A stretch of DNA of 59,191 bases, from assembly GCA_963741205.1 (NCBI GenBank), contig CAVUHW010000050.1, forward strand, positions 1 through 59,191, given 5' to 3'. The notes beneath the pieces are model-generated. The model saw only the letters and a program-made list of their open reading frames with translations, made no database searches and was not told the DNA's origin. The translations under genes and the position numbers were made by a program. Source of the stretch: Nitrospirota bacterium. Lineage in GTDB: Bacteria; Nitrospirota; UBA9217. The number at the start of each line of letters is the position of its first letter. The stretch's first letter is position 1. Shown here piece after piece: positions 1 through 59,191 of the stretch.

Positions 1-17
1 ATTTTTTGTTACAATGA

Positions 18-72
18 TCTCAAGCACGCCTTAGAGGGTCGCTGAAAAACGCGCCTCACGGCGGTGTTAAAG
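18..72 (+). other. Degenerate attC-like site, homologous to the site at 27649-27707
   Basis: Shares AGAGGGTCGCTGAAA..CGCGCC..CTCACGGCGG.GTT with 27649-27707; the left core is degraded. Confidence 0.55.
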
Positions 73-204
73 CGATGCAAGTTCCTCCCATTACCCAGAT
101 TTATCGTCTTCGGGGTGCCATGCCAAACTCGAACTTTTGAGCGGTATTTCCTGTAGTCGTTGAAGTTGAACTTTTTTAAAACAAGGCTTCTTCCGCATTT
201 ATTG

Positions 205-340
205 ATGATAGTATCGTAAGAAGTCAAAATCTACCACGGAGGCACAGAGACACGGAGAAATTCGTATTGATATTAAAAGACTTTTCCTCAAGTGCCCTCC
301 GTGACTCCGTGGTGAAAACGACTTTTTACGACTTTATCAT
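205..340. mobile_element. MITE-like element with 21-bp terminal inverted repeats enclosing a CACGGAG/CTCCGTG inverted repeat
   Basis: ATGATAGTATCGTAAGAAGTC (205-225) vs GACTTTTTACGACTTTATCAT (320-340), 17/21 complementary; inner ACCACGGAG...CTCCGTGGT. Confidence 0.6.
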
Positions 341-532
341 TAATATATGCCGTTAAATAGCCGTTGTTATCGTTGACATCGCCGAGAATCAGGAATATAT
401 TCGTCTTGAATATTGAAACCGACGTGGCATAATCATTGCCGCAAGATAACAACGCAAATCCGGTGTTAGCTCGGGGCCTTCAATCCAATAACGTTTTATT
501 AAATATGCCGTCGATGTTGTCCAAATAAAACT

Positions 533-1734
533 ATGACCAGCGCTTACTTTGATTGCTTTTCCGGCATATCCGGAGACATGACCCTGGGCGCCCTCGTGGA
601 CGCAGGCGTCTCCATCGATGTCCTGCGTTCCGAACTTGCGAAGCTGAACCTTTCGGGCTATACGCTCAAGGCCGAGAAGGTAAAGCGCTCGGGCATTGCC
701 GCGACAAAAGTGCATGTGATCATTGAAAAGAAGGACCGGGAGTCACGTCATCTCTCGGACATCACGGCAATTATCAACGACTCTTCCCTTTCGCCCTCGA
801 TCAAAGAGAAAAGCATCGGCATCTTCAGGCGTCTGGCGGAGGCGGAGGCCAAGGTCCATGCGGCGAGCCCGGACACAATCCATTTTCATGAAGTCGGGGC
901 CGTGGATGCCGTCGTGGACATCGTGGGCTCCGTCATCGGACTTGATCATTTGGGAGTCACTCAAATACGGGTATCGGCCGTCAACGTCGGTTCCGGCACG
1001 GTGCAGACCGCTCACGGTCTTTTGCCCGTTCCCGCCCCTGCCACGGCCGAATTGCTCACCGCCATCCCCTTCTATCAATCCACAACCCCATTCGAGCTCG
1101 CCACGCCGACCGGCGCCGCGATCGTGAGCACGCTGGGCTCGTCCTTCGGCCCCCTGCCGGAGATGAAAGTTGACCGCGTTGCCTACGGAGCGGGAGACAA
1201 GGATTTTCCGGACAGGCCGAACGTGCTCAGGCTCATGATCGGGGAATCATCGGTTGCTTACGATGAAGACTTGTCGCTCGTCATCGAGACGAACATTGAC
1301 GACATGAACCCGCAGGTCTATGATTATGTCATCGATAAGCTCATGCAACAGGGCGCGCAGGACGCGTATCTCACGCCCATCATCATGAAGAAAGGAAGGC
1401 CCGCGGTCCTGCTTTCGGTCCTGGCGGATGCGTCACTCGTCGATCGGGTCGTTGATACGATCTTCCGGGAGACCACGAGCATCGGCGTCCGCGTCCGCGA
1501 AGTGGGAAGAAGGAAGCTTGCCCGCGAGATCAGGGAAGTCGAAACCTCTTATGGTAAAATCAGGGTCAAGGTCAGCATGCGGGGGGACGAGATACTGACG
1601 GCCACCCCCGAGTACGAGGACTGCAGAAGGATAGCGGAAGAAAAGCAGAGTACCGCTGAAGACAGGTGATGGAAGAGGCAAAGGCTTGTTTTCTCGCAAA
1701 GCGCGCGAAAACGAATGAATCTGGCAACACGTAG
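533..1734 (+). CDS. larC: Nickel-pincer cofactor biosynthesis protein LarC (indels near the 3' end)
   Basis: YFDCFSGISGDMTLGAL, HFHEVGAVDA, TPTGAA, ETNIDDMNP, MKKGRP, PEYEDC motifs; ORF 533-1669 with the C-terminus continuing in another frame to TAG 1734. Confidence 0.92.
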
Positions 1735-1931
1735 AGAGTCCTGCAAAGATCGCAAAGACGGAACCTGAAAATTCAGGTGATGTATGACTGAAAACGAGAT
1801 AGCAAAGATTGTTGATAACCTCTGCGTAAAAATATCATATAGATATCGGATCCGGGCTCCTTGTCGCGAATGGCCTTTGATTTTAATCCGGACTTACGCC
1901 GTCCTTTGCGAACTTTGCGTCTTGGCGAGAG
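1692..1931. repeat. CGCAAAG-type 9-mer inverted repeats flanking a GxxExxY gene remnant
   Basis: TCTCGCAAAGCGCGCGAAA and TGCAAAGATCGCAAAG on the left; CTTTGCGAACTTTGCGTCTTGGCGAGA on the right. Confidence 0.6.
1784..1862 (+). pseudogene. 5' remnant of a GxxExxY family protein gene
   Basis: MTENEIAKIVD N-terminus followed out of frame by IGSGLL, matching the typical GxxExxY start (MTENEIAK...LGPGLLE); the rest is missing. Confidence 0.6.
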
Positions 1932-1974
1932 ACGCTTTTGATGTTGACTTTATTATTGCTAAGCGAGAAAAACA

Positions 1975-3698
1975 ATGAGAACCATCCGCATTTCCCTGGC
2001 CCAGATAAACCCCACGGTGGGTGACCTTACGGGCAACCGGGACAAGATCATCGACTACATCGGGCGCGCGCGGAGGCTCGGCGCCGATGTGGTCGTATTC
2101 ACGGAGCTCGCCGTCACCGGATATCCGCCCGAGGACCTGCTGCTCAAGCCGCAGTTCGTGAAGGACAACCTCCGTACGCTCAAGCAGATCACGAGGCAAA
2201 CCCGGGGGATCACGGCGATTGTGGGGTTCGTTGACTCCAACGAACGTATCACCGACGCGGCGGCGATCATGCATAACGGCAAACTCGTCTACGTTTATCA
2301 CAAGATACTCCTTCCGAACTACGGGGTCTTTGACGAGTACCGCTACTTCAAGCCGGGCAAGCGGTTCCCCGTCATAACCGTCAAGGGCGTGAACATCGGC
2401 GTGAACGTCTGCGAGGACATCTGGTTCGCTGACGGTCCCGCCCGGACCCAGTGCTCACGCGGGCGCAGAGGTCATCATCACGATCAACGCCTCGCCTTAT
2501 CACAAGGGCAAGGGCAAAGAGCGCCTGCAGATGCTCGCCCGGCGCGCGCGGGAGAACAAGGCCCACATCGTCTACACCAATACGGTCGGCGGACAGGATG
2601 AGCTCGTCTTCGACGGTTACAGCATGGTCCTGGACCCGAAGGGCAGGCTGATCGCCTCGGGCAAACAGTTCGAGGAAGATCTCATTACCTGCGATATCGC
2701 TCTTCCCGGGCGCTTCAAACACGTTGACCTCAAGTCGAAGCAGGTCCCGGACGAGCACCGGGATTTTATCGACTCCGTCGTCATCTCGAACAGGCAGGGG
2801 CCCCCGAGAAAATCCCTTCAGCGGCCCGGGATCGTAAAGCCCTATTCCCTGTGCGAGGAAGTGTACCGCGCCCTCGTCCTGGGGACCCGCGACTACGTGA
2901 ACAAAACGGGATTCAAGGCCGTGGTCATCGGACTTTCAGGCGGGATCGACTCCTCGCTCGTGGCCGCGGTTGCCGTCGATGCCATCGGGAAAGAAAACGT
3001 CTTCGGCGTCTACATGCCGTCGCCGTACAGCTCGGACGAAAGCTGCGAGGACGCGTCGGAACTGGCCCGCAACCTCGGGATCAAGATGCTCTCCATCCCG
3101 ATCCATCAGGCGTTCAACGCCTACCTCAACACCATGCGCGGGGCATTCGCGCACACGAAGCAGGACGTGACCGAGGAAAATCTGCAGGCCAGGATCAGGG
3201 GGAACATCCTCATGGCCCTCTCGAACAAGTTCGGATGGCTCGTGCTTACGACCGGAAACAAGAGCGAGATGTCCACGGGCTACGCCACGCTCTACGGCGA
3301 CATGGCGGGCGGCTTCGCGGTGATCAAGGACGTGCCCAAGACCCTGGTCTACGACGTGTCGAAGTGCGTGAACCGCGTCATGGGCCGGACCGTTATTCCC
3401 CGGCGCGTCCTCGTCAAGGCCCCGACCGCGGAACTCCGGCCGAACCAGAAGGACAGCGATTCCCTCCCCGTCTATCCCGTGCTCGATCCCGATCCTCAAG
3501 GCCTATGTCGAGGACGACAAGGAATTCGACGAGATGATCCGGATGGGTTTTGACCGCCAGACCGTCAAGCGGGTGATCCGGCTCGTCGATTCCAGCGAAT
3601 ACAAGCGCCGCCAGGCCCCTCCCGGCGTCAAGATCACCCCGCGGGGGCTGGGCAAGGACAGGCGGTTCCCGATAACGAACCGGTACAAAAGCTATTGA
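1975..3698 (+). CDS. nadE: Glutamine-dependent NAD+ synthetase (2 frameshifts)
   Basis: Nitrilase domain ([30 protein letters not shown]) plus synthetase domain ([32 protein letters not shown]). Confidence 0.95.
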
Positions 3699-3713
3699 TA
3701 CTGCAGAATTCAG

Positions 3714-3812
3714 TGTCTCGCAAGGCGTCACGAGAACGCAAGGAAACCATTGGCTTTTCAGAAGCTTAAAGTCAAATATGCGATTCTCTGCGACTTGACA
3801 CCTTTGCGATGA
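3714..3812. repeat. Degenerate CGCAAGG/CTTTGCG inverted-repeat element
   Basis: TCTCGCAAGGCGTCACGAGAACGCAAGG ... CTCTGCGACTTGACACCTTTGCGA. Confidence 0.45.
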
Positions 3813-3868
3813 CGATTTGCTTTACTTGAGTCCTTTGCAGTTCTTGCCTCTACGACGACTATTACCTT

Positions 3869-4694
3869 ATGACACCGGAACCCTCTACATCGTCTCCACC
3901 CCCATCGGGAACCTCGAGGACATCACGCTCCGGGCAATCCGCGTGCTCAAGGAAGCGGACCTCATCGCCGCCGAGGACACCCGCCACACCAGGCACCTGC
4001 TCGACCGCTATGAGATAACGACCCAGCTCACGAGCTACCACGACCACAACAAGGAAGAAAAGGCCCCGGTCCTCGTCGCGCGCCTGCTCGAAGGAAAGAG
4101 CGTGGCCCTCGTGTCGGATGCAGGCACTCCCGGCATTTCCGATCCCGGCTATTTTCTCATCAACCTCGCCGTAGACCAGAAGGTCCCCGTGGTCCCCATC
4201 CCCGGCGCGACCGCGGCCATCGCCGCGCTTTCCATCTCCGGTCTTCCCACCGACAGCTTCGTGTTCGAAGGTTTCCTTCCCGCCAAACACGGAGCACGGC
4301 TTAAGCGCCTTCAGAAACTGGCAAAGGAAGAACGCACCATCATTTTCTACGAAGCCCCGCACAAGATCGTGAAAACCATCGAGGACATGATCGAGGTCTT
4401 CGGCGACCGCAGGGCCGTCATGACCCGTGAGCTGACGAAGATCCACGAAGAGACGATCCGGGGATCGCTTTCGGATATCCTCAAGCGTTTGCACGAAGGA
4501 ACGATCAAGGGAGAGTTCACCGTCATCGTCCAGGGGCAACGACGGAACCTGCAAACCAGGACATCGACGCAGCCGAGTATTTGAAGAACCTCATGCTCCA
4601 TCGCGGACTGAGCAAGAAGGAGGCCATTGCAACCGCGGCAGAGGAGCTGGGTTTGCCGAAGAAGGAAGTGTATAAGGAAAGTCTGAAACTATGA
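3869..4694 (+). CDS. rsmI: 16S rRNA (cytidine1402-2'-O)-methyltransferase (indels at both ends)
   Basis: GTLYIVSTPIGNLEDIT, AAEDTRHT, SDAGTPGISDPG, RELTKIHEE, KGEF. Confidence 0.95.
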
Positions 4695-4774
4695 CCAAAC
4701 TCTAGCGAAGACTGCTTCGTTCCGGATATTTGATTTGAAGCGACGAAAAACCAACAAGGCAAGGGGAGGTCCAA

Positions 4775-5224
4775 ATGTCTGCGAAACAGGCACTCGAACT
4801 TAATGCGCCCAATCTTGATATAACAAAACTATTGGGCACATCACCTGAAATCATCCTTGATACGAAGATATTGGATCCCAAGGGGTTAACCTATGTAGGT
4901 ACGATCTTTTTGGGGAATTGTAGAACCATTAGCATTCACGGTCAGTGGTCACCTGGGAAAACCCGTCCCTATTGGGGGCCCGACGGTGATTCTAATACGA
5001 TATTTAATGGGGTCCCTAAATGGTCGGCGCTCACTCTTGTACTTACTCAGGATTATCAGTTTGTCGGCGGAGCATATGGTCCCGGCCCCTTCAAAATCGC
5101 GAACACACGGGACAGCATGGGCTGGATTGTCTGCGCAATAATGAATGATAGTTTCTATCCGGATAATTTCAATCATCCCGCTGATCCTATGACAGCCAAA
5201 TGGTCCCTCGGTGTGCAGGGCTGA
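4775..5224 (+). CDS. Hypothetical protein with LecA/PA-IL lectin-like motifs
   Basis: RBS GGGGAGG; GQWSPG..WGPDGD and IMNDSFYPDN resemble LecA GWASYG..WGPQGD and YND..YGNN; lower GC than its neighbours. Confidence 0.55.
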   Translation: MSAKQALELNAPNLDITKLLGTSPEIILDTKILDPKGLTYVGTIFLGNCRTISIHGQWSPGKTRPYWGPDGDSNTIFNGVPKWSALTLVLTQDYQFVGGAYGPGPFKIANTRDSMGWIVCAIMNDSFYPDNFNHPADPMTAKWSLGVQG

Positions 5225-5317
5225 TAAAAAAGTCATAATGTACAAATGTTCGGCGTTCCACTTCTTCTGCTATTATGAGCCGGGATCGTCATCCAGCTCG
5301 CGACGATCAGCAGCGTA

Positions 5318-5680
5318 TCATGACCCCAACTGAGCCTTCCACACAGACTTGCCCGCGTCGTCTTTAGCTCTTGAATATCCTGAATGAGGTTGTCGTTTCC
5401 GTGGGCGGAGAAGTTTGTCCGTCGTTCATCTTATACGTAAGGGTGAACTTGACCTTGACGGGCCATGATCCGTCTTTATTCCGCTTGCCTCTTTGCGCGA
5501 TGGTGACGGGTGGTACGACCGTAAAGCTTCCGTCCGCCCTTTTCATGATTCCGGAATCGTCAATGGCCTTGATAATGTCCTCGTCGGAAGGTTGTGTATT
5601 GCTCGGTGCACCCTGACCAGATGAATGCTGACAATATCAGCGTCAATAATAATAAAAAAACCATTTACCCTGTTTCTCAT
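5318..5680 (-). CDS. Small hypothetical lipoprotein (frameshifted)
   Basis: RBS GGAG; hydrophobic leader ending WSGC; continues through ORF 5364-5546 to ...SVWKAQLGS*. Confidence 0.55.
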
Positions 5681-5720
5681 CATACTCTCCTTTTTTGGCG
5701 AAAAGTACTCCGACGAATCT

Positions 5721-5766
5721 TTGAGTGAACTCGTAAAAAGTCGTCCGGCTTTTCACGAATGCGTCA
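5721..5766. repeat. Short empty copy of the TCGTAAAAAGTC inverted-repeat family
   Basis: TCGTAAAAAGTCG..CGGCTTTTCACGA; same terminal repeat as 205-340. Confidence 0.5.
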
Positions 5767-6468
5767 GTTCTGTATCTCGCTGATTCCTCCGTCCCGCATT
5801 TCGAATTGCCGGTCCGCCTTGCGCGCCAGTTCCAGGTTGTGCGTGACCATGATGACGGTCAATCCCGCGTTGCTGCTCAGGTCCTGCAATATCTGCACGA
5901 TCTCCGCCGACCGTTTCGAATCAAGGTTCCCCGTGGGCTCGTCGGCCAGCAAGGATCTCCGGCGAGTTCACCAGGGCCCGGGCTATGGCGACCCGCTGCA
6001 TCTCTCCGCCCGAGATCCTGCCCGGGAAGATGGTCCTTGCGGTGGTCGATGCCGAGGAGCTGCAGGAGTTCGAGCACCTTCTGCTCCGTGCCCGGCTTCC
6101 GGTAGAAGGTCAGCGGAAGCATCACGTTCTCGATGACCGTCAGGGTTGGGATGAGATAGAAGTTCTGGAAGATATACCCGAAGATCTCCCGCCTGATCTC
6201 GGTGAGCCGGCGCTCCGAAAGCTGGCTTCCGTTGCCGCTGAAGATCGGCCTGCCCCCGAGGATGCAGCTCCCCGGACGTCGGATTATCGAGACAGCCGAG
6301 CAGATGAACGAGCGTGGTCTTGCCGGACCCGGAAGGACCGATGAAAGAGACGAATTCACCCTTGTTGATCCTGAGCGAGGCGTCACGGACCGCGGCTATC
6401 TCCTCGCTGCCCCGGTGATAGACCTTGGTCAGGTTTACTGCTTCCAGGGAAACGCCGTTCCGGTTCAT
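5764..6468 (-). CDS. ABC transporter ATP-binding protein, LolD/MacB type (frameshifted)
   Basis: GPSGSGKTT, FGYIFQNFYLIP, LADEPTGNLD, MVTHN in successive frames. Confidence 0.9.
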
Positions 6469-7660
6469 GCGTTGACCTCGCTCCTGATCGCCTCGAGCGG
6501 CCTGATCCGTGCCCGCCCTCCAGGCGGGATAGATGCCGCTCAACAGCCCGATACGACAGGATCGCAGCCAGGGTGATCAGGACAAGCTTCATATTGATGA
6601 CGACAAGCCCTCCGCCCGGGGCGTAGGGCAGGACGCTGCGGACCAGGATGTCCGTCACCCGGGCGAGGATGAGCGCGAAGACCACGCCGAGGACGCCCCC
6701 CGTGGTGCAGAGGATCAGGGTCTCGGTCCAGATCAGCTTGAAGATGTCCCAGGGCATGGCGCCGACGGTCTTCAGAATGCCGATTTCCTGCATCCGTTCC
6801 CATACCGACGTCAGGATCGTGTTAATGACGCCGACCATGGCGATCAGGATGGCGATGACGGCTATGGAGAGCACCATGACCTTTGCCGTGGAAATGAGCT
6901 TCATGATGGTGTCTTTCACCTGCTGCAGGCTCACGATCTGGACATCGGGGAGCTTGTACAGCCTGGCCTCGAGCCTGCTGCTGTCGGCGTCCTTTTTCAC
7001 CTTGATGCCGATGGTGGTGATCTTGCCGGGCTGTTTGAAGATCTTCTGCAGCGTCCTGAGCGGCGCGAAGATGGTCCCGTCATCCTGCGTTCCCGTCCTG
7101 TTCAGGATCCCGACGACCTTGAACTCGACGTTCTTCTCGGGCATGAGGATCAGGTCGCCGACCTCGCGCTGTTCAAGTTCGGCCGCCTCGTAACCCATCA
7201 CGACCTCGTAGGCATTTTCATCGGTGAACCAGCCGCCCTGCCTGAACGTCAGAAAGGTCTTCATTGCGCTGAAGCTTTTCGGTTCCACGCCGAAGTACCC
7301 GGCGATGCCGCCGCTTTCCCCCTTGTTCGGGTCGAAGACGGCCGCCATGAGGATCGGCGTGGTCTTTTCCACTTCAGGCTCTTTTGCGAGGTCCTCCATG
7401 ACGGATTCCTTCATGTACTTGAGCCCGGTCCCCCCCTTGAGCATCAGGGTTGCCGCCTCATAGGGGCATCCCTTGGCCATGACCATCAGCGAAAAACCCA
7501 TGTTGTCGATGTCCTTGTTCAGCGCCGCTTCATAGCCCTGGTTAAAGCCGAGGAGGCTCACCAGCACCCACGCGGACAGGGCGATGCCGATCACGGTCAA
7601 AAGGCTTCGGATCCTTTTTCGCAGCAGGTTCTTATAAGCGACCTGGAATTTCGTGATCAT
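6465..7660 (-). CDS. ABC transporter permease, MacB/FtsX-like
   Basis: KNLLRKRIRSLLT, periplasmic domain, ERMQEIGILKTVGA, SGIYPAWRA. Confidence 0.9.
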
Positions 7661-8328
7661 TTCGGCGGACGCTCCGTTCTTCGAAGACAATTCCGGCGAC
7701 ATCTTGATAAACTCGTCCACGAGAATCAGGTTCTTCTTCGTGCCCCGCAGAATGTACTTGAAATCATACCCGGCCTCGGGCGCGGGGTTTTTGATTTCGG
7801 CGGCTTTGCCGGTCCCCTTTCCGGATTTAAAGTCAAACTGCTCGAAATCATCAAGCGTGAGCCCCACGAACTGCTTCCCGAATTCCGCAGTCGCGGAATT
7901 TCCCGGCATATTCGCCGCTCATTTTCTGGATATAAAACGTCTTGATCCGCTGATCAAGATCAAGGACGAGAAAGATCTGGATCCCGCCGTACATGCCTTT
8001 CTGGTTGACGCCGTGGATATAGCCGATCTTCTTATTGTTCGCGTATATTTGATAGATCGTATAAGGCTCGTCGATCGTCTCATACAGGCCGTGGAGCTTG
8101 TCCCGGAGTTTTTCTTCGATCTTCGCCAGAAGTTGATTGCCGCCCACCTTCTGCACCTCGAGCGACGACCGTCTTATATCCCGTTGATCCCGGGAAGAGC
8201 CTTGCCACGTCCTTGTCGGGCTCATTGAGGTCGCAGCCGACCGCGCCCCAGGCCGGGCCGGAACTCAGGCGCATGATGATAAGAAATGCCGCGACAGCCG
8301 TAATAAAAGACAGCTTGCCACGTCGCAT
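7657..8328 (-). CDS. Exported protein with a possible FMN-binding-like (RnfG/NosR-type) fold (frameshifted)
   Basis: Signal peptide ending PAWG; LFPG, KIGY...KGMYGGIQIFLVLD, FGKQFVG motifs. Confidence 0.55.
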
Positions 8329-8468
8329 AGAACGCTCCTTGCAATCATAGTCCCGGCTTCCGGTACCTTGCCACGGGGAGGATGAAGGTGCGCGGACTGC
8401 TGTGTTCGAGGAATCTGATCAACCGATGGCTGACCACGGCAATCTCTTGAAGCAGCGGGACAAGGATC

Positions 8469-8956
8469 TTACACATCGAATTTATAGCTGCCCCGGAAAA
8501 TGACCTTGCCGTCTTTCTTGATCGTCAGCCGTATTTCCCAGTCTCCGGGCATCACGATATTTATGGGCAGAGATATTCCCCTTTTTTGGAAAGCTTGAAG
8601 GGCTGGTCGCCTGTTTCGTGGGCGCCCTTCATGGAAGGCATGCCGGAGTCGCGCCAGGACCTCCAAGGAGGTGTCCTGTTTCCCGTCCGGGGTATAGACC
8701 TCGACCTTCATGATGACGGTCCCCATTTTCGGTTTCTTGTCGAATCCGTAGATCAGGTAAGCGCCGTTTCCGATCGGCACTTTTTTGCCCGGCTCAGGCA
8801 TGGCGGCAAAGACCGGTGCTTGTCCGGTCCCGGCGGCCTCATCGGCTTTCATGTGTCTGATGCCCCTCATGGCTTGCGGCCTGGAGAGGCGAATACGAAA
8901 ATGCGAGCGCGAGCAAAATCAGGGGAATTATGAAGGTTTATTTTACCGCTGATCAT
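8469..8956 (-). CDS. YtkA/FixH-like exported protein (frameshifted)
   Basis: GMPSMKGAH and IVMPGDWEIRL motifs. Confidence 0.7.
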
Positions 8957-9160
8957 GGTTGTCTCCTTTATGATTGATACTGTTTATCTTGAGACTGCAT
9001 TCTTCGCTTTGAATTGATGCGAGTCTGCGCGTTGCGAATGCTAGGGTGCTTGAAATACGTAACCTGCTAGCTCAATAATGATGATGCGAGTCCTGGTCGC
9101 AGATTCTGCTATGTACAACTAATTATAATCGATGATGACGCAAAAAAACAGCTGAATCTC

Positions 9161-9199
9161 AAAAAAAATCCGGGGGGCCGTTGTCACGGCCCCCCGGAT
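9161..9199 (-). terminator. Intrinsic terminator of the multicopper oxidase gene
   Basis: TCCGGGGGGCCG-TTGTCA-CGGCCCCCGGA hairpin followed by T8 on the minus strand. Confidence 0.85.
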
Positions 9200-9220
9200 A
9201 TAAGCGTTGATCACGGTATA

Positions 9221-12452
<3,232 letters not shown>

Positions 12453-12739
12453 GATAATAACCTCCTTTTAATTTCTTTGAAACATTGTTCAAAGTGTTAA
12501 ACCTGCGCATCTTTCGAATTGAAGAGATAGTTAATGACGTGTCTTATTGTATAAACGCCTTCCGGTTTGCCCTACCACCCCCTCCTGCAAATTACTGTAA
12601 TTTGAGTACGGCCCCTGTCGAACATGTCGGACTCCTCTTTGCCTCACGCCTGGCATCGTACATTCTTAGTTGCGATCCGAGGTTGTGCCATGGCGTGTGG
12701 ATGCCGGATTGTCTCTGAAGTGTGTAATGATGTTTCTTT

Positions 12740-12755
12740 AGCAAGAGTTGTGCCG
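12740..12755 (-). promoter_or_regulatory. Sigma54 -24/-12 promoter
   Basis: CGGCAC-AACTC-TTGCT on the minus strand, exact spacing of the TGGCAC-N5-TTGCW consensus. Confidence 0.8.
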
Positions 12756-12795
12756 TGGACTATGAGGGAGGTGTGGTTGGTTTTTTTTAACAAAT

Positions 12796-12808
12796 TATCA
12801 TAATGTTA
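12796..12808. promoter_or_regulatory. Putative IHF site
   Basis: TATCATAATGTTA, one mismatch to WATCAANNNNTTR, in an AT tract between promoter and enhancer. Confidence 0.5.
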
Positions 12809-12886
12809 TAGTTTTTATTCATTTACGAATAATTTGAATCCAGCTCATTTTGATCGACCATTTTGAATGGGCATATACTTATGAAT

Positions 12887-12963
12887 GTAGGTAATTTTAC
12901 CCACTTATTACTGCAGTCGGCTTGATATGTGTTCCCGGCGGTAATATGGGTATTTCTACCTAG
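12887..12963. promoter_or_regulatory. Two palindromic enhancer (bEBP binding) candidates
   Basis: GTAGGTAATTTTACCCAC (12887-12904) and ATGGGTATTTCTACCTAG (12946-12963). Confidence 0.55.
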
Positions 12964-13095
12964 GAGGTGGGCCACCGGCGCACACGAACCGTTGCCGTCG
13001 TACCGGATTTTCTCTCACAGCGGAGGGAATGATTTTGAACATCGCCTGTCATTCATGCGGCAGCGCACCTTCTTTCATGATGCGCCTGAAAAGTC

Positions 13096-13470
13096 TCACG
13101 TGGACATATATTCGAGGAGCTTTACACCTGATGGATCGACGCCGGAAAGTTTTCTCTCCTCAAGCCTCTTCTCGTACACCTTGACCTCGACATCGATCTC
13201 TTTTCTCGATTCCACGTGCAAAAATCGCATATACCCCTCGCCGCCTTGTGTGTCGATGAGCCTGAGCCGTTCCCGGAGCGTAACAAAATAGCAGTAATTG
13301 AAGAGGTCCTCTCCGACAGGATAGCCCTTCTGCGTCGCGGACTCCCTGGCTTTCTTGAGAAAAAAGAGCTGCTCGGCTGGAGTGAGCTCTCTTAAGAACT
13401 TTGTCTTTAATTCTCTCCAGCGCCAGTGATCGTCGTTCATATCGTAATTCTCATAGTTCGACCGCCTCAA
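13096..13470 (-). CDS. Hypothetical protein (start may be ATG 13440)
   Basis: Clean 124-aa ORF with protein-like composition and no recognised motif. Confidence 0.65.
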   Translation of the reverse strand: MRRSNYENYDMNDDHWRWRELKTKFLRELTPAEQLFFLKKARESATQKGYPVGEDLFNYCYFVTLRERLRLIDTQGGEGYMRFLHVESRKEIDVEVKVYEKRLEERKLSGVDPSGVKLLEYMST

Positions 13471-13524
13471 AGCTACAAAGCTATTGCCGGATAATCCCCA
13501 TAATAAATTTTGGGGAAGGCAAAA

Positions 13525-13682
13525 TCAATAATCTTCAATCTTCGAACGAGGCGACTTGCTGTTGATATTCTTCGATGGACTCACCTCCACGGTGACCGAG
13601 TTCTTCAGCCAGATTCGCCTTTTTTTTGTGTAAATTCGCGGCAGGCAATCCCTACACTCAACGTTACTCTTCCTCAAAACAT
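13525..13682 (-). CDS. Candidate small protein; reading frame ambiguous
   Basis: Strong RBS GGGAGG before ATG 13682; third codon is TGA; one added T gives MFLRKSNVECRDC...IEDY. Confidence 0.3.
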
Positions 13683-13822
13683 CTTGAATTCCTCCCTGCT
13701 TTGTGAAATAATGACGCAACTTCAACTTCCGCGGGACTTCAGCATCGGGAAAGATAGTTCTTGCCATACTATTTCGCGGCTTTTGATACGGATAAAACGA
13801 TCTCACGGCAATTCGAGGTTCT

Positions 13823-14639
13823 ATGGATCTGATACTGCTTCTCAAAGGCCTCTTTCTGGGCATCGTGGAAGGGATAACCGAGTTCATCCCCGTCTCCTCC
13901 ACGGGGCACCTGATCCTTGCAGGCGACCTCATCGGTTTCGACGACGAAAAGGCAAAGGTCTTCGAGATCGTCATCCAGCTCGGGGCGATCCTCTCGGTGG
14001 TCTGGATTTACCGGGAAAAGATTCTGAGCGTGATCCGGGGGCTTCCGGGCCGCAAAGAAGACCGCTCCCTGGCGATCAATATCTTCGTTGCCTTTCTCCC
14101 GGCGGCGTTTGTCGGCCTTGCCGACGCACAAGGCCATCAAGGCATATCTGTTCAATCCGATCACCGTAGCCGGGGCGCTCATAGCCGGTGGAATTGCGAT
14201 CCTCTTCATCGAAAAGATGGAGCACCGGCCCACGTGACGGAGACCGACGAGCATCACGCTGAAACAGGCCCTGGGCACGGGAATCGCCCAGTGCCTCGCG
14301 CTCTTTCCGGGGGTCTCCCGGTCCGGGGCCACGATCATGGGGGGGCTCCTGATAGGGTTCGACAGAAAGGTCGCCGTGGAATTTTCCTTCTTTCTCGCGA
14401 TCCCCACCATGTTTGCCGCGACCGGGTATGACCTTCTGAAAAACCTGCATGCGCTCTCCGGCGCGGACATCCCTCTTTTCGCCGTCGGTTTCATTACCGC
14501 GTTCTTTTCCGCCCTGGTTGTCGTAAAGGCGTTTCTCTCTTTCGTTTCGAAGCATGATTTTTCCGGATTTGCATACTACCGGATAGTGTTCGGCCTGATG
14601 GTCCTGGGATTTTACTGGCACAGGGGATGGAAATTCTGA
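13823..14639 (+). CDS. uppP: Undecaprenyl-diphosphatase (frameshifted)
   Basis: [44 protein letters not shown]. Confidence 0.95.
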
Positions 14640-14640
14640 C

Positions 14641-16845
14641 ATGGCCGTTTCCGCGACCAAACATAAACACTGGAACGAGATGGTCGGGCTGACCCTGCTG
14701 GCCGCCGGGCTTCTGATCAGCCTAAGCCTTATTTCCTACAGCGCGACGGACCCGAGTTTCAGCGTCTCCGGCGCAGGCCAGCCAACGAAAAATTTCATCG
14801 GCGTCATCGGCGCTTACCTTTCCGACGCCCTGCTCCGCCTCTTCGGCGTCACGGCCTATCTGTTCCCGCTCTTCATGTTCGGCTACGGCGTGTTCTTTGA
14901 GATCGGAGCGAAAGCAGAGCACCCTCTTCTCAAGAAGATCGGGGGCCTCGTCCTCTTTTTCACTTCAGCTTCGTTTCTCTCGCTCCAAGGCGATACTGCC
15001 CGACTCTTCGGGGAGGTCGTCCCCTCGGGCGGAATGCTCGGCAGCCTCATCTCGCACCTGCTCGTCTCCGGTTTTTCCGCCGCGGGCTCCTACATCATCA
15101 CCGTGACCGCGCTCATCATCTCGCTGATGCTGCTCACGCCCTTTTCTCCGCTCAAAATGCTAGCCTGTCTCCGCGCCGTCTACGGGCGGCTCTCGGACCA
15201 GACGGACCTGCTCATCGAACATCTACCGTGGACGCAGGGAGAAGGCCCGGGAGGCGAAGCAGCAGCGGCTGGAGCAGCCCAGGGAGAAGCCGGTGATCGT
15301 CGAATCTCAGAAAACTCAGGCGCCGGCCCAGCCGAAGATCGTAAGACCGGAAAAGCCTGCAAAAGCTGTTCAACAGAGCCTGCCCGGCATGGAAAGCGGC
15401 GGCAAGGGGTCCTACGAGCTTCCGTCGCTTGATCTCCTCGACCCGCTGCCGCCGGTCACCAAGAAGGTTTCGAAAGAGGACATGCTGGCACAGTCGGAGC
15501 TCTTGCAGCATAAGCTCCTGGACTTCGACATCCAGGGCCGGGTGACCCAGGTCTACCCAGGGCCAGTGGTGACCATGTTCGAGTTCGAGCCCGCACCCGG
15601 CGTGAAGGTGAGCAGGATCGTGAACCTCTCGGACGACCTGGCGCTTGCCATGAAGGCGTCGTCGGTCCGCATCGTCGCGCCCCTGCCCGGCAAGGCCGCT
15701 GTCGGCATCGAGGTGCCGAACAACACGCGCGAGACCGTGTATTTCCGCCAGATCCTCGAAACGCCGGAGTACCAGGCCAACAAGTCGAGGCTCAAGATCC
15801 CCCTGGGCAAGGATATCTTCGGTCAATCGGTGATCGCCTCCATCGACAGGATGCCGCACCTCCTGGTGGCGGGGGCCACCGGCTCCGGAAAGAGCGTGGC
15901 CATCAATTCCATCATCCTGGCCCTTCTGTATAATGCCCGTCCGAGCGAGGTCAGGCTCGCGCTGGTGGACCCGAAGATGCTGGAGCTCTCGATGTACGAA
16001 GGCATCCCCCACCTGCTGTCGCCGGTCGTCACGCAGCCCAAGAAGGCCGCCGAGACCCTCCGGGCGATCGTGGCCGAGATGGAGCGCAGATACCGCACGC
16101 TCGCGGAAAAGGGAAACAAGAACATCGATTCCTACAACAAGGCGGTGCCCGGAGGCGGAACGTCTCCCCTACATCGTGGTGATCATCGACGAGCTGGCGG
16201 ACCTCATGATGACGGTCCAGCGGGAGGTCGAGGACTCGATCATGCGCCTCGCCCAGATGGCCAGGGCCGCGGGCATCCACCTGATCGTGGCCACCCAGCG
16301 GCCGAGCGTGGACGTGATCACCGGCCTCATCAAGGCGAACCTGCCGTCAAGGATTTCCTTCCAGGTGTCCTCCAAGACCGACTCGCGCACGATCCTCGAC
16401 GCGAACGGCGCGGAGAACCTTTTAGGCATGGGCGACATGCTCTATCTCCCCCCGGCCTCGTCCCACATAGTCCGGGTCCACGGCTGCTACGTTTCGGAAG
16501 CGGAGATCAAGACGCGTCGTCGAGTTCGTCAAGAAGCAGGGCAAGCCCAACTTCGATATGCTGCAGCAGAGGGTCAAGGAAGTGGACGAAGCGAAGGCTG
16601 CTGCCGTAGAAGACAGCGAGCGGGATGAAGAGTATATGCGCGCCGTCGATCTCGTCCAGCAGAACGGCAAGGCCTCCACGTCGTTCCTGCAGCGCCACCT
16701 CCGCGTAGGCTACAACCGCGCCGCCCGCATGATCGAGATGATGGAAAAAGACGGCATTGTCAGCCCCGCGGACGGGGCCAAGCCCCGGAAGGTCCTCGTC
16801 GGAAGGAACATGGACGGGACGACGAGGAACCTGGACGATTTGTAA
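14641..16845 (+). CDS. ftsK: DNA translocase FtsK (frameshifted)
   Basis: 4TM N-terminus, [38 protein letters not shown], gamma domain GYNRAAR. Confidence 0.96.
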
Positions 16846-17008
16846 GCTTGTCCAAAGAACCGGTTACTTCCACTTATCAATCCTTATATCTACAAGGACA
16901 GCATCTGCCGGTATAGGCATGTACATACCGACAGCGGCTTGCTCCCATACATAGATGCCGGCTTCTCACTACGTAACACTGGTTGGACAGTAAGGAAAGG
17001 GAGGAAAT

Positions 17009-17437
17009 ATGGCAGACATCCGTCATAGAGTTGGGATCAAGGCAGCACCCGGGAAGGTTTATAAAGCCATCAGTACCATCGAAGGCCTTCGTCATTGGTG
17101 GGTATCGGAGACGGCAGGCGAGTCCAAGCAGGGAGGCGTGATTCTTTTCGGATTCACGGACATGAAGGTTGTGGCCTTGCGTCGCAATAAGCTCGTGAAA
17201 TGGAAATGCGTGAGGGGTCCGAAAGAATGGGTGGGTACTGACATAACCTTTGAACTGAAATACAAAGACAACCAAACATTCGTCATCTTTACGCACGCCA
17301 ATTGGAAGAAACCGGTGGAGTTCATGCACCATTGCAGTACCAAGTGGGCCACCTTCCTGCTCAGCATGAAAGACTGGCTGGAGCGTAGCGAGGGTCGACC
17401 CGTGCCGTATGACGTGAAAATTCATGTTGGGGATTGA
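17009..17437 (+). CDS. SRPBCC/AHSA1-like domain protein (cassette-like)
   Basis: IRHRVGI..VYKAISTIEGLRHWW, GPKEWVGT, HCSTKWATFL. Confidence 0.88.
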   Translation: MADIRHRVGIKAAPGKVYKAISTIEGLRHWWVSETAGESKQGGVILFGFTDMKVVALRRNKLVKWKCVRGPKEWVGTDITFELKYKDNQTFVIFTHANWKKPVEFMHHCSTKWATFLLSMKDWLERSEGRPVPYDVKIHVGD

Positions 17438-17467
17438 AGACAATTTCCTCAAGCGGGAATTCTGACC

Positions 17468-17522
17468 GTCCAATCCGAGCATCCAGGAGACGTTTGAAAG
17501 CGCTCACCGCTGGGCGTTGAGC
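17468..17522 (+). other. Degenerate attC-like site closing the SRPBCC cassette
   Basis: GTCCAAT (near complement of GTTGGAC at 16982) ... CTCACCGCTGGGC-GTTGAGC. Confidence 0.45.
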
Positions 17523-17564
17523 AAGTGAACATAAAATAAATTTTTGATAGATGAGGAGCGACGA

Positions 17565-18053
17565 ATGGATGCTTGTCCCTGCGGTTCGAAGATGGCGTAT
17601 GCGGAATGCTGCCGGCCGCTGATATCCGGCGAGAAGCGGGCGGAGACTGCGGAGCAGGTCATGCGAGCCCGGTATAGCGCCTATGTCATGAAGGAAATGG
17701 AGTATGTCCTCACCTCCCTGCATCCCGAGCACCGGTCGGACTATGATGAAAAAAGCAGCCGCGCCTGGGCGGAGCGGACAGAGTGGCACGGCATTGAAAT
17801 TCACAATACCGTAAACGGCGGACCGGATGACTACGAAGGCCAGGTTGAATTCACCGTATCGTTCACGGAGAACGGGCGCAAACAGGAACATCACGAAAGG
17901 TCCACCTTCAGGAAGGACAACGGCATCTGGTTTTTCGAAACAGGGAAAGTACTTCCCCCCAAGCAGGTCGTCCGCACGGCTCCCAAAGCAGGCAGGAACG
18001 ATCCCTGCCCCTGCGGCAGCGGCAGGAAGTTCAAGAAATGCTGCGGGAAATAA
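17565..18053 (+). CDS. ychJ: YchJ family SEC-C motif protein
   Basis: [43 protein letters not shown]. Confidence 0.9.
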
Positions 18054-18073
18054 ATTGTAACGAAGGAGTTCCC

Positions 18074-18400
18074 ATGTTCCGGCAACATGACGATGACGGC
18101 TATATAGATGTCCTGGATAAAATCCGACGAAAGACGCTGGTGTACGGCGAAAAGACACTTCTGACGGAATTCAGACTCGCAAAGGGGGCTGTACTGCCTG
18201 AGCACAGCCATGCTCATGAGCAGACGGGTTACCTCGTGTCAGGCAGGATGGATCTTACAATCGGTGATAAAACGCACCGGGTCGATCCCGGCGGAAGCTG
18301 GTGCATTCCGGGCAATGTAGCGCACCGCGCAATCGCCCATGAGGATTCCGTGGCGATTGAAATCTTTTCGCCGGTCCGGGAAGATTATATTCCGCGTTAG
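18074..18400 (+). CDS. Cupin domain protein
   Basis: [29 protein letters not shown]. Confidence 0.9.
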
Positions 18401-18510
18401 CTCCCGGATTGGACAGCAATAGCCACGGTGCCTGCAGTCTTTCAATCAATCAATGCGTTTGGCTTCGTGCTTCTCAGCCCAAACCTGCAAATACCGAAGA
18501 AGGGCCAGCT

Positions 18511-18642
18511 ATGCCGAAAGCGAATCGAGGCGGATGGAAAACATGTAGTCGCGGGCACAAATATCGCGGCGCTGAACCGTGCCCTGTTTGCTGGCCCGGC
18601 AGCACCAAGAAGAACAAGAAGAAAACCGCCGCGGGTAAATAG
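18511..18642 (+). CDS. 43-aa putative zinc-binding microprotein
   Basis: KTCSRGHKY...CPVC followed by a basic tail. Confidence 0.5.
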
Positions 18643-18668
18643 CAGGGAGCTTGGGTAAAACAACGATG

Positions 18669-18702
18669 AAAAAAGAAGGGCCTGTGAAATCACAGGCCCT
18701 TC
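18669..18702 (-). terminator. Intrinsic terminator (possibly bidirectional)
   Basis: GAAGGGCCTGTG-AAAT-CACAGGCCCTTC perfect 12-bp stem with a T tract on the minus strand. Confidence 0.85.
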
Positions 18703-18706
18703 GATG

Positions 18707-19576
18707 TTACAACGGGAATATTTTATTGTTTCTTTTTCTTTGGCGCTTGCTTGGGCGCTTGTTGGGCGCTTCCGGCGTTGTTGTCACAGGCCAGTTATTC
18801 AGGTCGTGGGCAATGTTATGGCACTCGCCGCATCTCGGGAACTTGGCCATAATGCCGGCGGGATGCGGTGAACCATGGCAGTCCTGGCATTTGGGCACCG
18901 TCTTGTGCTTCTCCTGATGGCAGAATGCGCAGGCCAGGGCCTTGTGTTTGGCCTTGCTCGCGCTGAGAAGGCTGAGGACCTTGCCGTGACATGCGCCGCA
19001 GTCTTTAGAAGGTGTGTCGGCGGCATAGGTCACAACCAACGGCATGTGCGGCTTGTGGCATTTTTTGCAGTCTGCGGCGGTCATTTCAGCAGCGTGCGGC
19101 TTGTGGCACTGGGTGCACTGCGGGATCTTGCGGTGAACGTCATGACATTTCGAACAGTCGAGTGCGGTATGCTTGCTCTTGTATTTCTTGAGTTGCTCGA
19201 TCTGCGGCGTATGGCAGGTGAGACAAGCGTCCGTAATGTTAGGCGTAAAGGTAATGTTCAAGGGAGTATGGGGGTTCCTATGGCAGCTGAGGCAGCCTTT
19301 AAGCTCGAAGTGAGGCTTGCCCATATGGCACTGGTTGCATTGCGGGATCGGCTTCTTGACCGTTGGCGGATGACCGACGTGACAGCCCGTGCACCCGACG
19401 TCCTTGTGCTTCTTTCCGGCGGCTTCTATATCGGCAGGGGGAGCGGTATGACATTTCACACAGTCTTCGTTTGACAGATTTGACGCCGGCTGTGCCGGTG
19501 CAGCGCCTGAATAGACCAGAAACAAAGCGATAAAAAATAATACAGCCACGAGACTTCTGCTTTTTGATGCCTTCAT
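18707..19576 (-). CDS. Periplasmic 12-heme c-type cytochrome
   Basis: Signal peptide and 12 CXXCH motifs in three tetraheme repeats; true stop probably ~18723 after indel correction. Confidence 0.92.
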   Translation of the reverse strand: MKASKSRSLVAVLFFIALFLVYSGAAPAQPASNLSNEDCVKCHTAPPADIEAAGKKHKDVGCTGCHVGHPPTVKKPIPQCNQCHMGKPHFELKGCLSCHRNPHTPLNITFTPNITDACLTCHTPQIEQLKKYKSKHTALDCSKCHDVHRKIPQCTQCHKPHAAEMTAADCKKCHKPHMPLVVTYAADTPSKDCGACHGKVLSLLSASKAKHKALACAFCHQEKHKTVPKCQDCHGSPHPAGIMAKFPRCGECHNIAHDLNNWPVTTTPEAPNKRPSKRQRKRNNKIFPL

Positions 19577-19998
19577 TTTCCCTCCTCTTGAGTAATTTTT
19601 AGATGCGCTCATGATTGTCTCTCGAACGATTTACCCCGGATCAAGGAATACTGCAAAGTCAAAACGCCGGGATTATGCCATAGTTCCCCGAAACAGTCAA
19701 CGAAAAGCACGCTAAACGAAAGGACAGGCCCTTCAGGGCGACGGGATATAACGCCGTTCGAATTGCTTGGGCAGAAAACACTGACTGAAAATGATCAAAA
19801 GACGCAAAATAGTCCATTCAAAGTGCACCCGCTGGTCTTCACCCTCACCGCTAACCTCGTCTAAACAAAAGGATTCTTCAGTGAGATCAGCCCGGCATTT
19901 ATATTGCTACTTATTGAAATGTCCAGCTAACTCCGTTGGAGAGCAAGTTAATACCATTGTCCCTGCGCTGAGACGAATATGCTCAAAGGGAGATTATC

Positions 19999-21481
19999 AT
20001 GAACACGTTCGGCATACGTGGGTTCAAACCATTCGGATCGGCGCTGCTTGCCATTGTCTTGCTGTCGTTTGTGACGGGCTGCGTGCAGAGTTCGATCGTA
20101 AGAAAAGATGCTTCGGAATCCGCCGTGAACTGACAGGGATGATTCCTCTCCGCGCATTCTCGACCCGCTCTACAACGCAGGCCATGTTGATCCGGGCGTA
20201 GCCCTTGATAAAACCAAGTCTCCCTTTTACCCTTCCCGGGCGCGGACGTCTGCCGAAGGAGGTCTTCTCAGCATAGATCTGTTCGATCCCCCTGAAACGT
20301 GCGGGGCCTGTCACACGGAAATTTATGCTCAGTGGAAGGGTTCAATGCATTCCAATGCCTGGCATGACCCGATATATCGCGCGCTCATGCGTTTGGCCGG
20401 CAAGGCAACCAACGGGCTGACGGACAACCTTTGCATCGGCTGCCATACCCCGGTGGGCCTTACCACCGGAGAGGCAACTCCGACAGGCGAGAAAATGAGC
20501 GAGATAGCCAACAACGGAGTGTACTGCGAGGTCTGCCATAACATTTCCGCGGCAACAGGCATCGGCAACGCCCCGTTCGTGCTCACTCCCCGCAAATACG
20601 GCCGCCCGCTCAAGTTCGGTCCCTTTAAAGACGCCCGGTCGCCCTATCATGACACCGAGTATTCCGAACTCCACACAACGTCGGCGCTTTGCGGCATCTG
20701 TCATAACGTGACGCACCCGATCAACCGCATGCCGATCGAACGCACCTATGACGAATGGAAGGACAGTCCTTATCCGGCTGAAGGGATCGGCTGTCAGGAG
20801 TGTCATATGACCCCGGGACCGGGCTATACAAAAAATCCGGGCCGGGCGGCGATCATGGGCCCGATGCGCGAGCATATTTTTACGCACTACTTCGTCGGAG
20901 GAAATACGCTGTTGCCGGCTTTGTTCGGATCTGAAAAACATGCAAAACTGGCGACGGAAATGCTGCAGGGCGCGGCCAAAATGGAAATTCTCTCCGTGCG
21001 GAACCTGCGCCCCGGCGGCCTTGCCACGGTGGACATCCGGGTCAGCAATACCGGCGCGGGGCACAAGCTGCCGACGGGATTTCCCGAAGGGCGGGAAATG
21101 TGGATAGATTTCAGCGTCCTCGATGATAACGGGAAGGTCCTCTACCGGCTGGGCAAAATCGACAGCGAAGGGCATTTGGACCCCGGAACGCACATCTTTA
21201 AAGTCACATTAGGCGACGATGACGGCAACAAGATCGAGCTCGAACTGTGGAAGGCAACGCGGATCTTGTACGACACCCGGATCCTTCCGCGAGGGTCTGC
21301 TGATGTCAGTTTTGATTTCCTTGTTCCCGAGGGTACGGAGGGAATGCTCTCCATAAACGCGGACCTCTGTTACCATTCTTTTCCCCAGCCGTTGGTGAAT
21401 TATTTGCTGGGCAGCGAGGCGCCCCAAGTGCCGACCGTCATCATGACGTCCCTGTCCGAGCAGAAAGAGCTATCGAAATGA
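19999..21481 (+). CDS. Five-heme cytochrome c lipoprotein, c554/c552-like (frameshifts in the 5' part)
   Basis: Lipobox VTGC; CGACH, CIGCH, CEVCH, CGICH, CQECH; WKGSMH and GAGHKLPTG motifs. Confidence 0.85.
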
Positions 21482-21534
21482 CGGCCGTGCCCGCCGCATA
21501 TCGTATATAATGAGAAGAGCGATGCCCTTTATGG

Positions 21535-22834
21535 ATGGAGCCGGACATGAGCAGAGATTCCAAGATCAGACTGTTTGACTTGGTTGCATGCCTTTCGGAC
21601 GCCATGGACTTTATCGATCCGGCCGTGGTGAGCCATCACAAACAGGTTGCGTCCATAGCTTGCCGTATCGGGATGGAAATGGCCCTCCCGCCCGCCGAAC
21701 TGAAAGAAATCGTCCTTGCAGGCGCCCTGCACGACATCGGGGCTTTTTCGCTGAAGGAAAGAAGGGATATCCTGGCCTTTGAAATGGAAAATCCCCATCC
21801 CCATGCCGAAAAAGGTTATGCCCTGCTCAGGTTTTTTAAGCCCCTGGCCAATGTACGCCCCCATGATACGATTCCATCATCTTCCCTGGAATCACGGCAG
21901 CGGCGCGGAGTTCAACGGCCGAGCAGGTCCCGTTCGGCAGCCATATCTTACACCTTGCCGACCGCGTAGCCGTGCTCATTCAAAAAAAAGACGAAGTGCT
22001 CAGCCAGGTTCCCTCTATTTGCAGGAGGATCAGGGAAGAAGCGGACAAGATGTTCATGCCGGACGTTGTCGATGCCTTCAACAATCTTGCGTCAAAAGAG
22101 TATTTCTGGCTGGATATCATGTCCCCCTCGCTTCAGACGGGTTTCTCGCAAACGTTCAAGCAGGCGACAATCGGCCTGACCTCTGAAGACATGGTGAGTT
22201 TTTCCCGGTTATTTTCGAGGATCATCGATTTCAAAAGTTCATTCACGGCGACCCACTCCAGCGGGGTGTCGGCCGTTGCGGTACGGTTGTCACGGCTGCT
22301 CGGTTTTACCGAAGCTGACTGCCGTCTCATGCAGATCGCGGGATATCTTCATGATCTGGGCAAGCTCGCTGTCCCATCGGAGATCCTTGAGAAGCCTCTT
22401 CCGGGCTTCAGGATAATGAGTTTAACGTCATCCGGCATCATACCTATTATACCTATCGCATCCTCGAAACAATTCCTCAATTCCAGGTCATCAATAAATG
22501 GGCCTCGTTTCACCATGAACGCCTTGACGGCTCCGGTTATCCTTTTCACCTGACGTCAAAGGACCTTCCCCGCGGGTCTCAGGTCATGGCGGTGTCGGAT
22601 GTCTTCACCGCCATAACCGAAAACCGCCCGTACCGGCCGGGGATGACAAAAATAAGCGCGATCAAGGTCCTTGATCGTATGGCCCGGGGTTCGGCCCTCA
22701 GCAAGGAGATTGTAGCCGTGCTGAAGGCCAATTATGACGAAATAAATTCCACCCGGATGCATGCGCAGGCTTCCGCTTCGACGGATTATGAATGCCTCAC
22801 CGAGCAGTGCCATCGTGTTTTCAATGAAGCCTGA
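21535..22834 (+). CDS. Tandem HD / HD-GYP domain phosphodiesterase (frameshifted)
   Basis: LHDIG, THSSGV, LHDLGK, HHERLDGSGYP, DVFTAITENRPYR. Confidence 0.88.
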
Positions 22835-22887
22835 GGAAGGATGCATGATTCAATCCGGGACATCGTGTCCCCAGCATAGCATTCTCG

Positions 22888-24269
22888 ATGTACAAGCATA
22901 CAATCGGCCACAAAACATATCTTTTTAAGGATCTAAAAACCCTGCTCGCCAAGGCAAGCCCGGAACGGTCCGGGGACCGCCTTGCGGGAATAGCCGCGGA
23001 GTCCCATGAAGAACGAGCGGCGGCGCAGCTTGCGCTCTCGGACGTTCCCCTGGCGAAATTTCTGGAAGAGCTGATCATTCCCTACGAGAAGGATGAAGTC
23101 ACCCGCCTCATCATCGACAGCCACGACAAAGAGGCGTTCAAGCCGGTAAGCCATCTTACGGTCGGGGATTTCAGAAACTGGCTGCTCGGAAACGAGGTGG
23201 ATACGCCTGTCCTGCAGGCCCTCTCCCCGGGCCTCACCCCTGAAATGGCTGCCGCGGTCTCAAAAATCATGAGCCTGCAGGACCTGATATGCCGTTTCCA
23301 GGAAATGCAGGGTCGTAACCAGGTTCAGAAATACCATCGGCCTGGAAGGCCGCTTGTCCGTCAGGCTCCAGCCCAACCACCCCACGGACGACCCGAAGGG
23401 AATCGCCGCGAGCATCCTGGACGGACTTTTTTACGGCGCGGGCGACGCGGTCATCGGGATCAATCCCGCGACCGACAATATCGGAAATGCGATTCTCCTT
23501 TTGGAGATGCTCGATTCGCTCAGAGAGAAGTACGCCATTCCCGTCCAGTCCTGCGTCCTTGCCCACGTTACGACGACGATGGAGGCAATAAAGCGCAAGG
23601 CGCCCGTGGACCTGGTCTTTCAATCCATCGGGGGAACGGAGGCCGTCAATAAAAGTTTCGGCGTCCATCTCGCGATGCTCGAAGAGGCCCGTCACATGGC
23701 CCTGGAACTGAAGAGGGGCACGCTCGGCGACAACGTCATGTATTTCGAGACCGGCCAGGGAAGCGCGCTCTCCGCAAACGCGCACCACGGCGCGGACCAG
23801 CAGACCCTGGAGGCGAGGGCCTACGGCGTCGCAAGAAAATTCAAGCCCATGCTCGATCAACACGGTCGTCGGTTTTATCGGCCCCGAATACCTGTACAAC
23901 GGCAAGCAGATCACCCGCGCCGGACTGGAAGACCACTTCTGCGGAAAATTGCTCGGGCTTCCCATGGGCGCGGACGTCTGCTACACGAATCACGCCGACG
24001 CCGACCAGGACGACATGGACGGTCTTCTGACCCTGCTCGGGGTGGCCGGCTGCAATTACATCATGGGCGTGCCCGGCGCGGACGACATCATGCTCGGTTA
24101 TCAGAGCACCTCCTTTCATGATGCCCTGTATCTCCGAAAGGTGCTGGGCCTCCGGCCTGCCCCGGAATTCGAGGAGTGGCTCGTAAAGATGAACATCGTG
24201 GACTCGAACCTGCTGCCGAAAACCCCGTTGCCGAATCATCATCTCCTGGATTACCTGGGGAGTATATAA
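22888..24269 (+). CDS. eutB: Ethanolamine ammonia-lyase large subunit (frameshifted)
   Basis: RSGDRLAG, RLQPNHPTDD, YFETGQGSALS, DVCYTNH, YQSTSFHD. Confidence 0.96.
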
Positions 24270-24286
24270 AATTTCGCAGCAATGAT

Positions 24287-24429
24287 TGTCATTCCCGCCG
24301 CGAAACTTGTCCTCGAATGATATAATCGGGGAGCGGGAATCCAATAGCTTTTTCCGGGTTAAATTCAAAACTTGTCCTCGAATGGTTCAATCGGGGATGG
24401 ATTCCCGATGGATGCATTCGGGAATGACA
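24287..24429. repeat. GTCATTCCCG/GGGAATGAC REP-like palindromic element with a duplicated 30-bp insert
   Basis: TGTCATTCCCG..GCGGGAATCC ... GGATTCCCG..CGGGAATGACA; direct repeat at 24303-24332 and 24368-24397. Confidence 0.75.
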
Positions 24430-24454
24430 CCTTCATTCAACCGGAGGCGGCAAC

Positions 24455-25219
24455 ATGAAAAACGTTAATGATGATCCTTGGACATCGCTGCGGAAGTATA
24501 CGAAGGCCAGAATAGCATTGGGCAGGGCCGGCATTGCGCTCACGACCGCGGAACTGCTCAGGTTCAGAATGGACCACGCGCGGGCGCGGGATGCGGTATT
24601 ACAAGACATGGACCCGGTCGCGGTCAGAACGTCGCTGGAAAAATATCATATGCCTATCGTTGAATTGACGACACAGGCACAAGATCGAAACGAGTATATC
24701 CACAGGCCCGATCTCGGCAGGAGGCTGTCCCCGGAATCAGTCACGCTTCTCACAAAATATCGAGGGGAATACGATATTGCTCTCGTGATCGCCGACGGTC
24801 TTTCGGGGAAGGCAATAGAAACGAACCTTGTGCCGTTTCTTGATGTGCTCCTGCCTCACCTGGGGGACGCGCACTATACGCTCTCGCCTTTCTGCATCGT
24901 CCGGCAGGGCAGAGTGGCCGTCAGCGACGAAATCGGGGGCATCCTCAAGGCGAAGTTGAGCGTGATCATGATCGGCGAAAGACCGGGACTCAGTTCGCCC
25001 GACAGCATGGGGATCTATATAACCTACGGCCCAGAGCCGGGGCTGACCGACGAACGGAGAAATTGCATATCAAACATCAGGCCCGACGGCCTTGCCTATT
25101 CCACCGCCGCCTTAAAGCTCGGGTATTTTATCAGGGAATCCGTTCGTTTGAAACTTTCCGGCGTGAAGTTGAAAGACGATGAAGATCATGACCGGGTTCG
25201 CTTGATTAATCCAGGGTAA
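24455..25219 (+). CDS. eutC: Ethanolamine ammonia-lyase small subunit
   Basis: ARIALGRAG, DHARARDAV, RPDLGRRL, IGERPGLS, RNCISNI. Confidence 0.96.
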   Translation: MKNVNDDPWTSLRKYTKARIALGRAGIALTTAELLRFRMDHARARDAVLQDMDPVAVRTSLEKYHMPIVELTTQAQDRNEYIHRPDLGRRLSPESVTLLTKYRGEYDIALVIADGLSGKAIETNLVPFLDVLLPHLGDAHYTLSPFCIVRQGRVAVSDEIGGILKAKLSVIMIGERPGLSSPDSMGIYITYGPEPGLTDERRNCISNIRPDGLAYSTAALKLGYFIRESVRLKLSGVKLKDDEDHDRVRLINPG

Positions 25220-27071
25220 CTACTCGGACCCACCGCGGAGCGATCGACCGCTGCTACCCTCCGTATAGCTCCTTATTGCCGCCATGAATTCCTCGCCGTA
25301 GCGTTCCAGTTTGACGTCCCCCACCCCCGCGATGCGCCGCATTGCCGATGCCGTCACGGGAACGTGCCGGCACATCTCATGGAGGGTCTTGTCTGAGAAA
25401 ACCACATAGGGAGGCACGCGGTTGGCGTCGGCGATCCTTTTCCGGATCATGCGAAGCCGCTCAAAGAGCGCCTCGTCATACCATCCGCCTTCCGCGGTTC
25501 TCCTTCGCCGCTCCTTCGTTTTCCCCTCCTCGCGCCTGAGTCCGAACACCTCTTCTTTTCCCGTAAGGACCGCCGCGCCCTTGGGCGTGAGTTTCAAGAC
25601 CGGATAGCGGTCCCCGTCCTGTTTGATAAGCTCCTGCGCAAGGAGCTCGTTCACAATGAAGCGCCAGTGGTTCTTGTCTTTGTCTTTTCCCGCGCCGAAG
25701 GTCTTAAGCTCATGGTGCCCCAGTTCCCTCATGCGCGTGGTGACTGCCCCGATGACGATGTCGATGATATGGACGATCCCGAAACGCTCATTGGTCCGGG
25801 CCATGGCCGACATGAGTATCCGGGCGTCCGTGGAGATGTCGATTTGCTTAACCGTTCCGCTGCAGATATCGCAGGTCCCGCAATTATTCCCGGGGTAGGC
25901 CTCGCCGAAAAAGGACAGGAGCTGCTTTCTCCGGCAGACGTTGTGGGACGCAAAGCGCACGGTCTGGTTCAGCTTCTCCAGGGCGATGGCGCGCTCCTTT
26001 TCATCCGGCATCTTGTCGATGAAATACCGGATCTTCGGGATGTCCCCCCTGCTGAAATAGAGCAGGCAAAGCGCGGGCTCTCCGTCCCTGCCCGCCCTGC
26101 CCGTCTCTTGATAATAGGCCTCGATATGCCTGGGGAGATCGGCGTGGACCACGAACCGGACGTTCGACTTGTCGATGCCCATGCCGAAGGCGATGGTCGC
26201 CACGATCACCGACACCTCGTCTTTGTTAAAGGCCTCCTGGTTCCTTTCGCGCACCTCCGCGGACAGGCCCGCATGGTACGGCAACGCCTTGATGCCCTGG
26301 GATGCCAGGAATCCGGCAGTTGCCGCGACCGCGTCACGGGTCGTCCGGTAGACGATCCCCGATTCTCCGTGCCGTGTTTTCAGGAATTCCCAGAGCTGCT
26401 GCTCCACCCTCGCCTTGGGCTCTACCTGATAGAAGAGGTTCGGACGGTTGAAGGACGCGCGCACGACGTGGGGTGTCCGGAGGCCGATCTTCTGGATGAT
26501 GTCCTGCTGTACCTTCTCCGTCGCCGTGGCTGTGAAGGCTGCGACGGGGACTTTGGGGAACAGCTCCGGAATCCTGGAGAGGGCGAGATAGTCGGGCCGG
26601 AAGTCGTGTCCCCACTCTGAAATGCAGTGCGCCTCGTCGATGGCGAAGAGCGAAAGGGAGAGGCCCTTCAAGGTCTCAGTGAACTGCGGCATGGCGAAAC
26701 GCTCGGGCGCAATGTAGAGAAGCTTGACCTCGCCTCCCTTGAGCCCGCGGAAGACATCGGACATCTCCTGCGGGCTTTGCGAGCTGTTGAGGAACGCCGC
26801 GGCGATGCCGTTTTCCCGTGCCGCGTCGACCTGGTCCTTCATGAGGGAGATGAGCGGGCTGATGACGACGGCCGTTCCCTGCCCGCAGGAGGGAAGGAAG
26901 CTGGTAGCACAGGGATTTGCCTCCGCCCGTGGGCATGACCGCAAAGACGTCGCGACCCGCGAGGATGTGGTTTACGATTAGCTCCTGGTTCGGCCGGAAG
27001 GACGGGAAACCGAAGACCGTGCGGAGGGTTTGATGAACTGCGGCATCGCCGGCTTTCGCCTGAGGTTCCAT
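25220..27071 (-). CDS. recQ: ATP-dependent DNA helicase RecQ (one frameshift near the 5' end)
   Basis: MPTGGGKSLCYQ, DEAHCISEWGHDFRP, YYQETGRAGRDG, RQC Zn motif, HRDC domain. Confidence 0.96.
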
Positions 27072-27132
27072 GACTCGCCATGATAAGCTCGGCCGATGAC
27101 AATGTCAAGAATGACGGCGACCAACGAGTCGC

Positions 27133-27187
27133 AGCCCCTCCCTCGCCTTTTTCCCTTTCCCTCAGCGGGAGATGGTAGGGTGTGGGG
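27133..27187. repeat. Degenerate CCCTCTCCC..GGGAGAGGG-type palindromic repeat
   Basis: CCCTTTCCCTCAGCGGGAGATGG with CCCC/GGGG outer arms. Confidence 0.4.
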
Positions 27188-27206
27188 TGTTTGGGGCTTG
27201 GTTTGC

Positions 27207-27236
27207 TTGACACTATAAGAATAAGCGTGATAAAGT
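27207..27236 (+). promoter_or_regulatory. Sigma70-like promoter upstream of the cassette array
   Basis: TTGACA-N18-TAAAGT with a TGn extension. Confidence 0.5.
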
Positions 27237-27317
27237 GCACAAAGTACTCAATTACTGGTTAGGCATCACACCTTATACTTCTGCAACAGGCGGCATTTGC
27301 TGATCCAAAGAGGAGAT

Positions 27318-27620
27318 ATGAACATGATTAAGAATGGTTTGCCTGCTATTCATCCGGGAGAGTTCCTGGCAGAAATTCTAGGTGAGATGGGATTATCGCA
27401 AGCGGAATTCGCACGATCAATTGGCGTCTCGCCTATGCGGATTGCCCATGTCATCAAGGGCGATCGCCCGATGACAGCAGAACTGGCACTGTTGTTCGGT
27501 CGCGCATTCAACCAGACCCCGCAATACTGGCTCAATCTTCAGGCGGCCTACGACCTTAAGATTGCAAAAGCGAGTATCGGCAAGCGACTTGCCGGTATAC
27601 GCGCCCTCGCGCATGCCTAA
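27318..27620 (+). CDS. higA: HigA family antitoxin (orphan, cassette-like)
   Basis: IHPGEFL, HTH, TPQYWLNLQAAYDL; RBS GAGGAG. Confidence 0.9.
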   Translation: MNMIKNGLPAIHPGEFLAEILGEMGLSQAEFARSIGVSPMRIAHVIKGDRPMTAELALLFGRAFNQTPQYWLNLQAAYDLKIAKASIGKRLAGIRALAHA

Positions 27621-27648
27621 TATCCTACCGAGTAACAATGATGCTTGA

Positions 27649-27707
27649 TCCCAACCTCGCCGTCGAGAGGGTCGCTGAAAACCGCGCCCCTCACGGCGGC
27701 GTTGAGT
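27649..27707 (+). other. Integron attC-like recombination site
   Basis: CCCAAC...GTTGAGT; arms CGCCGT(C)GAG(A)GGG(T)CGC and GCGCCCCTCACGGCG pair with extrahelical bases. Confidence 0.75.
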
Positions 27708-27852
27708 CTATAGGAAAAGGCCATTTCGGGCTATTTGGGGACTTGTAAGTATGGTTAGTTAGGCTCATTTTAATACGTATAGTGGCTTATTCTACAGACT
27801 CGTTAGGCGAGCATTCGGCCTCAATGACAACAACCAATGAAAGGAGGTTCTC

Positions 27853-28188
27853 ATGAATCAAGGTATCAGAACAGTCATCTATCCCGTCAAAGACATCGCT
27901 CAAGCGAAGGCGCTTTTCAGCAAGCTTTTGGGTGTCGCGCCTTATGCGGATGCAGCGTATTATGTTGGCTTTCGGGTTGGAGACCAAGAAATAGGTTTAG
28001 ATCCCAATGGCCACAAGCACGGCATGACCGCTTACTATCACGTGGACGACATTAAGAAAGGTCTGCAATTGCTGCTCGACGCTGGCGGACAAGTACAGCA
28101 AGAGATCAAAGATGTCGGTGGCGGAAGGCTGATTGCATCCGTAAAGGACGCTGATGGCAACATCATCGGGCTTATTCACTCACCTTAA
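27853..28188 (+). CDS. VOC/glyoxalase family protein (gene cassette)
   Basis: YPVKDIAQAKALFS, EIGLDPNG, DVGGGRLIASVKDADGN. Confidence 0.9.
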   Translation: MNQGIRTVIYPVKDIAQAKALFSKLLGVAPYADAAYYVGFRVGDQEIGLDPNGHKHGMTAYYHVDDIKKGLQLLLDAGGQVQQEIKDVGGGRLIASVKDADGNIIGLIHSP

Positions 28189-28213
28189 TCGAGTGACGAA
28201 TCAATGTGCGAGA

Positions 28214-28317
28214 GCCTAACAAAATCACTGGAGCGAACCACGGGCAGCGATGAACGTCAGGGGTGAATTCGAGGCGTTGTTGGCGCTGCCCGTGGTCGCT
28301 CAGTTCCGTCGTTCTCA
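28214..28317 (+). other. Integron attC recombination site
   Basis: GCCTAAC...GTT; ACTG(G)AGCGA(A)CCACGGGCAGCG pairs with CGCTGCCCGTGGTCGCTCAGT; GAGCCTAAC is complementary to GTTAGGCTC at 27758. Confidence 0.85.
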
Positions 28318-28337
28318 AATCGATATAAGGACAATTC

Positions 28338-28823
28338 GTGATCATCGTTGTCATGGGCGTTTCCGGCTCCGGAAAGACGACCATCGGGCGGCTTCTCGCT
28401 GAAACGCTGGGGTGGCCATTTTACGACGGGGACGACTTTCATCCGTCTGCCAACATTCAAAGGATGACGCAGGGCATGGCGCTGACCGACGAGGACCGCG
28501 CCGGCTGGCTTGATGCGCTGTCGCAGCTCGTCTGCGCACTCGAACGGGAGGGCCGGTCAGCCGTAGTCGCCTGCTCAGCTCTCAAGCAGGCATATCGCGA
28601 TGCCCTTGTCGGAAAAAGTACGGCGGTACGCTTCGTATATTTAAAGGGACGCCGCGGCCTCATCCGGGAGCGCATGGAAAAGCGGCGCGGGCACTACATG
28701 AAGGCAGACCTCCTTGAGAGCCAATTCGATATTCTGGAAGAGCCCGTACAGTCGGTTGCTGTTGACATCGCAGAGTCGCCGGAGCTGATTGTGCGCCGCG
28801 TGAAGCAAGCTCTGGGACTTTAA
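28338..28823 (+). CDS. gntK: Gluconokinase (GntK/IdnK family)
   Basis: MGVSGSGKTT, DGDDFHP, ACSALKQAYR, LLESQFDILEEP. Confidence 0.92.
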   Translation: MIIVVMGVSGSGKTTIGRLLAETLGWPFYDGDDFHPSANIQRMTQGMALTDEDRAGWLDALSQLVCALEREGRSAVVACSALKQAYRDALVGKSTAVRFVYLKGRRGLIRERMEKRRGHYMKADLLESQFDILEEPVQSVAVDIAESPELIVRRVKQALGL

Positions 28824-28887
28824 CGAAATCTTTCCATCTTCTCATCCCCCTCCATTTATGCTATGATGCCCGTCATCGGAGAACGCC

Positions 28888-29550
28888 ATGATCGATCATA
28901 CTCTTGCCGAAAGAACACCACTACGTGTTGCCCTTGCCTTCCTCCTGCTTCTTGCCTCGCCGTATGCGTCAAGAGCCGCCGGCGCGCAGACCGCCCAGGA
29001 GGCGGTCGCATCCGTCGAGGAACACTACGGCGGCGTGAACGAGCTCTCGGCAAAGGTGACGCAGACAAACCACCTGAAGGCAATCGGAAAGTCACAGAAA
29101 TTCGAAGGCACGCTGTCGATCAAGAAGCCGGGAAGGCTGCGGCTCGATTACACGAACGGCCAGGTCATTCTCGTCGACGGCAAGACAGCGATGTTCTACT
29201 CGAAAAAAAGCGAGCAACTGGTCAAGAAGACCTTTGCGGACGTGCAGCAGATGAATATTCCCGTGGCGTTCCTGCTCGGCGCAGCGCATATCCGGGACGA
29301 TTTCGACGTGCTCCAGCCCGATCCGAAGGCCCCCCGCTCGCTTGAACTCCTGCCCAAGAAGCAAGGGGCGGCGATGAAGAAGCTGGAAATGCGGACCGAC
29401 GATGCCGGCCGCATCACGGGTCTTACCATCTTCGACAAGTCGGGGAACATGACGGAGCTCGCCTTGACGGACGTCCGCGAGGGCGAGATTGTCGACAACC
29501 GGCTTTTTATCTTCAAACCGCCCAAGGGGACGGAGATTATAGAACAGTAA
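28888..29550 (+). CDS. lolA: Outer-membrane lipoprotein carrier LolA
   Basis: Signal peptide, GTLSIKKPGRLRLDY, ILVDGK, FIFKPPKG. Confidence 0.88.
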   Translation: MIDHTLAERTPLRVALAFLLLLASPYASRAAGAQTAQEAVASVEEHYGGVNELSAKVTQTNHLKAIGKSQKFEGTLSIKKPGRLRLDYTNGQVILVDGKTAMFYSKKSEQLVKKTFADVQQMNIPVAFLLGAAHIRDDFDVLQPDPKAPRSLELLPKKQGAAMKKLEMRTDDAGRITGLTIFDKSGNMTELALTDVREGEIVDNRLFIFKPPKGTEIIEQ

Positions 29551-29663
29551 TCAGAATTCCAAGAATGAGAAGTCAGGAAAATAGAGTCAAAAGTGCAATT
29601 CAAATGGGAATTCTTCTGGTCTTGGAATCTTCTGATCTTCCTGTGATTCCAGATTTTCCTTAT
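29549..29663. repeat. Degenerate short-period inverted-repeat element
   Basis: Purine-rich TCAGAA/TCAGGAAA units mirrored by TTCTGA/TTCCTG units. Confidence 0.45.
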
Positions 29664-29674
29664 AGGAGGTAACC

Positions 29675-30172
29675 ATGGCTGCAGAAAACTCATTCGACAT
29701 CGTTTCAAAGATCGACATGTCCGAGGTGACGAACGCGGTGACGCAGGCGATGAAGGAGATCGGCCAGCGGTTCGACTTCAAGGGGAGCAAGTCCGGCATA
29801 ACCCAGGAGAAGGACGCGCTGGTAATCGTCTCCGACGACGAGTACAAGCTCAAGAGCGTGATCGACATCCTCCAGACCAAGCTCGTGAAGCGAGGCGTGC
29901 CGGTCAAGAACCTGTCCTACGGCAAAGTGGAGGCGGCCCTCGCCGGGACCGTAAGACAGCGGATCTCGCTGCAGCAGGGCATACCGATTGACAAGGCCAA
30001 GGAGATCGTCAAGGCGATCAAGGACTCCAAGATCAAGGTGCAGGCGGCGATCCAGGCCGATCAGGTCCGCGTATCCGGCAAAAGCAGGGACGACCTCCAG
30101 TCGGTCATCCAGCTTTTGAAAGGCAAAGAGTTCGGCATCGAGCTTCAGTTTGAAAATTTCCGCAGCACGTAG
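29675..30172 (+). CDS. yajQ: YajQ family nucleotide-binding protein
   Basis: [35 protein letters not shown]. Confidence 0.95.
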
Positions 30173-30362
30173 ACGGCCGTGCGTCGGTCCATTGGGTAAA
30201 CACAAGGCCGTCTCGCTCCATAAAAAACCTGATTTCCGATAGATACTTTCGGGAATAACCGGTGAAAAAAAGAATCCGGGTGCCGCAAAACCGGCTGTTC
30301 ACTCCCCCTGAACTGCGCTTTCAAGCGTCCCTCCCTCGCCCTGCCTAACTCGTGAATTAATC

Positions 30363-30390
30363 TTGCAATTATAACTCAAACTGATATAAT
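30363..30390 (+). promoter_or_regulatory. Sigma70 promoter for the chemosensory cluster
   Basis: TTGCAA-N16-TATAAT with a TGn extended -10. Confidence 0.6.
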
Positions 30391-30419
30391 CTCGGGGGAT
30401 TTCGTATTGGGGAGAATGC

Positions 30420-31607
30420 ATGAGCCTCGTCGGCAGGCTGGAAGACCTCGCGTTACCCGACATCTTCCAGATCATCAGTCTGAGTAAAAAAACCGGGACC
30501 CTGATCGTGCGCAGCCGCAAAGGGACTGGCATGGTCGTTTTCAAAAGCGGCCAGGTGATCCAGGCGGCCAGCGATAGCATCCGCGACTCCCTCGGCAACA
30601 TACTCGTCTCACAGGGCATGCTCGACGAAGCGTCCCTGTCGCGCGCGTTGGCGCTCCAGAAACAGAAGTCCGATACGCCGCTGGGCATGATCCTCGTGGA
30701 GATAGGGGCGGTGTACCGCGCAGACCCTCGAGACCGTTGTGCGCAAGCAGATCGAGGAAATCATCTTTGACCTGCTCGCATGGGAAGAGGGTTTCTTCAA
30801 CTTCGAACTCGGCGAGATCGCTCCCAAAGACAAGATCGAGATCGACACACAGGAATTCCTCCTCAAGTCCGGCATCAGCGCCGAATACCTGCTCATGGAA
30901 GGGACGCGCATCCTCGACGAGAGGCGAAAGGACGAGAAAAAGCCCGGGGCAGCCGCGCCCCGGCCCGCGCCCCGCCGCGCCAACCCGCGCCCCAGCCGCA
31001 GAGACCCCCGGCCGCCCCGCATGTGAGCCTCGAACCGGCAAAGGAAGAATTCCGCGCCCGCATCGAGAAAGAAGATTCGCGCCACGAGATCGCGACGCTC
31101 AGATCCATGTTCGACGAACTCCGCTTCCCGACCGCCACGGCCGAGGTGACGCTCCTGATCCTCCGGTACGCGAGCGAGGTTGTGAACCGCGCCGTCCTGT
31201 TCATGGTAAAAAAAGACGAGGTGCGCGGCCTCGGTCAGTTCGGCATCGAACTGAAGGGCAAATCCGCGGACCAGGTCGTCAGAAATATCAAGGTCCCCCT
31301 CAACAAGCCCTCCTTGTTCCTTACCATCATGGAAACCCGGCGCAGTTACGCGGGTCGCCTCGAGCAGAATGAATGCAACACTTATCTGGCTACCGAACTT
31401 GGCGGCGCCGTGCCCGAGACGGTCCTGGCGATACCGCTCATCGTGGACGGGAAAATCGCCCTGATCGTCTACGGAGACAACCTGCCGGAAGGCAAGCCCC
31501 TTCGGGGCGCGGACATCCTCGAGATATTCATGAACCAGGCAGGCATGGCACTGGAGAAGGCGCTTTTAGAGAAGCGCCTCGCCGAACTTCAGAAGGAGAA
31601 AAAATGA
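30420..31607 (+). CDS. DUF4388 (PATAN-like) protein with MshEN-like motif and C-terminal GAF-like domain (frameshifted)
   Basis: LVGRLEDLALPDIFQ..KTGTL; LGNILVSQG; WEEGFFNF; IPLIVDGK..YGDN. Confidence 0.82.
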
Positions 31608-31975
31608 AGAATGTCCTTATCGTCGAAGACTCCAAGGCCATTCGCTCCATGATCAGGATGACGCTCGAAGAGGCCGGAGGTTTTTTCGCGTCTGAGGCCG
31701 GCAATGGATTCGAGGCGCTCAAGACACTCCCTACGAGACAATTCGATCTTATCATTACCGACATCAATATGCCCGATATCAACGGCCTGGAACTGATCGG
31801 TTATGTGAAGTCAAACCCGACCTATAGCGCAATCCCCCTCGTCATCGTGAGCACGGAAAAATCGGAGGAAGACAAGAAGCGGGGCATCGCGCTCGGGGCT
31901 GCGGGTTATATCGTGAAGCCGTTCAAAAAGGAAGATCTGCTTGCAGTGGTCAGGCAGGTGCTGGAGGGGAAGTAG
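31604..31975 (+). CDS. cheY: Chemotaxis response regulator CheY
   Basis: VLIVEDS, TDINMPDINGLE, VST, YIVKPF. Confidence 0.9.
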   Translation: MKNVLIVEDSKAIRSMIRMTLEEAGGFFASEAGNGFEALKTLPTRQFDLIITDINMPDINGLELIGYVKSNPTYSAIPLVIVSTEKSEEDKKRGIALGAAGYIVKPFKKEDLLAVVRQVLEGK

Positions 31976-32105
31976 AAATGCGGAATTCGGAATGCGGATT
32001 GCGGAATGAAAAACGGTACAGACGGCATGCCGTACGGACTGCAGGCATTCCGCAATGGCCGTACCAAGCGGTGCCGCGAATGCCGAAATTCCGCAATCGG
32101 AAATG
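31976..32105. repeat. GCGGAAT heptamer tandem/inverted repeat
   Basis: AATGCGGAATTCGGAATGCGGATTGCGGAAT ... ATTCCGCAAT..ATTCCGCAAT. Confidence 0.75.
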
Positions 32106-32110
32106 ATACC

Positions 32111-34209
32111 ATGGCAAAGCCCAACCATTCCATAAATGAATTTCTCGCCGAGGCGGAGGACATCCTGGAGACGGCGAACCAGTCGCTGCTCGCGCTCGAG
32201 TCCGCGCAGGCCGGGGGCGGGAGCGATCCCGACCGGGTCAATGCCCTGTTCCGGGCCGTCCATTCGTTCAAGGGGCTCGCGGGCATGTTCAGCCTCAAGG
32301 AGCCTTCGGAGCTGTCGCACAAGCTTGAGTTTCTTCTCGACGAACTTCGCCTGGGCAAGGTGGACTTAAGCCGAAGCGCCATCGACGTTCTCGTGGAGAC
32401 GGTGGCCCTCCTGGGCAGGCTCGTGCATCAGGCCGGCGGCAAACAGCCGTTCGAGGACATACAGGCGGCCCTGGAACGCATCGACGATCTCATTAAAAAG
32501 AAACCGTCAGCCTCCTCCGGCCGGCCGCTGTCGGAGCTGATCGGTCTGGACCGGGGCATCCTGCAGGTCCTGACCGAGTACGAGGAGCATCGTCTCCGCG
32601 AATGTGTCCGGGAGAGAAAGAACCTCTTCATGCTCAGGGCGGAGTTCGACCTTTTGAGTTTCGAGGCGGGAATCAAGGACCTCAATGAGCTCCTCAAGAA
32701 GCACGGCGAGATCATCTGCACGCTCCCGACGGCGGGCGGCGGGACCGGGATCGGATTTTCCATCGTCCTCGGAACGAAGGAGACCGCGCAAGCCGTACGA
32801 TCGGCGATCGCGACGCCCAACCTGAAAATCGAGACCATCTCCTATGCCGAAGCGCGAAAAGCCGACGAGCCGCGCCCCCGCGTGGATACGACAACACTCA
32901 AGTCTTCGAGCAACACGGTCCGCGTCGATATTTACAAACTCGACAGCCTGATGAATATCGTGGGTGAAATGCACCTGATTAAAAACATCGTCGGCCGGAT
33001 CGCGCGGGAGCTCCGGACGATGCACGGCTTCATGGGCCTGTCCGTCGACCTTCACAAGGCGCAGCGGGGGCTCGAGCGGAGGCTCAACGAACTCCAGGAA
33101 GGCATCCTCGAGGTCCGGATGGTGCCTATCGGCCAGATCTTCACGCGCCTCTCGCAGGTCGTCAGGATGTATGCCAGGGAAGCGGGCAAGGAGATCGATC
33201 TCGAGCTGCGCGGCGAGGAGACCGAGCTCGACAAGCTCATGATCGAAGACCTGGCCGACCCCCTCATGCACCTCATCCGGAACGCCATCGACCACGGCAT
33301 CGAGACTCCCGACGAGCGAAAACGGCTCGGCAAGCCGGAACGGGGGAGCGTGAAACTGACCGCGTTCCCCAAGGGCAACCACGTCGTTATTACCATCGAG
33401 GACGACGGGGCCGGCATCGACGCGGCCAGGATCGCGGCCAAGGCGGTGGAAAAAGGAATCCTGGCGACGGACCACGGCCTCGATACTGTGCACGGACCGC
33501 AGGGAAATCCTGGACCTTATCTTTCTTCCCGGATTCACGACCCGCGAGACCGTGACCGAGATATCGGGACGCGGCGTCGGCATGGACGTGGTCAAGCGCA
33601 ACGTGTCCAAGCTCTCCGGCATGATCGATATCCGGACCGAGCCCGGGGCCGGCACCACGTTCACCCTCACGCTCCCCATCACGCTCGCCATCATCAAAGC
33701 GCTGATCGCCGAAGCCGGCGGACGGACCTTCGCCATACCCTTGAGCTCGGTGCTCGAGATCCAGCAGGTCACGTCGGCGCAGATCGAGACCGTCGAGGGG
33801 CGGGAGGTGATGGCAGTGCGGGAAGATACCGTGCCCCTTCTCCGGACCGCGCGGCGTATTCCATCTCCCGGAACAGCGCGAGCGCGATCAGTTCTATGTC
33901 GTCCTCGTCGGCCTGGCCGAGCGACGGATGGGGATCATCGTCGACAACCTCCGGGACCAGCAGGAGATCGTCATCAAGCCCCTCGGGAAACGGCTGGCGG
34001 ACATCCCGGGCATTGCGGGGGCCACCGAACTGGGCGACCGCAGGGGCGTAGTCCTCGTGCTGGATGTCGAGTCGCTCATCGACGGGGCGTTGAAGAAGAA
34101 CAGTGGTCAGAGGCAGTCAGATGACAGAATGACAGAGGACAGAAAATCCGAAGTCGAAGGGACAATGCAAACGTGTTTGTCTTCTGGAGTTCGATCTGTG
34201 CTTAGATGA
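32111..34209 (+). CDS. cheA: Chemotaxis histidine kinase CheA (frameshifted; 3' end uncertain)
   Basis: HPt FRAVHSFKG, HLIRNAIDHG, EDDGAG, SGRGVGMDVV, CheW-like P5 domain. Confidence 0.95.
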
Positions 34210-34221
34210 CTGTCTAAGACT
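34104..34221. repeat. CAGAGGA-type heptamer element overlapping the cheA 3' end
   Basis: CAGAGGCAGTCAGATGACAGAATGACAGAGGACAGA ... TCTG/TGTCT units. Confidence 0.55.
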
Positions 34222-35016
34222 ATGTACGAAGAATTTTACGGACTCAGGGAAAAACCGTTTAGCAAGACGCCCGACCCGCGGTTCCTGTACCAGAGCCCGA
34301 AGCACGCCGAGGCGCTCGCGCGGCTTCAGCACGCAATCGAGGAGCAGGACATCGTCCTCCTGACGGGCGAGATCGGGTCGGGCAAGACGACCCTCTCCCG
34401 GGCGTTCATCGACGGGCTGGACGCGAGCTTCCACCCCGTGCTGATCATCAACCCGCGGCTTTCGCCGTCGCAGCTTTTGCGCACCGTTGCCCTGCGCCTC
34501 GGCATGGACGATGTGTCGCGGTTCCGGCACGGGATCCTGGAGGGGATCAACGCAAAGCTCTATGAGCTCTACGAGGCGGGAAGGCGGCCGGCGATCATCA
34601 TTGACGAGGCCCAGCTCATCCCGGGCAAGGCGACGTTCGAGGAGCTGCGGCTCTTGACCAATTTTCAGCTCGACGACCGCAATCTGCTCGCGGTCGTCCT
34701 CATCGGCCAGACCGAACTGCGCGATCGCCTGAACCGCAAGCCGTACCGGGCGCTCCGGCAGCGCATCGGGATGCAGTATCATCTGGGGCCGCTCGACCGG
34801 GAAGAGACAGAGGCATACGTGCGGCACCGCCTCGAGGTGGCAGGCAGGTCCGCGCCGCTCTTCGACGATCAGGCGATAGCACTCCTGTACGAGCACTCGG
34901 GCGGCATCCCCCGCCGCATCAACATCATTGCGGGCAATGCGCTCCTTGAAGGCTTCGGGAGGGAAGCCCGGACGATCGGATCGGAGATCATCGAGAGCGT
35001 GGTGGAAGAAGAATGA
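34222..35016 (+). CDS. ExeA/GspA family AAA ATPase (no peptidoglycan-binding domain)
   Basis: MYEEFYGLREKPF..PDP, GEIGSGKTT, IIDEAQ, LIGQTEL, SGGIPRRIN. Confidence 0.9.
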   Translation: MYEEFYGLREKPFSKTPDPRFLYQSPKHAEALARLQHAIEEQDIVLLTGEIGSGKTTLSRAFIDGLDASFHPVLIINPRLSPSQLLRTVALRLGMDDVSRFRHGILEGINAKLYELYEAGRRPAIIIDEAQLIPGKATFEELRLLTNFQLDDRNLLAVVLIGQTELRDRLNRKPYRALRQRIGMQYHLGPLDREETEAYVRHRLEVAGRSAPLFDDQAIALLYEHSGGIPRRINIIAGNALLEGFGREARTIGSEIIESVVEEE

Positions 35017-35092
35017 CGGACGAAGGACGATGGACGATGGACGAGGTATGACGGTTCTAAGCATTCTCGCAACTCGCGTCGTCGCCTCGTTG
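35012..35092. repeat. GGACGAT heptamer tandem/inverted repeat
   Basis: GGACGAAGGACGATGGACGATGGACGAGG ... TCGCGTCGTCGCCTCGT. Confidence 0.7.
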
Positions 35093-35116
35093 AACTGCAA
35101 CTGGAGCGAAGCGACT

Positions 35117-35800
35117 ATGGACATCCTCGCAGCACGAAAAAAAGCGGCGGAGAAATCAAAGTCCCGGCAGGAGCCGGAACCGGCATCTCCGGCGGAGCCA
35201 GGGCCTGCCGGCGCGGACGAAACGCCGGCGCCTTGCGAGCCCGCTATGCCCGCGGCCGCGCCGGCTGCGCAGCCTCCTGCGCCGGCCGCGCCACCCTCGG
35301 CTCCGGCGCCCTCCGCGCCCGCGATCCCCGTGGCCGCGGTGCAGGGAGAAACGCCCGGCGATGAGAACGCGAAAGAGACCTCGAAGGAAATAGAGCTGCT
35401 CTCGTTCCGCCTGGGCGGCGAGGAGTACGCCGTCCTGGTGGACGACGTGCGGGAGGTGTTGAAGATCCGCGAACTGACCGCGGTCCCCAACACGCCCGAA
35501 TACATTCTCGGGGTAACATCGCTCCGGGGCACCATGCTTACGGTCATCGATCTCGGCAGGCGGCTCGGCCTCACCCCATGCGCCCGCGACGATCGGGCGC
35601 GCATCGTCGTCGTAAGCCCCGATGATGAAGATGTGGGGCTTTTGGTAGACCGCGTAACCGGGGTGCTCAAGATCATGCCCGAAGGGATCAAGCCGCCGCC
35701 GGAAAACGTCGAACAGGGCGCGGAGTATCTTCGCGGCATCGTCCGCAAAGACGACAGACTGGTGATTCTCCTGGACCTGACGAAGGCCGTGGGAGTTTAA
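35117..35800 (+). CDS. cheW: CheW with a long Pro/Ala-rich N-terminal linker
   Basis: LLSFRLGGEEYA, VPNTPEYILGVTSLRG, GLLVDRV. Confidence 0.9.
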   Translation: MDILAARKKAAEKSKSRQEPEPASPAEPGPAGADETPAPCEPAMPAAAPAAQPPAPAAPPSAPAPSAPAIPVAAVQGETPGDENAKETSKEIELLSFRLGGEEYAVLVDDVREVLKIRELTAVPNTPEYILGVTSLRGTMLTVIDLGRRLGLTPCARDDRARIVVVSPDDEDVGLLVDRVTGVLKIMPEGIKPPPENVEQGAEYLRGIVRKDDRLVILLDLTKAVGV

Positions 35801-35802
35801 AT

Positions 35803-35903
35803 TTCTGCATTTCGGATTGCGGATTGCGGAATTTAACCACCTGATCCGGTTGTTGCTTTTTCAGGTTTTCATTCCGCAATCTGCAATCTACAATCCGCAA
35901 TCG
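35803..35903. repeat. GCGGATT heptamer tandem/inverted repeat
   Basis: TTCGGATTGCGGATTGCGGAAT ... ATTCCGCAATCTGCAATCTACAATCCGCAAT. Confidence 0.75.
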
Positions 35904-35925
35904 ATTAAGGGGGGAGGAAGAGAGT

Positions 35926-38285
35926 ATGAAAAAAGACACGCTACACCGCAGTGCCGTGGTGCTGACGTCATTGCTCCTGGCGACGGCCCTGCTTGGGGCC
36001 TGCGCCAATTCGAACAAAAAATCGACGTCGCCTGCGACCGCTCCCAGCCAGGCAGGGGCTGTGGCGGTGGGCATGAACGTGTGCACTACCTGCCATACCG
36101 TCGTCACCGCGGACTGGCTGGCGAGCAAGCACGCGAACCTTGATCCCGCAGGCGCCCTGGACAGCCCCGGCGTTCCCGCGCTGTCCCAGATCGCAGGCTG
36201 CACCGCGAATTGCCATGACCCGAACGGCGACAGCGGTAAACTCGTGGCCGGCTACACCGGGAACGTTCCGCGCCCCGTCGTTGGCTGCGAGGCCTGCCAC
36301 GGCCCCGGAGAACTCCACGCGGACGCGGGAGGCACCGGCCCGATCGGTTTTGCAAGCGCGCCAGCCGGCGTCATCGGCACGGCGAGCACGGTTCAGGTAT
36401 CGGCCCAGTTCGCGACCTGTTCCCGATGCCATGAGCTTCTGGACCCGGTGGACCCGGCCAACACGCCTGCAACCGCCGTGCATGACGCAGGCGGGAGCGA
36501 CCCGCTCGTCGTGGCCGGGGGTACCAGCTCCAATGCGAACAGCATCACCAGCACGCACTTTGCGAGGAAGAGCGACTGGACCAATACCGACGGCATCAAC
36601 ACGCACCACACCCCGGCGGATTTCATCGCCATCTTCGGCTTTTCCATGGATTTCTCCGGCGAAAAGGTCTGCACCAATTGCCACAACCCTCACCAAAGCG
36701 CGACGATCAACCGCGAGTGGGCCCAGTCCGCCCATGCAGACCGGCAGGGCGCCAAGGAAGATCCATCGTCAAGCGCTCCACTCGGCCCGCCGTTGCAACA
36801 GGGCTTTTTCAGCAGCGCCTGGGCGCACTACAACTGGTCCTGCGACGGAACGAGCACGACGGCATGCGGCGGAACCACGGCGAGCCCCAGCGACCGAAGG
36901 CCCTGCCAGAGGTGCCACACGACCACCGGATTTATTGCCTATGCCGATGCCATCAGGACAGGAGATGTGAATACAGCGACGGCCATCAGGAACGGCCAGG
37001 TGGCCCTTGTGCCCTATACCCCCGACTTCAAGCCGGAGATGCTCAAGTGCAATGGCTGCCACACGGACATTCGGGGCACTCTGCGGAACCCCGGACCGAT
37101 AACCGCGAATTACGACTTCGTTTCCGGCGGCATCACTTATGGTCAATCTTCCCATACCTATCCCGATCTCGCGGGATCGAACGTCTGCATGGCCTGCCAC
37201 ACCGGGAGAGAAAGCGGAGATTCCATCAAGAACGCGGTCTTGTCCGGGCCGACGCTCACGACCTTCCAGAACATCTCGTTCATCAACTCCCACTACCTGA
37301 CAGCCGGCGGAACGATCTTCACGGGTCACGGGATATACGTTCGGGGCGAGGGACTATGCCAACGTCGATATTTACAAGCATGATAAAATCGGGACCCCGG
37401 ACGCCCCCGATACCGGCTCGAACGGCCCCTGCATCGGCTGCCACATGTCGCGGCCGAACAAGAACGGCAACCACATCTTTCTTCCGGTGAGCCGCGATAA
37501 AATCCGGAGAAACAGTCACCATCACGGGCATCGCGAGCGGGGTCTGCTTCCAGTGCCACGGTCCGAACGACGTCCTCATGCTCGACCTCGTCCGAGAGCA
37601 GACGGGAACTGTTCACATACCGCCCTCGAGGCGCATCAAAGACCAGCTGGAAAAACGCGGCTACTTCTTCGCCGACGCCAGCCCCTATTTCTACACACTC
37701 CGGAGCAACACCGGCCTCGTGTCGGTCACGACCGGGTCCACCATCGTCACGAATCTGACCGGGTCGTTCCCGGCGACAATATCCGGCGCAGCGTCCACGC
37801 CGGTCAAAGACCGGTTCCGCGTGGACAGCGACGGTCTCTATTACGCCGTCAAATCCAGGGACAGCGCGACACAGCTCACGCTCCAGTCTCCCTATGCCGG
37901 CCCGTCTACTCCTGCCGGCGGCGCTGCCTATACCATCATCGGCGACGCGGTGAAAAACTGGTTGACGACCTCGGGACCGGCCCCCTTCCCCTTGCCTGAT
38001 ACGGACGCCACGGGCGCTGTCAGCGGGAAAAACAACATGGGCGCGGCCTTCAACTTCAACCTCTTCCGGCACGATCCCGGGGCCTATGCGCACAACCGCT
38101 ACTACGTGAAGCGTCTCTTGTATGATTCCATCGATTGGCTCGACGATAATCTGCTCAATTTTTCGGTAGGAACGACGCTCACCGCCGTCTGCAACGCCGC
38201 GCAGCCGCCGACGTGGTGCGACGGGGCAAAGGCCTATCTTCTGCCGAACGGCGTGCTCAACGGCGTCGCCGCAGAACGTCCGTAA
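35926..38285 (+). CDS. Outer-surface multiheme cytochrome lipoprotein, OmcB/OmcC-like (frameshifted)
   Basis: Lipobox LGAC; 9 CXXCH plus one CX3CH; CHTGRESG and C-terminal GAAFNFNL..HDPGAYAHNRYYVKRLLYDSID as in Geobacter OmcB-type proteins. Confidence 0.82.
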
Positions 38286-38317
38286 CCTACACTGGAAGTA
38301 AAGGAGGTCTCAGCCAC

Positions 38318-39325
38318 ATGACACGATTTTTGATGCGGGAAAAATTGCTGGCACTCGCGCTGCTCGCCGTCTTCTTTGCGGCGGGGTGCGCGGTGCTCAA
38401 GGAGTCGCGGCCCATCCTGCCGATCAAGGAGTACGAAAAAATGATCGCCGGGCGGCTCGACGCGGATTACGTGGGCACGGACGCCTGCCTCAAGGCCTGC
38501 CACGCCCACGATACGATCCGCCGCTATTTCGACCTGTCCACCATGGGCGCTCAGCTCTCGAGGGAGTCGGGCATGCCGGTCGTGAACTGCGAGAGCTGCC
38601 ACGGCCCGGGGAGCCTCGCGATCGATCCGCTCACTCCCGAACGCCTTGCCGCGGACGCCATGGCGAACAAACAGACGGCCTGCGACTTCAAGACCTTCAT
38701 CGATATCAAGAACCTGCCCGCCCAGGCCAAGTCGCTCATCTGCCTCAAGTGCCATACGGCAAACGCGACCTTCAACCTCCACAACTGGAACGCGGGCGTT
38801 CACAGCGTCGCCGACGTGTCCTGCTCCGATTGCCATCCCATCCACGCGGGGCCCAACCTGAAGGTCCGTCCCCGCGACATGGCGGAGATGTGCGACAAGT
38901 GCCATGCCGACGTCAAGGCGGCGTTCACGCTGCCGAACCATCACCCGGTCCCCGAGAAAAAAGTCTTCTGTACCGACTGCCACGACCCGCACGGAAGCGC
39001 CAACGAAAAAAGCCTGCGGCGGGAGACGGTCAAGGAGACCTGCACGCAGTGCCATGCCGAAAAAGAAGGCCCCTTCGTGTACGAACACGCCGATCTGACC
39101 GAGGACTGCCGGGCCTGTCATACGCCGCACGGCTCGGTGAACAACAACCTGCTGATCCTGCGCGAACCGTTCCTGTGTCTGCAGTGCCATCCGTCGCACC
39201 AGATCGGGAGTACGACGACTCCGGAGATCAAGCAGGCGTACTACACGCGCTGCACCGACTGCCACTCACAGATCCACGGCACGGACCTGCCTTCGCCTTC
39301 CGGCCAGGGCAGATTCACCCAATAG
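38318..39325 (+). CDS. DmsE/MtrA-like decaheme cytochrome c
   Basis: 9 CXXCH plus CLKACH; YVG, HHPV, CHAEKEGPFVYEH, PHGSVN, PFLCLQCH, IHG. Confidence 0.9.
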   Translation: MTRFLMREKLLALALLAVFFAAGCAVLKESRPILPIKEYEKMIAGRLDADYVGTDACLKACHAHDTIRRYFDLSTMGAQLSRESGMPVVNCESCHGPGSLAIDPLTPERLAADAMANKQTACDFKTFIDIKNLPAQAKSLICLKCHTANATFNLHNWNAGVHSVADVSCSDCHPIHAGPNLKVRPRDMAEMCDKCHADVKAAFTLPNHHPVPEKKVFCTDCHDPHGSANEKSLRRETVKETCTQCHAEKEGPFVYEHADLTEDCRACHTPHGSVNNNLLILREPFLCLQCHPSHQIGSTTTPEIKQAYYTRCTDCHSQIHGTDLPSPSGQGRFTQ

Positions 39326-39335
39326 GAGGCTCGAC

Positions 39336-41268
39336 GTGAAAAAACATATTATTCTCGCGCTCATGTTTCTGATCTGGGCCTCGTCGGCCATGGCGCAGGA
39401 TTCGGCAGAGGCCGTCCGGGAGCTTGAACCCGGGGAGCAGACATTTACAGGCTTTATCGGGCCGAGCTACAACTGGGTATCGCAGGACCGGAGCTCCCGA
39501 GCAGGCGAGTACGAGTTCCTCGAATCATCCCCCGGCGGCGTCCTGCACTCCGAGTGGTACCCGCTGCCGAACCGGTTTTCTCTCGACATGAACTATCTGA
39601 ACCGGAAGGATTACTTCGGTGAGATGGATTACGCCTATCGCGACGTCTTCGTGGTGGACCTCCTCACCCGGGGCATGTTCCACAATCTCGACCATTTCAG
39701 CCTGGGCGTCGACGACCCGACGACGCCCAGCCCGAGTTTCACCGACCTCAATCCCGACGGACCAATACGGCATCGAGAGCCAGGTTCGCAAGGGGTTCGT
39801 CAGATTCAAGATTCCCGACTTCCCCTTCCACCTCTACGCGAGCGCCACGACGTCGGACCGCGAGGGCAAGGTCCAGCAGATATTTCTGCGCGGCTTTACC
39901 GGCGGACTGGACAAGGTTTCCCAAACCCGACAAATCGACTGGAACTCCCAGGAGGTCCTGGTCGGAGCGAACAGCCACCTCGGGCCTGTCGAGGTCGATT
40001 ACAGCCACTCGGAAAAGAAGTTTCAATCGATCGTGGACAAGGTCCTCTTTGACGTCTATCCTCTCTTTACGGCGCCGCACAACCTGGTACCGGAACTGAA
40101 GTCGTCCTCCGATACGGTCAAACTGCACACCTCCTACACGGGAAAGATCGTGGCCGCGGTGACCTACTCGAGCGGCGACAAGAAGAACGTGGACAGCGGC
40201 GCAACGGCCGACTTCCGGAACGCGGCCGGCGACCTGACGATCACACCGGCCCCGGGCCTCTTGTTCTTCCTGAAGTACCGGCACTACGACCTCTCGTTAA
40301 GCACTCCGGACACCGTGACCGTGCCGGGGCTCGGCAGCACCTTCAACGTCCGCGTTCCCATCTCTTCGACGCGGGATGTCCTGACCGGGGCATTCCGCTA
40401 CCGCATGACCACCAGCGTGGTCGTCAGAGGCGAGTACGCGGTCGAAGTGACCGAACGTGAGGCGTCGCACGGGGCCCCATTCACGCCGCTCCAGATCGCG
40501 CCTGCGCAGATAGGGACAGGGCCCAATGAATGGGACGTCTCCCATCGGACCCTGAAAACCACGGAGAAGCTCGGCATATCCTACCGGTTATCCGGCAAAC
40601 TCTCCCTGCGGGCGGATATCGCAGCCACCCAGGTCGCGGACCCGGCATACGCCGACGACCCGGACCGGGTCGCTTCCGGCAAGGCCACCGTCACCTGGAC
40701 GCCCGTCTCGAAAGTCATCGCCCTCGTGAGCTACGGCGGCGTCAGGGAAAAACGGGACGATCTGACGGCCCCGCTGGCGGGCGGCAGCAGGAAGACCGAC
40801 CGCGATCAGGCGCTCGGCAGCGTTACGTACCTCGTCGGCAGACGCTCCTCCGTGACGGCAAGCTACCTGTATTTCAAGAACAGGACGTCTGAAACCCTGA
40901 CGTTCACCGACCTGTCCGGCGCATTCACCATCGAAGACGGCGTGCCCTACGGGGACAAGGCGCAGGTCTTCTCGCTGTCTGCGAGCCAGTCCGTCGGAGA
41001 AGGGACCACGCTGACCGCCGAGGCGAGCAAGAGCTACTCGAGCGGCAGCTTCAGGCTCAACGGCTCCGTTCCCAATACCACGGGCATCGACGTCCTCTCG
41101 GACATGAAAGTAGTTGAAGACATTTATTTCGTGGGCGTCGAAATACAGTTCAGCAGAAACACCGGCGGCGAACTCCGGTTTCAACGCCGGCACTACGATG
41201 ACAAGATCAACAACACACAGGATGGCAGGGTGGACACCACTCTGGCCATGCTGCACGTGAAATGGTAG
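39336..41268 (+). CDS. MtrB/PioB-like outer-membrane beta-barrel (one frameshift)
   Basis: Signal peptide, RAGEY, HNLDH, amphipathic Tyr-rich strands, terminal Trp; directly follows the decaheme gene. Confidence 0.78.
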
Positions 41269-41276
41269 CGGGAGGA

Positions 41277-42206
41277 ATGATGAGAAGGACTCTGTATATA
41301 CTGTTCTGCGCGATGCTCCTGGGCGGGATTCCCGCGTTCGCGGCGGAGAAGACGGTCGGAGTGGTCATGTCGGGGAACATCGGATATTACCAGGAAATCC
41401 ACAGGGCCTTCGTCGCTGAGCTTGCCAGGGAGGGCCTTGATCACCGAAAGATCGACACGCTGCTCCAGATGCCTTCCCCGGACCCGATGTCGTGGACGAA
41501 CGCGACCCGGAAACTGGTGGTCGCCGAGGTCGATGTGCTCGTCACCTATGGCGCTCCCGCGGCCTTGGCCGCCATCAAGGAGACAAAGAGCGTGCCGCTC
41601 GTTTTTGCCGGCGTCTATGACCCCGCTGCCTGCGGCGTCGCGGCCAGGAATGTTACCGGCATCAGTTCGAAAGTGCCGCTCACCAGCCTGCTCAAGTACC
41701 TGAAAAAAATGGTGCCCTTTACCAAGCTTGCCATCGTCTACAACGAGCTGGAGCCTGATTCGGTCAAGCAGGCGGAGGAGCTAGCCCAGCTCGAGGGCCA
41801 ATACGGGTTCCAGACGGTAAGGATGTCCGTGAAGAAAACGGAAGACGCCAAGAAGCTCTCCTTCGCCGGCAAGGCGGACGCGGTTTTGATCTCGGTCAGC
41901 TCCGTCGTGAACGAGGCCCTCGATGCGGTCGTGAAAAACGCTCATGCCGCAAACGCCCCCACCATCAGTCAGCTCGGCGGCACAGCAGAACACGGCGTCA
42001 TCCTGAGCCTTGCCCCGAGCGCGACGGAGCAGGGAGAGGCCGCAGCCAGACTTACGGCTCGCCTCCTGCGGGGTGAAAAACCTGCCAGCCTCCCCTCGGA
42101 GGTGCCCAAGCTCGTGGAGCTGGTCTTGAACCTCAAGGAGGCGGGCACCATGGGGCTCAAGGTGCCCTTCGATCTCATCACGGACGCGACCAGGGTGATC
42201 AAATGA
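41277..42206 (+). CDS. ABC-type substrate-binding protein (ABC_sub_bind-like) with no cognate transporter
   Basis: Signal peptide, [42 protein letters not shown]. Confidence 0.85.
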
Positions 42207-44296
42207 AACTGACGGCTGCCATGAACCTGAAAACCCGGGCTGTCCTGGTTACCGGCGGCATTCTGCTCCTGGCAATGCTGGTGAACACGCTCATCAACGC
42301 CGCCGTTGCAAGGAGCCGGTATGAGGAAGCGCTCATGGGCAGGACGACCGCCCTCGCCGAACAAATTCACAAGGACATCCGCAAGGCGGTAGGGTTCGGC
42401 CTTTCACTCAATGCGCTCGAGGGCATGGGAGACAAGCTGCGGGGCCTTTTGGATGAGGACCGCGAGCTCTCGTACGCGATGCTCATGGATGCCGAGGGCA
42501 AAGTCCTCTACGCCAGCGACCGCGCCGTGGAAAACACGACGCCGGGAGACGAGGCGAGCAAGAAGGCCCTTGCCGCGAATGAGCCGCTGGTCCAGCATTT
42601 CAGCGACCAGAAGGGCGGCCACTACGAGAGAGCTATTCCCCTCTCCGGTCCCGACGGGAAAAAAATCGGCGTCCTCCGGATAGCGCTCAAGCAAGAGGCT
42701 ATCAACCTTCGGGTGCGGAGCCTGCTTTTGTGGTCTCTCCTCGTTGGCCTCGTCAGCTTTCTTGCCGCCGTCGCCCTCGTCTCGCTCTTCATGGACCGCG
42801 GCATCACGCGGCCCATCAGCGAGATGTCGAAAACGGCCAGTATCATGGCGGCGGGCGACCTTTCTCGGGAGATCCCCATCAAGGGCCGGACCGAGATCGA
42901 CGAGCTCGGCAACGCCATCAACACCATGTCGGCCAATCTTCGGGAAATGCTCGGCAGGATCCGGGCCACGGGGGCGGGGCTGTCGGACACGATGTCGCTC
43001 ATGAGCGGCGCCACGCTCAAGATGAGCCAGGGGGCGAGGGTGCAGCAGGAATCGACCGAGCAAACGGCGATGGTCGTGGGCGAAATGGTCGCGTCGATCA
43101 AGGGCGTCGACGAAAACGCCCGCGACATGTCACGCGCCGCCACGGACGCATCGGCTTCGGCGTCGGAAATGGCGGCATCCATCGCGGAGGTGGCCAGAAA
43201 CGCCGGGGAGCTTGCGCTTGCCGCGGAAGACACGGCCTCGTCCATCGAACAGATGATCGCCTCCATCAAGCAGGTATCGGAGAACTCCGTCGCGCTTTCC
43301 GCCTCGGCGGAGCAGACCTCATCGTCCGTCACCGAGATGAGCGCGGCGGTGAAGGAAGTGGAGAGCCGCGCCGTGGAATCGGCGCGTCTGGCGGAAAAAG
43401 TCTCCCGCGAGGCGTCGGAGCGCGGCATGGTCGCGGCGGCGGAAGCGATCAAGGGCATGCAGAACATCAAGAACGAGGTCGAGGCCACCGCGGAGGTGGT
43501 GAACCGTCTCGGGAAGCGGTCGCAGGAGATCGGCCAGATCCTGAAGGTCATCGATGAAGTAACCGACCAGACGGGCCTCCTGGCCCTGAACGCGGCCATC
43601 CTTGCGGCGCAGGCCGGCGAGCACGGGAAGGGCTTCGCCGTCGTCGCCGAGGAAATCAAGGACCTCGCGGAGCGGACGGCCGCCTCGACCCAGGAGATCT
43701 CCGGTCTCATCTCGTCGGTGCGGGAAGAAACCTCCCAGAGCGTTCAGGCAATGGGCAGGGGCCTCAAGGCCGTCGAGGAGGGCGTCGCCCTCGTGAACGT
43801 GACCAGCGACGTGCTCGATCAGGTCGCTGACAGCTCACGCCTTTCGGCGGAGATGGCGCGGGCCATCGAAAAGACGACGGCGGAGCAAGCGAAAGGCGTG
43901 TCGCAGATCACGGAGACCTCCCTCAGCGTCGCGGACCAGGTCGATCAGATATCGAAGGCGCTCCAGGAGCAGCGCCGGGGCAGCGATCGGATCGCGCAGG
44001 CGGCGGAACGGATGCGGGAGATCACCCGTCAGGTAAAGTCCGCCGCGCAGGAGCAGACCACGGGAAGCAGGCAGATCGCAAACGCCGTCGAATCCGTGAC
44101 GGTTCAGGCGTCCCAGGTCGCCCGCTCCACCTCCGAGCAGAATCTTGCGGCGCAGCAGATCAGCGACGCGATCGACCGTATCCAGAAGATCACCCAGGAT
44201 AACGTCGGCGTGTCCGTTGAGATGGACAGAGCGGCGCAGACACTCAAGACGAAGGCGGACACGCTCCAAAAAGAATTGGAAGGGTTCAGGTTCTAG
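42203..44296 (+). CDS. Methyl-accepting chemotaxis protein 1
   Basis: 2 TM, periplasmic domain, [31 protein letters not shown]. Confidence 0.95.
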
Positions 44297-44328
44297 AGGC
44301 GGACGGGGGGACGGAACAAATATTTACC

Positions 44329-44443
44329 AGGCGCGAAGGACGCGAAGGTTTTTTGGCTCGAGCCACGACGAGGTGCAACTGCCTTGGTCCATAAAACATC
44401 CGCGTTTAATGCCTTCCTTAGCGTCCCTCGCGCCTTCGCGGTT
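44329..44443. repeat. CGCGAAGGA 9-mer inverted-repeat element
   Basis: GCGCGAAGGACGCGAAGG ... CCTTAGCGTCCCTCGCGCCTTCGCG. Confidence 0.65.
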
Positions 44444-44476
44444 CCAAGTTTTTTTAATCCGGGTTAGGAGGCAACG

Positions 44477-47266
44477 GTGGGCATCGGCGTAAGACAACGT
44501 CTCATAGTCCTGATCTTTTCGGGTCTCTTCGTGGCCATGGGACTTACCGGGACCTATCAATACTTCACGGAGGAGCGGGAGCTGATCGCGGAGGCCCGCG
44601 GTCGCGGCGAAGAGTCCTCCAAGTTCCTCGCGGCGCTCGCCGCGCCCTCCCTGTCGGCGTCGGACACCGGCGGGCTGGAGCGCCTGGCAAAATCGTTCAT
44701 GCGTTCGTCCGATGCCCGTGAGGTCGCCATTGCCGACCGGGAGGGGCGTCAGCTCGTCCACACCGCCAATCCGCTTCCCTCGGGGAAAGGCATCCCGATC
44801 GCGCCGGCGCCCGTCATGGCGGACTCGGTGCGGCTCGGCGAAGTCCGGATCTCCGTGTACCCGGCCGACCTGGAAGGCAGGCTCATGGCCCGGGCGATCC
44901 AAATGCTTCTCGAGTACCTCGTGACCTTCTTCATCCTTGCGGGGCTGGTGTTCTCCTGGGCCACCAGGTCCATCACGTCGCCGCTCAGGGGGCTCGCGAG
45001 CACCCTCCGGGACGTGACCGACCGGAAAGATTTCACGCTGCGGGCCGCTGCGGGCCGCGGCGACGAGCTCGGTGAACTCGCGAACGGAGTCAATCACCTC
45101 ATCCAGCGGATGGAGCAGTTCGTCGCCGAGATCGGCGCCGTCTCTGCGCGTATCGATGAGCTCTCCCCGACGCTTGCGGCCGATACGCGCGAGGTCCGGA
45201 AAAGCGCCGACGTCGAGGCCGAGGCCATCCAGAGCGTTTCCTCGTCAGTCTCGGAGATGTCGTCGTCGATCCAGTCCATAGCCGAGAGCGCGGACAGCCT
45301 CAAGGCTTCGGCCGAAGAGACCTCGTCGGCTATCCTCGAGCTGAACGCGTCCAACCAGGAGGTTGCGCGCCATACCGGGGAACTGACGAACTCGGTGGAG
45401 GACGTGACCGCGTCGGTCACCGAAATGATCGCGTCGATCCGCGAGGTGGCGGGCCATGTCGAAAGTCTTTCGTCAGCGGCCGAGCAGACCTCTGCGTCCG
45501 CCGTTGAAATCGAGGCAACGGTCCACGAGGTCGAGCGCGCCGCGATGGAGTCCGCCAAACTCTCGCTGCAGGTATCGGCGGAGGCGAAGGACATCGGCGT
45601 GACCTCGATCCAAAAGACCGTCGCTGCGATCAATGCGATCAAGGAAGCGGTGGAGCGCTACTCAGGCCTGGTCTCCCGGCTCGGGAAGCGTTCCGAGGAG
45701 ATTGGCAAGATCCTCGGCGTGATCGTCGAGGTAACGGAGAGGACGAACCTTTTGGCGCTGAACGCCTCGATCCTTGCGGCGCAGGCCGGCGAGCACGGCA
45801 AGGGGTTCGCCGTGGTTGCGGAAGAGATCAAGGCGCTCGCCGACCGCACGGCCGGTTCCGCCCAGGACATCGCCAAGCTCGTCACGGCTGTCCAGAAGGA
45901 GGCGAAGGAGGCCGTTCTCGCCATGTCCGACGGTCTCGCGGCCGTGGGCGAGGGAGTGAAGCGCTCCCAGGAGGCGGACTCAGCGCTCGATAAGATTCTG
46001 GACAGCTCGGCCCGATCGGCGGACATGTCCACCATGATCGAACGGGCGATGAGCGAACAGGCTCGCGGGATCAAGCAGGTAACCGAAGCGATCACGAACG
46101 TGAAGCAGATGATGGTTCAGATCGCCGCGGCCACCCAGGCGCAGAACAAGGGCACTGAGATGATCCTGGGCACGGCGGAGAACATGCGGGACATCTCGCG
46201 TCGCGTGAAAGCGGCGATGACCGAGCAGGGGCGCGGCGGCAAACAGATCGCCGTAGCGGCTGAAAACGTATCCATGCGGGCCGCTACGATCGCGACGGGG
46301 ACAGGGGAGCAACAACAGGCAATCATCCAGATCCTGAAGTCCGTAGAACGGATCCAGGACCTCCCCCGCGAGAACCAGAAACGCATGGAGGGCCTGGCCG
46401 CCGCTCTCAAGGCCTTCGGCGAACAGGCGGACCTCCTCAAACAGGAATTCAGCGCCGTAACCGTCGGGAAGGGCCGCCGCGCGGGCGGCGCGCTCTTGAT
46501 GGGCGTGATTCCGCTCGACTCTCCGGCGGAGATGTTCCGTCGGTTCACACCCCTCGCCGACTTCCTCGGACGAACTATCGGCAGACGGGTGGAGCTGTCG
46601 ACGGCGGTGGATTTCGCCCGTACGGTAGGCGATCTCGCAGAGGGCCATACGGACCTGGCATTCCTGACCCCGACGACGTACATCGAGGCGCGCCGGCAAT
46701 GCGGCGCCGAGCTTCTCGCGAAGGCGCTCCGCCGGGGCGTGCCCGCGATGCACGCGGCCATCGTGGTCCGGACCGACGGCGGCATCAAGCGGATCGAGGA
46801 TCTCAAGGGTAAGCGCTTCGCCTTCGGCGACAAGATGTCCACCACGAGCTATCTCATCCCTCGCTCCATGCTGACCGAGGCCGGCCTCGGGCTGGACGAT
46901 TTGAAGGGGCATGCCTTCCTGGGCCATCACGATGACGTGGCAAAGGCGGTCCTGGCGGGGGAGTACGACGCCGGGGGGCTCCGCGAGACGATCGGCAGGG
47001 CGTTTGAAGGCCGGGGGCTCTCCGTCCTCAAGACGTCCGCCGAAATACCCGAGTTCAACATCTGCGCGTCCAAGGACCTGGACCGGACCGTCGCGGAAGA
47101 ACTCAAAAAAGCGTTGCTTTCCCTGGACGCAAACAACCGGGAGCATGCACGGATGCTTGGCCTGATCGATCCGGAGTACACGGGCTTCACGGAGGCAGCG
47201 GACAGCGATTACGACGGGGTCCGCCGGATCATGGAGCGGTTGGCGGGAACGGAAATCACGGTCTAA
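44477..47266 (+). CDS. Methyl-accepting chemotaxis protein fused to a C-terminal PhnD/phosphonate-binding-like domain
   Basis: 2 TM, HAMP, MCP tip; then [47 protein letters not shown] in the same frame. Confidence 0.9.
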
Positions 47267-47321
47267 CGCCGCTTCGCCCGCAGGGCGGGGCCGGCAACGA
47301 CAGCGCGAAAGACGAGGGACT

Positions 47322-49431
47322 ATGCTTGTTCGAGAGAGAATACGGCGGCTGGTCAAAGACCCGATCGAAACCAGCCTGGGGCTGAAGTTCCTGGTGACGC
47401 TGACCGGCGTCATATCCCTGTTCATGGTGGCCGGCACGTTGTTCGTCGCACGCGTCCTCATGGAGGCGCAGTACCGGGAACTGGACACTCGCGGCAGGGA
47501 GATGGGGCAGTTCCTGGGGAGGGCCGGGGCCGATCCGCTCATTCAGAAGGACCTGGTCGCCCTCGACGCCCTTGTCGCCCAAGCGGTAAAGTCCCAGGAC
47601 ATGCTCTACACCTATGTGTCGGACCCTGAGGACAAGATCCTCAGCAATTCCTTCGTGAGTTTCGACAAAGAGCGGCCCGAGGTCAAGGAATTTCTGGAGC
47701 AGGAAAAAAGCACCGACATGAACGTCCTCGCGTCGAGAGCGCGGGAGAAGCTGGATCCGCTCGAAGTGCGGGTTGACATCCAGATCGGCACGGCGCGGCC
47801 CGGCTCGGTCACCATGGGCTTTTCCCGGGCTGGCGTCAAAAAGAACGCTCGGAAGATCGTTCTGCTGCTGCTGGCGACGAGCCTGGTGATCGTCTCGTCC
47901 TTTGCCGCCCTGGTCTTCGTGATGACGCGGAGGATGATCGTCGTCCCGACCGCCGAGGCCGTGGCCGTGGCCACAAGCGCCGCCGCGGGTGATCTCTCGC
48001 GCGGCGTGCACGTGCGCTCCCTCGACGAGATCGGCATGCTCGGACGGGGCCTGAATCGCATGATCATCGGGCTCAAGGGCATGATCGAAAACGTGAGAGA
48101 GGCCGCCCGCGGGACGGAGTCAGTCCGGCTCGAGGTCAAACAGATGTCGGCGGAGATAACGGCCGGGAGCAAGGTGCAGGCCGAGGCCGTCGAAGAGGCC
48201 GCGTCGTCGGTCAACGAAATGCATTTCGCCCTCAAGGAAATAGCGAGCAACGTCGATGATGTCTACAAGACGTCGGAGCAGACCTCGTCCGCGGTGATCG
48301 AGATGGCGGCGTCGATCAACGAGGTGGCCGGGACCATGTCGGAGCTCTCGTCGGCCATCGAGGAGACCTCGGCCGCGATAGGCCAGATGTCCGCCGCCGT
48401 CCGGCAGATCGCCGATAACGTACAGGTCCTCTCGTCGGCCGCGGAAGATACGGCCGCGTCGACGACGGAGATCAGCGCCTCGGTGAAGGAAGTGGAGTCC
48501 AGCGCAAAGGAATCCGCTGCACTGGCGGAGGCCGTGGCGGCCGACGCCCAGCAGTTCGGCATGCATTCGGTTGAAAAGACCATCGAAGGCATGAACCGCA
48601 TCGACGCCACGGCGCGAAAGACCGCCGAGGTGGTGAATCGCCTGGGTGAACGGGCGGAAAATATCGGGACCATCCTGACCGTGATCGAGGACATCACGGA
48701 CCAGACCGGCCTTCTCGCGTTGAACGCGGCGATCCTCGCGGCTCAGGCCGGGGAACACGGCAAGGGCTTCGCCGTGGTCGCGGCCGAAATTAGAGAACTG
48801 GCAAACCGCACTGCCGCCTCAACGAAGGAAATCACGGCCCTGATAGGCTCCGTGCAGGATGAATCGCGGGAGGCCGTCGGCGCCATGCGGGAAGAGGTCG
48901 CCCTGGTTGAAGAAGGCGTGAAGCTGGCGCACGAAACGAGGGGGGCGCTCGAAAAAATCCTGGAGCGCGCCGACCTGTCCCGCGATATGAGCAAGAACAT
49001 CAACAGGGCCGCGAGCGAACAGGCCCGGGGCATCAGCCAGGTGAGCGGCGCCGTCGACAGGATAAACGAGATGACCCACCAGTTCGCCCGGGCCGCGGTC
49101 GAGCAAAAGGCCGGCAGCGAACAGATCATACGGGCGTCGGAGCGCATGCGGGAGTTGACGCGGTTCGTGAAAAAATCCACCGACGAACAGGCAAAGGGGG
49201 GCAAGGACATAACGGCCGCCGTGGAAGACATGAGTTCCCGAATAGGCCTGATCAACAGGGCCGCCGGCGAAGTCCAGTCCGGAAGCGACCTCATCGTCAA
49301 ATCCATCGAACGGATCAAGGAAATCGCGAGGGCCAATGCCGACCTGGCCGCACGGCTCCACGGCGCCATGGACGTCATGGCCGTCACAGTCGGAGGCCCT
49401 CAAGAAGGACATCGAGAAATTCAGAACCTGA
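47322..49431 (+). CDS. Methyl-accepting chemotaxis protein 3 (indel near the 3' end)
   Basis: 2 TM, HAMP (DEIGMLG), [23 protein letters not shown]; corrected end ..KDIEKFRT*. Confidence 0.94.
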
Positions 49432-49513
49432 CAATTGCGGATTGCGGAATGATTTCGAAAGAGTGCGGTCCGGAATCTCTGAACTTCACGAGTAAAGCCT
49501 CATAGCCTTAGCC

Positions 49514-49633
49514 TGTCATTCCGGGCTTGACCCGGAATCCAGCCTGCACCCGGCGGTTACGAATGCGCTAGCGCGAGTGCAGGGTGTGGCTTTTTGAAAT
49601 AAAAATGGATTCCTGCTTCCGCAGGAATGACAG
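49514..49633. repeat. GTCATTCC/GGAATGAC REP-like doublet
   Basis: TGTCATTCCGGGCTTGACCCGGAATCC ... GGATTCCTGCTTCCGCAGGAATGACA. Confidence 0.75.
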
Positions 49634-49676
49634 AACATGGGGTTTTCTGATGTCCTTAGTAAGCACGGAGTGCGTA

Positions 49677-50204
49677 ATGAAGACATCGCCAGACAAAAAA
49701 ACGGCCGCCCAGGACAGCACGGCGCAGCTCGTCACGTTCCAGGTGGGGACGGAGGAATACGGGCTGGACATCGGCGCCATCACCGAGGTCATCCGTCCGC
49801 TTAAGGTCACACCCCTGCCCCGGATGCCTGAATTCATCGAGGGCGTGATCAACCTTCGCGGCGCCATCATTCCGATCATCGACCTCCGAAAGCGCTTTGC
49901 GCTCGCGAAGATCATCGACAATCCGAGGACCATGCGCATGGTGATAACCCGGGGGGCCGTCGCGGGGGCGTCCGGGGCCGACAAGGGGCTTTTGGGGTTC
50001 CTCGTGGACGGCGTGCACGAGGTGCTCCACCTGCCGAAGAAAGATATCGAGCCCGCGCCTCGCGCGGCCACCGGAGAATTTTCCGATTTCATCACGGGCA
50101 TGGGGAAGGTCGGCGAGCGGCTCATCATCCTCCTGGATATCCCCAAAATTTTGAGCCAGCAGGAGCGTTCGGCGCTGGCGAAGGCGGGACATGACGAACC
50201 TTGA
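49677..50204 (+). CDS. cheW: Chemotaxis coupling protein CheW
   Basis: QLVTFQVGTEEYG, IEGVINLRG, LIILLD. Confidence 0.92.
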   Translation: MKTSPDKKTAAQDSTAQLVTFQVGTEEYGLDIGAITEVIRPLKVTPLPRMPEFIEGVINLRGAIIPIIDLRKRFALAKIIDNPRTMRMVITRGAVAGASGADKGLLGFLVDGVHEVLHLPKKDIEPAPRAATGEFSDFITGMGKVGERLIILLDIPKILSQQERSALAKAGHDEP

Positions 50205-52185
50205 CGAGCTTGGCAGAAGACTCGGGAGCAGTGACGCCGAGGAGCGGCGCGAAGCGGCCGTCGAACTGAGCCGCGGGGGTGCGGAGGCCGTGCCCCTGCT
50301 GTTCCGCTCCCTGGGAGACCGCGACTGGCGGGTGCGCAAAACCGCCGTTGAAGCGCTCGTATCGATCGGCGGAGCAGCGCGTCATCGAAGGTCTCCTGCG
50401 GACACTGAACGCTCCCGACAACGCGGGAGCGCGAAACTCCGCCATCGAAGCCCTCGTTCGCATCGGCGTGCCCGCCGTCGACGCCCTGCTCCCCCTCGTC
50501 GAGACGCCGGACCCGGATGTGAGAAAGTTCGTCGTCGATATTCTCGGCGACATCAAAGACGCCAGGGCTGTGCCGGTTCTGATCGACCGCCTGGGAGATG
50601 CCGACGAAAACATCCGGGTGGCCGCTGCTGAGGCGCTCGGCAAGATCCGAGACCCCCGGTCGGTCGATGCCTTGCTCGCCTGCCTCACGCGCTACAATCA
50701 GGGCTGGCTTGATTATGCCGCCGCCGAAGCGCTGGGAGAGATCGGCGACGTTCGGGCGCTGGAACCGCTCATCACGGCGCTCGGCCGCAGCAGCCTTCGG
50801 GAGCCGGTCCTCGAAGCGCTTGGCAAGATCGGGAACGCCGATACGCTGGGGCCGCTGATCGCGAGCCTCGGCGATCCGCTCCGGATCGTCCGCGAAGTAT
50901 CCATCGTTGCGGTATGCCGGGATCTACCGGAAAAGCACGGAGCCGGACCGGGAGAAGATCAGATCCGCCGTTCGCTCCGGGATGACTGAACGCGCCGTGG
51001 ATTTCCTTGAAGAGATCCTTATCACGAGCAGCGGCGAACTGCTGAAGTCGACCATAACGCTGCTCGGCTGCGCCGGCCGGGAGAGTTCCATCAGGAAGAT
51101 CCTCGCCCTTTTGAAGGAAGAGGACCTCGAGGAGCCGGTCGTGCAGTCGCTTCAATTCCTGGACCGCGAACAGGCCGGCCTCCTGCTCGGCTACCTTTCG
51201 AGCGACAACAACCTCGTCAGGCGGTCGGTCGCCCGGGTGCTGGGGAGCCTGGGCGGTCCCGGCTGCCGAGGATCCCCTGATCCGGTTGCTGGCAGACGAA
51301 AACGGCCATGTACGGAACACCGCGGCCGAGGCCCTCGGCCGCATGAAGAGCAAAAAAGCGGTCGCGCCCCTGCTCGCCCTTTTGGCCGACGAATACCAGA
51401 ACGTCCAGGATTGCGCCATCCAGGCGCTGGCAGCGATCGGCGACGAGTCTGTCCTCGACGGCCTGATCAGGGGCTTTTCCTCGTCCGATGCCTCCATGCG
51501 CCGGAACATCGCCCTCCTGCTCGGAAAATTCCCGGTGGAACGGGCCATTGACGCGCTTGTCTTCGCGCTCAAGGATGAGGAGCCGGAGGTCAGAAAGGCC
51601 GTCGTCCAGGCGCTCGGCGCCGCGGCCGGCGGGAAGGCGCTTCGCCCGCTGATGCTCGCGATTACCGACGACGACCCCGAAGTCCGCATGCTGGCGGCGG
51701 AGGCGCTCGGATCGGCCGGCACGATCGAAGCGCGCGACGCGCTCGTCCCCCTCCTTGAGGACAGCGATCTGTGGGTCAGGGCAGCGGCGGCCCGGGGCCT
51801 CGGTGAAATCGGAGGAGAGGCGGCGGCCGCCCTGCTCACCTCAAGACTTCAGGCCGCGGCCGATATCTTTCTCCTCGCTCTCATCGACGCGCTGGGCAAA
51901 CTGGCGTTCCCGCAGTCGCTTGGTCCGCTCCTCAAGCTGGCGGACCACCCCGACCCCGAAGTTCGTAAAACGGTTTTGGCGGCGCTCGCCTCTTACGGCG
52001 GCGAGTCCGTCCGGCAGGCCTTCATCGCGCGCTTGTCGGACCCTCATTGGAGCGTTCGCAAGGCCGCAGTCCTGGCGCTCGGACGGGAGCGGACGGAGGA
52101 TGTCGACGCCCTCCTGGAAGCGATCGTCGCTCGCGACCCGGATACGGCGGTAAGGCAGGCGGCCGAAGAGGCCTTGGGGAGATAA
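50191..52185 (+). CDS. HEAT / PBS-lyase repeat protein (frameshifted)
   Basis: Many D..VR.AA.EALG repeats. Confidence 0.9.
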
Positions 52186-53079
52186 ATGTTCGAAGAGCAG
52201 ACCATTCCGCTGCCCGATGACGTCTTCAGGCTCCTCCGGGATTTCATCCACGGCTACTGCGGTATCTATTTTGACGACGGGTCAAAGTTCCTGCTCGAAC
52301 GCCGGCTTTCACGGCGCCTCGAGCAGCACCGGCTCAAGAGTTTCGAGGAGTACTATCACTTCCTGCGGTATGACCGGAAGCGGGAAGAGGAACTCGTCGC
52401 CCTTATCGACAACCTGACGACGAATGAAACGTATTTCTTCCGCGAGAGCCCGCAGCTCCGCGCGTTTTCCGAAGAGATCCTGCCCGAACTACGCGCGAGT
52501 CTCGCCGACCGCAAGTCGCTCCGCATCTGGAGCGCCGGCTGCTCCACCGGCGAGGAGCCGTACACCATCGCCATTCTCCTCCTCGAGTCGGGGGACTGGT
52601 GGCGCGACTGGCAGGTCGATATTATCGGGAGCGACATCAACCAGCGGGTGCTGCACACTGCCAGAAAGGGCGTCTACAAGAAGGGCGCGCACCGCGCGAC
52701 GGACCCCCGCATGCTGGCAAAGTATTTCATCACCGACGAGAAGGGCGATTACCGGATCATCGACCGGGTCAAGGAGCTGGTTTCGTTCAGCTACCTGAAC
52801 CTGCTCGATCCCTACAAGACCAGCCTGGTCGGCGGCATGGACGTCATTTTCTGCCGGAACGTGATCATCTACTTCGACCGCGAGGCGAAGAAAAAGGTGA
52901 TCGAGGGGTTTTATCACAAACTCCGGGACGGCGGCTACCTGCTCCTGGGACATTCCGAGTCCCTGATCAATATCTCGAACGCCTTCGTACTCCGCACGCT
53001 TAAAAACGACATGGTTTACCAGAAACCGGTGAGGATGAAAACTGAAAATTCCAAATATCAAACGACAAATCTCAAATAA
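52186..53079 (+). CDS. cheR: Chemotaxis methyltransferase CheR
   Basis: TTNETYFFRE, IWSAGCSTGEEPY, DVIFCRNVIIYF, LGHSES. Confidence 0.96.
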   Translation: MFEEQTIPLPDDVFRLLRDFIHGYCGIYFDDGSKFLLERRLSRRLEQHRLKSFEEYYHFLRYDRKREEELVALIDNLTTNETYFFRESPQLRAFSEEILPELRASLADRKSLRIWSAGCSTGEEPYTIAILLLESGDWWRDWQVDIIGSDINQRVLHTARKGVYKKGAHRATDPRMLAKYFITDEKGDYRIIDRVKELVSFSYLNLLDPYKTSLVGGMDVIFCRNVIIYFDREAKKKVIEGFYHKLRDGGYLLLGHSESLINISNAFVLRTLKNDMVYQKPVRMKTENSKYQTTNLK

Positions 53080-53145
53080 AATCCAAGTTCAAAATTCCGA
53101 CATTCAAAAACACCCGGCACCTGACTTTTGGTACTTGAAATTTTA
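53045..53145. repeat. CAAATCC/CAAATTC-type heptamer element overlapping the cheR 3' end
   Basis: AAATTCCAAATATCAAACGACAAATCTCAAA ... TTTGGTACTTGAAATTT. Confidence 0.6.
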
Positions 53146-53196
53146 CCATGATCCCCATGATGCTTGATATCCGGGATTCCGGCAAGGAGCAAGTTC

Positions 53197-54273
53197 GTGA
53201 ACAAGATCAAGGCCCTCGTAGTTGACGATTCCGCGTACAACCGCACGGTGATCTCCAAGATGCTGGCGAGCGACAAGATGATCGAGGTCGTCGGCAGCGC
53301 CACCGACGGCGTCGACGCCATTGCCAAAACGCTCCGCTTTCTGCCCGACGTGATAACCCTTGATCTCGAGATGCCGAATATGGACGGCTTCTCATTCCTC
53401 AGGTGGCTCATGCTGGAGCGGCCGACGCCCGTCATCGTTCTCTCCTCCCGCTCCGACAGCCAGAGTGTGTTCCGCGCCCTCGAGCTCGGCGCCGTGGAGT
53501 TCCTTTCCAAACCCGAGTCACGCATCTCCCGGAGCATCGAGTCCGTCAGGGACGAGCTCCTCTCCAAGGTCCACGCGGTCCTGAACCTTCAAATGTCCAA
53601 AGTCAAGTCGACGATGGATCTCCTGGCGAGGGAACAACCGGCGCCCGTGGTCCGCAAGGAAGACGAGGCTCCGCGGGAGCAGGGTTTGATCGAGGTGGTG
53701 GCCATCGCGTCGTCCACGGGCGGGCCGCCGGCGCTGCAGGCGCTCCTGACCGGCCTTCCGGGGGACCTCTCCGCGGCCATCGTCATCGCCCAACATATGC
53801 CCGCGGGGTTTACGAGGAGCTTCGCCGAGCGGCTGAACAAACTTTCGGCGCTCGTCGTGCGCGAGGCGGCCCCGGGGGACCGCGTGGAGCCGGGTACCGC
53901 GCTGATCGCGCCCGGGGGCCAGCATCTCGTCGTCAAGCGGGACAGCGCCGGCCTCGTGACAGACCTCGTTCCCCGCGGCCCCAAAGACATGTATATTCCG
54001 TCGGCGGACCGGATGATGGTCTCCGTGGCCGAGGCCTGCGGCCCCGCGGCGCTCGGGATCGTCCTCACGGGGATGGGCAAGGACGGCGCCGAAGGCGTGG
54101 TGGCCATCAAAAAAAAGCAGGGGAAGTGCCTGGCCGAGAGCGAGGAAAGCGCTGTTATCTTCGGCATGCCGCATGAGGCCATCAAAACGGGGGCTGTGGA
54201 CAAGGTCCTGCCCCTGAGCGGCATGGCGGAGGAGATCAAGCTGCGGTGCGCGCCGAAAAAAAAACCTGCCTGA
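53197..54273 (+). CDS. cheB: Chemotaxis methylesterase CheB
   Basis: REC domain, SSTGGP, QHMP, LTGMGKDG, FGMP. Confidence 0.96.
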   Translation: MNKIKALVVDDSAYNRTVISKMLASDKMIEVVGSATDGVDAIAKTLRFLPDVITLDLEMPNMDGFSFLRWLMLERPTPVIVLSSRSDSQSVFRALELGAVEFLSKPESRISRSIESVRDELLSKVHAVLNLQMSKVKSTMDLLAREQPAPVVRKEDEAPREQGLIEVVAIASSTGGPPALQALLTGLPGDLSAAIVIAQHMPAGFTRSFAERLNKLSALVVREAAPGDRVEPGTALIAPGGQHLVVKRDSAGLVTDLVPRGPKDMYIPSADRMMVSVAEACGPAALGIVLTGMGKDGAEGVVAIKKKQGKCLAESEESAVIFGMPHEAIKTGAVDKVLPLSGMAEEIKLRCAPKKKPA

Positions 54274-54570
54274 TCCGTTTTCGTCCGCGCCGCTTCTTCG
54301 ATCGGTCGAATACCCTTCCCCGGGCGCATGAGGCTTCCGGGCGGGGCAGAGCCGTAGAAGATGATACTTCCTCCTCCTACAAACGCCGACTGCGATTTTT
54401 GGAAATGCCAACCTCCACCCGTAATTCTGCAATTTCAAGAAGCGTAAACAATCCGCGACTCCATCCTGTATCATTCACACTTGACCAAACTAGCCCATGT
54501 GCAATTTTGAAGTAGTATTCTGCAATCGCCGACCCATCTTTCACAATTCGACATTCACAATTCGACGTCA

Positions 54571-54599
54571 TTGACATAGCGCTTAGTCTGGCTTATATT
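54571..54599 (+). promoter_or_regulatory. Sigma70 promoter
   Basis: TTGACA-N17-TATATT. Confidence 0.6.
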
Positions 54600-54731
54600 C
54601 GTGTCAAAAGATATCAAGAATACAAAACATGTGTTGCAGTTGCGCTAACTATGCACGCATTTTGATATGTTGAGTAATGGTCTACTCAATAACTGGTTCT
54701 CCCCTCGTGACGCGATTATTCTGGAGGCTGC

Positions 54732-55288
54732 ATGAAAAAGTTACTCACTGTTTGGACGATCCTACTTGTGTGCCTATTTTATATATCGCCGGGTATAGCA
54801 GACGAACAAAAACCGAAGAAATGGATGGTTGGAACAGAACTCGATTTGGTTCCTTATATATTCGAAGGATACTAATCTCAGCCGTAGCGGGCTATGGCAA
54901 ATGGCGGACCCGATTCGTGCGTACGAACATAACCACGCCTAGCTTCGCAACGCAATCCGGTTTCGAAGACAACGAGCTGAATGTTAATGCCTTTATTGTC
55001 GATTACTATTTCAGGGATGGCTTTCAGGGATGGTGGATCGGTCCAGGTTACGAGAACTGGGATGGGGAAGTCGAGGAGAAGAGCAGCGGGCTCAGGAGGA
55101 CCTACAGGACGGACATCCTTACACTTGGCGGAGGTTACACAATCCGTTTCAACGATTACTTTTATATCAATCCTTGGGCAGCTGTGCACATACCAATTGG
55201 TGGTGATAAAGACGTCCAGTTTGTCAATGAAACATTCAAGATCCGAATAACACCGGAAGCTTCAATCAAGATTGGAATAAACTTTTAG
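54732..55288 (+). CDS. Small outer-membrane beta-barrel-like protein (frameshifted)
   Basis: RBS GGAGG, MKKLL signal peptide, alternating strands, C-terminal IKIGINF. Confidence 0.6.
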
Positions 55289-55438
55289 CATAACATCCGC
55301 ATATCTGGCTGGTAATTCTCAGCCTTAAGTTTGGAAAGAACATTGCGATCTTGAATTATCGAGATTCAAATGGAAAGTATCACCGTATGTGAAGGACATA
55401 AATGAAGAAGAGTGTTGGCTCCTGAAGGAATAATCTAA

Positions 55439-55497
55439 TCATAACCTGCGGGTCGAGTCCGACGGCTACGGCACACATCTCACCCGCGCGGTTCATA
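55439..55497 (+). other. attC-like site
   Basis: CATAAC-CTGCGGGT(C)GAG ... CTCACCCGCGCG-GTT. Confidence 0.55.
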
Positions 55498-55866
55498 TGC
55501 CCTTTATATGATTATCACTTTTCAGCTAGTATTTCGAATTGAAATTTTAATCAATACGCATGCAAGCTCGTAGATAAAGTTTCCATTTTTCAAACGTTGC
55601 AACTTTAGTGGATTTCATGTGGAATCCGTTGAAGGTTCAATCTATCGAAGCTCGCGTGATCGTAGGTGGCTGTGACAGTGACCAGGATTTGATCGAATTG
55701 ACGACTATCGTTTGCACCTTTAAACGTTTTGTCCTTCATGAAGTCGATAAATCCACGATCCTCGAAAAATCAACATTTCGCCAAGAAAAAAACAGAATAT
55801 TGTTTGACATGAAAACTGAAGCAGCCTAAAATCGAGCGAGGCTGACGGTATTAAGGGCTACTGCTT

Positions 55867-56596
55867 ATGAACCATCTTACAGCATACTCTATGATGGTTA
55901 TCGCTGTTATCATCGGCGGGGGATCGCTCCTTCTTTTTGGAGTATTTCTTGCCGTCGGGCCCTTTACCATAGTTCACTTTTATGCCTTGGGACATCAGGT
56001 ACTCCTGTGGGATGGGTTCCTGTCCCTCCTATTTTCATTCAGCACAGCGGAATGGTACGACGTCGTTTCGTAATTGGCTCGCTCACATAATACCCCGCCA
56101 TTATCACCCGTCATTCTATGCCATCGCATCTGGAATAACACTGACAGCTGTAGTACTCTGTTGGCAACCGACTCAAACGGTTCTCTATGAGGTCACAGGC
56201 CTGCTTCGGTTGCTAGCCCGCGCTGTCTCTATCATTGCCATCGTAGGATTTTCATGGGGCGTGCGGGCGCTCGGAAACTTTGACACATTTGGGTTGGATC
56301 CCATCAAGGCTTATCTGCGCGGTAATCCGCTTCAACTACCAAATTTCGTCGTCCGCGGGCCCTATCTCTGGGTTCGCCATCCGCTCTATTTTTTCACGCT
56401 ACTACTCATCTGGTCGTGTCCCGACGTGAATTCGGACAGATTGCTTTTTAATATTCTCTGGACCCTCTGGTTGGTCCTCGGCTCGTACCTTGAGGAGAAG
56501 GATCTTGTCTCCGAGTTTGGGGAAAGGTATCGTCAGTACCAAAAGACAGTTCCAATGCTGCTTCCTTGGAGAGGACCTGCTGGCCGAGGGTTCTGA
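55867..56596 (+). CDS. Isoprenylcysteine carboxylmethyltransferase / MddA-like membrane methyltransferase (frameshifted)
   Basis: FIQHSGM.R, GPYLWVRHPLY, EEKDL, YRQYQKTVPML. Confidence 0.8.
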
Positions 56597-56940
56597 AGAT
56601 CATGGATAGCGCTCAAGATTGATTACATAGAACATCTTGCCGGCTGCACAATTGTATATTGCTACGATAAGCATCCTGATGTTTAAAGACAATAAATATC
56701 AGTGGTAATTTCCAGCGCGATATCATCCTGAACTTGTTGTTTTGTTCATCATCGCATGACCGCATCTTTCTACCCGAAATTAAAAGTTAATAATTATTAT
56801 AACAGCAATATATTTTTGCATGGCTGCGCAAGAAAAGCCGTGCCATGATATACTTAAAAAATTGATAAAAATAACGCACGCAACCTTTTCTTAAACTTAA
56901 GCCCGAGTAAGGGGCATTATTCTTTTGTTCGGGAGGAAAA

Positions 56941-57561
56941 ATGTCACGTTCAGGTGTAATAGCCGCTATCTTTATCATTACTTTCCTTTTCATGTGTCTC
57001 ATTGCTTTCTTTGTTCCGGGATGGCTCGGACGAGGGACAACGTTCCTGGTCATAGCTCTGATCGCACTTGGCATTGTCCTTGCCGCCATACTCTCGGCAG
57101 TTGTAACGAAGCAGATCAAAGAGCAACCAATTCAGCAGCCTGTCCCCGGGGAACCCGAAAAACCCGCGATAGCGCCTTTTGCAGTCGACGAGAAGGCCGT
57201 GCAGATCCTTTTGATCCTGCAAAAGAAAGGTCGTCTTATCGATTTTCTCCAGGAGGATATCAGTGGCTATCAGGACAGCCAGATCGGCGCCGCAGTGAGG
57301 AATATTCACAAGGGCTGCAGAGAGGCTCTCGCCGAATACTTTACGCTCAAGCCGGTAATGAAAGAAGCCGAGGGTGCGCAGGTGGCGGTCGAAAAAGGTT
57401 TCGATCCATCAGCTGTCCGCCTTACCGGGAATGTCGTTGGCACTCCTCCTTTTAAAGGAAAACTTACTCACAGCGGCTGGAGGGTAATAAAAACGAAGCT
57501 GCCCCCCATTCCGCAAAATCAGGATACGAGTATCATAGAGCCGGCAGAAGTAGAACTCTAG
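56941..57561 (+). CDS. DUF2760 domain membrane protein
   Basis: 2 TM; LQKKGRLIDFLQED, IGAAVR.IH.GC, RLTGNVVG.PPF.G.L.H.GW, PAEVEL. Confidence 0.88.
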   Translation: MSRSGVIAAIFIITFLFMCLIAFFVPGWLGRGTTFLVIALIALGIVLAAILSAVVTKQIKEQPIQQPVPGEPEKPAIAPFAVDEKAVQILLILQKKGRLIDFLQEDISGYQDSQIGAAVRNIHKGCREALAEYFTLKPVMKEAEGAQVAVEKGFDPSAVRLTGNVVGTPPFKGKLTHSGWRVIKTKLPPIPQNQDTSIIEPAEVEL

Positions 57562-57570
57562 CTTTGATCC

Positions 57571-57637
57571 CGTGAAAGAAGAAAGGTAAAACGTGAAAGG
57601 TTTAATACTTTTAACTTTTCACGCCTCACATTTCACG
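57571..57637. repeat. GTGAAAG heptamer tandem/inverted repeat
   Basis: CGTGAAAG..GGTAAAACGTGAAAG ... CTTTTCACGCCTCACATTTCACG. Confidence 0.65.
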
Positions 57638-57687
57638 GCCGATAGTGACCTCTGTGGCAGAAATGTTTTTACATGACAGGAGATTCA

Positions 57688-59191
57688 ATGAAACAGAATT
57701 CACGGTATATCGTCGGTATTGACCTGGGGACAACAAACTGTGTTGTCTCTTTCATCGATAAAGAAAAAAGCCCGGATCAGCCCCGGACGGAGCTGTTCAG
57801 GATTCTCCAGGTGACCGACTCCGGCGTTGTGGAAGAAAAGGAAATACTCCCCTCGTTCCTCTACATTCCCTCTGAAGCGGAGCTTCCGGAGAAGAGTCTC
57901 TCTCTGCCCTGGGCTCAAGAGATGGGTTTTACCGTCGGGACGTTCGCGCGCAGAAGAGGCGCCGAAGTCCCCCTTCGCCTGGTCTCCTCTTCGAAATCGT
58001 GGCTCTGTTATCCTAATATCGACAAGACCTCGCCGCTTCTTCCCTGGAATGCCCCGGAAGAGATCCACAAGATTTCACCCCTGGAGGCCTCGTCGTACCT
58101 TCTGGAACACATCAGGAATGCGTGGAATTATTCGATTGCCGGGGACAATGAAGATCTTCTCCTGGAAAAGCAGGAGGTCTACATAACCGTTCCCGCTTCG
58201 TTCGATGCCCTTGCAAGGGAACTCACGGTGAGGGCGGCGGAATCGGCCGGCATCCCGAAGTCCACGCTGCTTGAGGAGCCTCAGGCCGCATTTTATGCAT
58301 GGATAAATCGCAGAGATCAGGAATGGCGTAACCAGGCTAAAGTGGGCGATATGATCCTGGTTTGCGATATCGGCGGAGGCACAACCGACTTTAGCCTGAT
58401 CGAAGTAGAGGACGAGGCAGGGGAACTTGCGCTCAAGAGAGTCGCTGTCGGAGAACATATCCTTCTCGGCGGGGACAACATGGACCTGACCCTTGCCTGG
58501 TCGGTGAAAAAACATTTCTCCGAAAAAAAGATAAACCTCGATACGCGCCAGATGCTTGGCTTGGTTTACAGCAGCAGGGAAGCGAAAGAGAAAATGCTCA
58601 GTGATCCCAAATGCAAGACACTGCCCGTGGTAATCCTGGGAAGAGGGAAAAGCGTCGTGGGCGGGACCCTGGAAACGGAGCTGAAGCGGACCGAAGTCGA
58701 AGAAACGATCATTGAGGGGTTCTTTCCCGAATGCAGCATAGAGGATTCTCCCCAGGAGCGGAGGGCCTCCGGTTTCGGGAGTGGGTCTTCAGTACGCAAC
58801 GGATACTGCAATTACAAGATATCTGGCCCGTTTCCTGAGACTTCATGCGAAAAAAGGGGGCGGAAAAATTCAGCCATCCGACGAAGCTCCTCTTTAACGG
58901 AGGAGTGACCAAGGCCCTTTCCATACGGAACCGGATCAAAGCTGTCGTCGATAAATGGCTCGCATCGGACGGAGGAGCGCCGGTTGAAGTCCTCACCGGA
59001 AACGACCCCGATATGGCCGTGGGGATCGGCGCCGCGTATTACGGCTTTGCAAAAAAGGGCAAGGGAATAAGGATCGGGCCGGAGCGGGCAGGTCGTATTA
59101 TATCGGCATAGAATCCTCGATGCCCGCCATACCGGGAATGGCTCCTCCGATAAAGGCCCTCTGTGTCGTTCCTTTCGGGATGGAGGAGGGT
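57688..59191 (+). CDS. Hsp70 family protein (non-DnaK), frameshifted and truncated by the window end
   Basis: VGIDLGTTN, ITVPASFD, LEEPQAA, DIGGGTTDF, LLGGDNMD, LLFNGG. Confidence 0.9.

Follow-up and report, generated by a model that had tools for sequence, protein, structure and literature searches.

A decaheme cytochrome, outer-membrane barrel and binding protein inherited with a signal transducer in Nitrospirota: a candidate trans-envelope sensory unit

Organization of the Chemosensory Operon

The window, i.e., the whole 59,191-nucleotide stretch of Nitrospirota DNA analyzed here, harbors a chemosensory operon in which every gene lies on the + strand, at the positions given by the first-pass annotation, all of which hold. 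The operon is preceded by a sigma-70-like promoter candidate (30363..30390, + strand; 10/12 match, extended −10), which is a consensus match only, six such sites having been found against 3.1 expected in shuffles. The first gene encodes a DUF4388 (PATAN-like)-GAF protein (30420..31607) with a weak MshEN-like c-di-GMP motif (NF053729, 35.7 bits, below the cut-off of 38), and is followed by cheY (31604..31975), cheA (32111..34124, with an approximate end), the gene of an ExeA-like AAA ATPase (34222..35016), whose position matches that of GSU2221 in the Geobacter cluster, and cheW1 (35117..35800). Next come the genes of a surface lipoprotein cytochrome c with about 10 hemes (35926..38285), a lipoprotein decaheme cytochrome of the DmsE/MtrA fold and the OmcI subfamily (38318..39325), an MtrB-like outer-membrane β-barrel (39336..41268), and a type I periplasmic binding protein of family PF04392, hereafter SBP (41277..42206). 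Re-measurement confirmed the intergenic gaps of 32, 10, and 8 bp that separate these four genes, and the reported overlap of the SBP stop with the MCP1 start is real and amounts to 4 bp. MCP1 (42203..44296) is composed of an sCache_3_2 periplasmic domain (residues ~33–180), a HAMP domain, and a long signalling domain of ~64 heptads, and it precedes MCP2 (44477..47266), which carries a PhnD-like binding domain at its C-terminus, and MCP3 (47322..49505). The genes of CheW2 (49677..50204), a HEAT-repeat protein (50191..52185), CheR (52186..53079), and CheB (53197..54273) complete the map. Rfam families were found neither in the window nor in the loci of four relatives, giving no support for a riboswitch.

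Several of these genes are interrupted in the window assembly, a feature that had gone unmentioned in the first-pass annotation. The lipoprotein cytochrome reads across three frames, a single frameshift interrupts the barrel near 39755, the DUF4388-GAF gene and cheA have two frameshifts each, and the HEAT gene has three; all of the frameshifted genes are intact in relatives. It was observed that one base is missing at the barrel break (39757) in two public-run contigs, and one base at position 30715 in one such contig, these contigs being short, of low depth, and derived from related strains. The breaks at these two positions are therefore probably assembly errors. The many frameshifts might also speak for a chimeric assembly or a chance insertion of recent date, as might the finding that, in the window genome (G000), contig C22 carries the GAF and CheY genes that come after cheB in relatives. 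However, the same junctions recur in 37 genomes from two families, which makes this explanation extremely improbable; a chimera at the junctions, envisaged by the earlier annotation, is refuted by their conservation.

The Decaheme Cytochrome, the Barrel, and the Optional Cap

The identification of the second cytochrome as a DmsE/MtrA-like decaheme protein was upheld by its TIGR03508 score (248.9 bits, cut-off 192.2) and by its nine CxxCH motifs and one CxxxCH motif, and the protein is a homologue of Shewanella MtrA (6r2q_A, E 7.8e-50). Its invariant features comprise the lipobox Cys24, the CxxxCH of heme 1, His64, Met76, Ala101, and Cys122. The lipobox Cys was present in 87/87 Nitrospirota decahemes, and the OmcI signature (lipobox, CxxxCH, His64, and Cys122) in those same 87 as well as in 65/65 decahemes of the Geobacter clade. 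Two MtrA histidines, which we take to be distal heme ligands, align with the invariant Met76 and Ala101 of the decaheme. Judged by sequence, the decaheme is unlike MtrA at its periplasmic end, where Met76, Cys122, and CxxxCH are invariant. In a quick, unrooted decaheme tree, family f1 formed one clade and the kinase-linked copies fell in several weakly supported places; because of this weak support and the lack of a root, no order of events is claimed.

The PF11854 profile did not match the window barrel itself, and it matched the barrels of many relatives. The modelled barrel of an intact relative, with ~26 strands and an N-terminal region of 100 residues of low confidence, matched MtrB best (Foldseek E 2.6e-11), in agreement with the earlier assignment; against 6r2q_B, it gave a VIA Z of 17.0, with an rmsd of 9.6 over 479 residues, the next chain reaching a Z of 16.0.

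The estimate of about 10 hemes for the surface lipoprotein was borne out by nine CxxCH motifs and one CxxxCH motif, although these had to be counted across three frames. One of its nearest Atlas clusters belongs to the OmcB family. The lipoprotein was absent from 6 of the 15 in-operon loci with a readable slot, and almost none of the loci away from the che operon have it.

Conservation of the Decaheme-Barrel-SBP-Transducer Unit

A survey of 80 GTDB Nitrospirota loci, in which related genomes are not independent samples, showed that the genes of the decaheme, the barrel, and the SBP are inherited as one unit together with a downstream transducer. The barrel followed the decaheme in 79 of the 80 loci, the remaining one being truncated, and the SBP followed the barrel in 70/72 scorable loci. 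A chemoreceptor or a haem-sensor kinase was encoded at most two genes away in 64/68 loci, within or outside the che operon, and the 4-bp overlap of the SBP stop with the next start was found in 55/60. A complete three-gene conduit of the MtrCAB kind had initially been proposed as the unit; its genes are present, but the conserved core is decaheme-barrel-SBP, and the lipoprotein is optional.

The che ATPase orthologue was also present in 55/56 decaheme-bearing genomes. Because 37 of the 56 sampled orthologue-bearing genomes keep the decaheme 1–5 kb downstream of this ATPase on the same strand, the placement of the conduit inside the che operon is not due to chance. The converse arrangement, with cheW directly beside the MCPs and the conduit elsewhere, had been regarded as evidence against a functional link; cheW indeed adjoins the MCPs in four relatives (G013, G015, G068, and G084), and the cassette lies away from the che operon in 15/56 genomes. 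These arrangements look like cases of secondary loss, for which a deletion scar in one relative (G011) speaks, or of relocation together with a receptor. Where the conduit was lost, the SBP was usually lost or decayed as well (8/9 scorable genomes, G027 excluded), and four MCP1s of conduit-less genomes carry a CxxCH heme sensor instead. In a comparison aimed at relaxation of the MCP1 sensor domain after conduit loss, its identity to the family consensus was 0.58–0.65, versus 0.52–0.86.

The swapped CxxCH sensors of three genomes (G001, G010, and G182) matched PF11845 only below the cut-off and had no PDB relative, and the kinase CxxCH domains tested matched no Pfam family except in locus L102; for these, the label of heme sensor therefore rests on the CxxCH motif. 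PF21563 was found in four che-cluster MCPs, in G027, and in L102. The MCP tree leaves out 13 rows whose tip motif was missed by the pattern. PhnD-like binding proteins or domains recur on or beside the transducers. A search for longer SBP fusions returned seven distant ABC-type proteins, none fused to a decaheme or an MCP, which constitutes weak evidence.

Predicted Docking of the SBP on the Decaheme

The modelled complex of decaheme and SBP scored 0.72, with the best of three controls at 0.00; the score mark applied was reached by 116/157 solved pairs and by 2/215 mismatched pairs. The runs agreed in 100% of contacts, and the partner pLDDT was at least 91. In this model, SBP residues 62–83 rest on the N-terminal region of the decaheme. 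The SBP interface residues Q64, P66, N75, and R78 are invariant in 75/75 Nitrospirota and 40/40 Geobacter-clade SBPs, and E40, G45, G53, P87, V89, E92, and G96 of the decaheme interface in 87/87 and 65/65 sequences, respectively. The two SBP copies without an adjoining conduit were each altered at one invariant interface residue. The SBP interface as a whole had a mean conservation of 0.675 against a background of 0.615, a value reached by 15% of random sets and therefore not above background. The predicted docking site of the SBP lies at the periplasmic end of the decaheme and involves residues that both phyla conserve.

The SBP still has the fold of a two-lobed binding protein (TM 0.83 against 3LKV), and the TorT complex 3O1I was among its fold matches. 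Its gene adjoins that of a membrane sensor, as in SBP-stimulated receptor systems: in TorT-TorS, LuxP-LuxQ, and MBP-Tar, a type I periplasmic binding protein is likewise encoded beside its sensor (reviewed in PMC8050422). In those systems, the SBP reads a soluble ligand, whereas the docking partner predicted for the present SBP is a cytochrome of the outer membrane; the word 'cytochrome' is absent from the main text of that review.

Relation to the Geobacter and Shewanella Systems

By gene order and sizes, the window operon resembles the electrode-sensing Esn/che cluster of G. sulfurreducens (GSU2224-2212): PATAN-GAF, CheY, CheA, ATPase, and CheW, then CheW, HEAT, CheR, CheB, GAF, and CheY, the last two being those found on C22 in the window genome. 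Between the two cheW genes, Geobacter Esn has a CheY and no MCP, whereas in the window this slot is taken up by the conduit together with the SBP and three long MCPs. The Esn cluster probably corresponds to the delta-proteobacterial beta group of Tran et al. 2008 (PMC2577667), whose che clusters lack mcp genes, in contrast to the window cluster with its three. No F-class is assigned to the che operon, since a literature search for an F10/HEAT class returned no paper.

The triad itself resembles another G. sulfurreducens cluster, GSU1228-1231 (omcI), which encodes a lipoprotein cytochrome, an outer-membrane channel, an ABC SBP, and a receiver. The window decaheme shares 54% identity over 327 aa (E 2e-128) with the G. 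sulfurreducens lipoprotein cytochrome P0299, whose length (337 aa) and gene context identify it as GSU1228 (OmcI). The order of decaheme, channel, and PF04392 SBP and the interface motifs of SBP and decaheme are common to the Geobacter clade. The omcI-clade decahemes differ in having His at position 76, where those of Nitrospirota have Met, and the cassette lies outside the che operon, without a cap gene, and what comes after it is a lone receiver (27) or an MCP (3). Throughout the Geobacter/Desulfuromonas clade, the triad was found outside the che cluster, with no recognised transducer after the SBP in 11/41 scorable loci. On electrodes, Tn-Seq values were −0.83 for omcI, −0.19 for GSU1229, and +0.74 for GSU1230, versus −2.4 for esnB, −2.1 for the che-cluster ATPase, and −2.8 for esnC (PMC5585712, supplement 3). 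Since the former do not phenocopy the latter, the triad is not the required Esn input in that organism and under that condition.

An ABC ATPase gene (GSU1227) lies just upstream of the triad in the Geobacter clade, and metal uptake was proposed for the Geobacterales operons of OmcI, an MtrB-like porin, an ABC ATPase, and an SBP in PMC11492766. Within the open-access literature searched for a wire-SBP-receptor unit, this was the only study found to mention the triad, as a transport system. The unit could serve redox-assisted solute capture, in which the wire reduces or oxidises a metal or oxyanion outside the cell, or a ligand passes through the barrel, and the SBP captures the product at the periplasmic face for a transporter (uptake) or a receptor (ligand sensing). 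The two-lobed fold of the SBP and the recurrent PhnD-like domains are in line with such capture, and a ligand hand-over would also fit the predicted docking. Against it, no ABC ATPase signature was found within 4 kb in the 80 Nitrospirota loci when ATPases were scanned (three matches lay at 4–9.5 kb, and a transporter might be encoded farther away), generic ABC ATPases gave the highest scores for the upstream ATPase of Geobacter-like loci, and translation of the SBP gene is coupled to that of a receptor gene rather than of a permease gene, so that this explanation is considered unlikely, if still worth weighing. In a Desulfuromonas-like locus read by eye, the upstream ATPase lay among Mla permease-like and MCE protein-like genes, which also speaks against solute capture.

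The likeness to Shewanella MtrCAB (PDB 6R2Q) extends to a homologous decaheme, the best fold match of the barrel, and a multiheme surface partner. The conduit could be an ordinary respiratory one that shares its transcript with the che pathway or is under its control, with the SBP as a chaperone or a passenger; many family members have an extracellular multiheme cap, and no other PF11854 match was found in the window genome, although this profile also misses the window barrel. The window decaheme differs from that of MtrCAB in its lipobox, the CxxxCH of its first heme, and the extra invariant Cys122; the cap is OmcB-like, and the unit consistently has an SBP and a transducer nearby. Against a respiratory role, the cap is optional, no partner with at least three hemes was found within 4.7 kb besides the cap and the 13-heme proteins of two loci (L149 and L150), and the SBP is predicted to cover the periplasmic end, the side from which electron donors reach MtrA (PMC7198977). 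In addition, a G. sulfurreducens strain with five other conduit clusters deleted did not reduce metals, and omcI was not among the deletions described (PMC6148476), which low omcI expression could also explain. Altogether, a respiratory role of this kind appears improbable.

A Candidate Sensory Wire

The decaheme, the barrel, and the SBP are rather likely to constitute a dedicated trans-envelope sensory unit. Points that count against this reading are the electrode Tn-Seq values, the background-level mean conservation of the SBP interface, and, in the Geobacter/Desulfuromonas clade, the position of the triad away from the che cluster, the loci with no recognised transducer, and the ABC ATPase gene upstream. 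The proposal that the conduit is a sensory input to the Che pathway was supported, and extended by the varied transducers and the SBP-decaheme model; mineral or electrode redox state could be what it reports. As judged from the homologous MtrAB, the decaheme, anchored by its lipid, would sit in the barrel with hemes 1–2 toward the periplasm, and the heme chain would equilibrate with extracellular redox-active material, either directly or via the optional OmcB-like cap. The SBP would dock on the periplasmic decaheme end, where MtrA takes electrons from soluble cytochromes, and the altered ligands (Met76, and the free Cys122 or His64) may act as a redox-dependent switch of SBP binding or conformation. 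The target of the SBP could then be the MCP1 sCache domain, in the way that other SBPs stimulate their receptors, and the signal would pass through CheA/CheY of the Esn-type pathway to a non-flagellar output, e.g., matrix, type IV pili, or attachment to surfaces. The transducer fed by the unit would differ in other lineages, being a lone receiver, an orphan MCP, or a histidine kinase with a haem sensor.

A broader generalization appears quite possible, if short of probable: a distinct class of signalling device, in which an MtrAB-like haem wire acts as an antenna instead of a respiratory cable, and a dedicated binding-protein adaptor, pluggable interchangeably into chemoreceptors, histidine kinases, and receivers, reads the modified hemes at the periplasmic end of the wire, across Nitrospirota and Desulfuromonadia, including omcI-GSU1229-GSU1230 of G. 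sulfurreducens. If so, a cell could directly measure the potential of a mineral, an electrode, or a partner cell, which bears on the means by which electroactive bacteria perceive electron donors or acceptors that are insoluble. The Mtr system of Shewanella is linked only indirectly to chemoreceptors, Mtr-dependent taxis relying on CymA and the respiratory conduit together with an unlinked Cache MCP (PMC5789149), and the question of the input to the Geobacter Esn pathway was raised in PMC5585712. The cassette offers a concrete physical route from wire to adaptor to receptor, with named interface residues, and binding, redox dependence, and mutant phenotypes are testable because an orthologue exists in the genetically tractable G. 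sulfurreducens. Moreover, where genomes of Nitrospirota or Geobacter give 'MtrAB/DmsE' matches, these may be miscounted as evidence of iron respiration or oxidation.

As for the output of the pathway, FlhA was not found in 24 of the 26 family genomes with the cassette that were searched, and three PilT-family matches were detected in the window genome.

Conserved Position of the Conduit Cassette in the Che Operon

The che operon extends over 30420-54273 of the forward strand, in which a DUF4388-GAF gene (start 30420), cheY, cheA, an ExeA-like ATPase gene and cheW1 are followed by genes for a lipoprotein cytochrome, a decaheme cytochrome, an MtrB-like barrel, a PF04392 solute-binding protein (SBP) and three chemoreceptors (MCP1-MCP3), and then by cheW2, HEAT, cheR and cheB (end 54273). 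The spacings of 32, 10, 8 and -4 bp reported in the first-pass annotation for the conduit, SBP and MCP1 genes were reproduced on recomputation. A scan reporting consensus matches, which are not evidence of function, gave a good promoter match at 30363-30390 and listed no terminator-like site on the forward strand from cheW1 to the SBP start.

The presence of the cassette in the che operon is real and conserved. A decaheme orthologue (at least 55% identity) was found in 15 of 40 relatives, which are kin and hence not independent; barrel, SBP and MCP were immediately downstream in 15/15, and directly upstream was cheW1 or cheW1-lipoprotein in 14 and a contig end in one. In a phylum sample of 201 genomes, which overlaps with the 40-relative and GTDB-scan sets, 56 had the orthologue and 82 had the che ATPase, with 55 of the 56 carrying both; the decaheme was placed inside the che operon in 37 of these genomes, while 4 had it on a separate unresolved contig and 15 at another location. 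The closest loci were nearly all from Nitrospirota.

Composition of the Unit and Exchange of Transducers

The locus counts in this section are based on the best 80 of 306 relatives in a GTDB scan. It had been claimed that lipoprotein cytochrome, decaheme and barrel form a complete conduit; the pairing of decaheme and barrel held (79/80 loci), whereas the lipoprotein, a surface cap (639-904 aa and 9-10 heme motifs across 23 loci), was limited to part of the in-operon loci. The barrel was followed by the SBP in 70/72 scorable loci, and in 55/60 the SBP stop shared 4 bp with the start of the following gene. The gene after the SBP (68 scorable loci) was an MCP in 50 and a PhnD-like protein in 10, with a CxxCH-bearing kinase next in 9 of these 10 (Pfam-confirmed in the 7 tested); the others had a sigma-54 regulator with a haem kinase (1), a 13-heme cytochrome with an MCP (2), an upstream MCP (2) or no recognised transducer (3). 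The MCPs measured shared an arm length of 242/226 residues, about 64 heptads, except at locus L149.

Variants of this arrangement were also observed. At L149 and L150, the 13-heme cytochrome separates the SBP from a shorter MCP, and at L139 (5147-8308) decaheme and barrel are followed by SBP_bac_8, not PF04392, and then by an MCP, which is an independent swap of the SBP adaptor. MCP2 of the window (44477-47266) carries a PhnD-like binding domain at its C-terminus, past the signalling hairpin, where a cytoplasmic location is expected; free PhnD-like genes recur ahead of kinases.

Decaheme N-Terminus and Predicted SBP Docking

Along with genetic linkage and modular transducer exchange, an altered decaheme N-terminus was demonstrated. 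In MtrA the N-terminal end extends into the periplasm, where it contacts electron donors (PMC7198977), and it is at this end that the decaheme differs from MtrA. The lipobox Cys, a CxxxCH at heme 1, His64, Met76, Ala101 and a free Cys122 were invariant in 87/87 decahemes. Met76 and Ala101 align to two MtrA His positions, which on our reading of the alignment would be distal ligands; a sister clade has His at position 76, as would suit a ligand site. MtrB was the best match to the barrel model, which has a pLDDT of 69 and is poor over its N-terminal 100 residues; the SBP belongs to the type I binding proteins, with 3LKV/3LFT as its nearest matches.

When decaheme 25-335 and SBP 24-309 were modelled as a complex, the score was 0.72 (best control, 0.00), the scoring mark being reached by 116/157 solved and 2/215 mismatched pairs; runs agreed in 100% of contacts, with partner pLDDT of at least 91. 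The model supports, rather than shows, decaheme-SBP binding. Predicted contacts involve decaheme 37-97 and SBP 62-83, 158 and 186. SBP Q64, P66, N75 and R78 were invariant in 75/75 Nitrospirota and 40/40 sister-clade sequences, and N75 or R78 was changed in both SBP copies without an adjoining conduit. Mean interface conservation was above background on the decaheme side (2.4% of random sets) and not on the SBP side (15%). By title, none of the PDB relatives found for either chain was a decaheme-SBP complex.

Sister Clade and Geobacter sulfurreducens

The sister clade came from a metagenome scan made with distant matches, of which the best 80 of 390 results, some of them near-duplicates, were used; by cluster name they belong to Geobacter, Geomonas, Trichlorobacter and Desulfuromonadales. 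Among these 80, His replaced Met76 in 71 loci, of which 43 showed the SBP, 27 were truncated loci and 1 was unresolved; the 43 continued with a small receiver (27), an MCP (3), nothing recognised (11) or a contig end (2). Their gene order and sizes correspond to those of G. sulfurreducens GSU1222-1234 (omcI, outer-membrane channel, ABC SBP, receiver; PMC5585712), and P0299 of that species (337 aa) shares 54% identity with the window decaheme.

The order of the window che operon equals that of GSU2224-2212, the Esn cluster with esnB and esnC, both required for electrode colonisation (PMC5585712). A simple model in which the conduit is wired to Esn has, in this same source, the mild scores of omcI-cluster insertions against it (-0.83, -0.19 and +0.74, i.e., little defect, versus -2.1 to -2.8 for esn genes), as well as the many Desulfuromonas-like triads without an adjoining transducer and the ABC ATPase upstream of the triad in the sister clade. 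A G. sulfurreducens strain with five clusters deleted cannot reduce metals even though omcI does not belong to those clusters, which is consistent with a non-respiratory role (PMC6148476); the main text of that paper does not name omcI. GSU1231, the small receiver after the SBP, had zero transposon insertions and was classed as essential in PMC5585712; being only 396 bp, it may have escaped insertion by chance.

Loss of the Conduit and CxxCH-Bearing Receptors

The che operon is retained in family members without the conduit, whose loss is secondary. It had been asked whether cheW adjoins the MCPs in relatives: cheW1 leads directly to MCP1 in G013, G015, G068 and G084. G023 keeps the SBP without the conduit, and the SBP of G002 is decayed, its region being a more decayed version of the one that bears a deletion scar in G011. 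That scar (L055:10875-11468, reverse strand) retains 35 bp from the beginning of the lipoprotein cytochrome gene (88.6% match to window 36001-36035), which run with almost nothing in between into sequence from the middle of the SBP gene.

The MCP1 sensor carries a CxxCH motif in conduit-less G001, G010, G182 and G185. In other families, with the conduit absent from the che cluster, the first MCP bore CxxCH in 7/12 clusters (G027 and 11 others, several broken by rearrangement), with PF21563 found where tested. Because of these sensors, receptors of this che pathway appear to be repeatedly haem-based.

Proposed Role and Output

Porin-cytochrome conduits are known. So are SBP-stimulated receptors (PMC8050422) and Mtr-dependent taxis through respiration (PMC5789149), and the OmcI-porin-SBP operon of Geobacterales has been taken as metal uptake (PMC11492766). 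No open-access literature was found on the cassette as a sensory input or on its coupling to MCPs and kinases. The cassette is probably a signalling module, one assembled from known kinds; that it forms a distinct class of redox antenna is held with slightly less than even confidence. The decaheme would sit inserted in the barrel, with the SBP predicted to dock on it, a putative redox switch at hemes 1-2, and the SBP acting, presumably, on the periplasmic sCache domain of MCP1. The G. sulfurreducens orthologue makes the sensory-input question directly testable.

The output may be non-flagellar. FlhA was found in 8/41 family genomes and in 2/26 with the cassette; neither flgL nor flhA was found in the source genome (G000; 84% complete, frameshift-rich), which has three PilT matches. 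No more than three MCP tip motifs were found in this same assembly, every one in the che operon.

Sequence Quality and Surroundings of the Operon

Five operon genes of the window are frameshifted, their counterparts being whole in relatives; at two of the breaks, the extra base is missing in low-depth contigs of related strains. Relatives carry GAF and CheY genes after cheB, which in G000 lie on another contig (C22:89720-90939), and the window beyond 54273 has lower GC (0.44-0.48), with DUF1295, DUF2760 and Hsp70-like genes; there is either a rearrangement or a misjoin downstream of cheB. At 29675-30172, yajQ (DUF520) was observed, which with lolA lies upstream of the operon in most family members. 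YajQ has a role related to c-di-GMP, and this neighbour and a weak MshEN-like motif in the first operon gene hint at such a link. Divergent multiheme cytochrome genes with 12 and 4 CxxCH were found at 18707-19612 (reverse strand) and 20345-21481 (forward strand), and G000 has 56 ORFs with at least three CxxCH.
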